From Deferrisomatales bacterium (lineage in GTDB: Bacteria; Desulfobacterota; Deferrisomatia; Deferrisomatales; JACRMM01), in contig JAWSUI010000003.1 in NCBI GenBank assembly GCA_033551855.1, positions 1 to 64,000 on the forward strand: 64,000 bases of DNA, given 5' to 3'. The position numbers and the translations under genes are program-made. Positions 1-64,000 of the stretch are shown here, one piece after another; the stretch's first letter is position 1, and every line of letters starts with the position of its first letter. The notes under the pieces are model-generated. The model searched no databases, had not been told where the DNA came from, and worked only from the letters and a program-made list of their open reading frames with translations.

Positions 1-277
1 CGGAGGTGGGAAACCACCGGCCCGACACCAGAGTCTCCACGAGCCAGGACGGCAAGCCCGCGCCGAGGTGAAAGAGCGTGCCTGCCGCCACGAGGAGGGC
101 ATGCCCCCTCCCGAGCCCGGCGGCGATAGCCAGGGTGGCCACGTGACACGACCAGCACATGATCGCGAAGGAGTACTCCTGGGCCATGGCCCAAGCGTGC
201 AATGCCCAGGCGAGGAGAACGGCCAGGGCCAACCCCCGCCCCAGGCCGGGCGGCATGGCGCTCGGCGGAGTCCTCAT
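1..277 (-). CDS. Membrane protein, partial (runs off the window); paralog of 1153..1734
   Basis: Manual translation from ATG 277 gives ...LAWALHAWAMAQEYSFAIMCWSCHVATLAIAAG...FHLGAGLPSWLVETLVSGRWFPTS, nearly identical to the 1153 ORF. Not in the ORF track. Confidence 0.85.
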   Translation of the reverse strand, partial: MRTPPSAMPPGLGRGLALAVLLAWALHAWAMAQEYSFAIMCWSCHVATLAIAAGLGRGHALLVAAGTLFHLGAGLPSWLVETLVSGRWFPTS

Positions 278-404
278 TGTCTGACCGGTATCCGAGAGCG
301 CATCGGGTCCATCATTGACCAATCGGCCGAAACGGCTAAGGTTGCCGAAACGGACGCGGCGCTCGGCAAGCCGCACGGCGGCTGCGAGAGAGAGGAGACA
401 TCGC

Positions 405-650
405 ATGATGCCCATGCACGGGATGATGGACGGGTGGTGGCCGATGCACCCCCTCGGCTGGGTACTGATGATGCTCCTCTGGGGACTGGCCATCCTCGGA
501 GCCGTTGCGGTCGTGCGCTGGCTCTTCCTGCGGGGCACCCCGCCCCAAGCCGGGCCGCCCGAGCCGCCCCTCGAGATCCTGAAGCGCCGATACGCCCGGG
601 GAGAGCTCTCACGGGAGGAGTTCGAGCGGATCAGGAAGGACTTGGAGTGA
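405..650 (+). CDS. SHOCT-domain small membrane protein
   Basis: AGGAG RBS, Met/Gly-rich N-terminus, one TM helix, C-terminal PLEILKRRYARGELSREEFER. Confidence 0.85.
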   Translation: MMPMHGMMDGWWPMHPLGWVLMMLLWGLAILGAVAVVRWLFLRGTPPQAGPPEPPLEILKRRYARGELSREEFERIRKDLE

Positions 651-750
651 TTTCTCCCTCTCCCCCCTGAGGGGAGAGGGGATCCGAGAAGGCCGGCGGG
701 GGCACGTCTCGGGTGCGGGCACGACCCGCCCTTGGGAGTCCGTGGAAGAA

Positions 751-1039
751 GGTTCTGATCCGGATCGTGTGGGCGGGCAGGTGGCGGCGCCGCTCGCCCC
801 CCTTGCTCCCCCCTTTCCGGGCAATAGGCGCTCACTTTGCGGAGCGGCGCAGTCCCAAGAGCCCCCTCTCCCTCAGGAAGAGGGCTGGGAGAGGATGGGG
901 GGCCAAACCCATCCCCACCCTCGCCCTCCCCTTGAATAGGGAGGGAGGCCCGCGCCTCGGTCTGGAAATCTCATGCGGCGCCGGCTCGCCCGGAAGGGGA
1001 CCTCGAGAGGCGGGAACTGACATGATCCGAAAGAGAACC
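751..1039. mobile_element. MITE family A, copy 1 (degenerate), with internal REP-like palindromes
   Basis: Ends GGTTCTGATCCGGATCGTGT / ACATGATCCGAAAGAGAACC are imperfect inverted repeats; internal ACCCATCCCCACCCTCGCCCTC is shared with 5370..5599. Confidence 0.6.
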
Positions 1040-1152
1040 ACTGAAAGCCGATCCGGACGGCGCCTCTTCGGATCCCCAGGGCCAACGGAGGCTGCCCGGA
1101 GCCGGGCGAGGCGTTCGGCCTCGGGGCAGCCCGCCGTGGGGAACTCCCGCCG

Positions 1153-1734
1153 GTGAGCACCGCAGGATTTCCCCTATCGCACCGCCTGCGACGCGGGCTG
1201 GCTGCGGCCGTGCTGGCGGCCTGGGCACTGCACGCCTGGGCCATGACCACCGAATTCTCCTTTGCGATCATGCTGTGGTCGTGCCACGTGGCCACCCTGG
1301 CCATCGCCGCCGGCCTGCTGGGCGGATGGCTGCTGCCGGTGGCCGCCGGCACGGTGTTTCACATCGGCGCGGGCATCCCCTCGTGGCTCGTCGAAACCCT
1401 CGTCTCCGGCCGGTGGTTTCCCACGTCCGTCGCCGTGCACACCCTTCCCGCTGCGGTGGGCGTGCTGTGCTTCCGGCGTCGAGGCCGGCTGCCGCGGGGA
1501 ACTCTCACGGCAGCATGGTCCCTGGACCTCGGGATGGTTCCCGTTTCCCGCTGGACGACCGCGCCGGAGTGGAACGTGAACCTGGCGCACGAGACCTGGA
1601 AGCCCCTGGAGCCCTTCTTCCCCAGTCTTTTCGCCTTTCACGTGGCGGCGGCGCTGGCCACCCTGGCCTCGCTCGGGGCGGTCAGCGGGCTGCTGAATCG
1701 CCTGCTGGCGCGGCGTGCTGCTCGCTTGCCGTGA
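1153..1734 (+). CDS. Hypothetical integral membrane protein (WSCH motif)
   Basis: Several hydrophobic helices; conserved with the inverted paralog at 1..277. Confidence 0.8.
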   Translation: MSTAGFPLSHRLRRGLAAAVLAAWALHAWAMTTEFSFAIMLWSCHVATLAIAAGLLGGWLLPVAAGTVFHIGAGIPSWLVETLVSGRWFPTSVAVHTLPAAVGVLCFRRRGRLPRGTLTAAWSLDLGMVPVSRWTTAPEWNVNLAHETWKPLEPFFPSLFAFHVAAALATLASLGAVSGLLNRLLARRAARLP

Positions 1735-1769
1735 ACCGGCGGGGTCTCCGCCTCGCGTGAAGCGAAGCT

Positions 1770-2696
1770 CTACTTGATGATCTCGCCGAGCCCGTAGGCC
1801 TCCCACGCCCGGCCCCGGTATCGGACCGTGCCCTCGGCGATCCCCATCGCGAAGCCCCCGATGATCCAGGTTACGATCGTCTTCCGGTCTTCGAGCCGCA
1901 GGGTGAACGTCAGTTCCTCTCCTGCGCCGCTCCAACGGCCCTCCCACGATCGGGGCCAGCGGTAGAACCCGAGGGCCGGCCGGCGCCCGGTGACGTCGAC
2001 CTCCGCGCCTTCCAGCCGGACGGCCCTTCCATCCGCGACCGCGAACCCGTCCACCAGGCCGGTGAGGCCCGCCAGCTTCTCGCTTCGCTGCCGGTGGAGG
2101 TAGAGGTCTCCGAGGTCGCCCGTGGCCGGGTCGCGGAGCAGCAGGTAGAGCCCGTGGAAGTCCCGCCAGAACCCGGGGTAGGTGCGGGCCAGGCGGTTCC
2201 AGTCCTCGAAGTGGATGTGCTCGTAGATGACCCGGCCCGGCAGCGTGCGCCCGGCCCAGACGAGTGTGGCCGACACAGAGCCCATCCAGTAGCGGTCCTG
2301 CCCGCGCTTGCGGTCGAGGTGGACCGGGATGGCGTCGATCCGAAGGGAGAGGGAGTTCTCGGGGCTCTCGATTGTCATGCCAGACTCCGGCGTGCCCGAG
2401 AAGCGGAAGTGCTCCGAGTCCGTGAGACCCTCCAGGACCTGTCCCGTGTTGGGAAACGGGCCGCTTCCCCGGAGGCCGATCCAGCCTTGCCCCTCGGCGT
2501 GGAGCACCGCGAAGTGCTCCGCCTGGAACTCCCTGCCGTCCTGCCCACGGTTGGTGTCGAGGGCGAAGGCGACCCGCCCCTGCTCATCCTGCCCCACGAA
2601 GGAGAAGTAGTCGGAGTAGTAGGCGAGCCGGGCCCCGGCGAGGCTCGGGGCCGAGAGGATCAGGACCAGGGAAAGCAGCCCGCGCCCGACCGTCAT
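1770..2696 (-). CDS. Hypothetical exported beta-rich protein
   Basis: Signal peptide MTVGRGLLSLVLILSAPSLAGA, aromatic-rich globular sequence, GGAG RBS. Confidence 0.75.
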   Translation of the reverse strand: MTVGRGLLSLVLILSAPSLAGARLAYYSDYFSFVGQDEQGRVAFALDTNRGQDGREFQAEHFAVLHAEGQGWIGLRGSGPFPNTGQVLEGLTDSEHFRFSGTPESGMTIESPENSLSLRIDAIPVHLDRKRGQDRYWMGSVSATLVWAGRTLPGRVIYEHIHFEDWNRLARTYPGFWRDFHGLYLLLRDPATGDLGDLYLHRQRSEKLAGLTGLVDGFAVADGRAVRLEGAEVDVTGRRPALGFYRWPRSWEGRWSGAGEELTFTLRLEDRKTIVTWIIGGFAMGIAEGTVRYRGRAWEAYGLGEIIK

Positions 2697-2823
2697 CTCA
2701 GATCTCCCGTTTCGGATAAGGAAGCCAGCTGCCCGAGAAGTATGCTTCGAATTCCGGCCCACGTGACCGCGAAGGGGTCGCGCAGGCACCGGGGGCGGTC
2801 AAGCCCAGGAGTGGCGAAGACCG

Positions 2824-3807
2824 TTACCGGGGCCGGAGCCGATAGGGTTCCCCAAACTCGAGGGACGAGCCGTTCGCCGGCGCGTTCTCCAGAAGCTCCA
2901 GCGCGGCCAGAAGGACGCTCTTCTGCCGCTCCGCATCTCCCGGGGCGCCGAGCGGCCGCCCCACCGGATGCCGGGTCAGGAGGACGCGCGGCAAAGACAT
3001 CTCCCGTGCCACCTTCTCGAACGCCTTGACGTAGACCGCAACGGTCGGAATTCCGGCCTCTTCCGCGACCCGGGCGACGTGTCCCACGGACACGTGGCAG
3101 ACCGGTCAGACGGGCACCAGCAGGAGAGCCTCCACCTTCTCCTCCTGGATCCGCGCGACCCAGGCGGGGGCGCTCTCCTTCAGGAGCCGGAGCTGGGAGC
3201 AGGCGCCCACGAAGGAGTACGAGGTCGGCGCCAGCTCGCCGATGGCTCCTTCGCCTTCGAGCTCCCGGAGCCGATCCAGCGCGAAGACCACGTTGGGGTC
3301 GGTCTGGGCCGCCCGCACTTCGTAGCCCCCGTGCCGGACGCACAGCGAAGCGGACGGCGTGCCGGAGGGGATGGCGCACAGGTCCGGGGGCGCCTTGAGG
3401 AACTCCATGATGCGCCGGGTCGCCTCCTCCTGCGTCATGCCCTTCACCCCGAAGGGCTCCGGGTCGGCTCCCTCGGCGAAGTGGCCGCTCGAGGTGAGCA
3501 GGGCCAGCCGGCACTCCCGTACGGGCTTCGCCAAAGGAGTGAACGGGCCCCTGTCATAGGCCCACTTTCCGGCCCCTTCGTGCCCGTAGGCCCGGGCCTG
3601 CCACTCGTAGGCGTGCTGCACCAGGCGGTCGGCGTCGCCGTCGTCGATGGTCTGTCCGAGCTTGTCCAGGAGGGAGCGGAAGAACTCCCCCGCCTCCTCG
3701 GCAGGGAGGTTCTTCAGGAACTTGAATGCGAGGTCGCCCCGGGTGCCGTAGAAGAACGAGTCCTTGAATTCCTCGAGGGATTCGGGGGCCGGCTGGGTAT
3801 CGGTCAT
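2824..3807 (-). CDS. Glycine/sarcosine/betaine/proline reductase selenoprotein B family protein (Sec at UGA 3106-3108)
   Basis: ORFs 3106..3807 and 2824..3093 are in frame; readthrough gives LLVPV-U-PVCHVSVGHVARVAEEAGIPTV (UxxC); family motifs ALLTSSG and DPNVVF.LDRLREL. Confidence 0.9.
3077..3095 (-). promoter_or_regulatory. SECIS-like hairpin
   Basis: ACGUGUCC-GUG-GGACACGU, perfect 8-bp stem starting at nt 11 after UGA. Confidence 0.75.
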
Positions 3808-3942
3808 GGCTGTCCTCCGGGCGGGAGCCTTGTAGGGGCGACCGTCGGGACGTGGGCTCCTGGAACCGGGCCGTCATCTTCCACCGACGCCCAGAACCGT
3901 GACGGGACGCTCCCGATGCTCCGGGCTGCGCCTACACGCGAA

Positions 3943-3985
3943 ATTTTATCCGCCCCGCGCAAGCCGTGTTGTAGCACCGGCTACA
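3943..3985 (-). promoter_or_regulatory. Crp/Fnr (NtcA-like) box with class II-spaced -10 element
   Basis: TGTAGC-ACCG-GCTACA at 3970-3985; TAAAAT on the minus strand exactly 22 nt after TAC. Confidence 0.7.
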
Positions 3986-4265
3986 CGCCCGAGTCTCTCG
4001 CAGAATTTGGGGAGGTCGGCACCGTGACGGTCGATGCGGGGCGGGGCGGCACGGGGTTGCGCGGGCGACTCGCCCCCCATCCCCTCCCTATGCGCCGCGT
4101 CCGCCGTGCAACCCGTTCGATTTTGTGCTCCAATCGCGGGATAGGCCGCCTGCCGGGCTCAGGCGGCGGCGCAGGAGACGCAACCGACGGCCCCGGGAGG
4201 GCATCCTCGCGGAGGTCGCAGCGGCGGAGCGGGGAAGGGGCCCGATGCCGCAACCCGAACCTAGG

Positions 4266-5351
4266 CTACGCCAGCGTCGGGTAATCTGTGTACCCGCGTT
4301 CGTCGCCACCGTAGAACGTGCTCGGGTCGGGGGCGTTGCAGGGCCCGTTGCGCTCGAGCCGTGCCGGCAGGTCGGGATTTGCCAGGAAGAGCGCTCCGAA
4401 GCTCACGAAGTCCGCCCGCTCTTCCGCCAGCACGGCTTCCGCTCGTGCCCGCGTGTAGGCGCCGTTTGCCATGTAGGGGCTGCCGAAGCCGGACTTCAGG
4501 GCGCGGTAGTCGAAGGCTTGCGGCACCACGCCGTCCGGGCCCACGCTGGCCTCGACCACGTGCAGGTAGGCGAGCCCGAAGGAGCGCAATGCCGCGGCCG
4601 CGTAGCCGAACGTGGCCGCCGGATCGGAGTCGGCCATCGAGTTGAAGGCGTTGAGCGGGCTGAGACGGACGCCCACCCGGCCCGGCTCCCACGCCCCGCA
4701 CACCGCCTCGGTCACCTCCAGGAGGAACCGGGCTCGGTTTGCCACGGAGCCACCATAGGCGTCCGTGCGGCGGTTGGTGCCGTCGCGCAGGAACTGGTCG
4801 ATCAGGTAACCGTTGGCGGCGTGGATCTCCACGCCGTCGAACCCTGCTGCCCGGGCGTTCGCCGCCCCCCGGGCAAAACATTCGACGACCACTGGGATCT
4901 CCGTGGTCTCCAACGCCCGCGGCGTGAGGAACGGCTTCACTCCCTCGTAGGTCATCACCTCGCCGGCAGGGGCGACGGCGCTGGGGGCCACCGGCAGCGC
5001 CCCGCCTGGCTGGAGGGCCGGGTGGGAGATGCGCCCCGCGTGCCACAACTGAAGGAAGATCCTTCCGTCCGCCGCGTGGACGGCCTCCGTCACCTGCCGC
5101 CACCCCGCCACCTGCTCGGAGGTGTGGATGCCGGGGGTGTTCGGGTAGCCGACCCCGGTTTCGCTCACCTGGGTCGCCTCGGTGACGAGCAGCCCGGCGG
5201 AGGCGCGCTGGGCATAGTAGGTGGCGGTCATGGGTTGGACCACGTTGCCGGGCCCGGCGCGGTTGCGGGTCATGGGAGCGAGGACGACCCGGTTGCGCAA
5301 GCGGTGAGGCCCGAGTTGAAAGGGAGCAAAGAGCAAGGACCCTGCTGAGAT
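4266..5351 (-). CDS. Old Yellow Enzyme alkene reductase (NemA-like)
   Basis: NRVVLAPMTR, GFDGVEIHAANGYLIDQFL, FYGG..RGYTDYP; start uncertain (ATC 5351 after AAGGAG, or TTG 5336). Confidence 0.92.
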   Translation of the reverse strand: MSAGSLLFAPFQLGPHRLRNRVVLAPMTRNRAGPGNVVQPMTATYYAQRASAGLLVTEATQVSETGVGYPNTPGIHTSEQVAGWRQVTEAVHAADGRIFLQLWHAGRISHPALQPGGALPVAPSAVAPAGEVMTYEGVKPFLTPRALETTEIPVVVECFARGAANARAAGFDGVEIHAANGYLIDQFLRDGTNRRTDAYGGSVANRARFLLEVTEAVCGAWEPGRVGVRLSPLNAFNSMADSDPAATFGYAAAALRSFGLAYLHVVEASVGPDGVVPQAFDYRALKSGFGSPYMANGAYTRARAEAVLAEERADFVSFGALFLANPDLPARLERNGPCNAPDPSTFYGGDERGYTDYPTLA

Positions 5352-5369
5352 CGTATCGCTCCTTTTTTT

Positions 5370-5599
5370 GGCTCTGTTCCGATCTGTGTGGGCTGACAGG
5401 AGTAAGCGGCATCCGCCCCCTCGTGCTCCTCCCCCTTCAAGGGGGAGGTTGGGAGGGGGATGGGGTGCAGCCCCGGCGCTGGCCGGACGACAACCCATCC
5501 CCACCCTCGCCCTCTCCTTGAAGGGGAGGGAAGTTGGATCTCGTTCGAGCGGTGTACGAGGGCGCGGGAGACGGGCCCCACACGATCCGAAACAGAACC
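5370..5599. mobile_element. MITE family A, copy 2, with 8-bp target duplication
   Basis: TIRs GGCTCTGTTCCGATCTGTGTGGG / CCCACACGATCCGAAACAGAACC, flanked by CTTTTTTT at 5362-5369 and 5600-5607. Confidence 0.75.
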
Positions 5600-5608
5600 C
5601 TTTTTTTC

Positions 5609-5817
5609 GGCTCATCCGGGGAATGACCGGGTACTCGTCTCCAGGGACGATCGGGTGGGCCCGACCACGTAGGCGGACGGCCGCTCGACCGGACCAGCTG
5701 CTTCGGGAGCCGCAATATCGCGAGGATTCCGGATGCGGCGCGGGAGCGCTCCCACCGTGCAGCCCGGCATCGTCTGCCGGAGTGGGCGGGCCCACCCGGT
5801 CGTTTGCCGGATGAACC
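5609..5817. mobile_element. MITE family B, copy 1 (209 bp), with 8-bp target duplication
   Basis: 24-bp TIRs (20/24 match) starting GG(C/T)TCATCCGG, flanked by TTTTTTTC on both sides; second copy at 58836..59044. Confidence 0.82.
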
Positions 5818-6049
5818 TTTTTTTCTTGTCCGCAGCCCCTCTCCGGGGGCGGCTGTCCGGGCCAAGAAATAGGCCCGTCAGCACCGGCATGCACCGTGGT
5901 GGCGATGTGCCACGGGATCCGGGCTGGCGATTGGGAGCGCGACCAGCGCTCGGGACAGGCCGTGCGGTTTGGGGCCCCATACGCCGGGCCTGCCGGGAGT
6001 CCTCTGGGAAAGACGGCCGCAGACCCGACGAATCTTCTGTCGGGCCGGA

Positions 6050-6805
6050 CTACGGTCCCACCCTCTCGCCGGGCAGCACAAGCTCGCCGCACTTCAGACT
6101 CACCAACTCCCGAAGTATCGCCTCGTTCGCGTGAAACGCCTCGACCGCGGCGGGGGCGAACTGGCTCCCCGCTCCACGGACGATATCCGCCCTCGCCATC
6201 TCGAAGGAGACCTTGGCGCGATAGGGCCGTTCCGAGGTCATGGCGTCCAGCGCGTCCACGATGGCGAAGAGCCGCGCTCCCAGCGGGATCGCGTCCCCGG
6301 CGAGCCCCTGCGGGTAGCCCGAGCCGTCGTAGCGCTCCTCGTGGGTGAGCACGATCTCGGCCGCTCCCGCCAGAAACCCGGCCCCCGCCAGCATCGCATG
6401 GCCCTTTTCCGGATGCGTCTTCATCTGCGCCCATTCCGGCTCCGTGAGGGGTCCGGGCTTGAGCAAGATGGCGTCGGGAACCCCGATCTTGCCGATGTCG
6501 TGGAGCAGCGCTCCCCAGTACATCTGGCGAAGGGCCAAGGGGTCTTCGGTCACCGCTCGCATCAGGGCAACGGCATAGCAGGCAACGCGGCGCGAATGGA
6601 GGCCCGTCTCCCGCTCCCGCACGTCAAGGGCCGTCGCGAGGGCCGCCGGAAGGGGCAGGCACGGCGCCTCCGGCCCCGTCCGGACCTCTTCGGGCTCCCC
6701 TCCGGTCAGGAAACACCCCTCGCAGACGTACGCATCTCCCCGGCGCGCGAACGGCGGTCCCAGGATGGGGGTCCCGCACTCGGCGCAAGCTCGCCCTTCG
6801 GCCAT
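6050..6805 (-). CDS. HD-GYP domain protein with N-terminal CxxC-CxxC zinc finger
   Basis: LLHDIGKIG, HEERYDGSGYP; N-terminal CAEC...CEGC. Confidence 0.9.
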   Translation of the reverse strand: MAEGRACAECGTPILGPPFARRGDAYVCEGCFLTGGEPEEVRTGPEAPCLPLPAALATALDVRERETGLHSRRVACYAVALMRAVTEDPLALRQMYWGALLHDIGKIGVPDAILLKPGPLTEPEWAQMKTHPEKGHAMLAGAGFLAGAAEIVLTHEERYDGSGYPQGLAGDAIPLGARLFAIVDALDAMTSERPYRAKVSFEMARADIVRGAGSQFAPAAVEAFHANEAILRELVSLKCGELVLPGERVGP

Positions 6806-6854
6806 GTCGATCCTCCACGTGGAAACGCTCCGTTGGACTCTGGCGGCGCGCCGC

Positions 6855-7568
6855 TTATCCTTCCTCGGCTAGGTACCAGGTGGCCCCCGTTGCCCCGTGC
6901 ACCCGCGCCGCCGGGTACGAGAGCGTTATGCCATCCTCCGCCACGATCCGGGCCGCGAGTTCGACCTTCTCCCGCCCCGTGGCCAGAAAAAGCGCCCCGC
7001 GCGCTCCCCGGAGAGCGGGAATCGTCAAGGTGATTCGGGGCACGGGCGGCAAGGCGTTTCCCCCCGTCACCGCCGCAGTCCACCGCGTCTCCTCCTCCGA
7101 GACGGGATCGCCGGGAAAGAGCGAAGCGGTGTGGCCGTCGGCTCCCAGGCCCAGGAGAACGAGATCGAACGGGGGAGCAGAGGCGGGCCCGAAGAACGCG
7201 CGCAGGTCCGCTTCCCAGGCGCGCGCCGCCGCTTCGGGAGGCGAGAGCCGGGCAGGCGGCAGGTGGATCTGGATCCGCGGGATCGGCACCCGGTCCAGGA
7301 GCGCCCGGAGGGCGGCGCCCGCGTTGCTGGCGGGATTCGTCAAGGGCACGCAGCGCTCGTCACCCCAAAAGACGTGGGTCTCGGCCCAGGGGAAGGGGCT
7401 CCAGGAGGCCAGCCGCTCATAGACGGGCAAGGGGGTGCTCCCTCCGGAGAGCACCCAGAGGAACCGCCCCCGTGCATGCACGCCGGCCCAAGCCGCTTCG
7501 ACGATGTGGCCGGCGGCGGCCTCGGTCAGGGCGGCGCCGTCGGGGAATCGGCGGACTTCTCCGGTCAC
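6855..7568 (-). CDS. pgl: 6-phosphogluconolactonase
   Basis: LSGGSTP, FWGDERCVP, GLGADGHTASLFP. Confidence 0.93.
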   Translation of the reverse strand: MTGEVRRFPDGAALTEAAAGHIVEAAWAGVHARGRFLWVLSGGSTPLPVYERLASWSPFPWAETHVFWGDERCVPLTNPASNAGAALRALLDRVPIPRIQIHLPPARLSPPEAAARAWEADLRAFFGPASAPPFDLVLLGLGADGHTASLFPGDPVSEEETRWTAAVTGGNALPPVPRITLTIPALRGARGALFLATGREKVELAARIVAEDGITLSYPAARVHGATGATWYLAEEG

Positions 7569-8554
7569 GGCAGCGCCCGAGCCGCGCAGCGGGCGGCGCC
7601 GTACAGAGCGGTCTTGGGGTCGAGGATTACCCGGACCGGCACCTCGGCCAGGAGCCCCGAGAGCCTCCCCTTGGCCCGGAAGGCCTCGAGGAAGCCTCCC
7701 TCTCGGAGCTTGGGGAGCACCTTGGGGGCGATGCCCCCGCCCACGTACACGCCGGCAGTCGCCAGCGCCTTGAGGGCCAGGTTGCCGGCTTCGGCGCCGT
7801 AGGCGCGAAGCCACAGGTCCAGGGCCCGGGCGCAGGGCTCGTCGGTACCCTGGAGCGCCTCGCCGGAGATCACCGAGGACGGGTCCTCGGATTCCATCCG
7901 GGCCCGGACCCTCGGGGTCTCCGAGACCCTACCGGCGGCCGTGAGGAAGCGGTAGACGTTTCGGAGCCCCGGCCCGGACACGACCCGCTCGGCGCTCACC
8001 GCACCGAGCTCGGCGGACAGGAAGCGGAGCAACGCGATCTCGAGATCGCTGGTGGGCGCAAAGCTCGCGTGGCCCCCTTCTGAAGCCACCGGCACCAGCG
8101 CCTCACCGCTTCGGACGAGGAGGGCCTCACCGAGCCCGGTGCCCGCGGCGATCAGAGCCGCGTTGCCGGTGGGGTCCGGTTTCCCCTCCTGGAGGACCTC
8201 CAGGCCCTCGGGCGGCAGCTCGGCGATGCCCAGCGCCGTCGCTACGAGGTCGTTCACGAGGGTCACGGCGGGAAGACCCAGGGCGGCCCCGATCTCCTCG
8301 GCCGCGACGCCCCACGGGAGGTTCGGCGTCATGGCCCGGCCGTCGCGCACCGGCCCCGCGATGCCCAGGCACGCGGCGCCGACGGAGCCGGCGTCGTCTC
8401 CCAGGAACCCGCTCAGGAGGGAGGCCGCGCTCGCGAATCCGGCGCTGGGGACCGCCGCCTCCCGAATGGCAACGAGCCCCCCGGACACCTCGCGAAACAG
8501 GGCCAGGTTCGCCTTGGTGCCGCCGATGTCGGCGGCCAGGAGCAAGGGCCTCAC
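7565..8554 (-). CDS. glk: Glucokinase
   Basis: ADIGGTK, GTGLGEA, SEGGH, GGGIAPK. Confidence 0.93.
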   Translation of the reverse strand: MRPLLLAADIGGTKANLALFREVSGGLVAIREAAVPSAGFASAASLLSGFLGDDAGSVGAACLGIAGPVRDGRAMTPNLPWGVAAEEIGAALGLPAVTLVNDLVATALGIAELPPEGLEVLQEGKPDPTGNAALIAAGTGLGEALLVRSGEALVPVASEGGHASFAPTSDLEIALLRFLSAELGAVSAERVVSGPGLRNVYRFLTAAGRVSETPRVRARMESEDPSSVISGEALQGTDEPCARALDLWLRAYGAEAGNLALKALATAGVYVGGGIAPKVLPKLREGGFLEAFRAKGRLSGLLAEVPVRVILDPKTALYGAARCAARALP

Positions 8555-8612
8555 GGCTTCCCCCAGAGCGCGCCGCGCGCACGCGGGTCGGCGTACAGTG
8601 TCCTCTTCTCGT

Positions 8613-8804
8613 TCACTCCCGTTCCCCTCCTTCCCACCGCACCACGCTCCCGAGGGCTTGGTAGTGCTCCCAACAGCGATGACAGGCTCCGTCGGCTTCC
8701 ACCCACCCGGGGTGCCCGTCCCGGATGCGCTGGAGAAGCCAGCGCTCCGCGACCTCGTGCACGAGGGACTCCGTCTCTTCCCGACAGATCGGGCAAAGGG
8801 CCAT
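8613..8804 (-). CDS. Small putative zinc-binding protein
   Basis: CPIC...HPGWVEADGACHRC; GAGGAG RBS; co-oriented within the cluster. Confidence 0.7.
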   Translation of the reverse strand: MALCPICREETESLVHEVAERWLLQRIRDGHPGWVEADGACHRCWEHYQALGSVVRWEGGERE

Positions 8805-8852
8805 GGCGATCTCCTCTCGCCGGATCCGTGGGCGGCGGGACCGCCCACCCGA

Positions 8853-9917
8853 CTACACGCGGCAATAGAGCCGGTCTTCCTCGTCGCCTACCGTGGGTTT
8901 CCAGGCCTCGAGATCGAGGGTGGACCGCACGCCTACCTGGGGGAGCTCTTCGGCCAGCCACTGTCCGGCCTTCTCCCGGCCGCGGTCCCGCAGCCCCGTG
9001 AGAAACGTCCACTCGGTGTCGTGCTTGGAGTGGGGGCCGAGCCCTTCCAGCGCCTCCTCGGCCGCGATGCGGTGGAGAAAGGTGCACTCGTAGCGGGGGT
9101 CCTGGAGCACGCCTGCCTTCACCAGGCGCCCGATCTCGGCGAGGGTGCGGACCTCGCGCATCAGGCTGGCGTTGAACGCGATCTGGTTGAACCGCTCGGC
9201 GATGTCCTGCGCGGTCTGGGGCAGCTCGCGGCGAAGCGTCGGGTTCACCTGCACGATGACGATGTCCACGGCGCGACAGTGGCTCACCAAGGGCTCGAGC
9301 ACCGGGTTGCCCATGAGGCCGCCGTCCCAGTAGTGCTCTCCGTCGATCGTCACGGCCTGAAAGAGCGTCGGGATGCAGGCCGAGGCCAGGAGGTGCGCGG
9401 CGGAGAGCTGCTCCCGGGTGAAGATGTGCAGGCGGTTGGTGCGCACGTTGGTGGCGGAGATGTAGAGCTTCACGCACCGGCAGGCGCGCAGGCGCGCGAA
9501 GTCGATGGTCTGCGCCAAGACCTCGCGCAGGGGATTCAGGTCGAAGGGGTTGAGCTGGTAGGGCGAGGCCCACTGGGAGATCCACTCGTACCAGAGGGCG
9601 AGGGGGGACCAACGGGTCCCGAAAGGATGGAACGGGGTGAAGGGGCCGGACCGGTAGGGGCTGAACGCGCCCCGCTCGCTCATGGCCCGCCAGAAGCGCT
9701 CCAGGGCGTCCCGCGCCCCGGCACGGCCCCCCTTCTCCATGCCGTCGGCAAGCACTGCGGCGTTGATGGCCCCGGCACTCGTGCCGCTGATCCCCTCGAT
9801 GACCACCCGATCGTCCTCCAGCAGCCGGTCCAGGACGCCCCAGGTGAACGCGCCGTGGGACCCTCCCCCCTGGAGGGCCAGGTTGATCGGCTTCGGTGTG
9901 GTCGCGGTCTCACCCAC
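8853..9917 (-). CDS. Patatin-like phospholipase
   Basis: QGGGSHG, GTSAG, DGG motifs. Confidence 0.9.
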   Translation of the reverse strand: MGETATTPKPINLALQGGGSHGAFTWGVLDRLLEDDRVVIEGISGTSAGAINAAVLADGMEKGGRAGARDALERFWRAMSERGAFSPYRSGPFTPFHPFGTRWSPLALWYEWISQWASPYQLNPFDLNPLREVLAQTIDFARLRACRCVKLYISATNVRTNRLHIFTREQLSAAHLLASACIPTLFQAVTIDGEHYWDGGLMGNPVLEPLVSHCRAVDIVIVQVNPTLRRELPQTAQDIAERFNQIAFNASLMREVRTLAEIGRLVKAGVLQDPRYECTFLHRIAAEEALEGLGPHSKHDTEWTFLTGLRDRGREKAGQWLAEELPQVGVRSTLDLEAWKPTVGDEEDRLYCRV

Positions 9918-9982
9918 GAATTTCTCCTCTGCCCCGCGAAGGGTGCCTCCCGCCAGCCTCGGCTGCCGCCGGTTCGCGCCCT

Positions 9983-11551
9983 TCAGGGGTTGCGCCACGC
10001 CCGTTCGTCCTCGGCCAGGAGCGCATCCGCCGCCACCGGGCCCCACGACCCGGCGGCGTAGGGGTGCACGCCGCAACCGGTGCCGCAGCGCTCGCCCTCA
10101 CCGGAGGTGTGGAGCACGGGGTCCAGGATCGACCAGGCCGCCTCCACCCCGTCGCTGCGCACGAAGAGGGTCTGGTCGCCCGCCATGGCATCGAGGAGGA
10201 GTCTCTCGTACGCCTCCGGGGGGTCGCCGCCGAAGATCTGGCGGTAGTCCAGGTGCAGGGTCAGGGAGCCCAGGCAGACCTTGGCCCCGGGCTTCTTGGC
10301 CTCGATGGTGAGGCTGATCCCCTCGGAGGGCTGCACGTTCAGGACCAGCACGTTGGGGGCTAGGTGGTTCGCGCCCAGGGCGCTGAAGATCGAGTGGGGG
10401 ACCGGCTTGAAGGTCACGGCGATCTCGCTCAGCTTCCTCCCCAGACGCTTGCCCGAGCGCAGGTAGAAGGGGACGCCGGACCACCGCCAGTTGTCCAGGG
10501 CGAGCTTCATGGCCACGTAGGTCTCGGTGCGGGAGCCGGGCGCCACCCCGGACTCCTCCCGGTAGCCGGGCACGGCCTTGCTACCCAGGGTGCCCGGGCC
10601 GTACTGCCCCCGCACGATCCAGCGGTCGAGCTCCTCGGGAGCATCGGGAAAGGGCCGCAGCGCCCGCAGGAGCTTGACCTTCTCGTCCCGGTACCGGTCG
10701 GCCTCGAACGCGGCCGGCGGCTCCATGGCCACCAGGGCCAGCATCTGGAGCATGTGGTTCTGGAACATGTCGCGCAGGCAGCCGGCCTGGTCGTAGTACC
10801 CGGCGCGGTGCTCCACCCCCACGGTCTCGGCCGCCGTGATCTGCACGTGGTCCACGTGGTCGCGGTTCCACACCGGCTCGAAGAGCGCATTGGCGAACCG
10901 CAGCATGAGGATGTTCTGGACCGTCTCCTTGCCCAGGTAGTGGTCGATCCGGTAGATCTGGCGCTCGCGGAGCCTGGCACGCAGGCTCTCGCTCAAGGCC
11001 CGCGCGCTGGCCAGGTCCCGCCCGAAAGGCTTCTCCACCACGACCCGCGCCCAGCGGGCGCCGTCTTCGGCTTCCTCGTGGAGCCCCGCTGCGGCCAGTT
11101 GCGCCACGATCGGCTCGTGGAGCGAAGGCGGCACGGCCAGGTAAAAGAGAACACGGCCTCCCGTGCCGAGGGTCTCGGCGAGCTCCGCGAGCCGGCGCCC
11201 GAGGGCCTCGTAGAGCCCGGGATCCCCGTACTCCCCGGGCTGATAGAAGCAGCGCTTCTCGAAGGAGGAGACGGCCTCGGCCGGCGGCGCCGGCCGGCCC
11301 GCGGCAAGGCTACGGCCCACCGCTTCCCGGAAGGCCTCGTCGGTGGTTGGGCTGTCACCGTACGAGAGGCAGCCGAGGACGAAGAAGTCCGCCGGCAGGA
11401 GATCTCGCTGGAAAAGGCGGAAGAGCGAGGGCAGGAGCTTGCGGTGGGCGAGGTCGCCGGACCCGCCGAAGATGACCACGCCGCAGGGCTCGGGCCGGCT
11501 CTCGAGACAGAACTCCTCCCGCACGGCCACTCGGGTCTCCAGGGCGTCCAC
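9983..11551 (-). CDS. zwf: Glucose-6-phosphate 1-dehydrogenase
   Basis: [21 protein letters not shown]. Confidence 0.96.
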
Positions 11552-11554
11552 GGG

Positions 11555-12463
11555 TCAGCCCTCCCGCTCGACGGCGTGGCCCCCGAACTGGTTGCGCAGG
11601 GCGGCCAGCAGCTTGTCGCCGAAGGGGGCCGGCTGTCGGGAGCGGAAGCGGTTTTGCAGCGCCAGGGTGATGACCGGCAGGGGCACCCCTAGCTCCACCC
11701 CCTCCTGCACCGTCCAGCGGCCCTCCCCCGAGTCGGCCACCTGGGCGCCGATACCCTCCAGGCCCGGGTTCTCCGCCAGCGCCCGGGCCGCCAGGTCCAG
11801 CAGCCACGAGCGCACCACGCTGCCCTCGCGCCAGAGCTCGGCGATCTGGTGCAGGTCCAGGCCGAACGCCTCCTTGCGCTGCATCAGCTCGAATCCCTCG
11901 GCGTAGGCCTGCATCAGGCCGTACTCTATGCCGTTGTGGACCATTTTGACGAAGTGGCCGGCACCGCTGGGCCCCACGTGGCCCCAGCCCCGGTCCGGGG
12001 CCGGGGCCAGGGTCTCCAGGGCCGGCCGCAGCAGGGCCACAGCCTCGGGAGCGCCCCCCACCATGAGGCTGTAGCCCTCGGTGAGCCCCCAGACCCCGCC
12101 GCTCGTGCCGGCGTCCACGAAGCGGAGCCCCTTTTCTGCGAACTCGGCGGCGCGCCGCTGGGAGTCCTTGTAGTTGCTGTTGCCGCCGTCCACCACCACG
12201 TCCCCCGGGGAGAGGCGGCCCGCCAGGCCCGCGATGGTCTGCTCCGTGGGGTCGCCCGCCGGCACCATCACCCAGATCACCCGGGGCGCCGCGAGCTTGC
12301 CGGCCAGGTCGCCGAGGCTCGCGGCGCCTTCCGCGCCCTGTTCTTCGGCGGACCCCACGGCGTCCGCGCTGAGGTCGTAGGCCACCACCCGGTGGCCCCC
12401 GCCCAGGAGGCGCGTCACCATGTTGAGCCCCATGCGTCCCAACCCGATCATCCCGATGTCCAT
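11555..12463 (-). CDS. gnd: Decarboxylating 6-phosphogluconate dehydrogenase (short type)
   Basis: IGLGRMG, DGGNS, KMVHNGIEY, RNQFGGH. Confidence 0.94.
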   Translation of the reverse strand: MDIGMIGLGRMGLNMVTRLLGGGHRVVAYDLSADAVGSAEEQGAEGAASLGDLAGKLAAPRVIWVMVPAGDPTEQTIAGLAGRLSPGDVVVDGGNSNYKDSQRRAAEFAEKGLRFVDAGTSGGVWGLTEGYSLMVGGAPEAVALLRPALETLAPAPDRGWGHVGPSGAGHFVKMVHNGIEYGLMQAYAEGFELMQRKEAFGLDLHQIAELWREGSVVRSWLLDLAARALAENPGLEGIGAQVADSGEGRWTVQEGVELGVPLPVITLALQNRFRSRQPAPFGDKLLAALRNQFGGHAVEREG

Positions 12464-12480
12464 GGCATGTCCCTTCGTCT

Positions 12481-14667
12481 CTAGCGGTTGAGGTTCCAGT
12501 CGTAGTCCAGGTACTCGATCTTCAGAGAGCCTGCGTTTTCCCTGAGAAACCGCCGCCCCGTCTCGTCCGCCAGGTAGTCGTGCAGGAAGTCCAGGATCCC
12601 GACCCGGCCTCCGAAGTCCTCCGCGTACCACCGGAAGATCTCCGAGAGCAGGAGCCGCCTCTCTTCCGGCACCGCGAGCACCTCCGAGGAGTTGACGAAG
12701 CTTCGGGCCGCGGCCTCGAGCTGCTCGCCGATCCGCCCGCCGTCGTAAGAAGCGATGGGCGCGCAGGAGCGCGACCCGCAGACCAGGGCGAAGTGGATCC
12801 TGGGGTCCACGGGGGAGACCGCGAAGGCCTTCCTGGGGTCCCGGGCCCCGAACGGCCGAAGTGGCCGGAACGGGGGCCGGGCGTTGGCCCGCAGGATGCC
12901 GTGCTCCATGTCGTCGGGGGTGAAGCGGTGCTCGCCGATGCGGTAGCCCACCCGGCGAAAGAGCTCCGGGACCTCCTTCACCGACTGCTTCACGCCCAGG
13001 AGCACGACGGCGTCGACGACGATCGTGTTGTAGAGGTTGACCCAGAAGGCCAGCTTCTCCCTGCGCCCCACGAGCAGCCGCAGGTCGAAGGAGCGCAGGC
13101 CGTTGGTCAGGACCCGGTAGCGCCGGTACTCCCCCGAGTCGCGCAGGCGGTCGTAGTCCACCCGCCCCCGCGCCGTGTCGTAGAAGGCCTCGCGCAGGGC
13201 GCGCACGCACCGCATGAGCTCCCCGGCGAGCTCCCCCGGGGGGACGTCGGGCAGCTCGGCCCCGTCGTTGAGCTCCCGCACGGGGCTCGCGAGGGCCTGG
13301 AGGCGTTTGCCCAGGCCGGGGCCCGCGTCCTCCCCCGAGTAGGACGCCTCCACCAGGTCGATGAAGAGGGCCGCGGTCCAACTGAAGTCGCGGGATCCGT
13401 AGCCCCGGCCGTCGAAGGAGTCGAAGTACTCGTAGAAGCCGAAGCGGATGGGGAGCTGGAGGAGGTCCTTCTGGAGGGAGTCGGCCTTGAGGGTGTAGCC
13501 GTAGCGCCGCAGGCCCTGGGCGAGCATCCAGTTGATGTTGATCCACACCGGGCCCCGCCAGTAGTTGTCCCGGGCGAAGCCCTCGCTCCGGGTGTCGTAG
13601 TTGGGCACGGTAAAGCAGTTGCCCTGGTGGAGCGCGCAGAACGAGGCCGAGTCGAGCCGCTCGTAGAGGGCCTGGGCCTGCTCCCGGGAGGCAGCTCCTG
13701 CATAGAGCGGCAGGAAACCGGCCGCAGTGTCCACCTCGATGGGCGCGGCCGCCGCCAGGTCCCAGGCGTCGAAGATGCGGTGCTCCGGGTGCCAGAGCTT
13801 GGTGCGGATGGCCTCCTTGGACTTGGCCGCCCACTCCTCCATCTGATCCGCCGGCTCGCCCAGGAGGCGGGCGATCTCGGCCAGGGCCTCGTCCGCCCGG
13901 GCCAGCACGCTGTTGAAGAGGGGGTCCTGCACGAGAAAGGGGCACGCGGCCCGGATGGCCGCCTCGTCGTAGGCGAGGCGGCGGAAGAGATCCACCAGGA
14001 ACACGTACCGGTCGTAGTCGTCGTCGCTGGGGCGCATGCTCGGGTCGACCCCGTGGGAGAGATCCCGGCGCTCGTAGGGCGGCAGGTCTTTCGCGTCGAT
14101 CCGCATGCGTCGCAGGGGCCCGTCCCAGGTGGGGGAGTTGTCGACGCCCGACTCCCAGGGGTGGCGGATGTAGACCAGTCCCTCCCCTTCGGGGTCGCGC
14201 TCCCGGTACAGGTACTCGTGGAGCGCGAGAAGCTTTGGGTAGATCCGCTCCAGAAACGGGAGCACCACCCGGCGCCGCGCGCGGCGTCCTGCGTTGCGGT
14301 GGATCGCTTCTGCGGCGATGGCGTTCACCGGGGGCATGGTGATCCCCGAGGTGAGAAACCCCCGGGGGGCGTGGGGGGAGCGCTCGGCCTGCCAGAAGTC
14401 CGGCTCGGGGAAGTAGTGGCCCAGGGCCCCGGGGTCGAAGACGATCTGGGGCACCATGCCGTTCGTCCACTGGGCGGCAAACAGGCTGTCGATCTCCCGG
14501 ATCGCTTTCGCGGTGTCATCGTGGGATCTGCCAATGGCGATGAACCCCGAGTCCCAGTTCCACTGGTGGGGGTACAGGCCGGGGGCCGGCTTGGTGGACC
14601 GGCCCGTCCAGTTGGCATCGAGGACGGCCTGGGCCTTCTGCACGGCGTCGGCGAACAGGCGGGACAT
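12481..14667 (-). CDS. GH63 (glucosylglycerate/mannosylglycerate hydrolase-like) fused to C-terminal DUF547
   Basis: YPHQWNWDSGF, HPWESGVDNSP, YWRGPVW, FSWTAA; then KLAFWVNLYN...RIHFALVCGSRSC...YDWNLN. Confidence 0.88.
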   Translation of the reverse strand: MSRLFADAVQKAQAVLDANWTGRSTKPAPGLYPHQWNWDSGFIAIGRSHDDTAKAIREIDSLFAAQWTNGMVPQIVFDPGALGHYFPEPDFWQAERSPHAPRGFLTSGITMPPVNAIAAEAIHRNAGRRARRRVVLPFLERIYPKLLALHEYLYRERDPEGEGLVYIRHPWESGVDNSPTWDGPLRRMRIDAKDLPPYERRDLSHGVDPSMRPSDDDYDRYVFLVDLFRRLAYDEAAIRAACPFLVQDPLFNSVLARADEALAEIARLLGEPADQMEEWAAKSKEAIRTKLWHPEHRIFDAWDLAAAAPIEVDTAAGFLPLYAGAASREQAQALYERLDSASFCALHQGNCFTVPNYDTRSEGFARDNYWRGPVWININWMLAQGLRRYGYTLKADSLQKDLLQLPIRFGFYEYFDSFDGRGYGSRDFSWTAALFIDLVEASYSGEDAGPGLGKRLQALASPVRELNDGAELPDVPPGELAGELMRCVRALREAFYDTARGRVDYDRLRDSGEYRRYRVLTNGLRSFDLRLLVGRREKLAFWVNLYNTIVVDAVVLLGVKQSVKEVPELFRRVGYRIGEHRFTPDDMEHGILRANARPPFRPLRPFGARDPRKAFAVSPVDPRIHFALVCGSRSCAPIASYDGGRIGEQLEAAARSFVNSSEVLAVPEERRLLLSEIFRWYAEDFGGRVGILDFLHDYLADETGRRFLRENAGSLKIEYLDYDWNLNR

Positions 14668-14929
14668 GCGGATCACCTTGCTCCTTCTCGCCCCGTGGCG
14701 ACGGGTACGGCTCCCCACCCGCGGCAACTGGGTACACGTACTGTTCCGTAAAGAAACCGCTACTCTCCAACCCGCCGGGGGCACCGTTCGGGGGGTGCCC
14801 GAAGAAAACCGGCGGGCGAAGCCCCTTCCCTGGGGGCCGCCCGCCCCACGACCTCATACCAGGACACCACCGAAGGTGATGGGCACCTCACTCTCGCGCG
14901 AATACCCGCTCGAGCCGCTGCTGCCCTTC

Positions 14930-15127
14930 TCAGCCCCACGCGATGGGCATCGGCCCGTCAGGCGGGCTTACTCCCTTGCGCGCCTGCGACCCTCTGCCGG
15001 CCGCGCTGCACTCGCAGAGCGCGGCCACGTCTCGCTCGAAAGCCTTCTCATCTCCGCGACGCAGGTCGTCACATACCGATTCCGCCAATTCAGCCGCCTT
15101 CCCGGCTCCACACGTGTCGGTCCGCAT
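14930..15127 (-). CDS. Small hypothetical protein
   Basis: GGAGG RBS before ATG 15127; co-oriented; no recognisable motif. Confidence 0.4.
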   Translation of the reverse strand: MRTDTCGAGKAAELAESVCDDLRRGDEKAFERDVAALCECSAAGRGSQARKGVSPPDGPMPIAWG

Positions 15128-15233
15128 GATCTGCCTCCCTTTCTCCCCCGCTGCTCCCCAACATAACCATTCTTCCCCAGAACCGTCGCGGGCGGCAGTC
15201 ATGTCCTTTGGGCCTCTCCGGGCCGGGTCTGGT

Positions 15234-15977
15234 TCAAGGACTGCGGGTAGTCCTACCTGCCAGACCCTCGCCAGGCCCGGGAGCGAGTCGCCGCACCCCC
15301 TCCGGCCCGGCCACGAGGACGTCGGTGGCAAGCCCCAGGAAGAGGCCGTGGGCGACGATGCCGGCGCGGGATGCCAGTTTTTCGGCCAGCGGCTCCGGCT
15401 CCGGGATCGGGCCGAAGTGGCAGTCGAGGATCAGGTTGCCCTGGTCGGTCACGAAGAGGGTGCGCTCGTCGGCCTGGCGGGGCACGACCCGGGCCCCTAG
15501 CGACTCCAGGTAACGGACCTGGGAGGCGCAGCCGAAGGCAACCACCTCCACGGGCACCGGCCGGCGGGTGCCCAGGGCCGGCGAGAGCTTGGAGTCGTCG
15601 GCCACGATCGCCACCCGCCGGCTCGCCTGGGCCACGATCTTCTCCCGCAGCAGGGCGCCTCCGCCCCCCTTGATCAGGGCCAGGTCCGGGCCGATCTCGT
15701 CGGCGCCGTCGATGGTCAGGTCCAGCACGGGGCGGGCCTCGAAGGGGGCAAGCGGGATGCCCTGCCGCACGGCCTCGCGCTCCACGAAGAGCGAGCACGG
15801 CACGCCGGACACATCGCGCAGGGTACCGGACTGCAGGCGCTCCGCCAGCAGTTCCAGGGCCAGGATCGCCGTGGTCCCGTGCCCCAGGCCCACCACCATG
15901 CCCGGCTCCACCAGTGCCACTGCCCGTTCTGCCGCCTTGCGCTTGTACCCGTCGCGCTCTGTGCTCCCTGGGCTCAT
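15234..15977 (-). CDS. rpiA: Ribose-5-phosphate isomerase A
   Basis: GLGHGTT, DGADE, IKGGGGALLREKIVA. Confidence 0.95.
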   Translation of the reverse strand: MSPGSTERDGYKRKAAERAVALVEPGMVVGLGHGTTAILALELLAERLQSGTLRDVSGVPCSLFVEREAVRQGIPLAPFEARPVLDLTIDGADEIGPDLALIKGGGGALLREKIVAQASRRVAIVADDSKLSPALGTRRPVPVEVVAFGCASQVRYLESLGARVVPRQADERTLFVTDQGNLILDCHFGPIPEPEPLAEKLASRAGIVAHGLFLGLATDVLVAGPEGVRRLAPGPGEGLAGRTTRSP

Positions 15978-16720
15978 CGGTCCCTCTCGGCTTCTACGAG
16001 CCGCCGTGCCACGACGGCCGGCAGGGTCTTGGGGTCGTCCACGATCCAGGCGGGCTCCAGGAGCCCGGAGGCCCGTACGGCCCGCCGGGTGAAAGGCGTC
16101 GTCACCGCCACGCAGGCCATGCCGGCAGCCAGGGCGGACCCAATGCCGCTGGGAGAGTCCTCGATCACCAGGCACTCTCCCGGCGCCACGGCCAGTTCTT
16201 TGGCCAGCAGCAGGTAGATGGCGGGGTCGGGCTTGCCGTGCTCCACGTCGTCGGCCGTGGCGACGAAGTCGAAGAGCCCCATCAGGCCCAGGGCAGCCAG
16301 GACCCGGCGGGCCTGGGCACAGCCCGACATGGTGGCGAGGCCGACCTTCTCGCACATCTTGCGGGCGTCGCGCAGCAGCGCCAGGGTGTGGGGCCAGACG
16401 CTGGAGCGGATCGCCTCCGGATCGGCGAGCATCCGGTCATAGATCGGCAGGCGCAGCTGTATGAGCGCCTGCCAGGGGGTCATCACGCCGAGCTCCGCCA
16501 TGCGGCCCCGGGCGGCGGCCTCCAGCCCGAACCGCGCCAGAAGCGCGGCGGCCACGTCGCGCCGGGAGAGCCCCACGACGTCCTTGTAGGCCTCCACGAC
16601 GGCCTCCTCCCCGGGCCCTTCCGGGGCGAGGTCCCGGACCGCCCGGGCGTAGGACAGCGCCTTGAGGCGCTCGGTCTGGACCAGGGTGCCGTCCAAGTCG
16701 AAGAGCATGGCCCGGATCAC
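15974..16720 (-). CDS. HAD-family phosphatase (beta-phosphoglucomutase-like)
   Basis: FDLDGTL, GKPDP, IEDSP. Confidence 0.88.
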   Translation of the reverse strand: MIRAMLFDLDGTLVQTERLKALSYARAVRDLAPEGPGEEAVVEAYKDVVGLSRRDVAAALLARFGLEAAARGRMAELGVMTPWQALIQLRLPIYDRMLADPEAIRSSVWPHTLALLRDARKMCEKVGLATMSGCAQARRVLAALGLMGLFDFVATADDVEHGKPDPAIYLLLAKELAVAPGECLVIEDSPSGIGSALAAGMACVAVTTPFTRRAVRASGLLEPAWIVDDPKTLPAVVARRLVEAERDR

Positions 16721-19521
16721 GAAAGGGCCTCCTTCAGGCGGCGCAGTCCCGCGCCCGCGCTCTCCCCGAGATGGATGCGCAGCACCGGCCGGCCCCGATC
16801 GGCCAGCGCCCGGGCGTCACCGAGCGCTTGAGCCCGCTTGAGGACCCCGAAAGTCAGCGCGTGGATGGCTCCGCCGGGCGCGTCCGGGATGACCGCGTCC
16901 TGACGGTCGTCAGCGGTGAGCTGCACGAAGAGGCCCTCCGGGGGGCCGCCTTTGTGGAGCTGCCCGGTGGAGTGGAGGAACCGGGGGCCGTACCCCAGGG
17001 TCGTGGCCAGGCGCGTCCGGTCGCGGATCGCCGCCTGGAGGGCCCGCAGGGGCCCGTCGTGGCCCGGGCAGGGCTGGAGGTAGGCGTGGAGCGCCACGTA
17101 GGCGCCGGGGCCGCCCTGGCCCAGGAAGGACCGCAGGGCCTCGCCCGCCGAGGAGCCCCGTACGTCCCCGAAGACGGTCAGCTCCCGGTCCCGCAGGGCC
17201 GGCTCCGGCTCGGGCAGGGAGCCTTCCCGCTGGTAGGCGGTGGCCATCTCGCGGGCGAGCACCTTGGCCGCCTCCACGTCGGGCTGGTCGAAGGGATGGA
17301 CCCCGAGCCGCCACGCCGCCACCGCGGTGGCGAACTCCCAGCGAAAGAACTGCCCGCCCAGGTCGTAGAGGTCGTCGAGGTCCAGGCGCACCACCGGGTG
17401 GCCGGCGGCCTCCAGGGCCCCCACGGCGCCGTCCAGGGCCGCATCGCCCGCGAGGCCCAGATGGACGAAGAGCCGGTCGCCGCCGTAGACCTCGGGGGGT
17501 CCCACCGGCTCGCCCACCACGGGGACGAGGCCGCGCCCGTCCTTGCCCGTGCTCTCGGCCAGGAGCTGCTCGGCCCAGTCCCCAAAGGGCGCCGCGGGCC
17601 CGGAGGCCACCAGGGTGACCTTGTCCCGGCCGGCCCGGGCCGCCTCCGCGAGGATCGCCCCCAGGCGGGCTCCCGGGTTGCCCGCCGCCTTCCCGCACCG
17701 GCGTGCCTCCTGGCGGGCCCGCTCCAGGAGCCGGCGCAGGTCCGCCCCGGCCAGGGCCGCGGGCACGAGCCCGAAGTGGGTCAGCGCCGCGTAGCGCCCG
17801 CCCACGTTCGGGTCGGCGAGGAAGACCTCTCGGAACCGGTGCTCCCGGGCCAGCTCGGCGAGCCGGCTGCCCGGGTCGGTGACGGCGGCGAAGTGCCTCC
17901 CCGCCGCCTGGGCCCCCAGGGCCTCCACGGCCCGGCCGTGGAAGAACCGGAAGAGGGACAAGGGCTCCACGGTGGTGCCCGACTTGGTGGCCACGAGGTA
18001 GAGAGTCTTGGCTGGCGGGTGCGTCCCGGCCGCGGCGAGGACCGCCCCCGGGTCCGTGGTGTCGAGGATCCCCACGCTCACGCCCGCCCGGTCCCCGGGT
18101 TCGGCTCCGGGCGCCCCACCCCCGAAGACCTTCCCGAAGACCTCGGGGGCCAGGCTCGAGCCCCCCATGCCGAGCACCAGGGCGCGGGTGATCCCCTCGG
18201 AGCGCACCTCGTCGGCAAAGGCCTCGAGCCGGTCCACCTCGCCCTCCATGGCCTCGGGCAGCCCGAGCCAACCCAGGCGATCGGCGATCTCGTCGGGCTC
18301 GGGATGCCACAGGGTGTGGTCGCGGGCCCAGAGACGGGGCACCACCCGGTCGCGCTCCGCCTCCGTCTCGGCGGCCGCCACCCGATCCGCTAGGGCGCCC
18401 AGTGCAGCAGAGAAGGGGGCGAAGGCGGCCAGGAACCGCTCCCGCCGCTCGGCCACCGACCCCAGGAGCGAGGCGTAGGACCGGGCAAAGGCGTCCAGGC
18501 CCTCCTCCAGCAGGGTGCGGGTGATCGCGTCCAAGTCGACTCCGGCCGTGGCCAGGTCGGCGCGCCGCTCCCGGGCGCCCTCCAGGTCGTCCCCCACCGT
18601 CGCCCGGGCGGTGCCGTGATCGAGAAAGGCCGCGAGGGTGGCCGGCGGCACGGTGTTCACCGTGTCGGGGCCGATCAGGGCGTCCACGTAGAGGGTGTCG
18701 CGGTAGGCGGGGTTCTTGGTGCCGGTGCTCGCCCAGAGGGGCCGCTGCACCCGGGCTCCAACCCGCGCCAGGCGCTCCCAACGCTCGCCCCGGAAGAGCT
18801 CCCGAAACCGGGCGTAGGCGAGCCGCGCGTTGTCCACCGCGATCCGGCCCCGCAGTGCCCGGTCCCCGGCCTCGGAGCCGCCGAGAAGGGCCTCCACCGC
18901 GGTGTCGACCCGGCTCACGAAAAAGGAGGCGACCGAGGCCACCCGCCCCAGGTCCCCGCCGCCCGCGGCGAGGGCCTCCAGCCCCGCCAGGTACGCCTCG
19001 GCCACGCCCTCGTACTGGGCAAGGGAGAAGATCAAAGTGACGTTGATGCTGATCCCTTCGCCGATCAGGGTCTGGACCGCCGCGACGCCGGCCGGCGTGG
19101 CCGGCACCTTGATCATCACGTTGGGCCGCCCGAGGAACGCGAAGAGGCGGCGGGCGGCGGCCACGGTCCCCGCCGTGTCGTGGGCCAGCGCCGGGCTCAC
19201 CTCCAGGCTTGCGAAGCCGTCGGCTCCCTGGGTCTCCCGGTACACGGGGAGGAGAAGGTCGGCGGCCCGGCGGATGTCGTCCACGGCCAAAGCCTCGTAG
19301 ATCTCCTCGGGGTCCTTGCCTTGCTCGGCCAGGGCCTGGAGCTCCGGGTCGTACTCGTCGCTGCCGCGAATGGCCTGGTCGAAGATCGTCGGGTTCGAGG
19401 TGACTCCCCGGACGCCGTCGGCGACCAGCCGCTCGAGCTCGCCCGAGGCGAGGAACGAGCGGCGGATGGTGTCGATCCAGATGGACTGGCCGAGCCCGGC
19501 CACGTCGTGCAGGCGGGTCAT
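16717..19521 (-). CDS. tal: Bifunctional transaldolase / glucose-6-phosphate isomerase
   Basis: GVTSNPTIF, KVPAT, LWASTGTK; then GMGGSSL, KSGTT, STGQLHKGG. Confidence 0.94.
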   Translation of the reverse strand: MTRLHDVAGLGQSIWIDTIRRSFLASGELERLVADGVRGVTSNPTIFDQAIRGSDEYDPELQALAEQGKDPEEIYEALAVDDIRRAADLLLPVYRETQGADGFASLEVSPALAHDTAGTVAAARRLFAFLGRPNVMIKVPATPAGVAAVQTLIGEGISINVTLIFSLAQYEGVAEAYLAGLEALAAGGGDLGRVASVASFFVSRVDTAVEALLGGSEAGDRALRGRIAVDNARLAYARFRELFRGERWERLARVGARVQRPLWASTGTKNPAYRDTLYVDALIGPDTVNTVPPATLAAFLDHGTARATVGDDLEGARERRADLATAGVDLDAITRTLLEEGLDAFARSYASLLGSVAERRERFLAAFAPFSAALGALADRVAAAETEAERDRVVPRLWARDHTLWHPEPDEIADRLGWLGLPEAMEGEVDRLEAFADEVRSEGITRALVLGMGGSSLAPEVFGKVFGGGAPGAEPGDRAGVSVGILDTTDPGAVLAAAGTHPPAKTLYLVATKSGTTVEPLSLFRFFHGRAVEALGAQAAGRHFAAVTDPGSRLAELAREHRFREVFLADPNVGGRYAALTHFGLVPAALAGADLRRLLERARQEARRCGKAAGNPGARLGAILAEAARAGRDKVTLVASGPAAPFGDWAEQLLAESTGKDGRGLVPVVGEPVGPPEVYGGDRLFVHLGLAGDAALDGAVGALEAAGHPVVRLDLDDLYDLGGQFFRWEFATAVAAWRLGVHPFDQPDVEAAKVLAREMATAYQREGSLPEPEPALRDRELTVFGDVRGSSAGEALRSFLGQGGPGAYVALHAYLQPCPGHDGPLRALQAAIRDRTRLATTLGYGPRFLHSTGQLHKGGPPEGLFVQLTADDRQDAVIPDAPGGAIHALTFGVLKRAQALGDARALADRGRPVLRIHLGESAGAGLRRLKEALS

Positions 19522-21638
19522 GCGTGCTCCTCCTCGGCCGCAACCCGGCCGTGCCTCGGGCCTCCTGGGACCAGCCCTGTCCCCCGGTGCTGGGCGAGGA
19601 CCTCCCGGGCCGCGGCGGCCACCGCCTCGCCGGTGAACCCGAACCGCTCCCGCAGGTCCTGGAAGGGGCCCGAGGCGCCGAAGTGGTCCATCCCCAGCAC
19701 GCGGCCGTCCAGCCCCACGTACTGGGCCCAGCCCAGGGGTGAGCCCATCTCCACGGCGAGGCGCGCCCGTATCTGGTGGGGAAGCACGGCCTCCCGGTAG
19801 GCGTCCGGCTGCCGGTCGAAGAGCTCCCAGCAGGGCAGGCTCACGACCCGGGAGCGGACGCCTTCGGCGAGCAGCGTCTCGTGGGCCGCCACGCAGAGCC
19901 CCACCTCGCTGCCCGTGGCCAGCAAGATCACCTCGGGCGGCCCGCCCGGGGCGTCCGCCAGGACGTAGCCGCCCCGGCGAAGCCCCGCAGCGGGCGCATA
20001 GCGGTTCCGGTCCAGGGTGGGCAGGGGCTGGCGGGTCAGGATCAGGGCCGCGGGCTCACGCCGGAGCTCCAGGATCATGCGCCAGGCCTCCGCGACCTCG
20101 TTGGCGTCGGCCGGCCTCACCACCAAGAGGCCGGGGACGGCCCGGAGCGACGCCAGGTGCTCCACGGGCTGGTGGGTGGGGCCGTCCTCTCCCACGCCGA
20201 GCGAGTCATGGGTGAAGACGTGGATCGCCGGCAGTGCCATCAGGGCGGACAGGCGAATGGCCGGGCGGGCGTAGTCGCTGAACACAAGAAAGCCCGCGCC
20301 GTAGGCCCGCAGCCCCTCCAGGCACAATCCGTTCACCGCCGCAGCCATGGCGTGCTCGCGCACACCGAAATGGACGTTGCGGCCGCCGGCGTCCTCGGGG
20401 GTGAGGTCTCCCGCTCCTTCGAAGGTGAGGCGGGTCTTGGTGGAGGGCGCGAGGTCCGCCGCTCCCCCCAAGAGCCAGGGCACACGGCGGGCCACGGCGT
20501 TCAATACCTGGCCGGAGGACTCCCGGGTCGCCAGGCCCTTGGCATCCGGGGGAAAGCGGGGAAGGTCCGCGTCCCAGCCCTCGGGCAGCCCCCCGGAGCC
20601 CATCCGGTCCCACTCTCCTGCCAGGTCCGGGAACTGCCGCCGGTACTCGGCGAAATCCGCTTCCCACGTCTCCCGCAGCGCCCGGCCCCGGGCCCCCAGA
20701 CCGGCGCCCAGGTGTGCCCGCGCCTCCTCGGGCACCCGGAACGGGGCCTCCTCAGGCCAGCCGTGGAAGCGCTTGGCGAGCCGCAGCTCCTCTGCGCCCA
20801 GGGGCTCGCCGTGGGCGGCCGCCGTGTCTTGTTTGTGCGGCGCGCCATAGGCGATGTGGCTCTGGACCCGAATCAGGGTGGGGCGTTCCCGGGATTCCTG
20901 GAACGACGCGAAGGCGCTCTCGAGGGCGACCAGGTCCTCCGCATCCTCGACCTCCTCGACGAACCAGCCGTAGGCGCGGAACCGGGCCGCCACGTCCTCG
21001 CTGAAGGCGAGCGAGGTCGGGCCCTCGATGGTGATGCGGTTGCTGTCGTAGATCCAGCAGAGGTTGCCCAGCCGGAGGTGCCCGGCCAGGGACGCCGCCT
21101 CGGCGGAGACCCCCTCCATGAGGCATCCGTCCCCACAGAGGGCGTAGACGTCGTGGCCGAAGAGATCGAAGCCCGGGCGGTCGAAGCGGCGCGCTTTCCA
21201 GCGCGCGGCCAGGGCCATCCCCACGCTGGTGGCGAGCCCCTGGCCCAGGGGGCCGGTGGTGGTCTCGATGCCGGCGGCGAGCTCGTATTCCGGGTGCCCG
21301 GCACAGGGGCTGCCGACCTGGCGGAAGCGCCGGAGGTCCTCGAGGGCCAGTGCGGGCCGGTCCTCGGGCCGGCCCGCCGCGTCCGCGGCCGCGACCCCGC
21401 TCAGGTGGAGCAGCGCATAGAGCAGCGCCGAGGCGTGCCCGGCCGAGAGAACGAAGCGGTCCCGGCCGGGCCACGAGGGCGCCGCAGGATCGTAGCGCAG
21501 CACCCGCTGCCACAAGGCATAGACCACTGGGGCCATGGCCATGGGCGTGCCCGGGTGACCGGACTGCGCCGCCTCCACCATGTCGGCGGCCAGGAAACGC
21601 AGAGTGTTGACGCAGAGCCGGTCGGCGTTCTCGTACAC
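19518..21638 (-). CDS. tkt: Transketolase
   Basis: SGHPG, GDGCLMEG, GEDGPTHQP. Confidence 0.96.
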   Translation of the reverse strand: MYENADRLCVNTLRFLAADMVEAAQSGHPGTPMAMAPVVYALWQRVLRYDPAAPSWPGRDRFVLSAGHASALLYALLHLSGVAAADAAGRPEDRPALALEDLRRFRQVGSPCAGHPEYELAAGIETTTGPLGQGLATSVGMALAARWKARRFDRPGFDLFGHDVYALCGDGCLMEGVSAEAASLAGHLRLGNLCWIYDSNRITIEGPTSLAFSEDVAARFRAYGWFVEEVEDAEDLVALESAFASFQESRERPTLIRVQSHIAYGAPHKQDTAAAHGEPLGAEELRLAKRFHGWPEEAPFRVPEEARAHLGAGLGARGRALRETWEADFAEYRRQFPDLAGEWDRMGSGGLPEGWDADLPRFPPDAKGLATRESSGQVLNAVARRVPWLLGGAADLAPSTKTRLTFEGAGDLTPEDAGGRNVHFGVREHAMAAAVNGLCLEGLRAYGAGFLVFSDYARPAIRLSALMALPAIHVFTHDSLGVGEDGPTHQPVEHLASLRAVPGLLVVRPADANEVAEAWRMILELRREPAALILTRQPLPTLDRNRYAPAAGLRRGGYVLADAPGGPPEVILLATGSEVGLCVAAHETLLAEGVRSRVVSLPCWELFDRQPDAYREAVLPHQIRARLAVEMGSPLGWAQYVGLDGRVLGMDHFGASGPFQDLRERFGFTGEAVAAAAREVLAQHRGTGLVPGGPRHGRVAAEEEHA

Positions 21639-21798
21639 AGGGCATCCTCTCTCGGGTGAGACTTCGGCCGCGGGCACGGGCGGCCGAAACGACCACCCCA
21701 ACCCTTTAGGCTCCGACGACGAGACGCGGTCGGTCGGCGCGGCCGTGGCGCACTGCTCTCGCGGGAAGGCGAGACGGTCGCACCGGGCCAGTCATGGT

Positions 21799-22332
21799 CT
21801 ACCGCGGCACCCCAGCCAGATGCCCCTCGACAACACCGAGCAGCTCGGGTCCCGGCGTGTACCCGGCGTCCCACACGATGCGTCCCTCCGGGTCCACCAG
21901 GAACAGCCGGGGGATGACCGAGACGCCGTAGCTCCGCACGAGGCCGCCCCGGGGGTCGTACAGAATCGCCGGCCGGTACGGCGCTTTCCTCTTCGCCCAG
22001 TACCTCCGGACCGTGCGGCGGTCCTCCCCCAGGTAGATGGCCACCACCTCCACGCCCAGTTCCCTCAGGCCGTCGTCGATCCCGGCCAGCTCTTGGAGCT
22101 CCTGGGCGCAGTTGGGGCACACGGTGGTGCCGAGCTTGAGGAGGACCCACCGGCCCCGCCAGTCCTCGAGCGCCCGGGGCTTGCCCTCCAGGTCGTTGAG
22201 CTCCCAGGAAGGGGCGGGCAATGGCTCGGCGCGGGCCCCGGCTGGAAGGACGGCAAGAACCGCAAAGCACGCAAGAACGGCCAAGTGGGCCGGGAGCAGG
22301 CGGACGGGGCGGGCGAGACCGGGCTTCCCCAT
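21799..22332 (-). CDS. TlpA-like thioredoxin-fold redoxin, exported
   Basis: Signal/TM helix, CPNC motif, [10 protein letters not shown]. Confidence 0.85.
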
Positions 22333-22454
22333 GACGTTTCTCCTTGCAGGCCGGCGGGCGTCGTCATTCCCGAAACTTGAGTCGGCTCGGGAGGCCGGTT
22401 CCTTTCACCCGTTCCGTCTGCTCTCGCGCCGGGCGCTCCAGAGCAACCAGCCGC

Positions 22455-22635
22455 CCGCCACCACCAGCGCCGCGCGAACCACCACGCCCCGAGGACCGCC
22501 CCGGCGAGCCCCCCGTGGAAGCTCATCCCCTCCCAAAGGGCGAAGAGGCTCAGGGGGTTTGCGACGAAGTGGAGCAGGTTGCAGAACACCGCGTACCCGA
22601 GCCGGGCTCCCCCGACGACTCCCAGCACCAGCGCT
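22455..22635 (-). pseudogene. Internal fragment of prolipoprotein diacylglyceryl transferase (Lgt)
   Basis: GARLGY and GMSFHGG Lgt motifs, but only about 60 codons. Confidence 0.75.
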
Positions 22636-22689
22636 CCCAGTGGGGCCTCGGCGTCTTCGGGTGCCAGGGGCAGCCGCCCGCGGCGGGCC

Positions 22690-22969
22690 GCCCGTTGAAC
22701 CGCTCGAACTCCCGCTTGATGTCCAGGACCGGATTCAGATCCTGCTCGTGGGGCAGCCGGATGTTGAGCCCGATGGAGTGGCCGCCCGTTCGTCCCGCTG
22801 CCTTGAAGCCGGCGTTGGCCGCCTGCATGAGGCCGGGCCCGCCCCCGGTTACCTCGTCAAAGCCGAGCTCGGCCGGCCCCCGGGCGATCCGGAAGACGTC
22901 CCGGTACTCGGAGTGTTCCTCCCCCAGGCCTGCCGAACCGAAGACGGCCACCCGGTAGTGTGGGTCCAC
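22690..22969 (-). pseudogene. N-terminal fragment of a LOG-family protein
   Basis: [31 protein letters not shown]-terminal half with PGGxGT missing. Confidence 0.75.
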
Positions 22970-23064
22970 GCGCCGGTTTCCTTTCTCCGGGCGCATCCCG
23001 CGCCGGAGGGAGGCCTTCTGGCAAGCGGTACTGCCCCAACCTGCCGCGGCACCGCCCGGTGTCC

Positions 23065-23080
23065 AGTAGCTTGGGCTACA
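23065..23080. promoter_or_regulatory. Crp/Fnr (NtcA-like) box
   Basis: AGTAGC-TTGG-GCTACA, intergenic, one mismatch to the other boxes. Confidence 0.55.
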
Positions 23081-23122
23081 CGGTAGCGCTTTTTCCCGGG
23101 CCGCGGGCATCGTACCCGCCAG

Positions 23123-23986
23123 CTACCCCGGGCCCTCCCCCCCGGCCTCGGGCGCCGGGAGGTGCCGGTACCGGCATCCCCGAAACGGGCACGGCGCGCC
23201 GCCCCTCGGATGGCGGAGCTTGCCGCACAAGGGAGAAGGGTTCCGGCCCAGGAGCCGCCCGAGGAACCGGTACACTGCCGCTCCCGCCGCGCCGCCGGCC
23301 AGGGGTACGACGAGGTAGAACGGGTACTGGCCGAAATCGCCCATGACCAGGGCCGGCCCAAAGCTGCGCGCTGGATTGAGGCTCGTGCCGGTGAGGGGCG
23401 CCTCGAGGAAGACGAAGGCCGCCACCAGCAGCCCCGCTGCTGCCCCGGTGAACGGGGCGGTCTTTCGGGTGGAGAGCAGGGTCAGGATCAGCAGCACCAG
23501 GGCCGCGGTCATGCCGAGCTCCAGGGCCGCGGCCTCTGCGAGGGAGAGCCCGCTTCGGATCTCGGTCATGCCGGCACGCGCCGAGATCGCAAGCCCTCTC
23601 CACGCCAGGACCACGGCCGCGGCTGCGAGGGAGGCCCCCAGGAATTGGACTCCTACGTAGCCAAGCCCGGCCCTCCAGGGGATCTTCCCCTCCAGGAGGA
23701 ACGCCAGGGTCACCGCGGGGTTCAGGTGGGCGCCGCTGCGCCGGCCGAGGGGCGAGTAGACCACCGCCGTCCCGGTTCCGGCGAAGAGCACCGCCGTGAG
23801 CAGGAGGCGCAGGCGAGCCGAGGGAAGGGCCTCCACGATCGGCGAGCCCGCGCCGAAGTTGAGGGAGACAGCGGACAGGCCGCCAAAGAGCAGGATCGCC
23901 GTGCCCGCGAGCTCCGCCCCATACTCGCGCCAGGTGAACGCGGTCCCAGTCGCGGACCCCGCCCTGTCTTTCGGCCGGCCGGTCAT
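23123..23986 (-). CDS. MIP/aquaporin family channel with Cys/His tail
   Basis: SGAHLNPAVT and SLNPARSFGPA; tail LCGKLRH...CPFRGC. Confidence 0.92.
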   Translation of the reverse strand: MTGRPKDRAGSATGTAFTWREYGAELAGTAILLFGGLSAVSLNFGAGSPIVEALPSARLRLLLTAVLFAGTGTAVVYSPLGRRSGAHLNPAVTLAFLLEGKIPWRAGLGYVGVQFLGASLAAAAVVLAWRGLAISARAGMTEIRSGLSLAEAAALELGMTAALVLLILTLLSTRKTAPFTGAAAGLLVAAFVFLEAPLTGTSLNPARSFGPALVMGDFGQYPFYLVVPLAGGAAGAAVYRFLGRLLGRNPSPLCGKLRHPRGGAPCPFRGCRYRHLPAPEAGGEGPG

Positions 23987-25206
23987 CGAAGAGACGTCGC
24001 TCTGCCGAACGCGACACCGGGTTCCTTGTTCCTCTCTCGGAGCCAGTTGCGGACCATGAAGGCGGCCACCGTGCCCTCGCCCACGGCCGCCGCCACCTGT
24101 TTCGAGCTCCCGGCGCGCACGTCGCCCGCCGCGAAGATCCCCGGAACGGAGGTGGCCAGGGTGCAGGAGTCGGTGGCCACGAACCCCTGGGGATCCAGGG
24201 TGAGGAGACCTTCGAGGAAGCCTGTGTTGGGCACGAGCCCGATGAACACGAAGACGCCGTCGCACGGGATGGTCCGGCGCTGACCCAGTGTCTGGTCCTC
24301 CACCTCCGCCCCGTCCACGCCGTTCTCGCCGAGCACCCGGGTCACCCGGTGGGAGAGGAGGATCTCCACGTTGGGCAGGGAGCGCACCCGGTCCACCAGG
24401 ACCTTGGAGGCCGTGAGGCGGTCCAGGACCTGCACCAGGGTGATGTGCGAGGCGAACCCGGCCAAGTGGACGGTCTCCTGGAGGGCCGAGTTGCCGCCCC
24501 CCGCTACCACGATCGGCCTGCCCTTGAAGAAGGGGGCGTCGCACGTAGCGCAGAAGCTCACTCCCCGGCCCACGAGGGCATCCTCACCGGGAACGCCGAG
24601 CCGGCGGTACACCGAACCGGCCGCCACGACCACGCTCCGGGCGGCCAAGGAAGCGTCTGCCGTGCGCACCCGGAAGAGTGGGCCCGACGCGACGATCTCC
24701 GTCACTTCCTGGGAAGTCCGGATCTCGGCGCCGGACGCCTCGGCCTGCCGGTGCATCCGCTCCGTCAGGTCGGCCCCGGCCACGCCCTCGGGAAACCCCG
24801 GGTAGTTGTCGATCCGGCCGGTCACGGCCGCCTGCCCGCCGGGGAGGCCCTTTTCCAGAACTACGGTGCGCAGCCCCTCCCGCGCCGTGTAGATGGCGCC
24901 GGTCAGCCCCGCCGGCCCCGCGCCCACGAAGGCCACGTCGTAGGCGTCCAGGCCCTCCGGGACGGCCACCCCCAAGGCCTTCGCGAGGGTCTCGTCGTCG
25001 GGGTTCAGCAGGAAGTCCTTGCCCACCTGCACCGCCGGTACGTCCAGAGACCCTCCCGTACGTGCTGCGAGCCGCTCGGCGGCGGCCGGGTCCTCTCCCG
25101 GGTCCACCTCCCGAAACGGCACGCCGGACGCCTCCAGGAAGAGCCGCACCCGGCGGCACCGGTCGCACCAGGGGACGGCGTAAAGCAGGACTTCTGCGGT
25201 CGTCAC
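23983..25206 (-). CDS. trxB: Glutaredoxin-domain / thioredoxin reductase fusion
   Basis: N-terminal WCDRC Grx fold; GAGPAG, CATCD, GGGNSA, GDV. Confidence 0.9.
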   Translation of the reverse strand: MTTAEVLLYAVPWCDRCRRVRLFLEASGVPFREVDPGEDPAAAERLAARTGGSLDVPAVQVGKDFLLNPDDETLAKALGVAVPEGLDAYDVAFVGAGPAGLTGAIYTAREGLRTVVLEKGLPGGQAAVTGRIDNYPGFPEGVAGADLTERMHRQAEASGAEIRTSQEVTEIVASGPLFRVRTADASLAARSVVVAAGSVYRRLGVPGEDALVGRGVSFCATCDAPFFKGRPIVVAGGGNSALQETVHLAGFASHITLVQVLDRLTASKVLVDRVRSLPNVEILLSHRVTRVLGENGVDGAEVEDQTLGQRRTIPCDGVFVFIGLVPNTGFLEGLLTLDPQGFVATDSCTLATSVPGIFAAGDVRAGSSKQVAAAVGEGTVAAFMVRNWLRERNKEPGVAFGRATSLR

Positions 25207-25219
25207 GACAATCCTCCCT

Positions 25220-25930
25220 TCATACCTTCTTCGCCAGCGCCGCCCGGGCGATGCGGGTCACGTACACGGTCACGGCCACCGTGGCCAGCAGGCCCACCCC
25301 GTAGAGGGCCCACTCCCCGGCGGAGCGGGTGTGCTCCCCGGCCCCCAGGCGGGCCAGGTCGCCGGCCAGGGAGCCCAGGTACACGTACATCACCGTGCCC
25401 GGGAGCATGCCGATCCAAGAGGCGAAGAAGTAGTCCCGCAGCGACACCCGGGTGAGCCCGTAGGCGTAGTTCAAGAGGTTGAACGGGAAGACCGGCGAGA
25501 GGCGGGTGAGCCCTACGATCTTCCACCCCTCCCGAGCCACCGCCTCGTCCACGGCCTTGAATTTCGCGTTGCCCTCGATCTTGCGCGCCACCCAGTCCCG
25601 GGCGAGGTAGCGCCCCACCAGGAAGGCGGCCGTGGCCCCCAGGGTGGAGGCCACCGAGACCAGCACCGACCCCTTGACCACCCCGAAGACCACCCCCGCC
25701 CCCAGGGTGAGGATGGACCCGGGGATGAAGAAGACGCAGGCGGCGATATACACGGCGACGAAGACGGCCGCGCCCGCCGCCCCCAAGCCGTCGATCCACC
25801 CCAGGGCGCTGCGCAGGAGCTCCTGCACGTCGAAGTACACCGCCGCCGCCACTGCGGCGACCGCCGCGACCGCGGCCAGGACGATCTTGAATTTGGGTGA
25901 TCCACCCGCCGTCTTCGCTGTCTCGCTCAC
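25220..25930 (-). CDS. TVP38/TMEM64 (DedA-like) membrane protein
   Basis: PGSILTLGAG, RLSPVFPFNLLNYAYG. Confidence 0.92.
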   Translation of the reverse strand: MSETAKTAGGSPKFKIVLAAVAAVAAVAAAVYFDVQELLRSALGWIDGLGAAGAAVFVAVYIAACVFFIPGSILTLGAGVVFGVVKGSVLVSVASTLGATAAFLVGRYLARDWVARKIEGNAKFKAVDEAVAREGWKIVGLTRLSPVFPFNLLNYAYGLTRVSLRDYFFASWIGMLPGTVMYVYLGSLAGDLARLGAGEHTRSAGEWALYGVGLLATVAVTVYVTRIARAALAKKV

Positions 25931-28020
25931 GAGACCCCCTTCCTTCCCTGTCTCTTCGGATCTTTGGCCCGCTCGAGCTTCCGCCAGGCCTCCAGGGTGC
26001 AGGCCACCGACCAGGCTTGGGCCGGACAGCCCCGGGGCTCGTGGGGCGGGTCCCCGTCGAAGATCTCGCTGACGGTGCCGAGCCCCGCGTCCGCCAGGTG
26101 CAGGCCCAGGGGCTCCAGGAGCCGCTGGGCCGCCGCGGCATTCCCCGTCACCCGGTGCTCGGCCAGGGCGTAATGCCCCAGGAGCCAGGCCCAGACCGTG
26201 CCTTGGTGATAGACGCTGTCCCGCTCCCACACGCCTCCCCGGTACCGGCCCCGGTACTCGGGGTGCCCGAGCGCCAGGGAGCGCAGACCGAAGGAGGTGA
26301 GCAGGTGCCGGCGGCACAGGGCGACCACGGCGCTCTGGTCTTCTGGAGACAGAGGGCTCGCGGGCAGGCTCACCGCCAGGAGCTGGTTTGGCCGCAGGCT
26401 CGCGTCCGTTCTCCCGGGGCCGTCGAGCACGTCGAGGAGCCCGCCCGAATCCGGATCGCGAAACCGCCGGAACCCCTCGCGGATGCGCTCGGCCCGCTCC
26501 CGCCAAGCGCCGTCGGGCTGGCCGAGTCGCCGGGCCAACTCGGAGGCGGCGCGGTGCGCGTTGTACCAGAGGGCATTGACCTCCACGGGCTTCCCGATTC
26601 GGGGGGTGATCACCCGGTCTCCCACCTTCGCGTCCATCCAGGTGAGCTGGACCCCGGGCTCCCCGGCGAGGAGCAGGCCGTCCGCCGGGTCCTCCCGGAT
26701 GCCGAACCGGGTGCCGCCTCGATACGTCTCGAGGATTTCCGCGAGGAGGGGGAACACGGCCCTAGTGGCGTCCAGGTCCCCCGTCTCTTCCGCGTAGGCG
26801 CGCCACGCCTCCACGAACCAGAGGGCCGCGTCCACCGTGTTGTACTCCGCCTCTTGTCCGGCGCCGGGGAAGACGTTGGGGAGCATGCCGCGGTCCACGA
26901 ACCCGGCGAAGGTCTCCAGGATGCGGCGGCCCTCCTCGTAACGGCCGGTGGCCAGGCAGAGGCCGGGAAGCGCGATCATGGTGTCCCGGCCCCAGTCGCC
27001 GAACCAGGGGTAGCCGGCGATTACCGAGAGTCTTGGCGAAAGCCCCGGCGAGAACCCCGGGGCCTCTCCCTGCCGCTCGAAGAGAAAGCTGTCGGCGGCC
27101 AGGACCAGCCGCTGCACCCATTCCGGGGCTTCCTCCATCTCGGGCAAGGTGCGGACCGCCCGCGCCACCACGTCTGCGTCGGCTGCCCGGCACCGCGCCA
27201 GGGCTTCCTCCAGGGACGGGCACGGCGCCTCGTCCAGGCGCAGGGCCAGCCCGGTCCAAACCCCCGGAGTGAGGTCCAGCGCGGCGATGCCGGCGCACAG
27301 GTGGTTGTCGCGGTGGGGGAGGCCCCGCTCCCGCTCCGCCGGGAGGTCGAACCCCTCGATCCAGTCGCGGCACGGCTCCACGGTGCCCCCCAAGGGAATT
27401 ACCCGCAGGGCCTGGGTCCCCAGCCGGATCCGCAGTCCGGGTCCTTCCCGGTCGGCTTCCGGTGCGCCGGGCTCGGGCGCGGCTTCGCCGTGGTGGTCGC
27501 GGTCGTTCACCAGGATCCGCACGAGGAGCCGCGCCCGCCGGACGGCGGGAGCCGGCTCTGCCAACCGCCAGGCGAGCCAGGTGGCGTGTGCGCCCTTCTC
27601 CATCCAGATCCGGGCCTCGACCCGGAAGCCCCCCAGGGCGTACCGCCACACGGGCGTGCGGCGCTCCAGGCGAAACGACTCGAGGTGAAGAAATCCCTGG
27701 GGGTTCACGGACCCGCCGGCCCACCGGTTGGTGTGGAGGGCCCACTCCTGCTCCCCGTCGCCCTGGTCCACCAGGAGAACCGCATCCGCCTTGGCCGCCA
27801 GCAGGCGCCGCCCCAGAGGGGGATCCACGGGGGCGATCAGGAGCCCGTGGTAGCGCCGCGTCAAGGTGCCGGCCACGGTGCCGGCGGCGTACCCGCCGAG
27901 GCCGTCGGCGAGCCACCACTCCCGGCGCTCGGCCTCCTCGAGCCGACCGCACCCCTCCCGCCCGAACGCGATCTCGACACCCCGCTCCAGGCCGCCCCCG
28001 GGCCCCGCTGCGTCCCTCAC
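25927..28020 (-). CDS. Amylo-alpha-1,6-glucosidase (glycogen debranching enzyme family)
   Basis: EWWLADGLGGYA, AGYPWFGDWGRDT, TWMDAK, YHQGTVW, QAWSVA. Confidence 0.92.
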   Translation of the reverse strand: MRDAAGPGGGLERGVEIAFGREGCGRLEEAERREWWLADGLGGYAAGTVAGTLTRRYHGLLIAPVDPPLGRRLLAAKADAVLLVDQGDGEQEWALHTNRWAGGSVNPQGFLHLESFRLERRTPVWRYALGGFRVEARIWMEKGAHATWLAWRLAEPAPAVRRARLLVRILVNDRDHHGEAAPEPGAPEADREGPGLRIRLGTQALRVIPLGGTVEPCRDWIEGFDLPAERERGLPHRDNHLCAGIAALDLTPGVWTGLALRLDEAPCPSLEEALARCRAADADVVARAVRTLPEMEEAPEWVQRLVLAADSFLFERQGEAPGFSPGLSPRLSVIAGYPWFGDWGRDTMIALPGLCLATGRYEEGRRILETFAGFVDRGMLPNVFPGAGQEAEYNTVDAALWFVEAWRAYAEETGDLDATRAVFPLLAEILETYRGGTRFGIREDPADGLLLAGEPGVQLTWMDAKVGDRVITPRIGKPVEVNALWYNAHRAASELARRLGQPDGAWRERAERIREGFRRFRDPDSGGLLDVLDGPGRTDASLRPNQLLAVSLPASPLSPEDQSAVVALCRRHLLTSFGLRSLALGHPEYRGRYRGGVWERDSVYHQGTVWAWLLGHYALAEHRVTGNAAAAQRLLEPLGLHLADAGLGTVSEIFDGDPPHEPRGCPAQAWSVACTLEAWRKLERAKDPKRQGRKGVS

Positions 28021-28736
28021 ACCGTCGCCTGTTCCCGCACGAGGATGGCCTTGCCCTCCACCTGGATCTTTCCCGCATCCCGCAGGCGCCCCAGGGCCCG
28101 GGTGACGCTCACCCGGTGGGCCCCCACCAGGAAACCGATCTCCTCGTGGGAGAGGGGGAACTCGATGACCCACCCCTTGGGGCCCGGCTGACCCACCTGG
28201 CGCGCCACGTTGACCAGGGCCTGGTACATCCGGTCCTCCAGGTGGGGCTCGGTGAGGGCGCCCACCCGGCCGGTGAGCCACTGGATGCGCCGGGAGAGGT
28301 TGCGGATGAGCGCCAGACCCACCGTGGGGTGCTCGAGGACCACGCTTTCGAGCACTCCCCGCGTGAACCCGCAGGTGATCGTCGGCTCCAGGCAGGTCCC
28401 GGTCACCGGAAACTCCGACTCCTCGAGAAAACAGGACTCGCCCAGCAGGTCCCCCGGCCGGCGCACGTCCAGGGTGAGCGCCCGGCCGTCCTCGGTGATC
28501 TTCGAGAGCTTCACCGCGCCGGCCTTGAGCAGGTACATGTGGTCGCCGGGGTCACCCTCTCGAAAGAGGATCGTCCCGGCGTCGTGCCGCCGCCGGTGCA
28601 GGCGGGGCCCCAGCGCGGCCCGGTCGGCGTCGCTCAAACCCTCGAAGAGCCAGAGCTGGCCGATGCATCCGGCGTGGCCGGCGACCTCGTCACCGAAGGT
28701 CTGCCGACAGAGGCAGGAGGGAGTCGTCTCTGACAT
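28017..28736 (-). CDS. Crp/Fnr family regulator with N-terminal Cys cluster
   Basis: cNMP-fold plus HTH LSHEEIGFLVGAHRVSVTRAL; N-terminal CLC...C. Confidence 0.92.
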   Translation of the reverse strand: MSETTPSCLCRQTFGDEVAGHAGCIGQLWLFEGLSDADRAALGPRLHRRRHDAGTILFREGDPGDHMYLLKAGAVKLSKITEDGRALTLDVRRPGDLLGESCFLEESEFPVTGTCLEPTITCGFTRGVLESVVLEHPTVGLALIRNLSRRIQWLTGRVGALTEPHLEDRMYQALVNVARQVGQPGPKGWVIEFPLSHEEIGFLVGAHRVSVTRALGRLRDAGKIQVEGKAILVREQATV

Positions 28737-28867
28737 GGATTGCTCCGTGCGAAGGAAGGGATCGAAGGCGATCACCCGCCGATCCAAGGGGGCCGTAGCG
28801 CAGGCCGCAAGGCAAAGCCCCCCGCCCCCGCCTGGCTGGGAGCCGCCGTGACAGCGAACGGGGGCTC

Positions 28868-29686
28868 CTACTCGTTCAGGCTCCAGTCGTACTCGTACGA
28901 AATCCTGCCCCGAAATCCCCGCAGGGCCTCGGCCAGCGGGCCTTCGGCATAGACTCTGAGGTGCTCCAGCACTCCAGCCTCCGAACCGCCGAAGTCCACC
29001 TGGAACCAGTTGTAGATGCTCGAAGCGATGAGCCGGCCGCCTTCCACGCGGGCTCCCCGGGGGTGGTTGACGTGCTCCCGGGCGCCGAGCTCCAGCAGCC
29101 GTTCGGTGTTCTCGGCGATGAAGGCCTCGGGCTGGAGGTTGGGGCAGCCGATGCTGGCGCAGTTGACAGCGTAGTGGATGCGGTTGTCCCGAAAGATGGG
29201 GCGCAGGATGCGGTGCTCCATGTCGTTGAGGGTGAGCTGCTCGCCCTCAACGGTGACGAGCTTCAAGTCCCAGGGCCCCGGGTTGAACCAGCCGGACTTG
29301 ATGTCGCGGATGCTCTTCACCGGGTAGTGGTCGAGGATGACCTTCACCGTGAGGGCGTTGTAGAAGTTAATCCAGTAGGCCATCTGCTCGGGCCGCGCGA
29401 GGCTCGAGACCGGGGCAGCCTCCAGGGAGGCGACGTAGCGGTCCAGGGCGGCCTTGTCCTCGGCGGTCACCTGGGCGTAACGCACCCGGTTCACCCCCGA
29501 GGGGTGGTTCGTGACCAGGTACTTGGCCAGGAGCTCCTCCCAGGGCCGGTGGTCCACGCGAACCGTGCTCGCCGGGTCGTGGGCCTCCCATCGAGGCCAG
29601 AGGTCGGGCTTGGGTGCTGCGAAGGCTGTCCCGGCCGCCGCGACAACCGCGGCGGCGATTCCGATTGCGCGAATTCCCGAAGTCAT
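28868..29686 (-). CDS. DUF547 domain exported protein
   Basis: Signal peptide, AYWINFYNA, RIHYAVNCASIGCP, YDWSLN. Confidence 0.9.
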   Translation of the reverse strand: MTSGIRAIGIAAAVVAAAGTAFAAPKPDLWPRWEAHDPASTVRVDHRPWEELLAKYLVTNHPSGVNRVRYAQVTAEDKAALDRYVASLEAAPVSSLARPEQMAYWINFYNALTVKVILDHYPVKSIRDIKSGWFNPGPWDLKLVTVEGEQLTLNDMEHRILRPIFRDNRIHYAVNCASIGCPNLQPEAFIAENTERLLELGAREHVNHPRGARVEGGRLIASSIYNWFQVDFGGSEAGVLEHLRVYAEGPLAEALRGFRGRISYEYDWSLNE

Positions 29687-32508
29687 GGCTTCTCCTTTCG
29701 CCCCCGGAGCGCATACTCGCGCACCAGGAGGTTTGCCACCAGGGCGGTCCAGCCCGTCTGGTGGGACGCACCCAGCCCCTGGCCGGTCTCTCCGTGGAAG
29801 TATTCGTGGAAGAGGAGCAGGTCCTCCCAATGGGGATCCCCCTGGAAGGGGCTGTCCGGCGGAAAGATCGGCCGCAGGCCCCGGTCGTTGCGCCGGAACA
29901 GCCCGAGCAACCGCTCGCTCACCAGGTCCGCAGCCTCCCCCAGCGTGACGGGCTGATGGCCCGGCGCCGTGACCGTAAAGGAGTCGCCCAGGTAGCGGTG
30001 GAGCTTCTCCAGAGCCCGGACCAGGAGGAAGTTGAGCGGCATCCACACCGGCCCGCGCCAATTGGAGTTGCCGCCGAAGAGCCCCGACTCGGACTCTCCC
30101 GGCTCGTAGGGGATGGTAACCTCGCCGAGTCCGGGGACGTCTCCCAGGCTGCGACCGTCCCCGTGAGCACGGCTCAACGCGCGCGCGCCGTGGGGCGAGA
30201 GGAACTCGTCCGCGCTGAGCACCCGTGCCAGGATGTCCGGCAGATGGGCCGGAAGCGCCAGGGAAAAGAGGTGCGAGCCCTCGGGGTTCTCGGTATGGGG
30301 ACAGGCACAGACGATGTGGCCGTTGTAGACGCCCCCCGCATGCCCCTGGAGGAACTCCCGGTAGCGGGGGAGCTTCGCGAGGGGACCCGGCCCGACGACC
30401 TCGGCGCCGAAGAGCGGGATCATTCCCACCCACGAGAACACGGAGAGCGGGTAGCTCCCGCCCGGCGTGGCCACCGCGTCCTTGAAGAACCGGTCGCGCT
30501 CGTCCCACAGGGCTACGCCGGTCTCGGACCAGCCGTGCATGGCCTCGGCGATGGCGAAGAACTGGCCGTGGAGCTGGATCGCCAGGTCCTGGTATGCCGG
30601 CTCGTCTTGGGCCAGCTCGATGGCCATGGCCGTGAGGTTCAGGGCGTACAGGGCCATCCAGCCGCTGGCGTCGGCCTGCTTGAGGCGGTACCCCGGCGGC
30701 AGGGGCCGCGATCGGTCGTAGACCGAGATATTGTCGAGCCCCATGAACCCGCCCTCGAACACCGCCCGGCCGTCGGGGTCCTTGCGGTTGAGCCACCAAG
30801 GGTAGTTGAGCAGCAGCTTGTGGAATACTCGGTGCAGGAAGTCCCGGTCGCCCGCACCCCGGCAGGCGCGTTCCGCTTCGAAGCACTCCAGGGCGGCCCA
30901 CGCCTGAAGCGGCGGGTTCACGTCGCCGAAAGCCCACTCGTAGGCCGGGACTTGGCCGTTGGGGTGCTGGTAGCGATGGCCCAGGAGCACCTCCGCCTGC
31001 TCCTTGGCGAGATCCAGGTCCACCAGGGTCAAGGCCACGCAGTGGAAGGCCAGGTCCCAGGCGGCGAACCAGGGGTACTCCCAGGTATCGGGCATGGCGA
31101 TGACGTCGGCCGCCTTGAAGTGGCGCCAGGCGCGGTTGCGGCCGTGCTTGCGGCTCTCCGGCGGAGGCAACGCGTCGCCATCCAGCCAGCGCGCGACGTC
31201 ATAGTGGTAGAACTGCTGGGACCAGAGGAGCCCCGCCAGGGCCTGGCGGTGGATGGCCGCGTCCTCCGGCGTCGCGCTCGGCAGGAGGGCGTCGTAGAAG
31301 GCGTCCGCTTCGGCCCGGCGCGCGTCGAGCGTCCGGTCAAACCCGCGAAAGGAGCCCTTTCGCGCCGGCGCACCGAAGAGGAGGCCAGTGAGTCCCGCCG
31401 CAGCGCCGAGGAATCCCGGTGCGGCCGCGGGCGCCTTGCCACGGCCGCCCTTCGAACGGCCCTTCCGGCCGAGGCGCTCGAGGACCTCGGCCCGGGCGGC
31501 GCCGTGGGTGTCTGTGCCGCAGACCTCGCCGGGTTGGGACGCAAGCACCAGCTCCACCGAAGCCGACTCTCCCGCGCCCATGGTGAGGACCGTCCACGCG
31601 GCGCACTTGGTCCCTGTCCGCGCCGGATTGACCGAAGTCTCCTCTTTGCCGATCACTCGCCGGTGGAACGCGTCCTTGACGTAAGGGCCCGGGTTGGCGA
31701 CGTTCCACAGCCTCTCGAAGTTCGTCTCGTTCTCGGTGAACAGGAGCTCGGCCTCCTGGGCGCCGAAGAAGTGGTAGGCTCCCAGCTCCGGGTGCTCGCC
31801 GTGCACCGCCCAGGCCGCCCCGGCGGGCGAGTCCACCGCATACAACCGCGGCCGAGCGGCTTTCTCCTCCAGGTTCGCCCACGACCAGGTGTTGCGAAAC
31901 CACAGGGTGGGCAGCAGATGCAGGGTCGCCGCGTCGGGACCCCGGTTGTGGGCGGTAATCCGGGCCAGCACCGCGCCCGGGTCGAGCTTGGCGTACACGA
32001 CCTCCACGTCCCAGTAGCGGTTGTCTTCGAATACCCCGGTGTCCAGAAGCTGGAAGGCGGGGTCCCGTCGACTGCGCCGCCGCGCCTCTGCGGCAAGGAG
32101 CGCGTATGGATACTCCTCCTGAGGATACTTGTAGAGATAGCGCAGGTAGCTCGCGGTGGGGGTTGCATCGAGGTAGAAGTAGAGTTCCTTGACGTCCTCA
32201 CCGTGATTGCCCTCGTTGCCCGTGAGGCCGAAGGCCCGCTCTTTCAGGATCGGATCCCGCCCGTTCCACAGCGCCAGCGCCAGGCACAGCCGCTGGCCCC
32301 GGTCGCACAGGCCGGCCAGGCCGTCCTCGCTCCACCGGTAGGCCCGGGAGCGGGCCTGGTCGTGGGAGAAGTGCTCCCACGCCGTGCCGTCCGCGCTGTA
32401 GTCCTCGCGCACCGTGCCCCACGCCCGCTCGGCGAGATAGGGCCCCCAGAGACGCCAGTCCTCGCGCCCGGCCCTCCGGGCCTCCAACCGCTTCTGCTCC
32501 GCGTTCAT
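29683..32508 (-). CDS. GH63-like (MGH1-like) glucosidase
   Basis: WGPYLAERAWGTVREDYS, EYPWFAAWDLAFH, NSNWRGPVW, GASHQTGWT. Confidence 0.9.
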   Translation of the reverse strand: MNAEQKRLEARRAGREDWRLWGPYLAERAWGTVREDYSADGTAWEHFSHDQARSRAYRWSEDGLAGLCDRGQRLCLALALWNGRDPILKERAFGLTGNEGNHGEDVKELYFYLDATPTASYLRYLYKYPQEEYPYALLAAEARRRSRRDPAFQLLDTGVFEDNRYWDVEVVYAKLDPGAVLARITAHNRGPDAATLHLLPTLWFRNTWSWANLEEKAARPRLYAVDSPAGAAWAVHGEHPELGAYHFFGAQEAELLFTENETNFERLWNVANPGPYVKDAFHRRVIGKEETSVNPARTGTKCAAWTVLTMGAGESASVELVLASQPGEVCGTDTHGAARAEVLERLGRKGRSKGGRGKAPAAAPGFLGAAAGLTGLLFGAPARKGSFRGFDRTLDARRAEADAFYDALLPSATPEDAAIHRQALAGLLWSQQFYHYDVARWLDGDALPPPESRKHGRNRAWRHFKAADVIAMPDTWEYPWFAAWDLAFHCVALTLVDLDLAKEQAEVLLGHRYQHPNGQVPAYEWAFGDVNPPLQAWAALECFEAERACRGAGDRDFLHRVFHKLLLNYPWWLNRKDPDGRAVFEGGFMGLDNISVYDRSRPLPPGYRLKQADASGWMALYALNLTAMAIELAQDEPAYQDLAIQLHGQFFAIAEAMHGWSETGVALWDERDRFFKDAVATPGGSYPLSVFSWVGMIPLFGAEVVGPGPLAKLPRYREFLQGHAGGVYNGHIVCACPHTENPEGSHLFSLALPAHLPDILARVLSADEFLSPHGARALSRAHGDGRSLGDVPGLGEVTIPYEPGESESGLFGGNSNWRGPVWMPLNFLLVRALEKLHRYLGDSFTVTAPGHQPVTLGEAADLVSERLLGLFRRNDRGLRPIFPPDSPFQGDPHWEDLLLFHEYFHGETGQGLGASHQTGWTALVANLLVREYALRGRKEKP

Positions 32509-32674
32509 GGGTTCCCCTCCGGACCGTGAGGCCCGGTGTCAAGTCCGGGGGCGTCCCGCGGCGTCCCCGCGTTTCCGTGCCAGTCCCCGGTGCCCGGTCG
32601 TGCGGCCGGCCGAGTGCGCACCAAGCCGGGAGGGCGGCGACTCCCGGTCCTCCCCGCTCTTGCCGGCGCCGGTC

Positions 32675-32842
32675 TCAGGGCGTCTTCTTGACGGCGTCTT
32701 TGACCTGGAACTCGACACCGCACTTGGGGCACATGATCACGGTGTCCTTCGTGATGGCGTCCTTTTCCTTCGTCTGGGTGCCGGCGCAACCGAAGGCGGC
32801 GAGGGCGAGGCCGAGGGTCGCGAGGGCTAGCAGGTTCCTCAT
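32675..32842 (-). CDS. Small lipoprotein with CxxC
   Basis: AGGAGG RBS, lipobox-like AFGC, CPKCG. Confidence 0.75.
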   Translation of the reverse strand: MRNLLALATLGLALAAFGCAGTQTKEKDAITKDTVIMCPKCGVEFQVKDAVKKTP

Positions 32843-33005
32843 GGTGTTCCTCCTTGGGAGGGCGGTGGGGCGGACGAGCTGTCCGACCCTTCTGTGGGCT
32901 ACGGTAGGGCAGGAAACGGGGGCCGCCGGCCGGCGCTGCATCGCGCCTCGCGAAGCCGGGCCCGGTGCCGAGAATCGACTACGCTGTTCTTCCCCTCCCT
33001 TGCTT

Positions 33006-33032
33006 GGTCGCGCGCAGCCCGGAAATCTTACG
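33006..33032 (-). promoter_or_regulatory. Candidate ECF sigma promoter
   Basis: CGTAAG-N16-CGACC. Confidence 0.5.
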
Positions 33033-33056
33033 CAACGCAGGACAGCGGGGGTCTCG

Positions 33057-33863
33057 CTACCCTCCGGTGCGAAACCCGGGGTACAAGGTCATGCCGCCGT
33101 CCACGAAGAGCGAGGCGCCGGTGACGTAGTCCGCCTCGTCCGAGGCGAGCCACGCCGCAGCCTTGCCGATGTCGGCGGGGTCGCCCACCCTGCCGTAGGG
33201 AATGAGCCGCAGGAGTTCGGCCTCGGCCTCGGGCGTGGCCCAGGCAGCGGTGTTGATCGGGGTCTTGACCGCCCCCGGGCAGATGCTGTTGACCCGGATC
33301 CGCTGGGGGGCGAGCTCCTGTGCCAGTGACTTCATCAGCATCAGCACGCCCCCCTTCGACGCCGCGTAGTTGGCATGCCCTGCCCAGGGGATCACCTCGT
33401 GCACCGAGGAGATGAAGAGGATCTTCCCGGTCGCCCGGGACACCTCGGGTACCGCGCCCCGCCGCAGGAACTCGCGCACCGCCTCTCGGGAGCAGAGGAA
33501 GGCGCCGGTGAGGTTCACCGAAATCACTCGGTCCCACTGTTCCAGGGTCATGTGCGCGACCGGGGCGTCCTGCTGGATGCCGGCGTTGTTCACCAGGATG
33601 TGGAGCGTGCCCCAGTTCTCGAAGAGCTGGCGAAACATCGCCCGGACCTCGGCCTCGTCGCCCACGTCGCCGGGAACCGACACGGCCTCGCCCCCCGCCT
33701 CGCGGATCTCGGCCACCACGCGCTCTGCCTCCTCGGGCCGGGCGACGTAGTTGACCGCCACCGCGGCTCCGGCGGCGGCCAGGGCCCTGGCGACCGCCTC
33801 GCCGATTCCCGAGTTGGCACCGGTCACCAGGGCCGTCTGGCCCGCCAGGGATTTGGCCCCCAT
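33057..33863 (-). CDS. SDR oxidoreductase, glucose 1-dehydrogenase-like
   Basis: TGANSGIG, NNAG, SSVHEVIPW, YAASK, DGGMTLYP. Confidence 0.9.
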   Translation of the reverse strand: MGAKSLAGQTALVTGANSGIGEAVARALAAAGAAVAVNYVARPEEAERVVAEIREAGGEAVSVPGDVGDEAEVRAMFRQLFENWGTLHILVNNAGIQQDAPVAHMTLEQWDRVISVNLTGAFLCSREAVREFLRRGAVPEVSRATGKILFISSVHEVIPWAGHANYAASKGGVLMLMKSLAQELAPQRIRVNSICPGAVKTPINTAAWATPEAEAELLRLIPYGRVGDPADIGKAAAWLASDEADYVTGASLFVDGGMTLYPGFRTGG

Positions 33864-33882
33864 GTCCTTCCTCCTCCTGCGC

Positions 33883-33899
33883 CGGCCCCTACGGGGCCG
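33883..33899 (-). promoter_or_regulatory. SECIS-like hairpin
   Basis: CGGCCCC-GUA-GGGGCCG starting at nt 14 after UGA 33913-33915. Confidence 0.7.
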
Positions 33900-34893
33900 C
33901 GATGGAGCCCCCTCAGGTGAAGCCCGCGCCGGCAGTGCAGGCGTAGCAGTGATCCCCGGTGGGGATGGGGGTCCCCGGGATCGGGGGTCCGTCCATCTGG
34001 GAGACGTGGCGCCGCTTCCCTCCCAGGGCGAGGCCCCGGGCCAGGTTGAAGTCGCAGTCGTGCAGGTAGCCCTCCCAGTCCACCGAGACCAGGGTCCGGC
34101 ACATGAGCCCCTCGACGGTGCAGGGGTTGAAGGCCCCGGCCAGCTTCTCCAGGTAGCCGTCCAGGTTGCCCGAGGCCTTGAGCCAGGCTCGGAAGCGGCC
34201 CACCGGCATGTTGGCGAAGGTGTAGAGACGGCTGAAGGCGATGTCCCACTTGCGGGCGAGCTCCCGGCGGATGCGCTCCTCGGCCTGGGCCTGCCCCGGG
34301 GGCAGGAACGCCCCCGTCGGGTTGGAGACCAGGTCGAGCTCTAGGCCCGAGCCCTCCCGGCCGTACCCCGCCTCGTTGAGGCGCCGGAGCATCGCCAGGG
34401 TGGTCTCGAACACCCCGTCGCCCCGCTGGGCGTCGGTCTGCCCGCGGTTCGTGGCGGGGAACGAGGCCACCACGGTCACCCGCAGCCGGGAAAACACCTC
34501 GATCAGATGCTCGCGCTCGGCCAGGGCGGTGAGATTCGAGCGGAGCATGAGGCGCGGGGCCAGCGGCGCCAGCCGCTCCAGGAAACCCGCCAGCCCCGGC
34601 ACCAGCTCGGGGGCCCCGCCGGTCACGTCGATGACGGCGAACCGGCAGCGCTTCGCGTACGCCGCGACCGCGTCCATGGTCGCGGCCGACATCACCTCGG
34701 CCCGCTCCGGCCCGGCGGCCAGATGGCAGTGCCGGCAGCGCTGGTTGCACAGGAGCCCCACGTTCACCTGGAGGATGGCGGTCTCGGCCCGCACCAGCTC
34801 GAGCCCGTGGGAGGCCAGGTTCTCGGCGAAGGATTCGGGGGCGGCCGGCGAAGGTCCATCTGCCGGTGTCCGCCGCAGGCTCAGGGCTTCCAC
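33889..34893 (-). CDS. arsS: ArsS-type radical SAM (seleno)protein (Sec at UGA 33913-33915)
   Basis: CNQRCRHC, TGGAPE, LMCR..SVDW.G.L.DCDFN, C-terminal HCYACTAGAGFT-U-GGSIAAP-stop. Confidence 0.87.
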
Positions 34894-34900
34894 GTCTACC

Positions 34901-35233
34901 TCACAGGGAGAGCTTCTTGGCGATCTTTCGCATCTGGACCCCATGCACCAGGGAAGCGCCTCCGCGAATGGCATTGGCCACGTGCACGGCTTCGGTCATC
35001 TCGCCCAGGTTCGAGCCCTTCTCCAGGCACGCCTGGGTGTAGGCGTCGATGCAGTAGGGGCACTGCACCGCGTGGGCCACCCCCAGCGCGATCAGCGCCT
35101 TCTCCCGCTCGGTCAGCTCCCCTTCCGCGAAGACCGCGCCGTAGTAGTCGAAGAACTTCTTCGCCAGGTCCGGGGCTTCCTCGCCGATCTCGGGGAACTT
35201 GGCCAGATCCTCGGGGTCGTAGTAGGTGCGCAT
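34901..35233 (-). CDS. AhpD/CMD-family peroxidase-like protein associated with ArsS
   Basis: MRTYYDPEDL, QCPYCIDAY, GGASLVHGVQM; directly upstream of arsS. Confidence 0.9.
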   Translation of the reverse strand: MRTYYDPEDLAKFPEIGEEAPDLAKKFFDYYGAVFAEGELTEREKALIALGVAHAVQCPYCIDAYTQACLEKGSNLGEMTEAVHVANAIRGGASLVHGVQMRKIAKKLSL

Positions 35234-35301
35234 GGCTTGACCTCGTGCCCCGCCCGGAGCCCCTGCGAGCTCCGGGCGGGGGATGGGCAACGGTACGTCC
35301 T

Positions 35302-37614
35302 CTACTTCGGATGCGGCGAGAAGATCGCGTTGTCGTGGTAGAGATGGTCGAACTGGTAAAAGATCTGCCCGGCGGCCCGGGGCGCCTCGATCGTCACGTC
35401 GCGCGACGCCCCGCCGAACACCGGCGCGCCGTGGGCATAGGTCCGATCGACCCAGAAACCCTGCGCTGGATCGTCCGGATCGATGTAGAGCGAGCCGTTG
35501 GCCGGGTTGAGGTGGAGAAACGGCTTGAACGCCGGCACCGGCGGGATGATGTCGCCGCCTTCCGGGTTGGGGTTGCGCAGGAACGGCGGGAAGAAGAGCA
35601 CGTCAGGCACGCCGTCGCCGTCGGTGTCGATGTTCTTCATGCCGAGGGGATGAAAGCCGCTCAGATCGACTCCGCATGGTGAACCGGCGGGAAAATCATC
35701 CAGTGTGCACATGCGGGCGATTCCGAACCCTTCCGTCGTACTGCCGATGAGCAGCCCGGGTGTCTCGTCTCCTTCCCGGAGGGGATGAGCGCTGGGCTCG
35801 GCCACGCTGCCGATGACGAAGGGCGGCGGGTTGAAGCGAAAATCGCCGCCGCGATGGACCTCGGAATACTGGTAGCCGAACCGCTCGTCACCCGCGCCGT
35901 CGAAGAAGGCCGCAAGCTCGACTTGATCGATGTCGCGGGAGAAGACGTCGGGCTGCTGGATGACGTCGAAGCCCGGGCGGAAACCCCAGCCGGCCCGCCA
36001 CTGCATCTCGGCGACCTTGGGCGCTCCGTAGATCGGCTTGAAGTCGAAGATCTCGAAGCTGCTGCCGGCCGAGCTGCCCACGTCGCTGCCGCCGGCGATG
36101 AAGTCCGTCAGCCGCGGTCCGAAGTCCACCACGCGGTAGTAGTGCGTGTTGCTGTCCAGGTTGATCACCTTGACCCGCAACCAGTCGCCCTGGCCGAAGG
36201 TTTCGATATCCCCGGCGCCAACGGGGCCGTCGCCGTACATCTTCTGGTTGAGGAAGACGCTCACGTAATCATAGGGGCCGAAGTCGTCCGGCGCCAGGGC
36301 GTCCTCGGCGGTCAGAACGTCCCAGGCCTCGGGAGGTAGTTGCAGGTGATTCGCGGCCAGGCCCACCCACTCATCCCACGTGCCGCGCGGCTCCACGGCC
36401 TCTTCGCTGAGCATGGCCAGAACCTCGGCGGGCGGCGCACCGCCCTCGAGCACGGCCTGGGCGACGACATACATCTTCTTCTCCGGGGCGGCGTCGCCGA
36501 TGTCGTCGATGGTCAGCTCTCGATGGCGCTCGGCGAAGCTGCGTCCCTCGGGATCGAGCTCGGTCTCGCCGGTGTGGACGTTGACGATCTCGAAGACCGG
36601 CTGCAGGAATTGGGATTTGGGCGGATGGGCGCGCCAGCCCCAGGTGTAGATGCCGCCGACATGGGCAATGGGCGGATGATCGACGGTGATTTCGGCAACC
36701 GTACCGTCTACGACCGTCTCCCAGGTGGTATCGAAGGCCTTGAAGCCCAAGGGCGCGCTGCCGGGGCGGGCGTGATCCATCATCATGGTGATGGGCGCGA
36801 ACTCCTCGCGTTCTTCGGCATAGATGCGGTAACGGATGCGCAGCAGGTCATTGGGGTGCGCCGCCACCGGCACGACGATCAGGAACGTGTCGGAATCGAA
36901 CCCGTCGTCGTACCAGAGCTGGTTCACGGTCACTTCCCAGATGGTGCGCTCTTGTCCGTCGATGCTCACGGCGGTATCGCCGCTGTCGCGCAGCCGCTTC
37001 ATCTTGTACTCACCGGGAACGTGGTCGTCCACGAAGTCGCCCCGGTTGTAGTTGAGCATGGCGAAGCCGTCGTAGATGCGGCCTTGCGTGGTACCGAGCA
37101 GAATATCGCGCAGCTCCGCGGCTGCGGCCTCCATGGCCTCCTGCACGCCGTTGTCTGCCGCCGTCTCGAGAGCGCTCAGCGCCTGCTCCATGTCGTCGTT
37201 GGGGCTCGACACCTGGGTGATTTCGTGCCCCGTCAGGCTTTGCGCGCCCACGGCATCTTGCACGAACCTCTCGGCAATCAGTGCCTGATTGCCGTTCCCA
37301 TCGATCTGCAGGGTGTTGGGGATCAGGACCTGCTGCCCCGAGAGCTCGGACAGCACCGGCTCGACGATGAAGGCGTTGAGGGGTTGCTGCGCCGGGTCGT
37401 TGGGGTCGGGAACGGGGAGCGCGACGGGCTCGTCAGGAGGCGGAGGATCGGTCACGGGCGGATCGACCACGTCCCCGTTTTCGCCGTTGCCGGGCAGTTC
37501 GCCGTCGATCGGCGGGCCCTCGACCAAGCTCGGGCCGCTCGAGCCGGAACAACCGGCCAGCGCGAACAGCAGCGCCAGGCCAAGGACGAGCGCGCAGGGA
37601 ACGAACTTTTTCAT
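35302..37614 (-). CDS. Large acidic lipoprotein of unknown function
   Basis: GAGGAG RBS, lipobox LAGC, about 770 aa, Asp/Glu/Pro-rich. Confidence 0.85.
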   Translation of the reverse strand: MKKFVPCALVLGLALLFALAGCSGSSGPSLVEGPPIDGELPGNGENGDVVDPPVTDPPPPDEPVALPVPDPNDPAQQPLNAFIVEPVLSELSGQQVLIPNTLQIDGNGNQALIAERFVQDAVGAQSLTGHEITQVSSPNDDMEQALSALETAADNGVQEAMEAAAAELRDILLGTTQGRIYDGFAMLNYNRGDFVDDHVPGEYKMKRLRDSGDTAVSIDGQERTIWEVTVNQLWYDDGFDSDTFLIVVPVAAHPNDLLRIRYRIYAEEREEFAPITMMMDHARPGSAPLGFKAFDTTWETVVDGTVAEITVDHPPIAHVGGIYTWGWRAHPPKSQFLQPVFEIVNVHTGETELDPEGRSFAERHRELTIDDIGDAAPEKKMYVVAQAVLEGGAPPAEVLAMLSEEAVEPRGTWDEWVGLAANHLQLPPEAWDVLTAEDALAPDDFGPYDYVSVFLNQKMYGDGPVGAGDIETFGQGDWLRVKVINLDSNTHYYRVVDFGPRLTDFIAGGSDVGSSAGSSFEIFDFKPIYGAPKVAEMQWRAGWGFRPGFDVIQQPDVFSRDIDQVELAAFFDGAGDERFGYQYSEVHRGGDFRFNPPPFVIGSVAEPSAHPLREGDETPGLLIGSTTEGFGIARMCTLDDFPAGSPCGVDLSGFHPLGMKNIDTDGDGVPDVLFFPPFLRNPNPEGGDIIPPVPAFKPFLHLNPANGSLYIDPDDPAQGFWVDRTYAHGAPVFGGASRDVTIEAPRAAGQIFYQFDHLYHDNAIFSPHPK

Positions 37615-38016
37615 GGCTCTCTCCTCGGGTGATATTTCCACCCCGTATCGCGTGGGCGCCGGGTTGCAGGGCGCGGACAACGTAACCAGGCTTCACGTTT
37701 TCTCCCCGAGCCCGGCAACGAATCCTGGTGGGTCCGCTTCGCTCGAACCACCCTACGGCCTACGACCGCCGTGCACAGTTTGGGGCTCGGCCGGGGGTCT
37801 CGTACGGAGGCGGCGCAGGCGGCTTTGGCGATGCCCTCCGCCTCCTTTGCACGACCGTCACGGGCCCGCTACACCGTCACGGGATCTTGCGCCGCCGGAG
37901 GACAGGCCCCCGGGTCGGTCTGAGGCGTCTCCTTGGTCGTTGCGGAATGGAAATCCTTTCACCGCGTCTCTCCTGGGGTTGCCGTGTCGCGCGCCGTGCG
38001 CGCCTCGGCCCTCCGG

Positions 38017-38673
38017 TCACGGGACGCTGCGCAGGTCCCTGAGCACGGCCAGGGTCTCGGCCGGGTCGGGCCGCACGGTGTAGTCGGGGCTCGCGGCGGC
38101 GTAGCGGATGATGCCGTCGGTGCCGATCACGAAACGGGCCGGGATCGGGAGCGTCCAAGAGTCGTCTCCGTTGTACAGGGGCAGGCGGATGCCGAACCCC
38201 TCGTATACGGCTCTCAGGTCGGCCGGCATGGTGTACACCAGGCCGTACCGTGCGGCCACGCCGTTTCCCCGGTCGCTCAGGACCGGGAACCCCAGCCCCG
38301 CCTGGCGCTCGATGGATTCGTTGCGCCGCTCGGTCTGGGGGGAGACGGCCACCAGGCTCGCCCCGAGCCCGCGGATCTCTTCGAGGACCTCCTGCAGAGC
38401 CTCCAGCTCTGTCTTGCAGTAGGGTCACCAGTTGCCCCGGTAGAAGGTGAGGACCAGGGGTCCCCGGGCCACGAGGTCCCGGGAGCTCACCGGCGTGCCG
38501 TGGGCGTCGGGCAGCTCGAAGGCGGGGGCCTCGTCGCCGACCTTCTTCGCCCCCTCCGCGATCCCCGACCGAAGGAGCTCCTCCGTGGCCCGCCGGGCCA
38601 CGGCCGCCGCCTCCGGCGGCATCATGGCCGCGGACTGCGCCTTCAGGGCGTCCAGCTTCTCTTGCAGCTTCAT
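38017..38673 (-). CDS. Peroxiredoxin-like AhpC/TSA selenoprotein (Sec at UGA 38425-38427)
   Basis: In-frame join gives LTFYRGNW-U-PYCKTELEALQ...VAVSPQ...LPIPARFVI (UxxC). Confidence 0.9.
38395..38411 (-). promoter_or_regulatory. SECIS-like hairpin
   Basis: CAGAGC-UGGAG-GCUCUG starting at nt 14 after UGA. Confidence 0.65.
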
Positions 38674-38736
38674 GGGATGCCTCCTCTCGTGACGCGGGGT
38701 TGGGCGTGTGCCCCGCAACAGCGGGCGAGCCTTCCC

Positions 38737-40224
38737 CTACGGTTCATTCGCCGGCTGCCCGCTCTCGGGCGGAGTGCAGGCGCGGCCCTTGAGGTGAAAG
38801 AGGAACTTCAGCACGCCTTTGGTGCGGTCGCTGAAGAGCTTTTCCGAGAAGTAGCTGCCGGCGGCCCGCTTGGAGATCTCGGAGAGCGTCGGGTAGACGT
38901 GGATCGCGCCCGCGAGAGCCGAGAGCTTCACGCCCCCGGCCACCGTGGCGATCCACTCGTGGATGAGCTCGCCGGCGTGGGCGCCGATGATCTGGCACCC
39001 CAGGATCTTGCCCTTGCCGTCCACCAGCACCTTGATCTTGCCCAGGGGCTCGCCCTCGGCCAGGGCCCGGTCGTTGCCGGCGAACTCCTCGGTGAGCACC
39101 CGGTAGGCCACTCCCTCCTTCTGCGCTCTCTTCTCGTTGAGCCCCACGCTGGCCACCTCGGGGTCGGTGTAGGTGCACCAGGGGACCTTGGCGTAGTCGG
39201 CCTTGCGGGGCAGGCGAAGGACGATGTTTGTGAGCGCGATGCCCCCTTCGTACCCGGCCACGTGGGTGAAGGGGAACTGGCCGTTGACGTCCCCGCAGGC
39301 GTAGATGTGCTTGACGTTGGTGCGCAGCCGCGCGTCGGTGGGGATGCCCCGGGGCGAGAACTCCACGCCCGCCGCCTCCAGCCCCAGGTCCTCCACGTTG
39401 GGCCGGCGCCCGGTGGCCACGAGGAGCGCCTCGGCATCAAGGACGCGCACCTCGCCCCCGCCCTCGGCCGGAACGACGGTGAGCCGCACGCCATCGCCCC
39501 GGCGCTCGGCCTTCACCGCCTTGGTGCCGGTGAGGATCTCCATCCCCTCGGCCTCGAGGCGCTGCCGCAGGATCGCGGCGACGTCGGCGTCCTCCGGCCC
39601 CAGGATCTGATCCAGAAACTCCACCACGGTCACCCGGGAGCCGAGGCGCTGGAAGGCCTGGGCCAGCTCCAGGCCGATGGGGCCGCCTCCGAGGACCAGG
39701 AGCCGGGGGGGCAGCACGGTCTGGGAAAAGACCGTCTCGTTGGTCCAGTGGGGGGTCTCGGCGAGCCCCTCCACCGGGGGCAGCGCAGGCCGCGACCCCG
39801 TGGCGATCACCCAACTGCGGGCCGTTACCCGCTGGCCGTCCACCTCCACCGCGTGATCGTCCACGAACCGGGGCGCCCCGAAGCGCACCTCGGCACCCAG
39901 GCCGCAGAACCGCTCCGGGGAGTCGTGCTCCTGGATCGTCTCGATGACCGAGCGCACCCGCGCCATCACCGCCCCCAGGTCCACGGGGGAAAGCTCGAGG
40001 CGCGGCAGCCCGAACTCGGCGGCCCGCCGCGCCTGGGCCCACACCCCGGCAGTGCGGATCAGGGTCTTGGAGGGCACGCACCCGGTGTGGAGGCAGTCGC
40101 CCCCGAGCTGGGGCGCCTTCTCGATGAGGAGCGCCTTGGCGCCGAACTGGGCGGCACCCGCGGCCACCGTGAGGCCGGCGGCCCCGCCCCCGAGGATGCC
40201 CACGTCGTAATCGTAGTCTGCCAT
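38737..40224 (-). CDS. FAD-dependent pyridine nucleotide-disulfide oxidoreductase (MerA/LpdA-like)
   Basis: GGGAAG, GGDCLHTGCVPSK, GGGPIG, HVYPTLSE. Confidence 0.92.
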   Translation of the reverse strand: MADYDYDVGILGGGAAGLTVAAGAAQFGAKALLIEKAPQLGGDCLHTGCVPSKTLIRTAGVWAQARRAAEFGLPRLELSPVDLGAVMARVRSVIETIQEHDSPERFCGLGAEVRFGAPRFVDDHAVEVDGQRVTARSWVIATGSRPALPPVEGLAETPHWTNETVFSQTVLPPRLLVLGGGPIGLELAQAFQRLGSRVTVVEFLDQILGPEDADVAAILRQRLEAEGMEILTGTKAVKAERRGDGVRLTVVPAEGGGEVRVLDAEALLVATGRRPNVEDLGLEAAGVEFSPRGIPTDARLRTNVKHIYACGDVNGQFPFTHVAGYEGGIALTNIVLRLPRKADYAKVPWCTYTDPEVASVGLNEKRAQKEGVAYRVLTEEFAGNDRALAEGEPLGKIKVLVDGKGKILGCQIIGAHAGELIHEWIATVAGGVKLSALAGAIHVYPTLSEISKRAAGSYFSEKLFSDRTKGVLKFLFHLKGRACTPPESGQPANEP

Positions 40225-40296
40225 CTTCTCCCCTCCTCGCGCACGGCACCCTGCCGGAAAACTTGCCAGCCGGCTGTGCCCGTCGTTCCTACCATG

Positions 40297-40323
40297 AGTC
40301 GCCCGTTCGGAGCGGCCCTTACA
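40297..40323 (-). promoter_or_regulatory. Candidate ECF sigma promoter
   Basis: TGTAAG-N16-CGACT. Confidence 0.55.
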
Positions 40324-40353
40324 CCTCGCCCCGGATCCGCCACCCCTTGCGGC

Positions 40354-40423
40354 AAGATACCCGGCTTCGGCCGGTCCGGCTGTAGCCGTCGCTACAGCGC
40401 AGCCCCGCTTGGCCATCTATCTT
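40354..40423. promoter_or_regulatory. Bidirectional Crp/Fnr class II promoter
   Basis: TGTAGC-CGTC-GCTACA at 40381-40396 with TATCTT exactly 22 nt after TAC on both strands. Confidence 0.75.
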
Positions 40424-40458
40424 GTTCCAGACGGAATGCCATCCTACTCGAGGGCCCC

Positions 40459-41205
40459 ATGACGGCAACCCCCCGGCGCGTCCCCGATGACCCCTGCGGG
40501 GTACCGACCTCCCCGCTGCCGCTGGCCGCCGGGTCTCCCGTGCCCGGGGAGGGCGGCGACCTGACCGGCGAGACGCTTTCCGTCGGAGAGGTCCGTTCCA
40601 GGCGCCGCCCCGCGGGCGAGATCCTCCTCCGGGAAGGGGCCCCCGCGGCGAGCCTGTTTCTCCTCCTGGAGGGCTGCGTCTGCCTGTACCGCCGCAGCCC
40701 GAGTGGAAGGCCCGCCGTCGCGGGCTTCTGCCGGCCGGGGGATGTGGTCGGCGAGGCAATGCTCCTGGGCCTGCGCACGTCACAGGTGACGGCCGTGTGC
40801 CTGGAGCCCTGTGTCACGCAAGAGCTGTCCGCCGCCGCCCTGGAGGCTCTGGTGGCAGAGCGCCCGTCGCTGGGATGGGCGCTCCTTCGCCGCCTGGCGG
40901 GCCAGACGCACCGGATGGCCGAGCGGATCGCCGCCCTCTCGGAGCCGGCGCTGGCCGAGCGCACCCATGCGGTCCTCACCAACGCCGCCCGAACCGTGGG
41001 CCGGCCCCACCCGGAGGGGTGGGCGTTGGGGACCACCTTTTCGCACGAGGAGATCGGCCGTCTGGCCGGGGCCCACCGGGTGAGCGTCACCCGGGCCCTT
41101 GCCCGGCTTCGTTCGGCCGGCAGGATCCGCACAGAACGCCGCAGCATCGTGGTCGTCCAGGAAGGAAGGAACCTGCCCGGGGACGAGACGGTAGAAAGGG
41201 GCTAG
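40459..41205 (+). CDS. Crp/Fnr family regulator (paralog of 28017..28736)
   Basis: SHEEIGRLAGAHRVSVTRAL; cNMP-fold. Confidence 0.88.
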   Translation: MTATPRRVPDDPCGVPTSPLPLAAGSPVPGEGGDLTGETLSVGEVRSRRRPAGEILLREGAPAASLFLLLEGCVCLYRRSPSGRPAVAGFCRPGDVVGEAMLLGLRTSQVTAVCLEPCVTQELSAAALEALVAERPSLGWALLRRLAGQTHRMAERIAALSEPALAERTHAVLTNAARTVGRPHPEGWALGTTFSHEEIGRLAGAHRVSVTRALARLRSAGRIRTERRSIVVVQEGRNLPGDETVERG

Positions 41206-41208
41206 GCA

Positions 41209-41838
41209 GTGCCTGCGAGAGGAGACGCAGCAGGAAGGACGCCGTTCCGAGCGGCACCGGCGAGACCTCCACAGAAACCCGGCTCCCGCGGTGCGGCCTG
41301 GGTCGCAGACCACGCAGACGCCCTCTTCCGCTACGCGTCGAGCCGGGTCGGAGATCGGGAAACCGCCCTGGACCTGGTGCAGCAGTCTCTCGCCGCGGCC
41401 CTGGCCTCCGCCACGGCGTACCGCGGGGCGGCGGCCCCCCGGACGTGGCTGATCGGCATCCTGCGCCACAAGATCGCCGACCACTTTCGCGACCGATCGA
41501 GGATGGCGGGGAGCCTGGATGCTTCCGACGAAGGCGCGTGGTTCGACGGCTCCGGGCGCTGGCGGGCCTCGGCGGGGGAGCCCGGGCCAGGGCCGGCGGC
41601 CCAACTGGACCGGAGCGCGTTCCGGCAGGCGCTTTCCGAGTGCCTGCGGAACCTGCCGCCGCGGCAGGCGAGCGCCTTCGTCCTCCGGGAGATGGAGGGG
41701 ATCCCGACCCCGGAGCTGTCCGCCCTGCTCGGCACCACCCCAGACAACCTCTGGGTTCTTCTGCACCGGGCTCGGCTGGCTCTGCGCTCACAGCTCGCGC
41801 GCAGGGGGTTCGGCGCCGGGGATCTCTCGGGGCAATGA
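41209..41838 (+). CDS. ECF sigma-70 factor
   Basis: ALDLVQ, TWLIGILRHKIAD, VLLHRARLALR. Confidence 0.9.
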   Translation: MPARGDAAGRTPFRAAPARPPQKPGSRGAAWVADHADALFRYASSRVGDRETALDLVQQSLAAALASATAYRGAAAPRTWLIGILRHKIADHFRDRSRMAGSLDASDEGAWFDGSGRWRASAGEPGPGPAAQLDRSAFRQALSECLRNLPPRQASAFVLREMEGIPTPELSALLGTTPDNLWVLLHRARLALRSQLARRGFGAGDLSGQ

Positions 41839-41869
41839 CGGCCCTCAGACCGCTGGGACCGGCGCTGCC

Positions 41870-42075
41870 TCATCCGTTCAGGCCCCAGTCGTAGGCCGCA
41901 TACGCCACCGCCAGGCGGTCCCCTTCCGTCTCGAGGAAGGCGCGCTTTCCCGGATCGAGCAGATGCCGGCGGACGAAGTCGAGCACCCCGGCACGGCCCC
42001 CGAAATCCGCCTGGTACCACTCGAAGATGCGCGACAACCTCACGACGTCCTCCCTGCGTGGGGCGAGACCCTCGG
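41870..42075 (-). pseudogene. C-terminal fragment of a DUF547 protein
   Basis: LSRIFEWYQADFGG...YDWGLN; N-terminal part absent. Confidence 0.7.
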
Positions 42076-42084
42076 CCCCCTGCG

Positions 42085-43002
42085 TCAGGGCTCGGGCGAG
42101 AACCGCTCGGTCCCCGGGTGAATTCCCTTCCAGACGAACCAGTACGTCACGGTGGGGACGAGCTCGGTGCCGTCCCCGATGCGGGCGGTCAGGCGGTCCG
42201 TCTCGGGCTCGTGGCGCAGGGTCACGGTCTGCCCGTCCAGATGGTCGCGCACCTCGCCCCTGCGCCGGAGCTCCGCCACCGGGTAGGCCTTGGTGCGCCC
42301 GTTCCACTCCACTCCCGCCACAAGCTCCTTCTCCTCCTCCCCGGGGCCCGGAGCGAAGCGCGAGAACAAGCCGCGGCGGCTGCGGTAGTAGTCCTCGTAG
42401 GGGTCCTTGTCGTAGTCGCGAACGTGCCCGGTCTCGAGGCTCAGTACGGCGGTCTCCGGATGCCGACGGCGCCACTTTTCCCACGTGGTGACCGTGGACC
42501 CCAGTGCCCGCAGCCGGGTCCCGGTGCGGGGTCCCGTCACCGCCTCGCGCTTCACCTGCGACCAAAGGGACTCGGTCTGGTGGTCGTACATCAAGACATT
42601 GGAGTTCCACAAGAGCCCCGAGACGCCGAACGTATAGGTCTGGTCCCCGATCTCCCGGGCGTACACGACGCCCGCAAAGGACAGCGGTCACCAGCTCACC
42701 AGGGCCGGCACACCCCCCACCCGGTCGTTGACCAGCTCGTGCCAGGAGAGGATTCGAATCGGGTAGGCCCGAGCCTCGCCCCGGTGGACAAACCCGAGGA
42801 CGCGGTCGTCCGGCTTCAGGAACCCGGCTTCCGCTGCCGGGACGAACTTCGGGTCGAGCAGCGCCGGGATGCCGTCCCGGGGCGGCCCGCCGGAGAGGAT
42901 CTCCTCCAGGGGGATGCTGTGGCGGCTCAGGTCCCAGGCAGCGGCGGGAGCAGCGACCGCCAGGGCGGCGAGGACGGCGAGGGCGGCGGCGATTCGGGTC
43001 AT
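42085..43002 (-). CDS. DUF3179 family exported selenoprotein (Sec at UGA 42688-42690)
   Basis: SGGPPRDGIPAL, HELVND, LVSW-U-PLSFAG, SGLLWNSN, DHQTESLWSQ; two ORFs in frame. Confidence 0.85.
42656..42674 (-). promoter_or_regulatory. SECIS-like hairpin
   Basis: CGGGCGU-CGUGU-ACGCCCG starting at nt 14 after UGA. Confidence 0.7.
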
Positions 43003-43025
43003 GGTTCTCCTCCCTTCTTCCAAGG

Positions 43026-43052
43026 AGTCGCCGGTTCGGCCGAAACCTTACA
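43026..43052 (-). promoter_or_regulatory. Candidate ECF sigma promoter
   Basis: TGTAAG-N16-CGACT just upstream of the RBS. Confidence 0.55.
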
Positions 43053-43121
43053 GGGGAGGGAGGAGGCGGGCGCCCCGGCGGCCGCGCACCCGAGGGCCGG
43101 CCGCCGGGTCTGTTCCTGTAA

Positions 43122-43604
43122 CTACTTCAGCGGCCCGATGAACAGATAGTCGTTGTCCGCCACTCGAGAATGGCAGCCCAGGCACATGCCCTCCTTGCCC
43201 TCCTCGTCCACCTTCCCATCGGGGGCGTACTTGGCCCAGAACCAGTCGCCCCCGGCCGGGTTGTAGCCCTGCACCTTGTACATGACGGTGACGGCCGCGA
43301 GCGTCTTGTCGGGCATGTAGTTCTCCTTCACCACGATGGCACCCGCCGGCATGGTGCCCTTCTTGCCCTCGATGGCACCCAGCGCCGCGCCGTTCACGTA
43401 GGTCGTCAGCAGCACCCCGTGGGGCTCCGTGCCCGGGTAGAGGGCGCTCTTTCCCGGCCACATCTTCCAGGACGTGTAGTTTTCGGCCTTGAGGTGCTTC
43501 CAGAGGGCGGCGCCCGAAGCCTCGGGGCCGGCCCAGGCGGCCGAGCCCGCGGCCAGCACGCCTGCACACAGGGAAACCGTGAGCCACGCCAGTCTTCTCT
43601 TCAT
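43122..43604 (-). CDS. Cytochrome P460-family monoheme cytochrome c
   Basis: Signal peptide, IVVKENY, VMYK, GDWFWAKY, C-terminal CLGCH. Confidence 0.85.
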   Translation of the reverse strand: MKRRLAWLTVSLCAGVLAAGSAAWAGPEASGAALWKHLKAENYTSWKMWPGKSALYPGTEPHGVLLTTYVNGAALGAIEGKKGTMPAGAIVVKENYMPDKTLAAVTVMYKVQGYNPAGGDWFWAKYAPDGKVDEEGKEGMCLGCHSRVADNDYLFIGPLK

Positions 43605-43723
43605 GGGCTGCTCCTTTCCCGGGGCCATCGCCCCGGCGGTTGTGGGCCTTCGGCCCGAGAACGAATACCACAGTCTCGGGATTCGTCGAGTCCCGCGGCT
43701 GTGAATGGCGAGCGACACGCGAC

Positions 43724-44598
43724 TCAGGACGCCGCCTCCCGGTGGTCGTGAGGAATGAGGCCCGCCGAGAGCCCCGGGCGCGTCAGGCCGCCCCCGTCGA
43801 GCCACGCGCCGGTGGACTCCCGGGCCCGCCCCATCAGCTCTGCAGTGCGGGTGAAGTCGTAGGAGGAGACGTCGAGGGGGCACAGGGACGGCACGACGAA
43901 CACCTCGGTGCGGGACGCGGCCCATGCCACGTCGCGGACGAGCTGGTGGGCGATCAGCAGGTTGAGGGCGTGGAGCGCGATGGCCAGGACGTCGTGCGGG
44001 GGGTGGGGCGCGGCACAGGTGAAGCCCGTCGGCAGCACGATGACCCGGCCCGCTCCCGCGTCCACGGCCGCGTGGATTGGCGTGTTGCTGGCGATTCCCC
44101 CGTCCATCAGGTCGTGGATCCCGATGCGCACGGGCGGAAACAGCCGGGAATAGCCGCGCTGGCCAGGAGGGCGTCGGCCGCGGACCCGGACGTGAGCCGG
44201 ACCTCCGTTCCACCCAGCAGGTCGGTGGCGATGACCGTGCACGGGATCGTCGCGTCTTCGAGGCGGCGCAACGGCAGGGCGCCTGCGATCAGTCTGCGCA
44301 GAGAACCGGGGTCGAGCAGGGCGTCCCGGCCGAACAGGAACCGGTACAGAGCCCGCAGACGCGCCAGGGGAAACACGTCTTCGCGCCGAACCCGGGCCCA
44401 CACGGCCTTGAGCCGCTGCACGCCGGCCAAGGTGGGCTCGGCCGCGAAATGGGCCGCGCTGAGGGCGCCCACGGAGGACCCGACCACCAGGCCGGCTCCG
44501 ACGCCGTGCTCCAGCAGCACCTGGAGCATGCCCACCTGCACGGCTCCGAGGCTGCCTCCCCCGGCCAGGACGAACGCGGTCTTCGTGGGTATGGACAA
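43724..44598 (-). pseudogene. Patatin-like phospholipase with a frameshift near 44144
   Basis: GGGSLG and GSSVG in one frame, LFPPV...DGG in another. Confidence 0.8.
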
Positions 44599-44822
44599 GG
44601 GCGACTCCCGTAAGACCGGTGATCTACGCGCCGGCGCGCAGGGCGCACCCGGGCGCTTCCGGCACCGCATCTGCCAAGTAGTCGCACGGCGAACCCATTC
44701 GTTTCACCGAACGCCAGGCGCGCGGAAGGGAGTCGGCCGGAGACCGAGAACCGGGAGAACGAAGCCGGGGGGGGAAGCGAAGGAAAACAGGGGGAGACGC
44801 CCGCGGCGCGGGGCGAAGGCTC

Positions 44823-45086
44823 TCAGCTCCCCTCGGAGGCGAGTGTCCGCAGGAGCGCGTCCTTTTCCTCGGGGGTCAGGCCGAGAACCTCTCCGGCCTC
44901 AGGATGCAGGAGCCGGCCGAGCTCCTCGCGCAGGAGCGCGCGCAGCGACAGGAGCTGCCGTCGGTACTCCGAGCAGCGGGGGCACATCCCCAGGTGCAGC
45001 GCCAGAGGCAGCCGCTCCAGGATCTTCAGGGGGGCGTCCAGGCTCTTCGAGACCAATTGGGCCGCCTCGCGGCACCGGAGCATCAT
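44823..45086 (-). CDS. zf-HC2 anti-sigma factor
   Basis: MLRCRE...HLGMCPRC; overlaps the sigma stop codon. Confidence 0.88.
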   Translation of the reverse strand: MMLRCREAAQLVSKSLDAPLKILERLPLALHLGMCPRCSEYRRQLLSLRALLREELGRLLHPEAGEVLGLTPEEKDALLRTLASEGS

Positions 45087-45700
45087 GGGGTCTCCTTTCC
45101 TCCCCCGAACCCGCTCCGCTCGAGACACGCCCGCAGGGCCAGGCGCGCCCGGTGGAGCAGGACCCAGATATTCGTCGGGGTGGTCGCGAATTCCTTGCAG
45201 AGCTCTTCCGTGGAGAGCCCTTCCAACTCCCGCAGCACGAAGAGACTGGCCCGCCGCGGAGAAAGCCGGCGCAGGCAGAGTTGCAATGCCTGCCGAAATC
45301 GTTTCCGGTCGAGTGCGTCGCCGGGGTCGAAGGGCCAGGGTCCAGGGGGCACCCGCCACCGGCCGCCGCCGTCAAAGAGGTCCTCCTCGGGGTCTGCCGC
45401 CGAGGCTTCCGGGGTCTGCGCGGCGCGCCGGAAGTGGTCGGCGATCTTGTGGCGTAGCACGCCGATCAGCCAGGTCCTCGGGCTCGAGCGCCCCTCGAAG
45501 CCGGCGCCCTTCACGAGGGCCAAGAACGTCTCCTGGACGACGTCGCGTGCGGTCTCCCGGTCCCCCACCCGCGAGAGCGCATAACGGAACAAATCATCTG
45601 CGTGCTCCGCCACCCAGCGCGCCACGTCGGTCCCGCTTGCCGGCTCCACCCTTGCAAGCGCCCCGGATTCCGGGGCGGCCGTCTCCCTTCCATCATCCAT
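45083..45700 (-). CDS. ECF sigma-70 factor
   Basis: DVVQETF, TWLIGVLRHKIAD, VLLHRARLALRACL. Confidence 0.92.
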   Translation of the reverse strand: MDDGRETAAPESGALARVEPASGTDVARWVAEHADDLFRYALSRVGDRETARDVVQETFLALVKGAGFEGRSSPRTWLIGVLRHKIADHFRRAAQTPEASAADPEEDLFDGGGRWRVPPGPWPFDPGDALDRKRFRQALQLCLRRLSPRRASLFVLRELEGLSTEELCKEFATTPTNIWVLLHRARLALRACLERSGFGGGKETP

Positions 45701-45912
45701 GCGTGCACCGTACAGGACGCGTACCCACGTCGGCAAGTGCCCGGCCACTCGGGAGAGTCCCAGCGCAGGCGCCTTCTCGTGGGACCCGGAAGGGGGACCG
45801 TTCGGCTCGGCGCCGCCCAGGCCGGGCGAGAGGGAACCCTGACCCGGGGGATGTCGAGGCACGGGCGGGACCTGGATTCCCCGCCTGGCCGGCAAGCGGG
45901 GTCCGGGAGCCC

Positions 45913-48009
45913 CTACGTTTCGCCCCGCAATCCGCGGCCATTCGAAGAGGTGTCCCCGCGGACCTCGATACGGCGGGCTTCACCCGTTTGCGCCGGAAGC
46001 GGCCGGTCGGTCGATACGGCACGGGGCGGGTCTTCGGGCCTCCCGGACCCCGGCCCAAGATCAAGGTGCGGGTTCTGGGGAACCCCATCGACCCCGCCTT
46101 CCTCGAAGAACGACGCCACGTCCTCCCGGCGGCGGGTGCGGGGGAAGGGGGGGAGGCTGTCCAGGAGGAACCGGCCGTAGGACCTCTCGAGGAGCCGCCG
46201 GTCGAGGATCGCCACCACGCCCCGATCGGTGGTGCGGCGGAGGAGCCTCCCCACCCCCTGCCGGAGCGCCATGGCGGCAGCCGGGAGTTGGTAGGAGGAG
46301 AAGGGGGACTCACCCAGGGCCCTGGCCCGCTCGATCCGCGCCTCGACGAGGGGCTCGGTGGGAGTGGCGAACGGGAGCTTGTCGATGATGACGGCGGAGA
46401 GGGCCTCCCCGGGCACGTCGACCCCTTCCCAGAAGGACTGGGCCCCCAGGAGCACCGAGTGGGTGTCGCGCCGGAAGGCCTCCAGGAGCACCTCCCGGGG
46501 GGCCTGCCCCTGGACCAGGAGGGGGTAGGGAACCCGTGCGGCAAGGACCTCGGCCACGGCGCGCAGCACCCGGTGAGAGGTGAACAGGCAAAAGGCCCGG
46601 CCGCCCGTGGCCCGGAGCAGGGTGGCGATCTCCTCGGCCGCCGTCTCGGGGAAGGATGGGTTCCCCGGATCGGGCATCCGGGCGGGCACGTAGAGCAGCC
46701 CCTGCCGGGCGAAGTCGAAGGGGCTCGGGACCGCCACCTCCCGGGCGCCCTCCGGAATTCCCAGGCGGGCGGACAGATAGGCGAAGCTCCCCCCCGCCCG
46801 CAGCGTCGCCGAGGTGAGGACCACCGGCAACGGGCCCGAGAAGACCCTCGCCTGCAGGTGGGTGCCGATCTCCACCGGGGCGGCGTGGAGGGTGGCGGCG
46901 CGCCCCCGGGACGCGACCCAGCGCACCTCGCCCGCTTCGGGTTCCGTGGCGAAGCGGGCCAGGTCCTCTCGCAACTCCCGGCTGCGCCGGAAGAGGGCCT
47001 CCCACTCCTGACTCGCCGCCTGCCGCGGTGCCAGGCGGTCGATCCAGTGCGCCAGGGTATCGAGGAGTTCCGCCAGGGCCTCCCGGGCCTCCCCTTCCAG
47101 GGTGCCCCGCAACCGCAGGGGGACCTCGCCCCGCGGGAGGCTCGACCACAGCCTGTCGGAGGCCTCGGCTACAGCAGAGAGCGCCTGGGCCAGGGGGCCG
47201 TCGCTGCCGCCCAGGGCCCCGGCGGCGTCGCGGGTGAAGTCCGCCAAACGGTGGGAGCCCACGCGGGACCCGAAGTATTGGGTCGCAACCGGCTCCAGGT
47301 GGTGCGCCTCGTCGAAGACCACCGCCTCGTAGCGGGGCAGCACTTCCCCCGCCGAGGAGGAGCGCACGGCGAGGTCGGCGAAAAAGAGGTGGTGGTTGAC
47401 CACGACCACCTGGGCCCGCTGGGCGGCGCGGCGGTGGGCACCCAGGTGGCACGGTTCCTCCCGGGGGCACTTCGCGCCCCAGCACGTCTCGGAGGTGGAG
47501 CAGATCTCCCGCCAGGGGCCGAAGTCGTCGGGAAGGTCGGCGAGCTCCGCCCGGTCCCCGGTGCGGGTCGCCCCGGCCCACGCCTCGAGGCGGGCGTACA
47601 GACGTGCCTCGGCGGCGAAGCGGAAGAGGGGCTGCGCCCGGAACCTCTCGAAGCGCCGCAGGCACAGGTAGTTCTGGCGTCCCTTGAGGAGGGCGACGGG
47701 AACCGAGCGCCCCAGGGCGGTGGCCAGGAGCGGGACGTCCTTTTGCAGGATCTGGGACTGGAGGGTCTTGGTGGCCGTGCTGACCACGACCTTCTTCCCC
47801 CCCAGGAGTGCCGGCACAAGGTAGGCCAGCGTCTTTCCGGTGCCCGTGCCGGCCTCCGCGAGAAGCACCCCGCCCTCCTGGAGGGTGCCGTACACGGCTT
47901 GTGCCATGGCCGCCTGCCCGGGCCGGGCCTCGTAGCCCGGCAGACACCGAGCGAGGGGCCCGGCCGGACCGAAAAACCCCTGGACCCCCTCCCCGCCTCG
48001 GCTCGTCAC
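45913..48009 (-). CDS. DinG/YoaA-family ATP-dependent DNA helicase
   Basis: EAGTGTGKT, KGRQNYLC, DEAH, SFWEGVD, QGVGRLLR. Confidence 0.93.
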   Translation of the reverse strand: MTSRGGEGVQGFFGPAGPLARCLPGYEARPGQAAMAQAVYGTLQEGGVLLAEAGTGTGKTLAYLVPALLGGKKVVVSTATKTLQSQILQKDVPLLATALGRSVPVALLKGRQNYLCLRRFERFRAQPLFRFAAEARLYARLEAWAGATRTGDRAELADLPDDFGPWREICSTSETCWGAKCPREEPCHLGAHRRAAQRAQVVVVNHHLFFADLAVRSSSAGEVLPRYEAVVFDEAHHLEPVATQYFGSRVGSHRLADFTRDAAGALGGSDGPLAQALSAVAEASDRLWSSLPRGEVPLRLRGTLEGEAREALAELLDTLAHWIDRLAPRQAASQEWEALFRRSRELREDLARFATEPEAGEVRWVASRGRAATLHAAPVEIGTHLQARVFSGPLPVVLTSATLRAGGSFAYLSARLGIPEGAREVAVPSPFDFARQGLLYVPARMPDPGNPSFPETAAEEIATLLRATGGRAFCLFTSHRVLRAVAEVLAARVPYPLLVQGQAPREVLLEAFRRDTHSVLLGAQSFWEGVDVPGEALSAVIIDKLPFATPTEPLVEARIERARALGESPFSSYQLPAAAMALRQGVGRLLRRTTDRGVVAILDRRLLERSYGRFLLDSLPPFPRTRRREDVASFFEEGGVDGVPQNPHLDLGPGSGRPEDPPRAVSTDRPLPAQTGEARRIEVRGDTSSNGRGLRGET

Positions 48010-48310
48010 GGGGCCACCGGGGAGTCCCCGGTCCGTGAGGCGGGCCCCGCCGCGCGGAACCCGCCAACCCTCGGGAAAGGGTGCGAGACGCCAGGAGCAC
48101 AGCCCCTTGCCGGCACGACCGAGCCGCGGGCCCCGAGGAAGAACCGCGAGGAGCGGCGCGGAAGGCCGCCGGAGCGACTGGGTCTCGAGCAGCCGCAGAT
48201 TTCGGGCCGCGGCCCGGGGGCGTCGGGTTTCCCCTGTCGGCTGGGAGGGGCGATGCAGGCCACGGTGACTCCTTGTTGCGGCGCGTTCGCGGCGTCTAGA
48301 ATGCCGTCCC

Positions 48311-49057
48311 ATGAAGATTCGAGCGGACCTGCACGTGCACACCGTGGCCAGCGGCCACGCCTTCTCCACTGTGGAAGAGATCGCCCGGGAGGCAGCCGCG
48401 CGGAAGTTGCGTGCGGTGGGGATCTCCGACCACGGCCCGGCCCTGCCCGGAGGTCCCCACATCAACTACTTCCGCGCCCTGCGCTTCCTGCCCCCCTTCC
48501 TCCGCGGGGTTCGCCTCCTCAAGGGGGTGGAGGCGAATCTCCTGGACCGCAAGGGGCGCCTCGACCTGCCCCCGGAGCTCCTGGAGCAGCTCGACTACGT
48601 GATGGTTGGATTTCACGAGGGATGCGGCCTCAAACCTTCCACCACCGCGGGGAACACGGGGGCCCTGGTGGCCGCGATGCAGCGGCCCGGGGTGCGGGTG
48701 CTGACCCACCCGGGAAACCCCGGGTTTCCGGTGGACATCTCCGCGCTGGCCCAGGCGGCCTGCGAGTTGGGGGTCGCCCTGGAGATCAACAACTCTTCCT
48801 TTGGTCGGTCCCCGACACGCCAGGGGAGCCTGGAGCGCTGTTCCGCCCTCGCGGCGGCGGTGGCACGCGTGGGCGGCCCGATCGCTCTGTCGTCCGATGC
48901 CCACGTGGCCGGCCAGGTCGGAGAGGTGCACGACGCCTGGCGGGTGGCCTCGGCGGCCGGCATCCGCCCCGAACAGGTGGTCAACCGCACCTACAGCGGT
49001 CTCATGCGCTTCCTGGGCCTCGATGCCGAGGACGCGGCGGAGGCCCCGGTCCCCTAG
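48311..49057 (+). CDS. PHP-domain phosphatase (YcdX-like)
   Basis: DLHVHTVASGHA, SDHGP, HPGNP, SSDAH. Confidence 0.92.
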   Translation: MKIRADLHVHTVASGHAFSTVEEIAREAAARKLRAVGISDHGPALPGGPHINYFRALRFLPPFLRGVRLLKGVEANLLDRKGRLDLPPELLEQLDYVMVGFHEGCGLKPSTTAGNTGALVAAMQRPGVRVLTHPGNPGFPVDISALAQAACELGVALEINNSSFGRSPTRQGSLERCSALAAAVARVGGPIALSSDAHVAGQVGEVHDAWRVASAAGIRPEQVVNRTYSGLMRFLGLDAEDAAEAPVP

Positions 49058-49074
49058 CCACGGGAAGGGGGGCA

Positions 49075-49257
49075 TCAGCCACCGGGGGACTCCTCCAGGT
49101 GGGTCACCCGATCCCACGGGATCTCCAGCATGCCGGTGGGAGAGCGCAGCACCAGCGCCTCCTCGCCCATCTCCACCACGATGCCTCGGTACTCCACTCC
49201 AGAGGCCGTTACCCGCACCTGCGTACCCCGCAGCCTGCGCCACTCCGTCACGCGCAC
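49075..49257 (-). CDS. Small hypothetical protein, possible Sm/SH3-like beta fold
   Basis: GGAGG RBS, beta-strand pattern, follows gspK. Confidence 0.65.
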   Translation of the reverse strand: MRVTEWRRLRGTQVRVTASGVEYRGIVVEMGEEALVLRSPTGMLEIPWDRVTHLEESPGG

Positions 49258-49324
49258 CTCCCCTCCCCGGTCGGTTTCCCTTGGGCCCTGCCAACGGGTG
49301 ACCGCGGAGCTTCCGCCCGGGCCG

Positions 49325-50248
49325 TCACTCCTCGATCCAGTCCACGAGCTCCACGGTGCGTTGGGCCCGGTCGCGCTGCAGCACCGCTCGGGCGATCCGC
49401 ACCACCGGGTTCTGCGCCGCGGCCGGCACGTCCGCCGCCAGGAGGACCCGGAACCGGGCGCTCTCCACTTTCAGGTTCTGGCTCACGGCCGCGAAGTTCG
49501 CGACCCCGGAAAACGCGGCGTGGGTGCGGAGATCCCCAACCCGCTCCGCGTGCTGCTCCCCCAGCTCCTCGTAGAGCAGCTCGGCCTCGTCCCGCCGGAT
49601 GGCCTCGTGGAGGCTCAGCAGGACCGGTACCGTCGCGGTGTTGACGTTGATGCCCCTGTCCGACCGGATGTCCACGTGGGGCAGGAGGCCGTGGAGCACC
49701 TCCCACGTGTACCCCTCCACCCGGCCCAAGTCCTCCAGGTGGTCCAAAGGCGCGTTGGGCACGGTGAACTCCGGGTTGATCTCGTAGGGGCCCTCCTGGT
49801 CCTCGTCCATCCAGTCCACAAGGGCGTCCACGAGGTCCGCGGGAGCGGCACCCTCCAGCTCCAGGGCGTCGAGCAGCCGCCGGTAGGCCGCGACCTGGGT
49901 CGGGACGGCCCTGCCGCGAGCATCGACGAGCGACCCCAGGGGAAACCTTCCATCCAGGTCTTCGACCGAGACGGACAGGGTTCCCTCCCCCAAGGGGACG
50001 GGGGGAATCGGCTGACTCCACAGCTCCGCCCGGTGGTCCACCGCGCTCTCTTCGGCATCCGCGAGGAGGAACGCCGAGGCCACCGTGACCCCGGAGCGCA
50101 GCAGCGCGTGGGCCTGCAAGGCATCGCGCAGGTTGACCGAGGACCGGAGCTTCAGCCGCGCCTCCCGCTGGAATTCGACCACCAGCACGGCCAGGAGGCT
50201 GATGAGGAGCACCACGAGAAGGAGCGCCGCCCCGCGCTGCCCCCTCAC
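49325..50248 (-). CDS. gspK: Type II secretion protein K
   Basis: RGAALLLVV, LVDWMD, INVNTA. Confidence 0.9.
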   Translation of the reverse strand: MRGQRGAALLLVVLLISLLAVLVVEFQREARLKLRSSVNLRDALQAHALLRSGVTVASAFLLADAEESAVDHRAELWSQPIPPVPLGEGTLSVSVEDLDGRFPLGSLVDARGRAVPTQVAAYRRLLDALELEGAAPADLVDALVDWMDEDQEGPYEINPEFTVPNAPLDHLEDLGRVEGYTWEVLHGLLPHVDIRSDRGINVNTATVPVLLSLHEAIRRDEAELLYEELGEQHAERVGDLRTHAAFSGVANFAAVSQNLKVESARFRVLLAADVPAAAQNPVVRIARAVLQRDRAQRTVELVDWIEE

Positions 50249-50874
50249 GACGGCCCCCTCCGTGCTCGGTAGACGGGGGTCGAGGTGCGGAGGACCCGCT
50301 CCTCCTCGCCCTCCCCCCACGCGATCTCGACCGACACCGCGAGGGGCAGCAGGGGCTCCGCGTCCCGACGGCCGGTGTCCCAGCCGTCCACCCAGTCCGT
50401 CCCGTCGTAACAGAGGACCTCGAAGCGCGAGACCCCGGGGAGGATCTCGTAGGAGACCCCGCCCTCTTCCGGGTCCCCGTCCAGGTCACGGGACTCTCGC
50501 CGGCGCAGGCGCAGCTGGCCCTCCCGGTCCCGCTCCACGAGGTAGCCCACCTCGGCCTCTCCCCCCGGCAGGGAGCCCGGCAGGGGGCTGAGCCGCGTGA
50601 CGAAGGAGAGGGTGGACAGCCCGTCCGGCCCCCGATCCACATGGAAGCCGGTCGCCTGTGCACGGAAGGGGGTGGTCGTGGTGTGGAACGCCGCAGCGAG
50701 CTCGGTCGCCAAACGGTCGAGCACCATCGCGGCGGCGTGGACCTCACGGGTCTGGGCGTTCGACAGGTTCCGGGAGCGGGCGGCTCCCGAGTACGCGCCC
50801 TGGACGAGGCTGAGCACCAACGCCAGCAGCGCCAGCGCCAGGAGCACCTCCAGAAGGGTGAATCCCCGCCTCAA
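50245..50874 (-). CDS. gspJ: Type II secretion pseudopilin J
   Basis: GFTLLEVLLAL; operon position. Confidence 0.85.
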   Translation of the reverse strand: MRRGFTLLEVLLALALLALVLSLVQGAYSGAARSRNLSNAQTREVHAAAMVLDRLATELAAAFHTTTTPFRAQATGFHVDRGPDGLSTLSFVTRLSPLPGSLPGGEAEVGYLVERDREGQLRLRRRESRDLDGDPEEGGVSYEILPGVSRFEVLCYDGTDWVDGWDTGRRDAEPLLPLAVSVEIAWGEGEEERVLRTSTPVYRARRGPS

Positions 50875-51284
50875 CGCTCCCCCTCCACGGCGTAGTAGAC
50901 GAGCTCCGTCGAGGCCCGGTCCCCCCGCTCGGGCCAGAAAACGATCAGGCGGACCAGGCGGACACCCTCGAACTCGGTGGTCTCCACCCGCCTCTCCCAA
51001 GCGTAGTCGGGAAACGCCTCCCCGAAGTCACCGTCGTCCTGCCCCAGGTCGGGAAAGCCCTCCACCTCCGTCTCGGTGAGGAGCTCCCGGGTCAGGAGGG
51101 TCGCGGTCATGAGCCGCCGCGCCTGGGCTTCCTGGCGGGCCGCCGAGGTGTGGGCCGAGAGGAGGACCGTGAAGGCGGATCCCAGAATGGCCAGGGCGAG
51201 GAGAAGCTCCAGGAAGCTGAAGCCGCCGCGGAGAAGGCGGGCCCTCGCCCTGCGGCAAGACCTAATCCGGATCCACACGGCCAT
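50871..51284 (-). CDS. gspI: Type II secretion pseudopilin I
   Basis: GFSFLELLLAL; operon position; start uncertain. Confidence 0.83.
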   Translation of the reverse strand: MAVWIRIRSCRRARARLLRGGFSFLELLLALAILGSAFTVLLSAHTSAARQEAQARRLMTATLLTRELLTETEVEGFPDLGQDDGDFGEAFPDYAWERRVETTEFEGVRLVRLIVFWPERGDRASTELVYYAVEGER

Positions 51285-51767
51285 CGAAGATCCCGACCTG
51301 CCCCGGCAGGGAGCGGATCACCACGGTGTAGAGGTTGCCGTCCCCGTCTTCGAGGTAGACCCAGCTGGGGGTCGCGTACCCCTGGGGGAGAAAATGGGTC
51401 AAGGCCCTTCCCCGGCTCACGACGCCCTCCACCGTGGTCTCCACTTCCCGAAAACGAAGGCCCTCGGGAAGGCGAACGAGCCCCGCCGGCAGGCCGGGGG
51501 ACGGGAGGTAGTCACGCTCCTCCTCGTCCCACTGCCCCGCCCGATAGGTCTGTTCCTCGAAGTCGTAGATCAGGGCTAGGCTTTTTTTTTGAACGCGGCT
51601 TCTTCGTGGAGAGCCTGGGCTGTGGCGGCGAGACGCCGCAGGGCTTGGTTCTTTTGCCCCTCGCCCAGCCGGGGGAGGCGGGGAAGGAGCACCGAGAGCG
51701 CCACCGCCAGGATGAGGAGGACGACCGCCAACTCCACCAGGGTGAAGCCGCGGCGCGAGGGGGTCAC
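51262..51767 (-). pseudogene. gspH: Type II secretion pseudopilin H, frameshifted at an A9 run
   Basis: GFTLVEL N-terminus stops after FKKKA; the -1 frame continues SLALIYDF...F.PQG. Confidence 0.8.
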
Positions 51768-52210
51768 TCCAGATCCCAGTTGGCGATGTCGGCGAACCTC
51801 CCCTCGCCGCCCGGCTCGCCGTCCGCTCCGTAGGAGAGCAGGTCGAAGTCCCCGTGGTTGCCGGGGGAGAGATAGACGTAAGGGTTGCCCCAGGGGTCCC
51901 TCGGGACCACAGACTTCTCCAGATAGCCGCCCGCCCTCCACCGAGTCGGCACCCGGCCGACCGTGGGCTCGCGCACCAGGGCCTCGAGCCCCTGCTCGGT
52001 GTCCGGGTAGAACCCGTTGTCCACCTCGAATTGGCGCAGCGCGTCCTCCAACACCCGGATCTGGATCCGGGCCGCCGTAATCTTGGCATCCTCGCCTCGA
52101 CCGAACAGCCGCGGCATCACCAAGCCGGCCAAGAGACCGAGGATCGTCAAGACCACCAGGAGCTCAATGAGGGTGAAGCCGGCATCGCGGCGACGTCTGT
52201 TCACGGGCAT
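51764..52210 (-). CDS. gspG: Type II secretion major pseudopilin G
   Basis: GFTLIEL, DPWGNPY, SYGADG. Confidence 0.96.
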   Translation of the reverse strand: MPVNRRRRDAGFTLIELLVVLTILGLLAGLVMPRLFGRGEDAKITAARIQIRVLEDALRQFEVDNGFYPDTEQGLEALVREPTVGRVPTRWRAGGYLEKSVVPRDPWGNPYVYLSPGNHGDFDLLSYGADGEPGGEGRFADIANWDLE

Positions 52211-52238
52211 TCTCGGGATCGGGAGGAGGGGTGGTGGA

Positions 52239-53459
52239 TCAACCCACGAGTTGACTCATCTCGAAAATGGGCAGGAGGATGGCAAGAACGACGAAACCGA
52301 CCGCCAATCCCATGAACAGGATCATAAGGGGTTCCAACAGGGACGTCAAGGTAGCCACCGAGGCTTCCACCTGGCCCTGAAAGGCCTCGGACACTCTGAG
52401 CAGCAGGTCGTCGAGAGCCCCGCTCTCTTCCCCCACACCCACCATCTGGCACATCACCGAGGGGAACTCCCCCGTGGCCCGCAAGGCGTCCCGGAGACTG
52501 CGCCCTTCCCGCACGTCGTCCCGCACCCGCTCCACCGCCCGCTCCAGCACCGAGTTCCCGAGCACCGCCCGGGAGATGTCCAACGCGGTGAGAAGGGGCA
52601 CCCCGCCGCTCAGGAGCGTGCCCAATGTCTTGGAAAAACGGCTCACGCCGACCAGCCGGACGAATCGTCCAAAGGCCGGGGTGCGCAGCACCAGCCCGTC
52701 GATGACGAGTCGCCCCGCCGGGGTGCGGCCGTAGCGGCGCAGTGCGAAGAAGAGGAGAAGGAGCACCGGCAGGGCGACCCACCCGTACTCCTGCAGAAAG
52801 CTGCTCGTGGCCAGGAGCATGCGGGTAGGCGCAGGCAGCGCCCTGCGCATGTCGGCAAAGATATCCGTCACCCGGGGCACCACGCTGGTCAGGAGGAACC
52901 AGAGGATCCCCGCCCCCAACAGCGTCATCAGGGCGGGATAGACCAGGGCTGCCTGCAGCCGCTGCCGAAAGGCTACCGATGCCTCGAGGAAATCCGCCAG
53001 TCGGCTGAGGACGAGGGGCAGGGTTCCGCTTGCTTCCCCGGAGCGGACCATGTTCCGGTAGATCTCAGGAAACGAACGGGAGTGCTCCCCCAGGACGTCG
53101 TGGAAGGCCCGCCCCTCGTTCACCCCCTCGCGGACCTGGGACAGCAGGCGGCTCATGCGGGGGCTGTCGGTCTGCTCCAGCAGTGCCCCGAGGGCCGCCA
53201 CCAGGGGCAAGCCGGCCCCCAGGAGGGTGGCGAGCTGCCGGGTGAGGACGGCGAGCTCCCCCACCCGAACCCCGCGAGAGAGTCTCGGCCTCACGCCCCG
53301 ATCGGTCGTCGCCTCCGCCTTGGCCATCTCGGTCACGCGCGTGGCGAACACCCCCTGCCGCTTGAGCTTCGCCCGCACGGCCCGGGGGCCGTCCCCGTCC
53401 ACGATCCCGCGGGCGGCGCGGCCCCGGGAGTCCAGTCCCTCATACTCGAAGACGGCCAA
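52239..53459 (-). CDS. gspF: Type II secretion protein F
   Basis: RQLATLL, GEASGTL, LLEP. Confidence 0.95.
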   Translation of the reverse strand: MAVFEYEGLDSRGRAARGIVDGDGPRAVRAKLKRQGVFATRVTEMAKAEATTDRGVRPRLSRGVRVGELAVLTRQLATLLGAGLPLVAALGALLEQTDSPRMSRLLSQVREGVNEGRAFHDVLGEHSRSFPEIYRNMVRSGEASGTLPLVLSRLADFLEASVAFRQRLQAALVYPALMTLLGAGILWFLLTSVVPRVTDIFADMRRALPAPTRMLLATSSFLQEYGWVALPVLLLLFFALRRYGRTPAGRLVIDGLVLRTPAFGRFVRLVGVSRFSKTLGTLLSGGVPLLTALDISRAVLGNSVLERAVERVRDDVREGRSLRDALRATGEFPSVMCQMVGVGEESGALDDLLLRVSEAFQGQVEASVATLTSLLEPLMILFMGLAVGFVVLAILLPIFEMSQLVG

Positions 53460-53469
53460 GGCACTCCCC

Positions 53470-55176
53470 CTAGATCGCCTCTTCCTGGGTGACCCGGAGC
53501 ACCTCCTCGGCGCTGGTGATCCCCCGCAGGAGCTTCCGGGTGCCGTCGTCCCGCAGGGTCAGCATCCCCCCTCGCCGCGCTTCCTCCTTGATGGTCGCCG
53601 AGTCCGCCCCCTTCATGATGAGGTTGCGGATCCGCTCGTCCACCGTCAGCAGCTCGTAGATCCCGGAACGGCCTCGGTACCCGGTCTGCATGCAGTGGGG
53701 ACACCCCTTGGCGCGGTACAGGTGCCCTTCGGGGAGATCCGAAGCGTGAAGGCCGAGCTCCGCCAGTCCTTCGGGGGGGGGCAAATAGGGCTCGCGGCAC
53801 GCCGGGCACAACACCCGGACGAGGCGTTGGGCGAGGATCGCCAGCACGGAAGACGACACCAGGAAGGGCTCGACCCCCATGTCCACCAGCCGGGTCACCG
53901 CCCCGGCCGCGTCGTTGGTGTGGAGGGTGGACAACACCAGGTGACCGGTGAGGCTCGCCTGGATGGCGATCTCGGCGGTCTCTCCGTCGCGGATCTCCCC
54001 CACCATGATCACGTCCGGGTCCTGCCGTAGGATCGACCGGAGGCCAGCAGCGAAGGTCAGGGCGATCTTGGGGTTGACGTGGATCTGGCCGATCCCCCGG
54101 AGCTGGTACTCGATGGGGTCCTCGACGGTAATGATATTGATGTCCTCGGAGTTGATCCGCGAGAGGGCGGCATACAGGGTGGTGGTCTTCCCGGAACCCG
54201 TCGGCCCGGTGACCAGGAGAATCCCGTAGGGGCGGGTGATGAGCTTCTTGAACGCCTCGAGACGCTCGCCGCCGAGTCCCAACTCCTCCAGGTCCAGGAG
54301 CACCGCGGACTTGTCCAGCAGGCGCATCACCACCCGCTCGCCGTAGGCCGTCGGGAGCACCGAGACGCGGATGTCGATGTCCTTTCCCGCGATCTTGATG
54401 CGGATCCGGCCGTCCTGGGGCAGGCGCTTCTCGGCGATGTCGAGGCCCGCCATGACCTTGATCCGGCTGGTGATCGCCGCCTGCAGGGTCTTCGGGGGAG
54501 TGAGAACCGGGTAGAGCACACCGTCGATGCGGTAGCGGATCTGGAGCTCCCGCTCGAAGGCCTCCACGTGAATGTCGCTGGCCCGGTCCTTCACCGCCTG
54601 GAACATGATCCCGTTGACCAGCCGGATGATGGGTGCCTCGTCGGAGGCGTCCAGGAGGTCCTTGGGCTCCTCGATCTCGTGGGCCAGGGCAGAAAGCCCC
54701 ACGTCGCTGAGCCCCTCCATCAGGTCCCCGGCCCGGTCGGAGCCCAGCTCGTACACCCGGTTGATGGCCTGGAGAATCCGGTCCGCCGGTGCCAGGCACG
54801 GTGACACCGGCCGTCCCAGGAGCACTCGCAGATCGTGGAGGACTCGCAGGTCCTCCCCGTCGGCGACCGCGACCAGAACCCGGCCGTTCTCCTCCCCCAG
54901 CGGGAGCACCCGGTGGCGCTTGGCGAACTGGATCGGGACGAGGCGAACCACGTCCTCCGGGATCTCGGCCGGCCGGATCTCGGGGGCGACGGGTAAACCG
55001 AAAGCCTCCGCCTGTGCTTGGAGGAGGGCTTCGGAGCCCACCAGCCCCAAGGAGGAAAGGGCCTCCGACAGGCTGCCGCCCCGCTCGGCCTGCCCGGCCT
55101 GCCCGCGGGCAAGCCCCTCCTCGTCCAGCAGGCCCTTCCCCAAGAGGAGCTCGCCCAGGCCCCTTCGCGCCGTCAC
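53470..55176 (-). CDS. gspE: Type II secretion ATPase E
   Basis: GPTGSGKTT, RQDPDVIMVGEIRD, STLHTN. Confidence 0.96.
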   Translation of the reverse strand: MTARRGLGELLLGKGLLDEEGLARGQAGQAERGGSLSEALSSLGLVGSEALLQAQAEAFGLPVAPEIRPAEIPEDVVRLVPIQFAKRHRVLPLGEENGRVLVAVADGEDLRVLHDLRVLLGRPVSPCLAPADRILQAINRVYELGSDRAGDLMEGLSDVGLSALAHEIEEPKDLLDASDEAPIIRLVNGIMFQAVKDRASDIHVEAFERELQIRYRIDGVLYPVLTPPKTLQAAITSRIKVMAGLDIAEKRLPQDGRIRIKIAGKDIDIRVSVLPTAYGERVVMRLLDKSAVLLDLEELGLGGERLEAFKKLITRPYGILLVTGPTGSGKTTTLYAALSRINSEDINIITVEDPIEYQLRGIGQIHVNPKIALTFAAGLRSILRQDPDVIMVGEIRDGETAEIAIQASLTGHLVLSTLHTNDAAGAVTRLVDMGVEPFLVSSSVLAILAQRLVRVLCPACREPYLPPPEGLAELGLHASDLPEGHLYRAKGCPHCMQTGYRGRSGIYELLTVDERIRNLIMKGADSATIKEEARRGGMLTLRDDGTRKLLRGITSAEEVLRVTQEEAI

Positions 55177-57290
55177 GGCTGACCGGCCTCCCCCTTGAGA
55201 CGGTCCAGATAGTGCTCCAGCTTCTGGGCGGGCTGCAGGGGAGGCGCTCCCGTGGGGGTCACCTGCTCTTCGTACAGGAAGCGCTTGTCCTCGGTCACCT
55301 CCTCGAGCTTCGCCATGCTCGTCACGATGCGCGGCGTGAGGAAGATCAGCAGGTTCTTCTTCCGGGTCTCCTGACGGGAGCTCCGGAAGAGGTACCCCAG
55401 GAGCGGAAGATCGCCCAGGCACGGCACGGAGGACGCGGTCATCTGGGTGTCGTCGCTCACCAGCCCGCCGATCACAACGGTGGTCTGGTCCTGGACCACG
55501 ACCGTGGTCCTCGCCGACCGCCGCGTGGTGGACGGGGCGTTGATGCTTCCGCCGGTGGCCGTGCTCAGGATCTGGCTCGTCTCCTGGAAGAGGCGGAGCC
55601 GGACGAAGTTGTCCTCGTTGATCTGGGGGGTGAAGCGCAACGTCAACCCCACATCGCGGTACTCGAAGGTGGAGATGGGGTTCCCCTGGGAGTCGAACTT
55701 CTCGCTGGTCTTGAAGGGGATGTTGTCCGAGACGACGATCTCGGCCTCCTCGTTGTCCGTGGTGATCAGGTGGGGGGAGCTCAGCACGTTGACGTCCGAG
55801 TCGGTCTGGAGCGCTCTGAGCAGGGCCCCGACGTTGAGGAACTCTCTCCCGGCGAAGGTCACGGTGCCCTTGATCACCCCGAGGGCCAGCCCCTGGGGGA
55901 CGGCCAGGGGCCCCCCGACCGCCACGTTGCCGATCGTGCCGAAATTGGTGGAGGCGAAGCCGGTAAGGTCCCCTCCGCGGGGATCGTCGGTGGTGCGCCA
56001 CTCGACACCGAGCTCCAAGGCCTTCTCGAAGCTCATCTCGACGATCAAGGCGTCGACCAGCACCTGGGGCCGGCGGATATCGAGCTTCTCGATGACGTCG
56101 CGCAGGATCTCGTAGTCCTGGGGGCTGGCGATGATCACCAGGGAGTTGGTGGTCTTGTCGGCGGTAATCTGGACGGGCTCCTCGAACTCCACGCTCGCCT
56201 CGGTCGCCCCGGTGGCCCGGGCCGCGGGTTGGGGCTGGCCCGGCCGCGGCCGGGTGCCCGCGGACTTGGAGATGGCGGTGAGGACGGAGGCCACGTTCTC
56301 CGCGTCGGCGTACTTCAGATAGTAGACGTTGATCTTCCCGGAACCCTTCGGGATCTCCACGTCCAACGCCTCGATCATCACCTTGATGTCCGCCATGGTC
56401 TGGGGGTCGGAGATCACGATCAGGGCATTGGTCCGCGAGTCGGGGATGATCTTCACCGCCGTCGCCTCGGCCTGCACCTGCTGGACCTGGGCCTGTCCCC
56501 TGGCCGGGGCCGCCCGGCGCACCTGTCGGGTCCGGTCCGCGACGACCTGGGCCAGGTTCTTCGCCATGATCTCTGCCGAGGCGTAGCGCATGGGGATGAT
56601 CTCGAGGACCGTGTCCACCGTCTCGACGTCCAGGGAACGGATAATCTCCAGGAGCCGCTCGATGTTGGCGTGGGAGTCGATCACGATGAGCGTGTTCGTG
56701 GCCGGATAGGCGATGACCGGGCTGCCCTTGGTCACCAGAGGGGAGATCACCTGCACGATGCCGTTTACATCGACGTACTGGAGCGGGATGATGCGCGTCA
56801 CCACGCGATCCCCCGGAGGTGCCGAGTCCCGGACCGTCTCCACCGTGGTCTGGGATGCCAGCTGGGTCTGGACGATCTTGTAGACCCTACCCGACGGGAC
56901 GATCGTGAAGTTCTTGATGTTGAGCATGGTCTGGAAGATCTCGTAGGCCTCGTCCACGGTCACCTGCAGGGGGCTGATCAGGGTGACCTTGCCCCACTGG
57001 CGCTGGTCGGCGTCGAGAATGAAGCTCTTCCCCGTCACCTCCGAGATGAACTGCACGACCGCGTTGAGCTCCGCGTCCTTGAAGTTCAGAGTGATGCGCC
57101 GGTCCGCCTGCCGGGTGGCCGCGGGCCGGGGCGGGCGCGCGGGAGCCCCCGGGGAGACCGACGGTTCCGGAGGCGCAGTCACCTCCGGCGCAACGGCGGG
57201 GCCGTCCTCGACGGTCTGGGCCGACGGCGGCGTCGGCGCGAGGAGCAGGCAGGTGATGATCAGGCCGATGATCGGGCGCAGGAATCGCAC
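55173..57290 (-). CDS. gspD: Type II secretion secretin D
   Basis: LNFKDA, QVLVDALIVE, VPCLGDLPLLGYLF. Confidence 0.95.
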   Translation of the reverse strand: MRFLRPIIGLIITCLLLAPTPPSAQTVEDGPAVAPEVTAPPEPSVSPGAPARPPRPAATRQADRRITLNFKDAELNAVVQFISEVTGKSFILDADQRQWGKVTLISPLQVTVDEAYEIFQTMLNIKNFTIVPSGRVYKIVQTQLASQTTVETVRDSAPPGDRVVTRIIPLQYVDVNGIVQVISPLVTKGSPVIAYPATNTLIVIDSHANIERLLEIIRSLDVETVDTVLEIIPMRYASAEIMAKNLAQVVADRTRQVRRAAPARGQAQVQQVQAEATAVKIIPDSRTNALIVISDPQTMADIKVMIEALDVEIPKGSGKINVYYLKYADAENVASVLTAISKSAGTRPRPGQPQPAARATGATEASVEFEEPVQITADKTTNSLVIIASPQDYEILRDVIEKLDIRRPQVLVDALIVEMSFEKALELGVEWRTTDDPRGGDLTGFASTNFGTIGNVAVGGPLAVPQGLALGVIKGTVTFAGREFLNVGALLRALQTDSDVNVLSSPHLITTDNEEAEIVVSDNIPFKTSEKFDSQGNPISTFEYRDVGLTLRFTPQINEDNFVRLRLFQETSQILSTATGGSINAPSTTRRSARTTVVVQDQTTVVIGGLVSDDTQMTASSVPCLGDLPLLGYLFRSSRQETRKKNLLIFLTPRIVTSMAKLEEVTEDKRFLYEEQVTPTGAPPLQPAQKLEHYLDRLKGEAGQP

Positions 57291-57353
57291 CGTCGGTCCT
57301 CCTTCTGGGTATCGTGGGATTCCGCCCTGCACCGGGCGTCGACCGGCGGAAAG

Positions 57354-58286
57354 CTATCGGATCTCGTAGTTGAAGGTCCGGTTTTCGTTGCGACGCACGA
57401 GGTCGATCTGGATCGACGTCTCCTCTCTCAGGGCCTGGTAGGCCTGGAAGGCCTGCTCCGGCCCCTCGAGCTCGATCCCGTTCACGCGCTTCAGGACGTC
57501 GCCGTTTTGCAGCCCGATACGGGCAAACAGGCTTCCCGGCCGGATGGCGAAGACCTTGAAGCCGTCCGGTTGGCCGTCGGCGAAGTTGGGCACGACCCGA
57601 ATCTGGGTCATGAGCTGGTTCAGGTTGGCGCCGGCCTCCTCGATCTCTCGGCTGTCGATGAGCCAGTTGCTCTCGTCCACCTGCCTCACGGTCTCCGCTG
57701 CCGGGGCGGGCGGGGGTACCGGCTGCGCCCGGGCCGCGGCCGGCTGCCGGCCCCGGGCCGGTGCGGGCTGGGCGGTCTCCGGAGGGTACAGGAGGACCTC
57801 CTCCATCGCGCCCGCTCGGTCCACGAGAATCCGGTCCGACCGGACTTCGGCCAGGCGCGCGGCGGGGGCCACCTCCTCGTCGACACGGACGAGCTTGATC
57901 TCGTTTCCCGACTGGATCAACGCGAACGATCGGCCGCCCTCCACCACCGCCGTGCCGAACAGGGTGATGTTGAGCGGAGTCCGCGGGGCCGGAGAGGGAA
58001 CCGCCTGACCCGCGGCGGCGCCGGGACCCTGAGCCTCGGAGGGCTCCGGCCTTGCCGGCTTGGGGTTGGCATTGAAGACGTTCCGATCCTGGATCACCAG
58101 GAAATCCCCCAGCCGCTCCCCTGCGGCCACCTCGGCGCGAGGCGCCTCCTGGGATGCCGTCGCGGTCTCGGCCACCCACAGACGCTTGGCGAGGAGGACG
58201 CTGGCGAGGCGCGCCGAGAGGAAGGCCGCTCCGGCCAGGAAGAGCAGAGTAAGGACCCAGAAATACTTCAGAATCTGGTCACGCAT
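57354..58286 (-). CDS. gspC: Type II secretion protein C with PDZ domain
   Basis: N-terminal TM, HR domain, GLQNGDVLKRVNG. Confidence 0.92.
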   Translation of the reverse strand: MRDQILKYFWVLTLLFLAGAAFLSARLASVLLAKRLWVAETATASQEAPRAEVAAGERLGDFLVIQDRNVFNANPKPARPEPSEAQGPGAAAGQAVPSPAPRTPLNITLFGTAVVEGGRSFALIQSGNEIKLVRVDEEVAPAARLAEVRSDRILVDRAGAMEEVLLYPPETAQPAPARGRQPAAARAQPVPPPAPAAETVRQVDESNWLIDSREIEEAGANLNQLMTQIRVVPNFADGQPDGFKVFAIRPGSLFARIGLQNGDVLKRVNGIELEGPEQAFQAYQALREETSIQIDLVRRNENRTFNYEIR

Positions 58287-58835
58287 GCACCGTCTCGCAT
58301 TCGCGCTAGGATACGCGACCGCTCAACGGGCGTGCAAGGACTGGATGGGCCACCGGGAGGAAGGCGGCGCCGAAATCCCCGGCCCGCCGCTGCCGCACGC
58401 GGACAGGGTGACGCCACGGGGAGGCGAACCTAACCTCCTCTCGCCTGCTCCTTCTCCAGTGCGTGCACGGGACAGGCGGTGCGCCACCTGCAGTATCCCT
58501 TGGGATGGGCGCAGCGGGGAGGAGAGAGGGGGATGTCCCGCGCAGCCCTTTGGCAGTGGTAGAGCTTGCCGGGGTGGCGGGCCCCAGACAGATCCACGGT
58601 CGCGTCACCCCCGCCCGGGGGGGGAGGGTTCGCTGCGGCCAGAAAGGCGCTGTCGATGACCGTCATGGCGGAGCCTTCGCGGAGATTTGCCGTCGCCCCC
58701 CACCGGAGCGGCGAACCGCACCTTCGATGCGGCGGCGGGCGTGCGGTTACCGCTCCCCGGCCGTCCCTGGGTGGGGAAACCCGTCATCCCCCGGAAGACC
58801 CCAAGAACGGCCGGCACCGGAACAACCCAAGTCAT

Positions 58836-59044
58836 GGTTCTTCCGCTAAACGACCGGGTGGGCCCGCCCACTCCGGCAGACGAGGCCGGACTGCACGGTA
58901 GGTGTTCTCCCCCGCCGCGTCCGGAATCCTCGCGGCATCGCGACTCCCGAAGCGGCTGCTCACGTCGAGCGGCCGTCCGCCTACGTGGTCGGGCCCACCC
59001 GATCGTCCCTGGACACGAGGACCCGGTCATTTCCCGGATGATCT
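58836..59044. mobile_element. MITE family B, copy 2 (inverted relative to 5609..5817)
   Basis: Aligns end to end with the reverse complement of 5609..5817; same 209-bp length. Confidence 0.8.
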
Positions 59045-59101
59045 CAAATTGTGGCGCTCGCCTGGGGGCACGGCTTGAACCTCTCACCGGGATCTTGCTA
59101 A

Positions 59102-60208
<1,107 letters not shown>

Positions 60209-60305
60209 CCTACCGAAGAACCTCTAGCGCCGCCGGGCGATGGGGTCGGCCCTCTCTTCCGCACCGACCGGGCGGTGAGCCCGGCTTCCGTGTTCGCGAG
60301 GGTTC

Positions 60306-61127
60306 ATGCTCGGGTTCCTCCTTCGTTATCGAGGGGTGATCATCGGCGGGGGGCTCACGCTGGTGGCCCTGGGCGTGCTCTCGTCCGGGAGGGAAGGCAA
60401 CGGCGTCCTGGGGCGATCCGTGGGCCTGCTGGGGGCGCCGGTCCAGACGGCCGTGAAAGGGATCGCCGAAGGACTCGGCTCGGTGGTGGACCGCTACGTC
60501 TTCCTGGTCTACGCCGCTCGAGATGCGGAGCTCCTGCGCCGGGAGGTGGCGGAGCTCCGCCGGGAGCTCCTGGACGTGGAAGAGGTAGCCCAGGAGAACC
60601 TTCGCCTCAAGGCACTGCTCGGCTTCAAGGAAGCGACGCCCCTGCGCCAGATCCCGGCCCGGGTCGTAGGGCGGAGCGCCACGCTCTGGTTTCAGTCCCT
60701 GGTCCTGGACAAAGGGAGCGCCGACGGGGTCGTCGTCGACTGCCCGGTGACGACTCCGGCGGGGGTGGTGGGGCGGGTCTTTGAAGTATCCGGGTCGGCG
60801 AGCCGGGTGCTGCTGCTCACCGACCCGAACTCCGCCGTGGACGCCATCGTCCAGCGCACGCGGGCCCAGGTGCTGGTCGAGGGGACCCTCGGCCCCACGT
60901 GCCGGGTGCTCCACCTCGCGCGGGGGGAAGAGGCAGCGCCGGGGGACCGTGTCGTGACCTCCGGACTCGGGGGGATCTTTCCCAAGGGGCTTCTCTTGGG
61001 GGAGATTTCCCACGTGGAGGCGCGCCCGGGGGACGTGTTCCACGCCGCGCAGCTCGCCCCCAGCGCCGACTTCAGCCGCCTCGAGGAGGTGTTCGTGATC
61101 CTCCCGGACGGCGGGGACGCCCCGTGA
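60306..61127 (+). CDS. mreC: Rod shape-determining protein MreC
   Basis: ENLRLKALL, TSGLGGIFPKG. Confidence 0.95.
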   Translation: MLGFLLRYRGVIIGGGLTLVALGVLSSGREGNGVLGRSVGLLGAPVQTAVKGIAEGLGSVVDRYVFLVYAARDAELLRREVAELRRELLDVEEVAQENLRLKALLGFKEATPLRQIPARVVGRSATLWFQSLVLDKGSADGVVVDCPVTTPAGVVGRVFEVSGSASRVLLLTDPNSAVDAIVQRTRAQVLVEGTLGPTCRVLHLARGEEAAPGDRVVTSGLGGIFPKGLLLGEISHVEARPGDVFHAAQLAPSADFSRLEEVFVILPDGGDAP

Positions 61128-61627
61128 GGGCCCAGGCGGCCTGGTGGGGCGCGCTGCTGGCCGGCCTTGCTTTGCAGACCACCCTCTTCCCGCTCTTCCT
61201 GACGGACCCCTGGCGGCCGGATCTCACGCGCGCCCTCGTCCTCTGGGTCGCCCTCACCGGGGCCCCTCGCGGCGGGGCTGTCCTCGCCTTCTCGGCGGGC
61301 CTGTTGCTGGATGCCGCTTCGGGAGCCCCCCTCGGGTTCGGCCCCCTGCTTCGCCTGTCCCTCTACGCGGCAGCCCGCCCCTTCCGGGGAATCTTCTTCG
61401 ACGACCGCCCCCTGCTCCTCCTTCCTTTCGCGACCCTCGGGCCCGCTCTGGAGGCCGCCGTGGCGGGGACCATGAGCTGGTTCGCTTTCCGAGCCCCCTT
61501 GGGGCTGAACACCCTGGCCTCGGGCGCGTGGGCCCAGGCCCTGGTGGACGCCCTGTGCGTCCCCCTGGTGTTCGTGGCCCTGGAGCTCGCCACCGGCCGC
61601 CGGCCCCGGCTGGAGGTCGGGACGTGA
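61124..61627 (+). CDS. mreD: Rod shape-determining protein MreD
   Basis: Hydrophobic, PDL and GLLLD motifs; operon position. Confidence 0.85.
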   Translation: MRAQAAWWGALLAGLALQTTLFPLFLTDPWRPDLTRALVLWVALTGAPRGGAVLAFSAGLLLDAASGAPLGFGPLLRLSLYAAARPFRGIFFDDRPLLLLPFATLGPALEAAVAGTMSWFAFRAPLGLNTLASGAWAQALVDALCVPLVFVALELATGRRPRLEVGT

Positions 61628-63483
61628 CGCCTCCCAGGCTCCCCGCCCCTGTGCACCTGCGCCGGCGGTTCCTCTGGTGCGTGGTGTTGGTCCTCGCGGC
61701 CTTCTCGGTCCTGTGCCTGCGCCTGGTCTACCTGCAGGTGCTCGAGGGTTCGCGGTACCGCCATCTGAGCGAGAACAACCGCATCCGCATCGAACGGCTG
61801 CCAGCCCCCCGCGGCATCATCTTGGACCGCACCGGCGAAGTTCTGGCCGAGGTGCGCGCGACCTTCGATGCCCTCGTCATCCCCGCCGAAATGCCGCTGG
61901 GGGAGAGGGCGCGGGTGTATCGTGAGCTGGAAGCGACTCTGGGGCTCGATGGAGAAGCAGTGGCCCAGGCCGTGGAGGGTCCGGGCCCTCCCCGCTGGAA
62001 GCCCCGCATCCTCAAGCGTCACCTCACGCGCCCGGAGATGGCCCGGCTCGAGGCCCGCAGGCTGGAGCTCCCGGGAGTGGTCGTCCAGGCCACCCCGGTG
62101 CGGTTCTACCCCTTCGGCGACCTCCTGGGCTCCACCCTGGGGTACGTGGGAGAGATCTCCGCGGAGGAGCTGCGGCAGCCCGCCTACGCCGACTACGAGC
62201 CCGGGGACGCCCTCGGCAGGACGGGGCTGGAACGGGCGTGGGAAGGGGAGCTGCGGGGCGAAGCGGGCGGCCAGCAGGTGGAGGTCGACGTCCGGGGACG
62301 CAGGCTTCAGGTGCTGGCCGAACGTCACGCTCGGCCGGGTCACACGGTGACTCTCACGATCGACCGCCGCCTCCAGCAGGCGGCCCTGGACGCCCTGGGG
62401 GAGGAGTCCGGTGCGGTTGCCGTGGTGGGGGTGCGCACAGGGGACGTCCTCGCCCTGGCGTCGAGGCCGGGTTTCGACCCCAACGCGCTCGCCAAGGGGG
62501 TCACCGCCGCCGAGTGGGCTGCGCTCTCCAGCGATCCCCTCCACCCCCTCCAGAACCGGGCCATCCAGGGCCTGTACCCCCCTGCAAGCACCTTCAAGAT
62601 CGTAACTGCCCTCGCGGGGCTCGCCGAGGGGGTGATCACGCCCCAGACGCGGGTGTTCTGCTCGGGGAGCTACACCTTCGCCGGTCGCCCCTACCGATGC
62701 TGGAAGAGGACGGGGCACGGGTCCATGGATCTTCGCGCGGCGATGATCCAATCCTGCGACGTGTACTTCTACCAGCTCGGGCTGGATCTCGGCATCGACG
62801 CCATCGAGCGCCACTCCCTCGCTCTGGGCCTCGGGCGGCCGACGGGCCTGGACATCCCCTCGGAGAAGGGCGGGCTCGTCCCGTCGAGGGAGTGGAAGCG
62901 CAGGGCCCGGCGAGAGCCCTGGTACACAGGGGAGACTCTCTCGGTAGCCATCGGGCAGGGCTACCTGCTCACCACGCCCCTCCAACTCGCTTCCATGATG
63001 GCCGGCCTCGCACACCCCGAAGGGGTTCGGATGAGGTCGCGCATCGTCACGGGCACCGAAGACGCCCAGGGGCGCCCCCTCCAGGAGGTGCCGAGCCGGG
63101 AGATCGGGCGGCTCGGGTACCGCCGTGCACACCTCGATCTCATCAGGGACAGCCTGCGGGGTGTGGTCGCGTCGGAGCGCGGCACCGGGCGCCGCGCAGA
63201 GGTGGCGGGGTTCCCGGTGGCAGGGAAGACCGGCACGGCCCAAGTGGTGAAGCTCCCGGCAGAGGCGGCGCTTCCCCAGGACAGCATCCCCCGGGAACAC
63301 CGGGACCACGCGTGGTTCGTGTGCTACGCCCCTGTCGACGACCCGGAGATCGCGGTCGCCGTCCTCGTGGAACACGCGGGGCAGGGGGGCGGCGCCGTGG
63401 CGGCCCCCGTAGCACGAAAGGTCGTGGAGGCGTACCGGTCCCTACGGGGAGGGGCCGTGACCCTGGGGGAGGCCGGACGGTGA
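61624..63483 (+). CDS. mrdA: Penicillin-binding protein 2
   Basis: STFK, SCD, KTG motifs. Confidence 0.95.
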   Translation: MTPPRLPAPVHLRRRFLWCVVLVLAAFSVLCLRLVYLQVLEGSRYRHLSENNRIRIERLPAPRGIILDRTGEVLAEVRATFDALVIPAEMPLGERARVYRELEATLGLDGEAVAQAVEGPGPPRWKPRILKRHLTRPEMARLEARRLELPGVVVQATPVRFYPFGDLLGSTLGYVGEISAEELRQPAYADYEPGDALGRTGLERAWEGELRGEAGGQQVEVDVRGRRLQVLAERHARPGHTVTLTIDRRLQQAALDALGEESGAVAVVGVRTGDVLALASRPGFDPNALAKGVTAAEWAALSSDPLHPLQNRAIQGLYPPASTFKIVTALAGLAEGVITPQTRVFCSGSYTFAGRPYRCWKRTGHGSMDLRAAMIQSCDVYFYQLGLDLGIDAIERHSLALGLGRPTGLDIPSEKGGLVPSREWKRRARREPWYTGETLSVAIGQGYLLTTPLQLASMMAGLAHPEGVRMRSRIVTGTEDAQGRPLQEVPSREIGRLGYRRAHLDLIRDSLRGVVASERGTGRRAEVAGFPVAGKTGTAQVVKLPAEAALPQDSIPREHRDHAWFVCYAPVDDPEIAVAVLVEHAGQGGGAVAAPVARKVVEAYRSLRGGAVTLGEAGR

Positions 63484-64000
63484 GCCGACGCACCTGGACC
63501 GCCCAAATCGACTACGGGCTCCTCGCCCTGGTGCTCCTCCTCTCCGCCATGGGCCTGGTGGTGCTCTGGAGCGCCGGGCACGGCCCCGAAGGCGAGGTGG
63601 CAGGGTACGCAGCCCGCCAAGTGGGCTGGATGGCAGTGGGGATCGCCGCGATGCTGGCAGCCCTGGCGGTCGATTACCGCCACCTGGAGCGCTGGGCCGC
63701 GCACATCTACCTGATCCATCTGGCACTCCTGGTAGCGGTACTGCTCACCGGGCAGGCCAGCATGGGGGCGCAGCGGTGGCTCCCCGTCGGCCCGCTGCGC
63801 TTTCAGCCCTCGGAATTCATGAAGGTCGCGATGGCGGTGATGGCGGCCCAGCTGCTCTCCCGGGAGGCGGGGGCGCCCCCCCACGGCCTCCGGCAGCTCT
63901 GGAAACCTGCCCTGGCCACGGCCCTGCCGACGGGTCTCATCCTGATCCAGCCGGATCTCGGCACCGCCCTGCTGGTCGGGGCCGTAGGGGCCGGCGTGAT
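63480..64000 (+). CDS. rodA: Rod shape-determining protein RodA, partial
   Basis: Manual translation: GAQRW...FQPSEFMK...QPDLGTA. Confidence 0.93.
   Translation, partial: MSRRTWTAQIDYGLLALVLLLSAMGLVVLWSAGHGPEGEVAGYAARQVGWMAVGIAAMLAALAVDYRHLERWAAHIYLIHLALLVAVLLTGQASMGAQRWLPVGPLRFQPSEFMKVAMAVMAAQLLSREAGAPPHGLRQLWKPALATALPTGLILIQPDLGTALLVGAVGAGV

Follow-up and report, generated by a model that had tools for sequence, protein, structure and literature searches.

The window, the whole 64,000-nucleotide stretch of DNA analysed here, contains a 43-kb island in which sugar-releasing and sugar-oxidising enzymes are joined to four selenoprotein genes, including that of the radical SAM protein ArsS, which forms arsenic-carbon bonds. 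Of its 38 features, 36 lie on the minus strand (2824 to 45649), in keeping with the initial annotation, and genes are on this strand unless stated otherwise. The island opens with a GrdB/PrdB-like selenoprotein carrying a UxxC motif (2824–3807; PrdB model 110.5 bits, cut-off 300), a TGTAGC-N4-GCTACA palindrome that is a candidate Crp/Fnr-family site (3970–3985) and an old-yellow-enzyme flavin oxidoreductase (4266–5300; PF00724). There follow pgl for 6-phosphogluconolactonase (6855–7568; TIGR01198), glk for glucokinase (7565–8545; TIGR00749), a patatin-like gene (8853–9998), zwf (9983–11551), a short-chain gnd of the TIGR00872 type (11555–12463) and a 728-aa fusion of an MG/GG-hydrolase-like GH63 enzyme to a DUF547 domain with a CxxxxC motif (12481–14667). 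The GH63 fusion is thus directly beside gnd and then zwf, with glk in the same block. The pentose phosphate genes continue with rpiA (15234–15977), a HAD sugar phosphatase/beta-PGM-like gene (15974–16720), a transaldolase/phosphoglucose isomerase fusion, tal-pgi (16717–19521; NF007080), and the transketolase gene tkt (19518–21638). A TlpA/ResA-like thioredoxin-fold protein with a CxxC motif (21799–22332) and an lgt remnant (22470–22702) come next. The products of zwf, gnd, pgl, glk, rpiA, tal-pgi and tkt all scored over their NCBIfam cut-offs.

The second part of the island encodes a MIP aquaporin-family channel with two NPA motifs (23123–23986), a glutaredoxin–thioredoxin reductase fusion, Grx-TrxB (23983–25206), a TVP38/VTT membrane protein (25220–25930), a glycogen debranching enzyme with GDE_N and GDE_C domains (25927–28020), a Crp/Fnr-family regulator with N-terminal cysteines (28017–28775), a stand-alone DUF547 protein with a CxxxxC motif and a signal-peptide-like N-terminus (28868–29686), a second, 941-aa GH63-like glycosidase (29683–32508) and a small lipoprotein-like CxxC protein (32675–32842). 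Beyond these are a glucose 1-dehydrogenase-like SDR gene (33057–33863), which scored 298 with NF006493, below the cut-off of 420, arsS (33886–34893), its AhpD-like partner with a CxxC motif (34901–35233), a 770-aa lipoprotein-like orphan that matched no family (35302–37614), a Prx-like selenoprotein with a UxxC motif (38017–38673) and a flavin disulfide reductase of the Lpd/MerA-like type with a CxxxxC motif and a C-terminal Cys (38737–40224). The channel, Grx-TrxB, TVP38, the debranching enzyme and the reductase were recognized by Pfam-level matches. Thus the glycosidase–gnd–zwf–glk set is merged in this island with the disulfide reductase, TVP38, DUF547 and ahpD–arsS. A second copy of the palindrome (40381–40396) precedes two plus-strand genes, for a second Crp/Fnr-family regulator (40540–41205) and an ECF sigma factor of uncertain start (41281–41838). 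The remaining features are a DUF547 remnant (41870–42043), a DUF3179 selenoprotein with a signal-peptide-like N-terminus (42085–43002), a cytochrome P460-family protein (43122–43628), a patatin gene split over two frames (43724–44598), a ZAS anti-sigma factor (44823–45086; C5, H31-x3-C35-x2-C38; NF052368 score 61.7, cut-off 50) and a TIGR02943-like ECF sigma factor (45083–45649).

Profile searches recovered every gene named in the initial annotation. Its count of three DUF547 genes stands for the fusion and the stand-alone copy; the third is the remnant, which corresponds to residues 189–245 of the 245-aa protein encoded intact in another genome of the genus. Together with the broken lgt, the split patatin gene and a truncated SLOG gene, it makes up the decayed genes of the island. 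A paralogous block is present on contig C9.

The four UGA-interrupted redox genes proposed earlier were borne out: in-frame TGA codons lie in the GrdB/PrdB-like (3106–3108), arsS (33913–33915), Prx-like (38425–38427) and DUF3179 (42688–42690) genes, each followed by a SECIS-like hairpin that has a G near the loop start and resembles that of selD. Genes for selA, selB and selD over their cut-offs and two tRNA-Sec genes were found elsewhere in the genome. The TGA is kept in a GrdB/PrdB-like paralog on C9, in one homolog of the Prx-like gene (L192) and in two of the DUF3179 gene (L056 and L185), and in the fetched loci the Sec position of ArsS is TGA in 39 homologs and Cys in 11. ArsS scored 357.7 with TIGR04167, or 367.6 with Sec counted (cut-off 300), and the AhpD-like protein 199.1 with TIGR04169 (cut-off 120). 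A predicted dimer of the two scored 0.52 against 0.23 for the best control, with at least 82% of contacts agreeing between runs and a partner pLDDT of at least 85. Of 157 solved pairs, 116 attained this mark, as did 2 of 215 mismatched pairs, although scores up to 0.60 included just 18 of the solved pairs and both mismatches, so that the modelling weakly supports a dimer.

An acidic fingerprint in flavin disulfide reductases is of the NADH type, and the window reductase carries one. Following published rules for the other two enzymes (PMC8900737, PMC8546961), zwf is predicted to be NAD-type or relaxed (GCLSYGD, without the 2'-phosphate-binding Arg) and gnd NAD-type (Asp replaces Asn-Arg-Thr). 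The production of NADPH envisaged in the initial annotation is not supported, the fingerprints of zwf, gnd and the reductase being of the NAD(H) type here. The enzymes of the other clade carry NADP(H)-type fingerprints in all three cases. The gnd and reductase fingerprints agree in all 19 rows that have both (13 NADP/NADPH, 6 NAD/NADH; one duplicate is included and L089 was assigned by eye), and zwf divides in the same way; since the NADP(H) label corresponds to one clade in both trees, this match amounts to about one independent event.

The GH63 genes matched PF22422 with 348.8 bits (fusion) and 68.9 bits (second gene). The barrel of the fusion superimposes on 2z07 with a Z score of 48.8 and an rmsd of 1.9 Å over 367 residues, and D39, D176 and E413 are invariant. 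On this basis the fusion is predicted to be an alpha-glucoside-type enzyme. It scored 396.6 with NF047898, below the cut-off of 550, and all members of the fusion family have Met where MhGgH has a sugar-binding Gln (Q115), which may mean a different substrate. The presence of glk and zwf implies glucose as the hydrolysis product. As possible makers of the substrate, gpgS (searched genome-wide) and otsA were not found; glgA is present in the genome.

Gene neighbourhoods upheld the core of the initial annotation, that the sugar genes are linked to the arsS and redox genes: the two sets co-occur in compact same-strand operons in many other genomes. Among 75 loci with a full-length or near-full GH63-DUF547 gene (median 11.6 kb), 31 carry a PPP or glk gene, 33 the reductase or TVP38, 17 ahpD or arsS, and 16 PPP genes together with ahpD or arsS; no partner at all was present in 24 of the 51 loci of at least 8 kb. 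One locus (L127) reads, on one strand, ECF...DUF547-reductase-gnd-GH63-zwf-ahpD-arsS-TVP38-pgl-glk. In the order of genome G041 (123 genomes), arsS occurs in 38 genomes, 32 of which have zwf, and zwf lies within 0.7 kb of arsS in 13 of these 32, counting the seed G041. In 14 further arsS loci, picked for having no adjacent zwf, glk adjoins the arsS block four times. On metagenome contigs, sugar genes were found at 5/19 close (at least 52%) and 1/61 distant arsS loci. The linkage is genuine and recurs in many anaerobic bacteria; it is restricted to a single subclade of ArsS and does not go along with arsM. Our literature search found no paper on a sugar/ArsS operon. The sugar and arsS/redox genes are linked and, probably, co-regulated as one system.

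The 43-kb arrangement is another matter. Within the order to which the window belongs, 18 of 20 relatives have arsS, and sugar genes accompany 1 of the 17 arsS loci fetched (G004). In the complete genome G010 about 620 kb separate the GH63 fusion from arsS, and tal-pgi was not found. Since most arsS genes in this order stand without sugar genes, the island is an accreted mosaic, a lineage-specific accretion rather than a single conserved unit.

Candidate ECF promoters are predicted upstream of most window blocks, all on the minus strand: before tlpA and the tkt block (22382–22406; 17.9 bits), at 33007–33031 (GTAAG-N16-CGAC; 21.5 bits, the top site of the genome), before orphan-ahpD-arsS-gdh (37936–37960; 18.6 bits), the reductase (40298–40322) and DUF3179 (43027–43051), and internally near 45198. 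None was found upstream of the GH63-gnd-zwf-glk-pgl block. In other loci, 10 of 34 matches fell in sense orientation 20–330 bp ahead of a core gene (against 0.9 expected, and one in antisense). Of the 10 sites in the genome that score highest with a matrix built from those foreign sites, 5 are in the island (0.10 expected). Both tests are partly circular because the motif core was first spotted in the window. Held-out upstream regions rarely score (ahpD 0/33, reductase 1/30, GH63 fusion 0/72). Related operons are flanked by genes for SodN, FprA, rubrerythrin, Tpx, a Fur-family regulator, MsrA and MsrB, mostly in a few probably related genomes (L170–L173).

Taking the observed genes, Sec codons, recurring linkage, matched cofactor fingerprints and promoter-like sites together, we consider it slightly better than an even bet (about 0.5) that the island represents an enlarged version of a recurring, stress-induced type of operon for reducing power, in which stored glucosides would be oxidised through the oxidative pentose phosphate pathway to supply a flavin disulfide reductase and the thiol/selenol proteins that depend on it, including ArsS. 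Under oxidant-type stress the zinc anti-sigma factor would let go of its ECF sigma factor, and most blocks would be turned on from GTAAG-N16/17-CGAC promoters. Glycogen and a small alpha-glucoside would be the sources of glucose, freed by the debranching enzyme and the two GH63 enzymes; Glk, Zwf, Pgl and Gnd would then yield NADH in this genome and NADPH in the Desulfobacteraceae version, with pentose recycled by Tkt, Tal-Pgi and RpiA. The cofactor-matched reductase and Grx-TrxB would return the AhpD-like, Prx-like and GrdB-like proteins to the reduced state and perhaps also, via TVP38, the exported DUF547, DUF3179 and TlpA proteins. In the least certain step, the AhpD-like protein may hand a trivalent methylarsenical to ArsS, which would trap it on an adenosyl group; we propose an external methylarsenical because the genome lacks a working ArsM. 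Sensitivity to oxygen is general among radical SAM enzymes, which fits poorly with induction by oxygen. The linkage hints at an unstudied role of ArsS.

It is possible, though we think unlikely, that the genes instead make up a self-supplied cluster for the biosynthesis of organoarsenicals of the arsenosugar type. The pentose phosphate pathway would then provide the reductant that holds dimethylarsenic in the trivalent state and the ribose for renewing spent SAM, GH63 would free an acceptor, and DUF2064/GT2 proteins would finish the glycoside. ArsS adenosylates DMAs(III) (PMC13598754). As first noted, neither arsM nor a glycosyltransferase lies in the window, but the idea that hydrolases take the place of transferases is not supported, since TIGR04282/04283 transferases accompany hydrolase and pentose phosphate genes in related operons: a DUF2064-GT2 fusion over both cut-offs follows glk in L170, 14 of the fetched loci include DUF2064 homologs, and L247 has ArsM-like, arsS, TVP38, reductase, DUF547, GT2, DUF2064, GH15 and tkt genes in one row. 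In Nitrospirota, 6 of the 75 fusion loci adjoin a cysteine-complete long ArsM-like gene, and the window itself has an aquaporin. The window genome contains, outside the window, a TIGR04283-like gene (168.6, cut-off 182) and contig-split TIGR04282-like genes. Against biosynthesis, the genome has no arsM over cut-off (best 121.5 against 263), only an ArsM-like gene that lacks two usual cysteines and follows miaB in relatives; G041 gave no match at E<=1e-20, arsM is absent from all 19 close metagenome arsS loci, and it is not enriched in zwf-arsS genomes (5/13 against 44/123 across G041's order). A full pentose phosphate pathway also seems excessive for a trace metabolite. The converse proposal of the initial annotation, that an arsenosugar or a similar glycoside is the GH63 substrate and its sugar is consumed by the pathway, might draw on the fusion to DUF547, a usual ArsS neighbour, and on the invariant Met; yet arsenosugars are beta-ribosides, whereas the enzyme shares its fold and most of its active-site residues with alpha-glucosyl/mannosyl-glycerate hydrolases, and with glucose as the likely product and transferases in related operons such catabolism is unlikely in the extreme.

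We also regard as unlikely that a shared ECF sigma factor merely co-regulates one general-stress regulon, with no metabolic hand-off from sugar oxidation to ArsS. The motif does occur on stand-alone ahpD-arsS cassettes with no sugar genes nearby (G007, G010, G016, G020), the anti-sigma family is present in 12 of 21 genomes of the window's order, and gene order varies among related operons; but G020 has the motif and no anti-sigma match, 13 genomes have zwf-ahpD-arsS within 0.7 kb, and zwf, gnd and the reductase have changed cofactor type together. The last two points suggest a metabolic link, at least from the pathway to the reductase. If unrelated modules had piled up by chance at a hot spot of insertion, this would account for the four decayed genes, the block on C9 and the compact reductase-ahpD-arsS-TVP38-lgt version in same-genus G001 (about 91% DNA identity), where the inserted blocks are absent. 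Such a pile-up is very improbable overall: the same gene sets form compact operons in lineages far apart, and promoter-like sites are concentrated in the island, so that it is largely refuted for the linkage, while giving a fair account of how the 43-kb arrangement arose.

The proposed reducing-power operon has partial parallels in known systems. Polyglucose use in Desulfovibrio gigas is linked to oxygen. This anaerobe likewise stores polyglucose as an internal electron source but is described as using the Embden-Meyerhof route (PMC4287179), whereas here the oxidative pentose phosphate pathway is tied to thiol/selenol reductases and ArsS. The Neisseria sigma-E/MseR pair (PMC2893595) has a soluble ZAS anti-sigma factor with Cys/His spacing equal to that of the window's NF052368 protein, a promoter of similar consensus (-35 GTAAG and spacing) and a regulon including msrAB, and msrA or msrB lie near some related operons; by contrast its -10 core is CGTC rather than CGAC, its regulon is much smaller than the putative one here, and it gave no response to oxidative stimuli. 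The GH63 glucosylglycerate/mannosylglycerate hydrolases of T. thermophilus (2z07/4wvb) and M. hassiacum (GgH, 5ohc) share the barrel, both catalytic acids and most substrate residues with the fusion, which differs in its C-terminal DUF547 and the Gln115-to-Met change, in a genome where no gpgS was detected. Finally, like loci of the ArsM-ArsS pathway, which initiates arsenosugar synthesis in Synechocystis (Cheng et al. 2021, as cited in PMC12159101 and PMC13598754), the window has ArsS and the AhpD-like protein over cut-off with TVP38, DUF547 and the reductase; unlike them, it is without ArsM or transferases, in a genome without ArsM by cut-off, and its ArsS is of the Sec type and joined to glycosidases and a full pentose phosphate pathway.

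Every gene named in the initial annotation was recovered in the window by a codon-model gene call with families assigned by Pfam and NCBIfam scans; of the three copies of DUF547 that it listed, two stood, the third being a remnant of only 57 residues. In the island (2824..45700), 36 of the 38 features lie on the minus strand, in several dense blocks separated by gaps of 160–750 bp. The source genome (4.24 Mb, 70% GC), in which the window makes up the initial 64 kb of contig C3, is 100% complete by markers, but split into 132 contigs. All four UGA codons in the interrupted redox genes are in frame and placed where the family models run on, and SECIS-like hairpins are located 3′ of each. A genome-wide search for selABCD returned selA, selB, selD and two tRNA-Sec calls (C4:73340-73437 and C8:65254-65343 in the source genome). 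Thus the features that mark selenoproteins, an in-frame UGA at a Cys-equivalent site, a downstream hairpin and selABCD in the genome, are all present. The Prx-like, DUF3179, TIGR04167, GrdB and PrdB families appear among the selenoproteins in the list carried by a 2026 review (PMC13188914). The GrdB/PrdB-like protein scores below both family cut-offs (110.5/300 with the PrdB model, and 51.7/65.45), and the UxxC motif is there.

Several further genes were seen around these. Between the Prx-like gene and ahpD, which encodes the AhpD-like partner of ArsS (TIGR04169), lies a 770-aa lipoprotein-like orphan (35302-37614) that has no family and for which a structure-atlas look-up gave no usable look-alike. 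Small CxxC-motif proteins are encoded at 8613-8804 and 32675-32842; the homologue of the latter in G012 sits between the reductase and DUF547. A paralogous block elsewhere in the source genome (C9:73900-87700) duplicates the GrdB-like selenoprotein (92%) and a 308-aa unknown (93%). It also encodes an 895-aa fusion of GH15 with DUF547 and has two promoter-like sites that score highly as well as the TGTAGC-N4-GCTACA palindrome; a mer-like cluster at about 68–72 kb adjoins it. Outside the island, the stretch 45913-64000, with a YoaA helicase and a PHP protein followed by genes that resemble those of type II secretion and mreBCD, looks like core genome from its translations only.

ArsS scores above the TIGR04167 cut-off (367.6 vs 300) and has CxxxCxxC, DUF3641 and a C-terminal Sec/Cys. 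Members of the family are described as adenosylating DMAs(III) to DDMAA (PMC13598754; ArsS chemistry also in PMC12159101). A modelled complex of ArsS with the AhpD-like dimer reached 0.52 compared with 0.23 for the best control (with at least 82% contact agreement and a pLDDT of at least 85 for the partner), which is weak support: the mark applied to such models was reached by 116/157 solved pairs and 2/215 mismatched pairs, but both of these mismatched pairs, along with only 18 of the solved ones, reached it at 0.60 or under.

Within the window's own order, arsS is present in 18 of the 20 relatives. The constant unit at 17 fetched loci (G017 left out) is ahpD-arsS, or arsS alone, and only the locus of G004 adjoins a glycosidase (GH15) and Grx-TrxB, with the cluster of pentose phosphate pathway (PPP) genes 12–33 kb off. 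At that locus (L052, G004:C61:131-151 kb) the PPP cluster is broken by an apparent inserted restriction-modification block. At E ≤ 1e-12 the GH63 model matches 4/20 relatives, in none of them close to arsS; the two are ~620 kb apart in the complete genome G010. In the same-genus genome G001, reductase-ahpD-arsS-TVP38-lgt (~91% DNA identity) is free of the blocks that break it up in the window; the lgt of the window is a remnant. Given this compact unit and the loci of the order, the 43-kb arrangement is a mosaic. A separate small module, reductase-TVP38-DUF547, is found in several relatives and adjoins gnd in G019, the reductase alone adjoins gnd in G013 and G015, and a single contig of G008 holds TVP38, P460, rpiA, GH63-DUF547, gnd, zwf and glk. 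In G009, a Nterm_to_SelD-like oxidoreductase (L055:17926-18942; 254/310) follows the flavin reductase, a hint of a selenium link.

To look beyond the order, we used the GH63-DUF547 fusion (12481..14667, minus strand, 728 aa), whose architecture is common to all matches listed (120 of 483) and hence marks a conserved family. Among 75 GTDB fusion loci (5 unfused matches were excluded), PPP genes or glk were found at 31, the reductase or TVP38 at 33 and ahpD/arsS at 17; no partner gene was present at 24 of the 51 loci of at least 8 kb. In another order, that of G041, 38 of 123 genomes have arsS and 76 have zwf. The initial annotation had joined sugar genes to arsS and redox genes, and their co-occurrence elsewhere was borne out: PPP genes and ahpD/arsS occur together at 16/75 fusion loci, mostly as same-strand operons, and zwf lies within 0.7 kb of arsS in 13 of the 32 genomes of the G041 order having both (many others have them on separate short contigs); since kin are not independent, such counts show recurrence and not rate. 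In addition, glk is beside the arsS block at 4/14 fetched arsS loci without adjacent zwf, and oxygen-defence genes flank several related operons. Of 80 arsS loci from metagenomes, 19 hold close homologues (at least 52%) and 61 distant ones; sugar genes are in the flanks of 5/19 and 1/61, and ArsM-like genes in those of 0/19 and 8/61, respectively. The frequency of arsM above cut-off was 5/13 in the zwf-arsS genomes vs 44/123 overall. As read from these gene neighbourhoods, the sugar-arsS link is real, does not extend beyond one ArsS subclade and does not depend on arsM. A mostly Nitrospirota-labelled version combines the reductase/TVP38, GH63-DUF547 and a long ArsM-like gene without arsS (L085, L090, L108, L111, L118, L121); two of these loci also have GH15-DUF547, and the ArsM-like gene is cysteine-complete in L085 and L108.

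The initial annotation had proposed NADPH as the product, and here the cofactor fingerprints of the window copy argue otherwise. The window zwf reads GCLSYGD, without the Arg of the β2-α2 loop that marks NADP use (PMC8546961), and gnd reads YDL, with Asp substituting for the Asn-Arg-Thr carried by NADP enzymes (PMC8900737), so that neither has the signature of an NADPH-producing oxidative PPP. The operons of Desulfobacteraceae type show NADP(H) signs in zwf, in gnd and in the reductase. At the corresponding cofactor site, the reductase of the window (38737..40224, minus strand) carries an acidic residue, and the TrxB of the window lacks the usual basic motif, by rules that we take to hold for these two families. 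The gnd and reductase fingerprints are concordant in 19/19 rows, one of them a duplicate. Because the NADP(H) set forms one clade in each tree, the reductase tree being a quick version, the concordance amounts to about one joint cofactor switch, which is suggestive of coupling and not proof.

Candidate promoters of the form GTAAG-N16/17-CGAC occur three times in the window, each 5′ of a block, compared with 0.37 expected and with three matches in 1/100 shuffles, the motif having been first spotted in this window and then counted there; the window holds 3 of the 11 matches in the genome. At other loci, 10/34 matches are upstream and in sense where 0.9 would be expected; among these are the matches at stand-alone ahpD-arsS in four genomes, of which three belong to a single genus. 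When a matrix was built from ten foreign sites, five island sites ranked in the genome's top ten. They precede the blocks of the hydrolase, arsS and tkt, the reductase gene and the gene of the anti-sigma factor. Upstream regions that had been held out seldom score with the matrix. No candidate ECF site was found ahead of the GH63-gnd-zwf block, and a scan of 28500-46000 for σ70 promoters and terminators gave nothing above shuffles. The genome has three copies of a palindrome, TGTAGC-N4-GCTACA: one ahead of each GrdB-like gene (3970-3985 in the window) and one separating the reductase from a Crp gene (40381-40396). Outside this genome it was noted at L013:8315, and in L163 two similar palindromes (5965 and 6868) lie either side of a Crp homologue.

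Taken together, the observations of the initial annotation stood and its interpretation survived in part, the linkage but not the NADPH. We favour, at a probability of roughly one half, a co-regulated module that includes ahpD-arsS and draws its reducing power from glucose. The chemistry of ArsS would also suit an organoarsenical cluster with a supply line of its own. As the initial annotation had stated, however, Pfam and NCBIfam scans detected no arsM or glycosyltransferase in the window, and TIGR04282 and TIGR04283 are absent from the locus. The genome search found no arsM at cut-off (best 121.5/263, without two usual Cys), which leaves such a cluster unlikely. Transferase-like genes lie on other contigs: a TIGR04283-like one on C10 (168.6/182), and TIGR04282-like pieces at contig edges on C12 and C105. 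A long ArsM-like methyltransferase at C79:3424-4407 is missing two of the usual cysteines; all 20 order relatives have a match as strong, the fetched copies mostly come after miaB and then a small conserved gene, and it is probably not an arsenic enzyme.

The promoter sites would also fit a stress regulon whose parts are co-regulated and uncoupled, a reading that we hold rather improbable and against which the joint cofactor switch speaks. Chance accretion of unrelated modules was suggested by the own-order comparison and was dropped on the GH63-DUF547 loci and the zwf-arsS adjacency counts; we consider it very improbable. Arsenoglycoside catabolism, to which the hydrolases of the window might point, seems hardly credible. 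Returning to the reducing-power module, a more specific and doubtful version is that a Sec-ArsS subclade of anaerobic Desulfobacterota, without ArsM, may act in an ECF-controlled, glucose-fuelled stress system, in which ArsS, the AhpD-like protein and a cofactor-matched reductase might trap environmental methylarsenicals or make a new protective adenosyl compound, and DUF547 might be a two-cysteine redox switch turning on the fused GH63 or GH15.

All of the parts are known or annotated families, and a search of the open-access literature found no description of the operon combination. Descriptions of ArsS present it as an arsenosugar enzyme, yet in these anaerobes no arsM adjoins it. A conserved operon of ArsS, glucose mobilization, the oxidative PPP and a matched reductase offers a testable physiological setting for ArsS and for the orphan partners TIGR04169, DUF547, TVP38 and the reductase, suggests a reason why many sulfate-reducer relatives retain zwf and gnd, and bears on organoarsenic turnover in sediments.

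The DUF547 CxxxxC is kept in both fused and stand-alone forms; a single-sequence fold of the latter gave pLDDT 40, and structure-atlas look-ups returned only DUF547 clusters. The redox CxxxxC is found in 37/37 reductases and a C-terminal Cys in 33/37. The genome has glgA, and a search of it found neither otsA nor any gpgS that reached its cut-off. The model of the fusion (pLDDT 83.9) matches GH63 glycerate-glycoside hydrolases, with GH63 domain matches throughout the fold searches. Like the GH63 GG/MG hydrolases, it has the (α/α)6 fold, the catalytic Asp/Glu and most binding residues; unlike them, it has Met (invariant Met111) for Gln115, one of the substrate-binding residues reported for MhGgH (PMC6608630), so the full set is lacking, and it scores below the NF047898 cut-off (396.6/550). 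The island terminates in an ECF sigma factor (133.1/162.2 against TIGR02943) and a ZAS anti-sigma factor (NF052368, 61.7/50), in which C5, H31, C35 and C38 have the Cys/His spacing of Neisseria MseR. Neisseria σE is described as controlling msrAB and as not induced by oxidants (PMC2893595). The promoter motif of the window is similar, not identical, to the Neisseria consensus and, as in the Neisseria σE/MseR pair, the anti-sigma gene directly follows the sigma gene.
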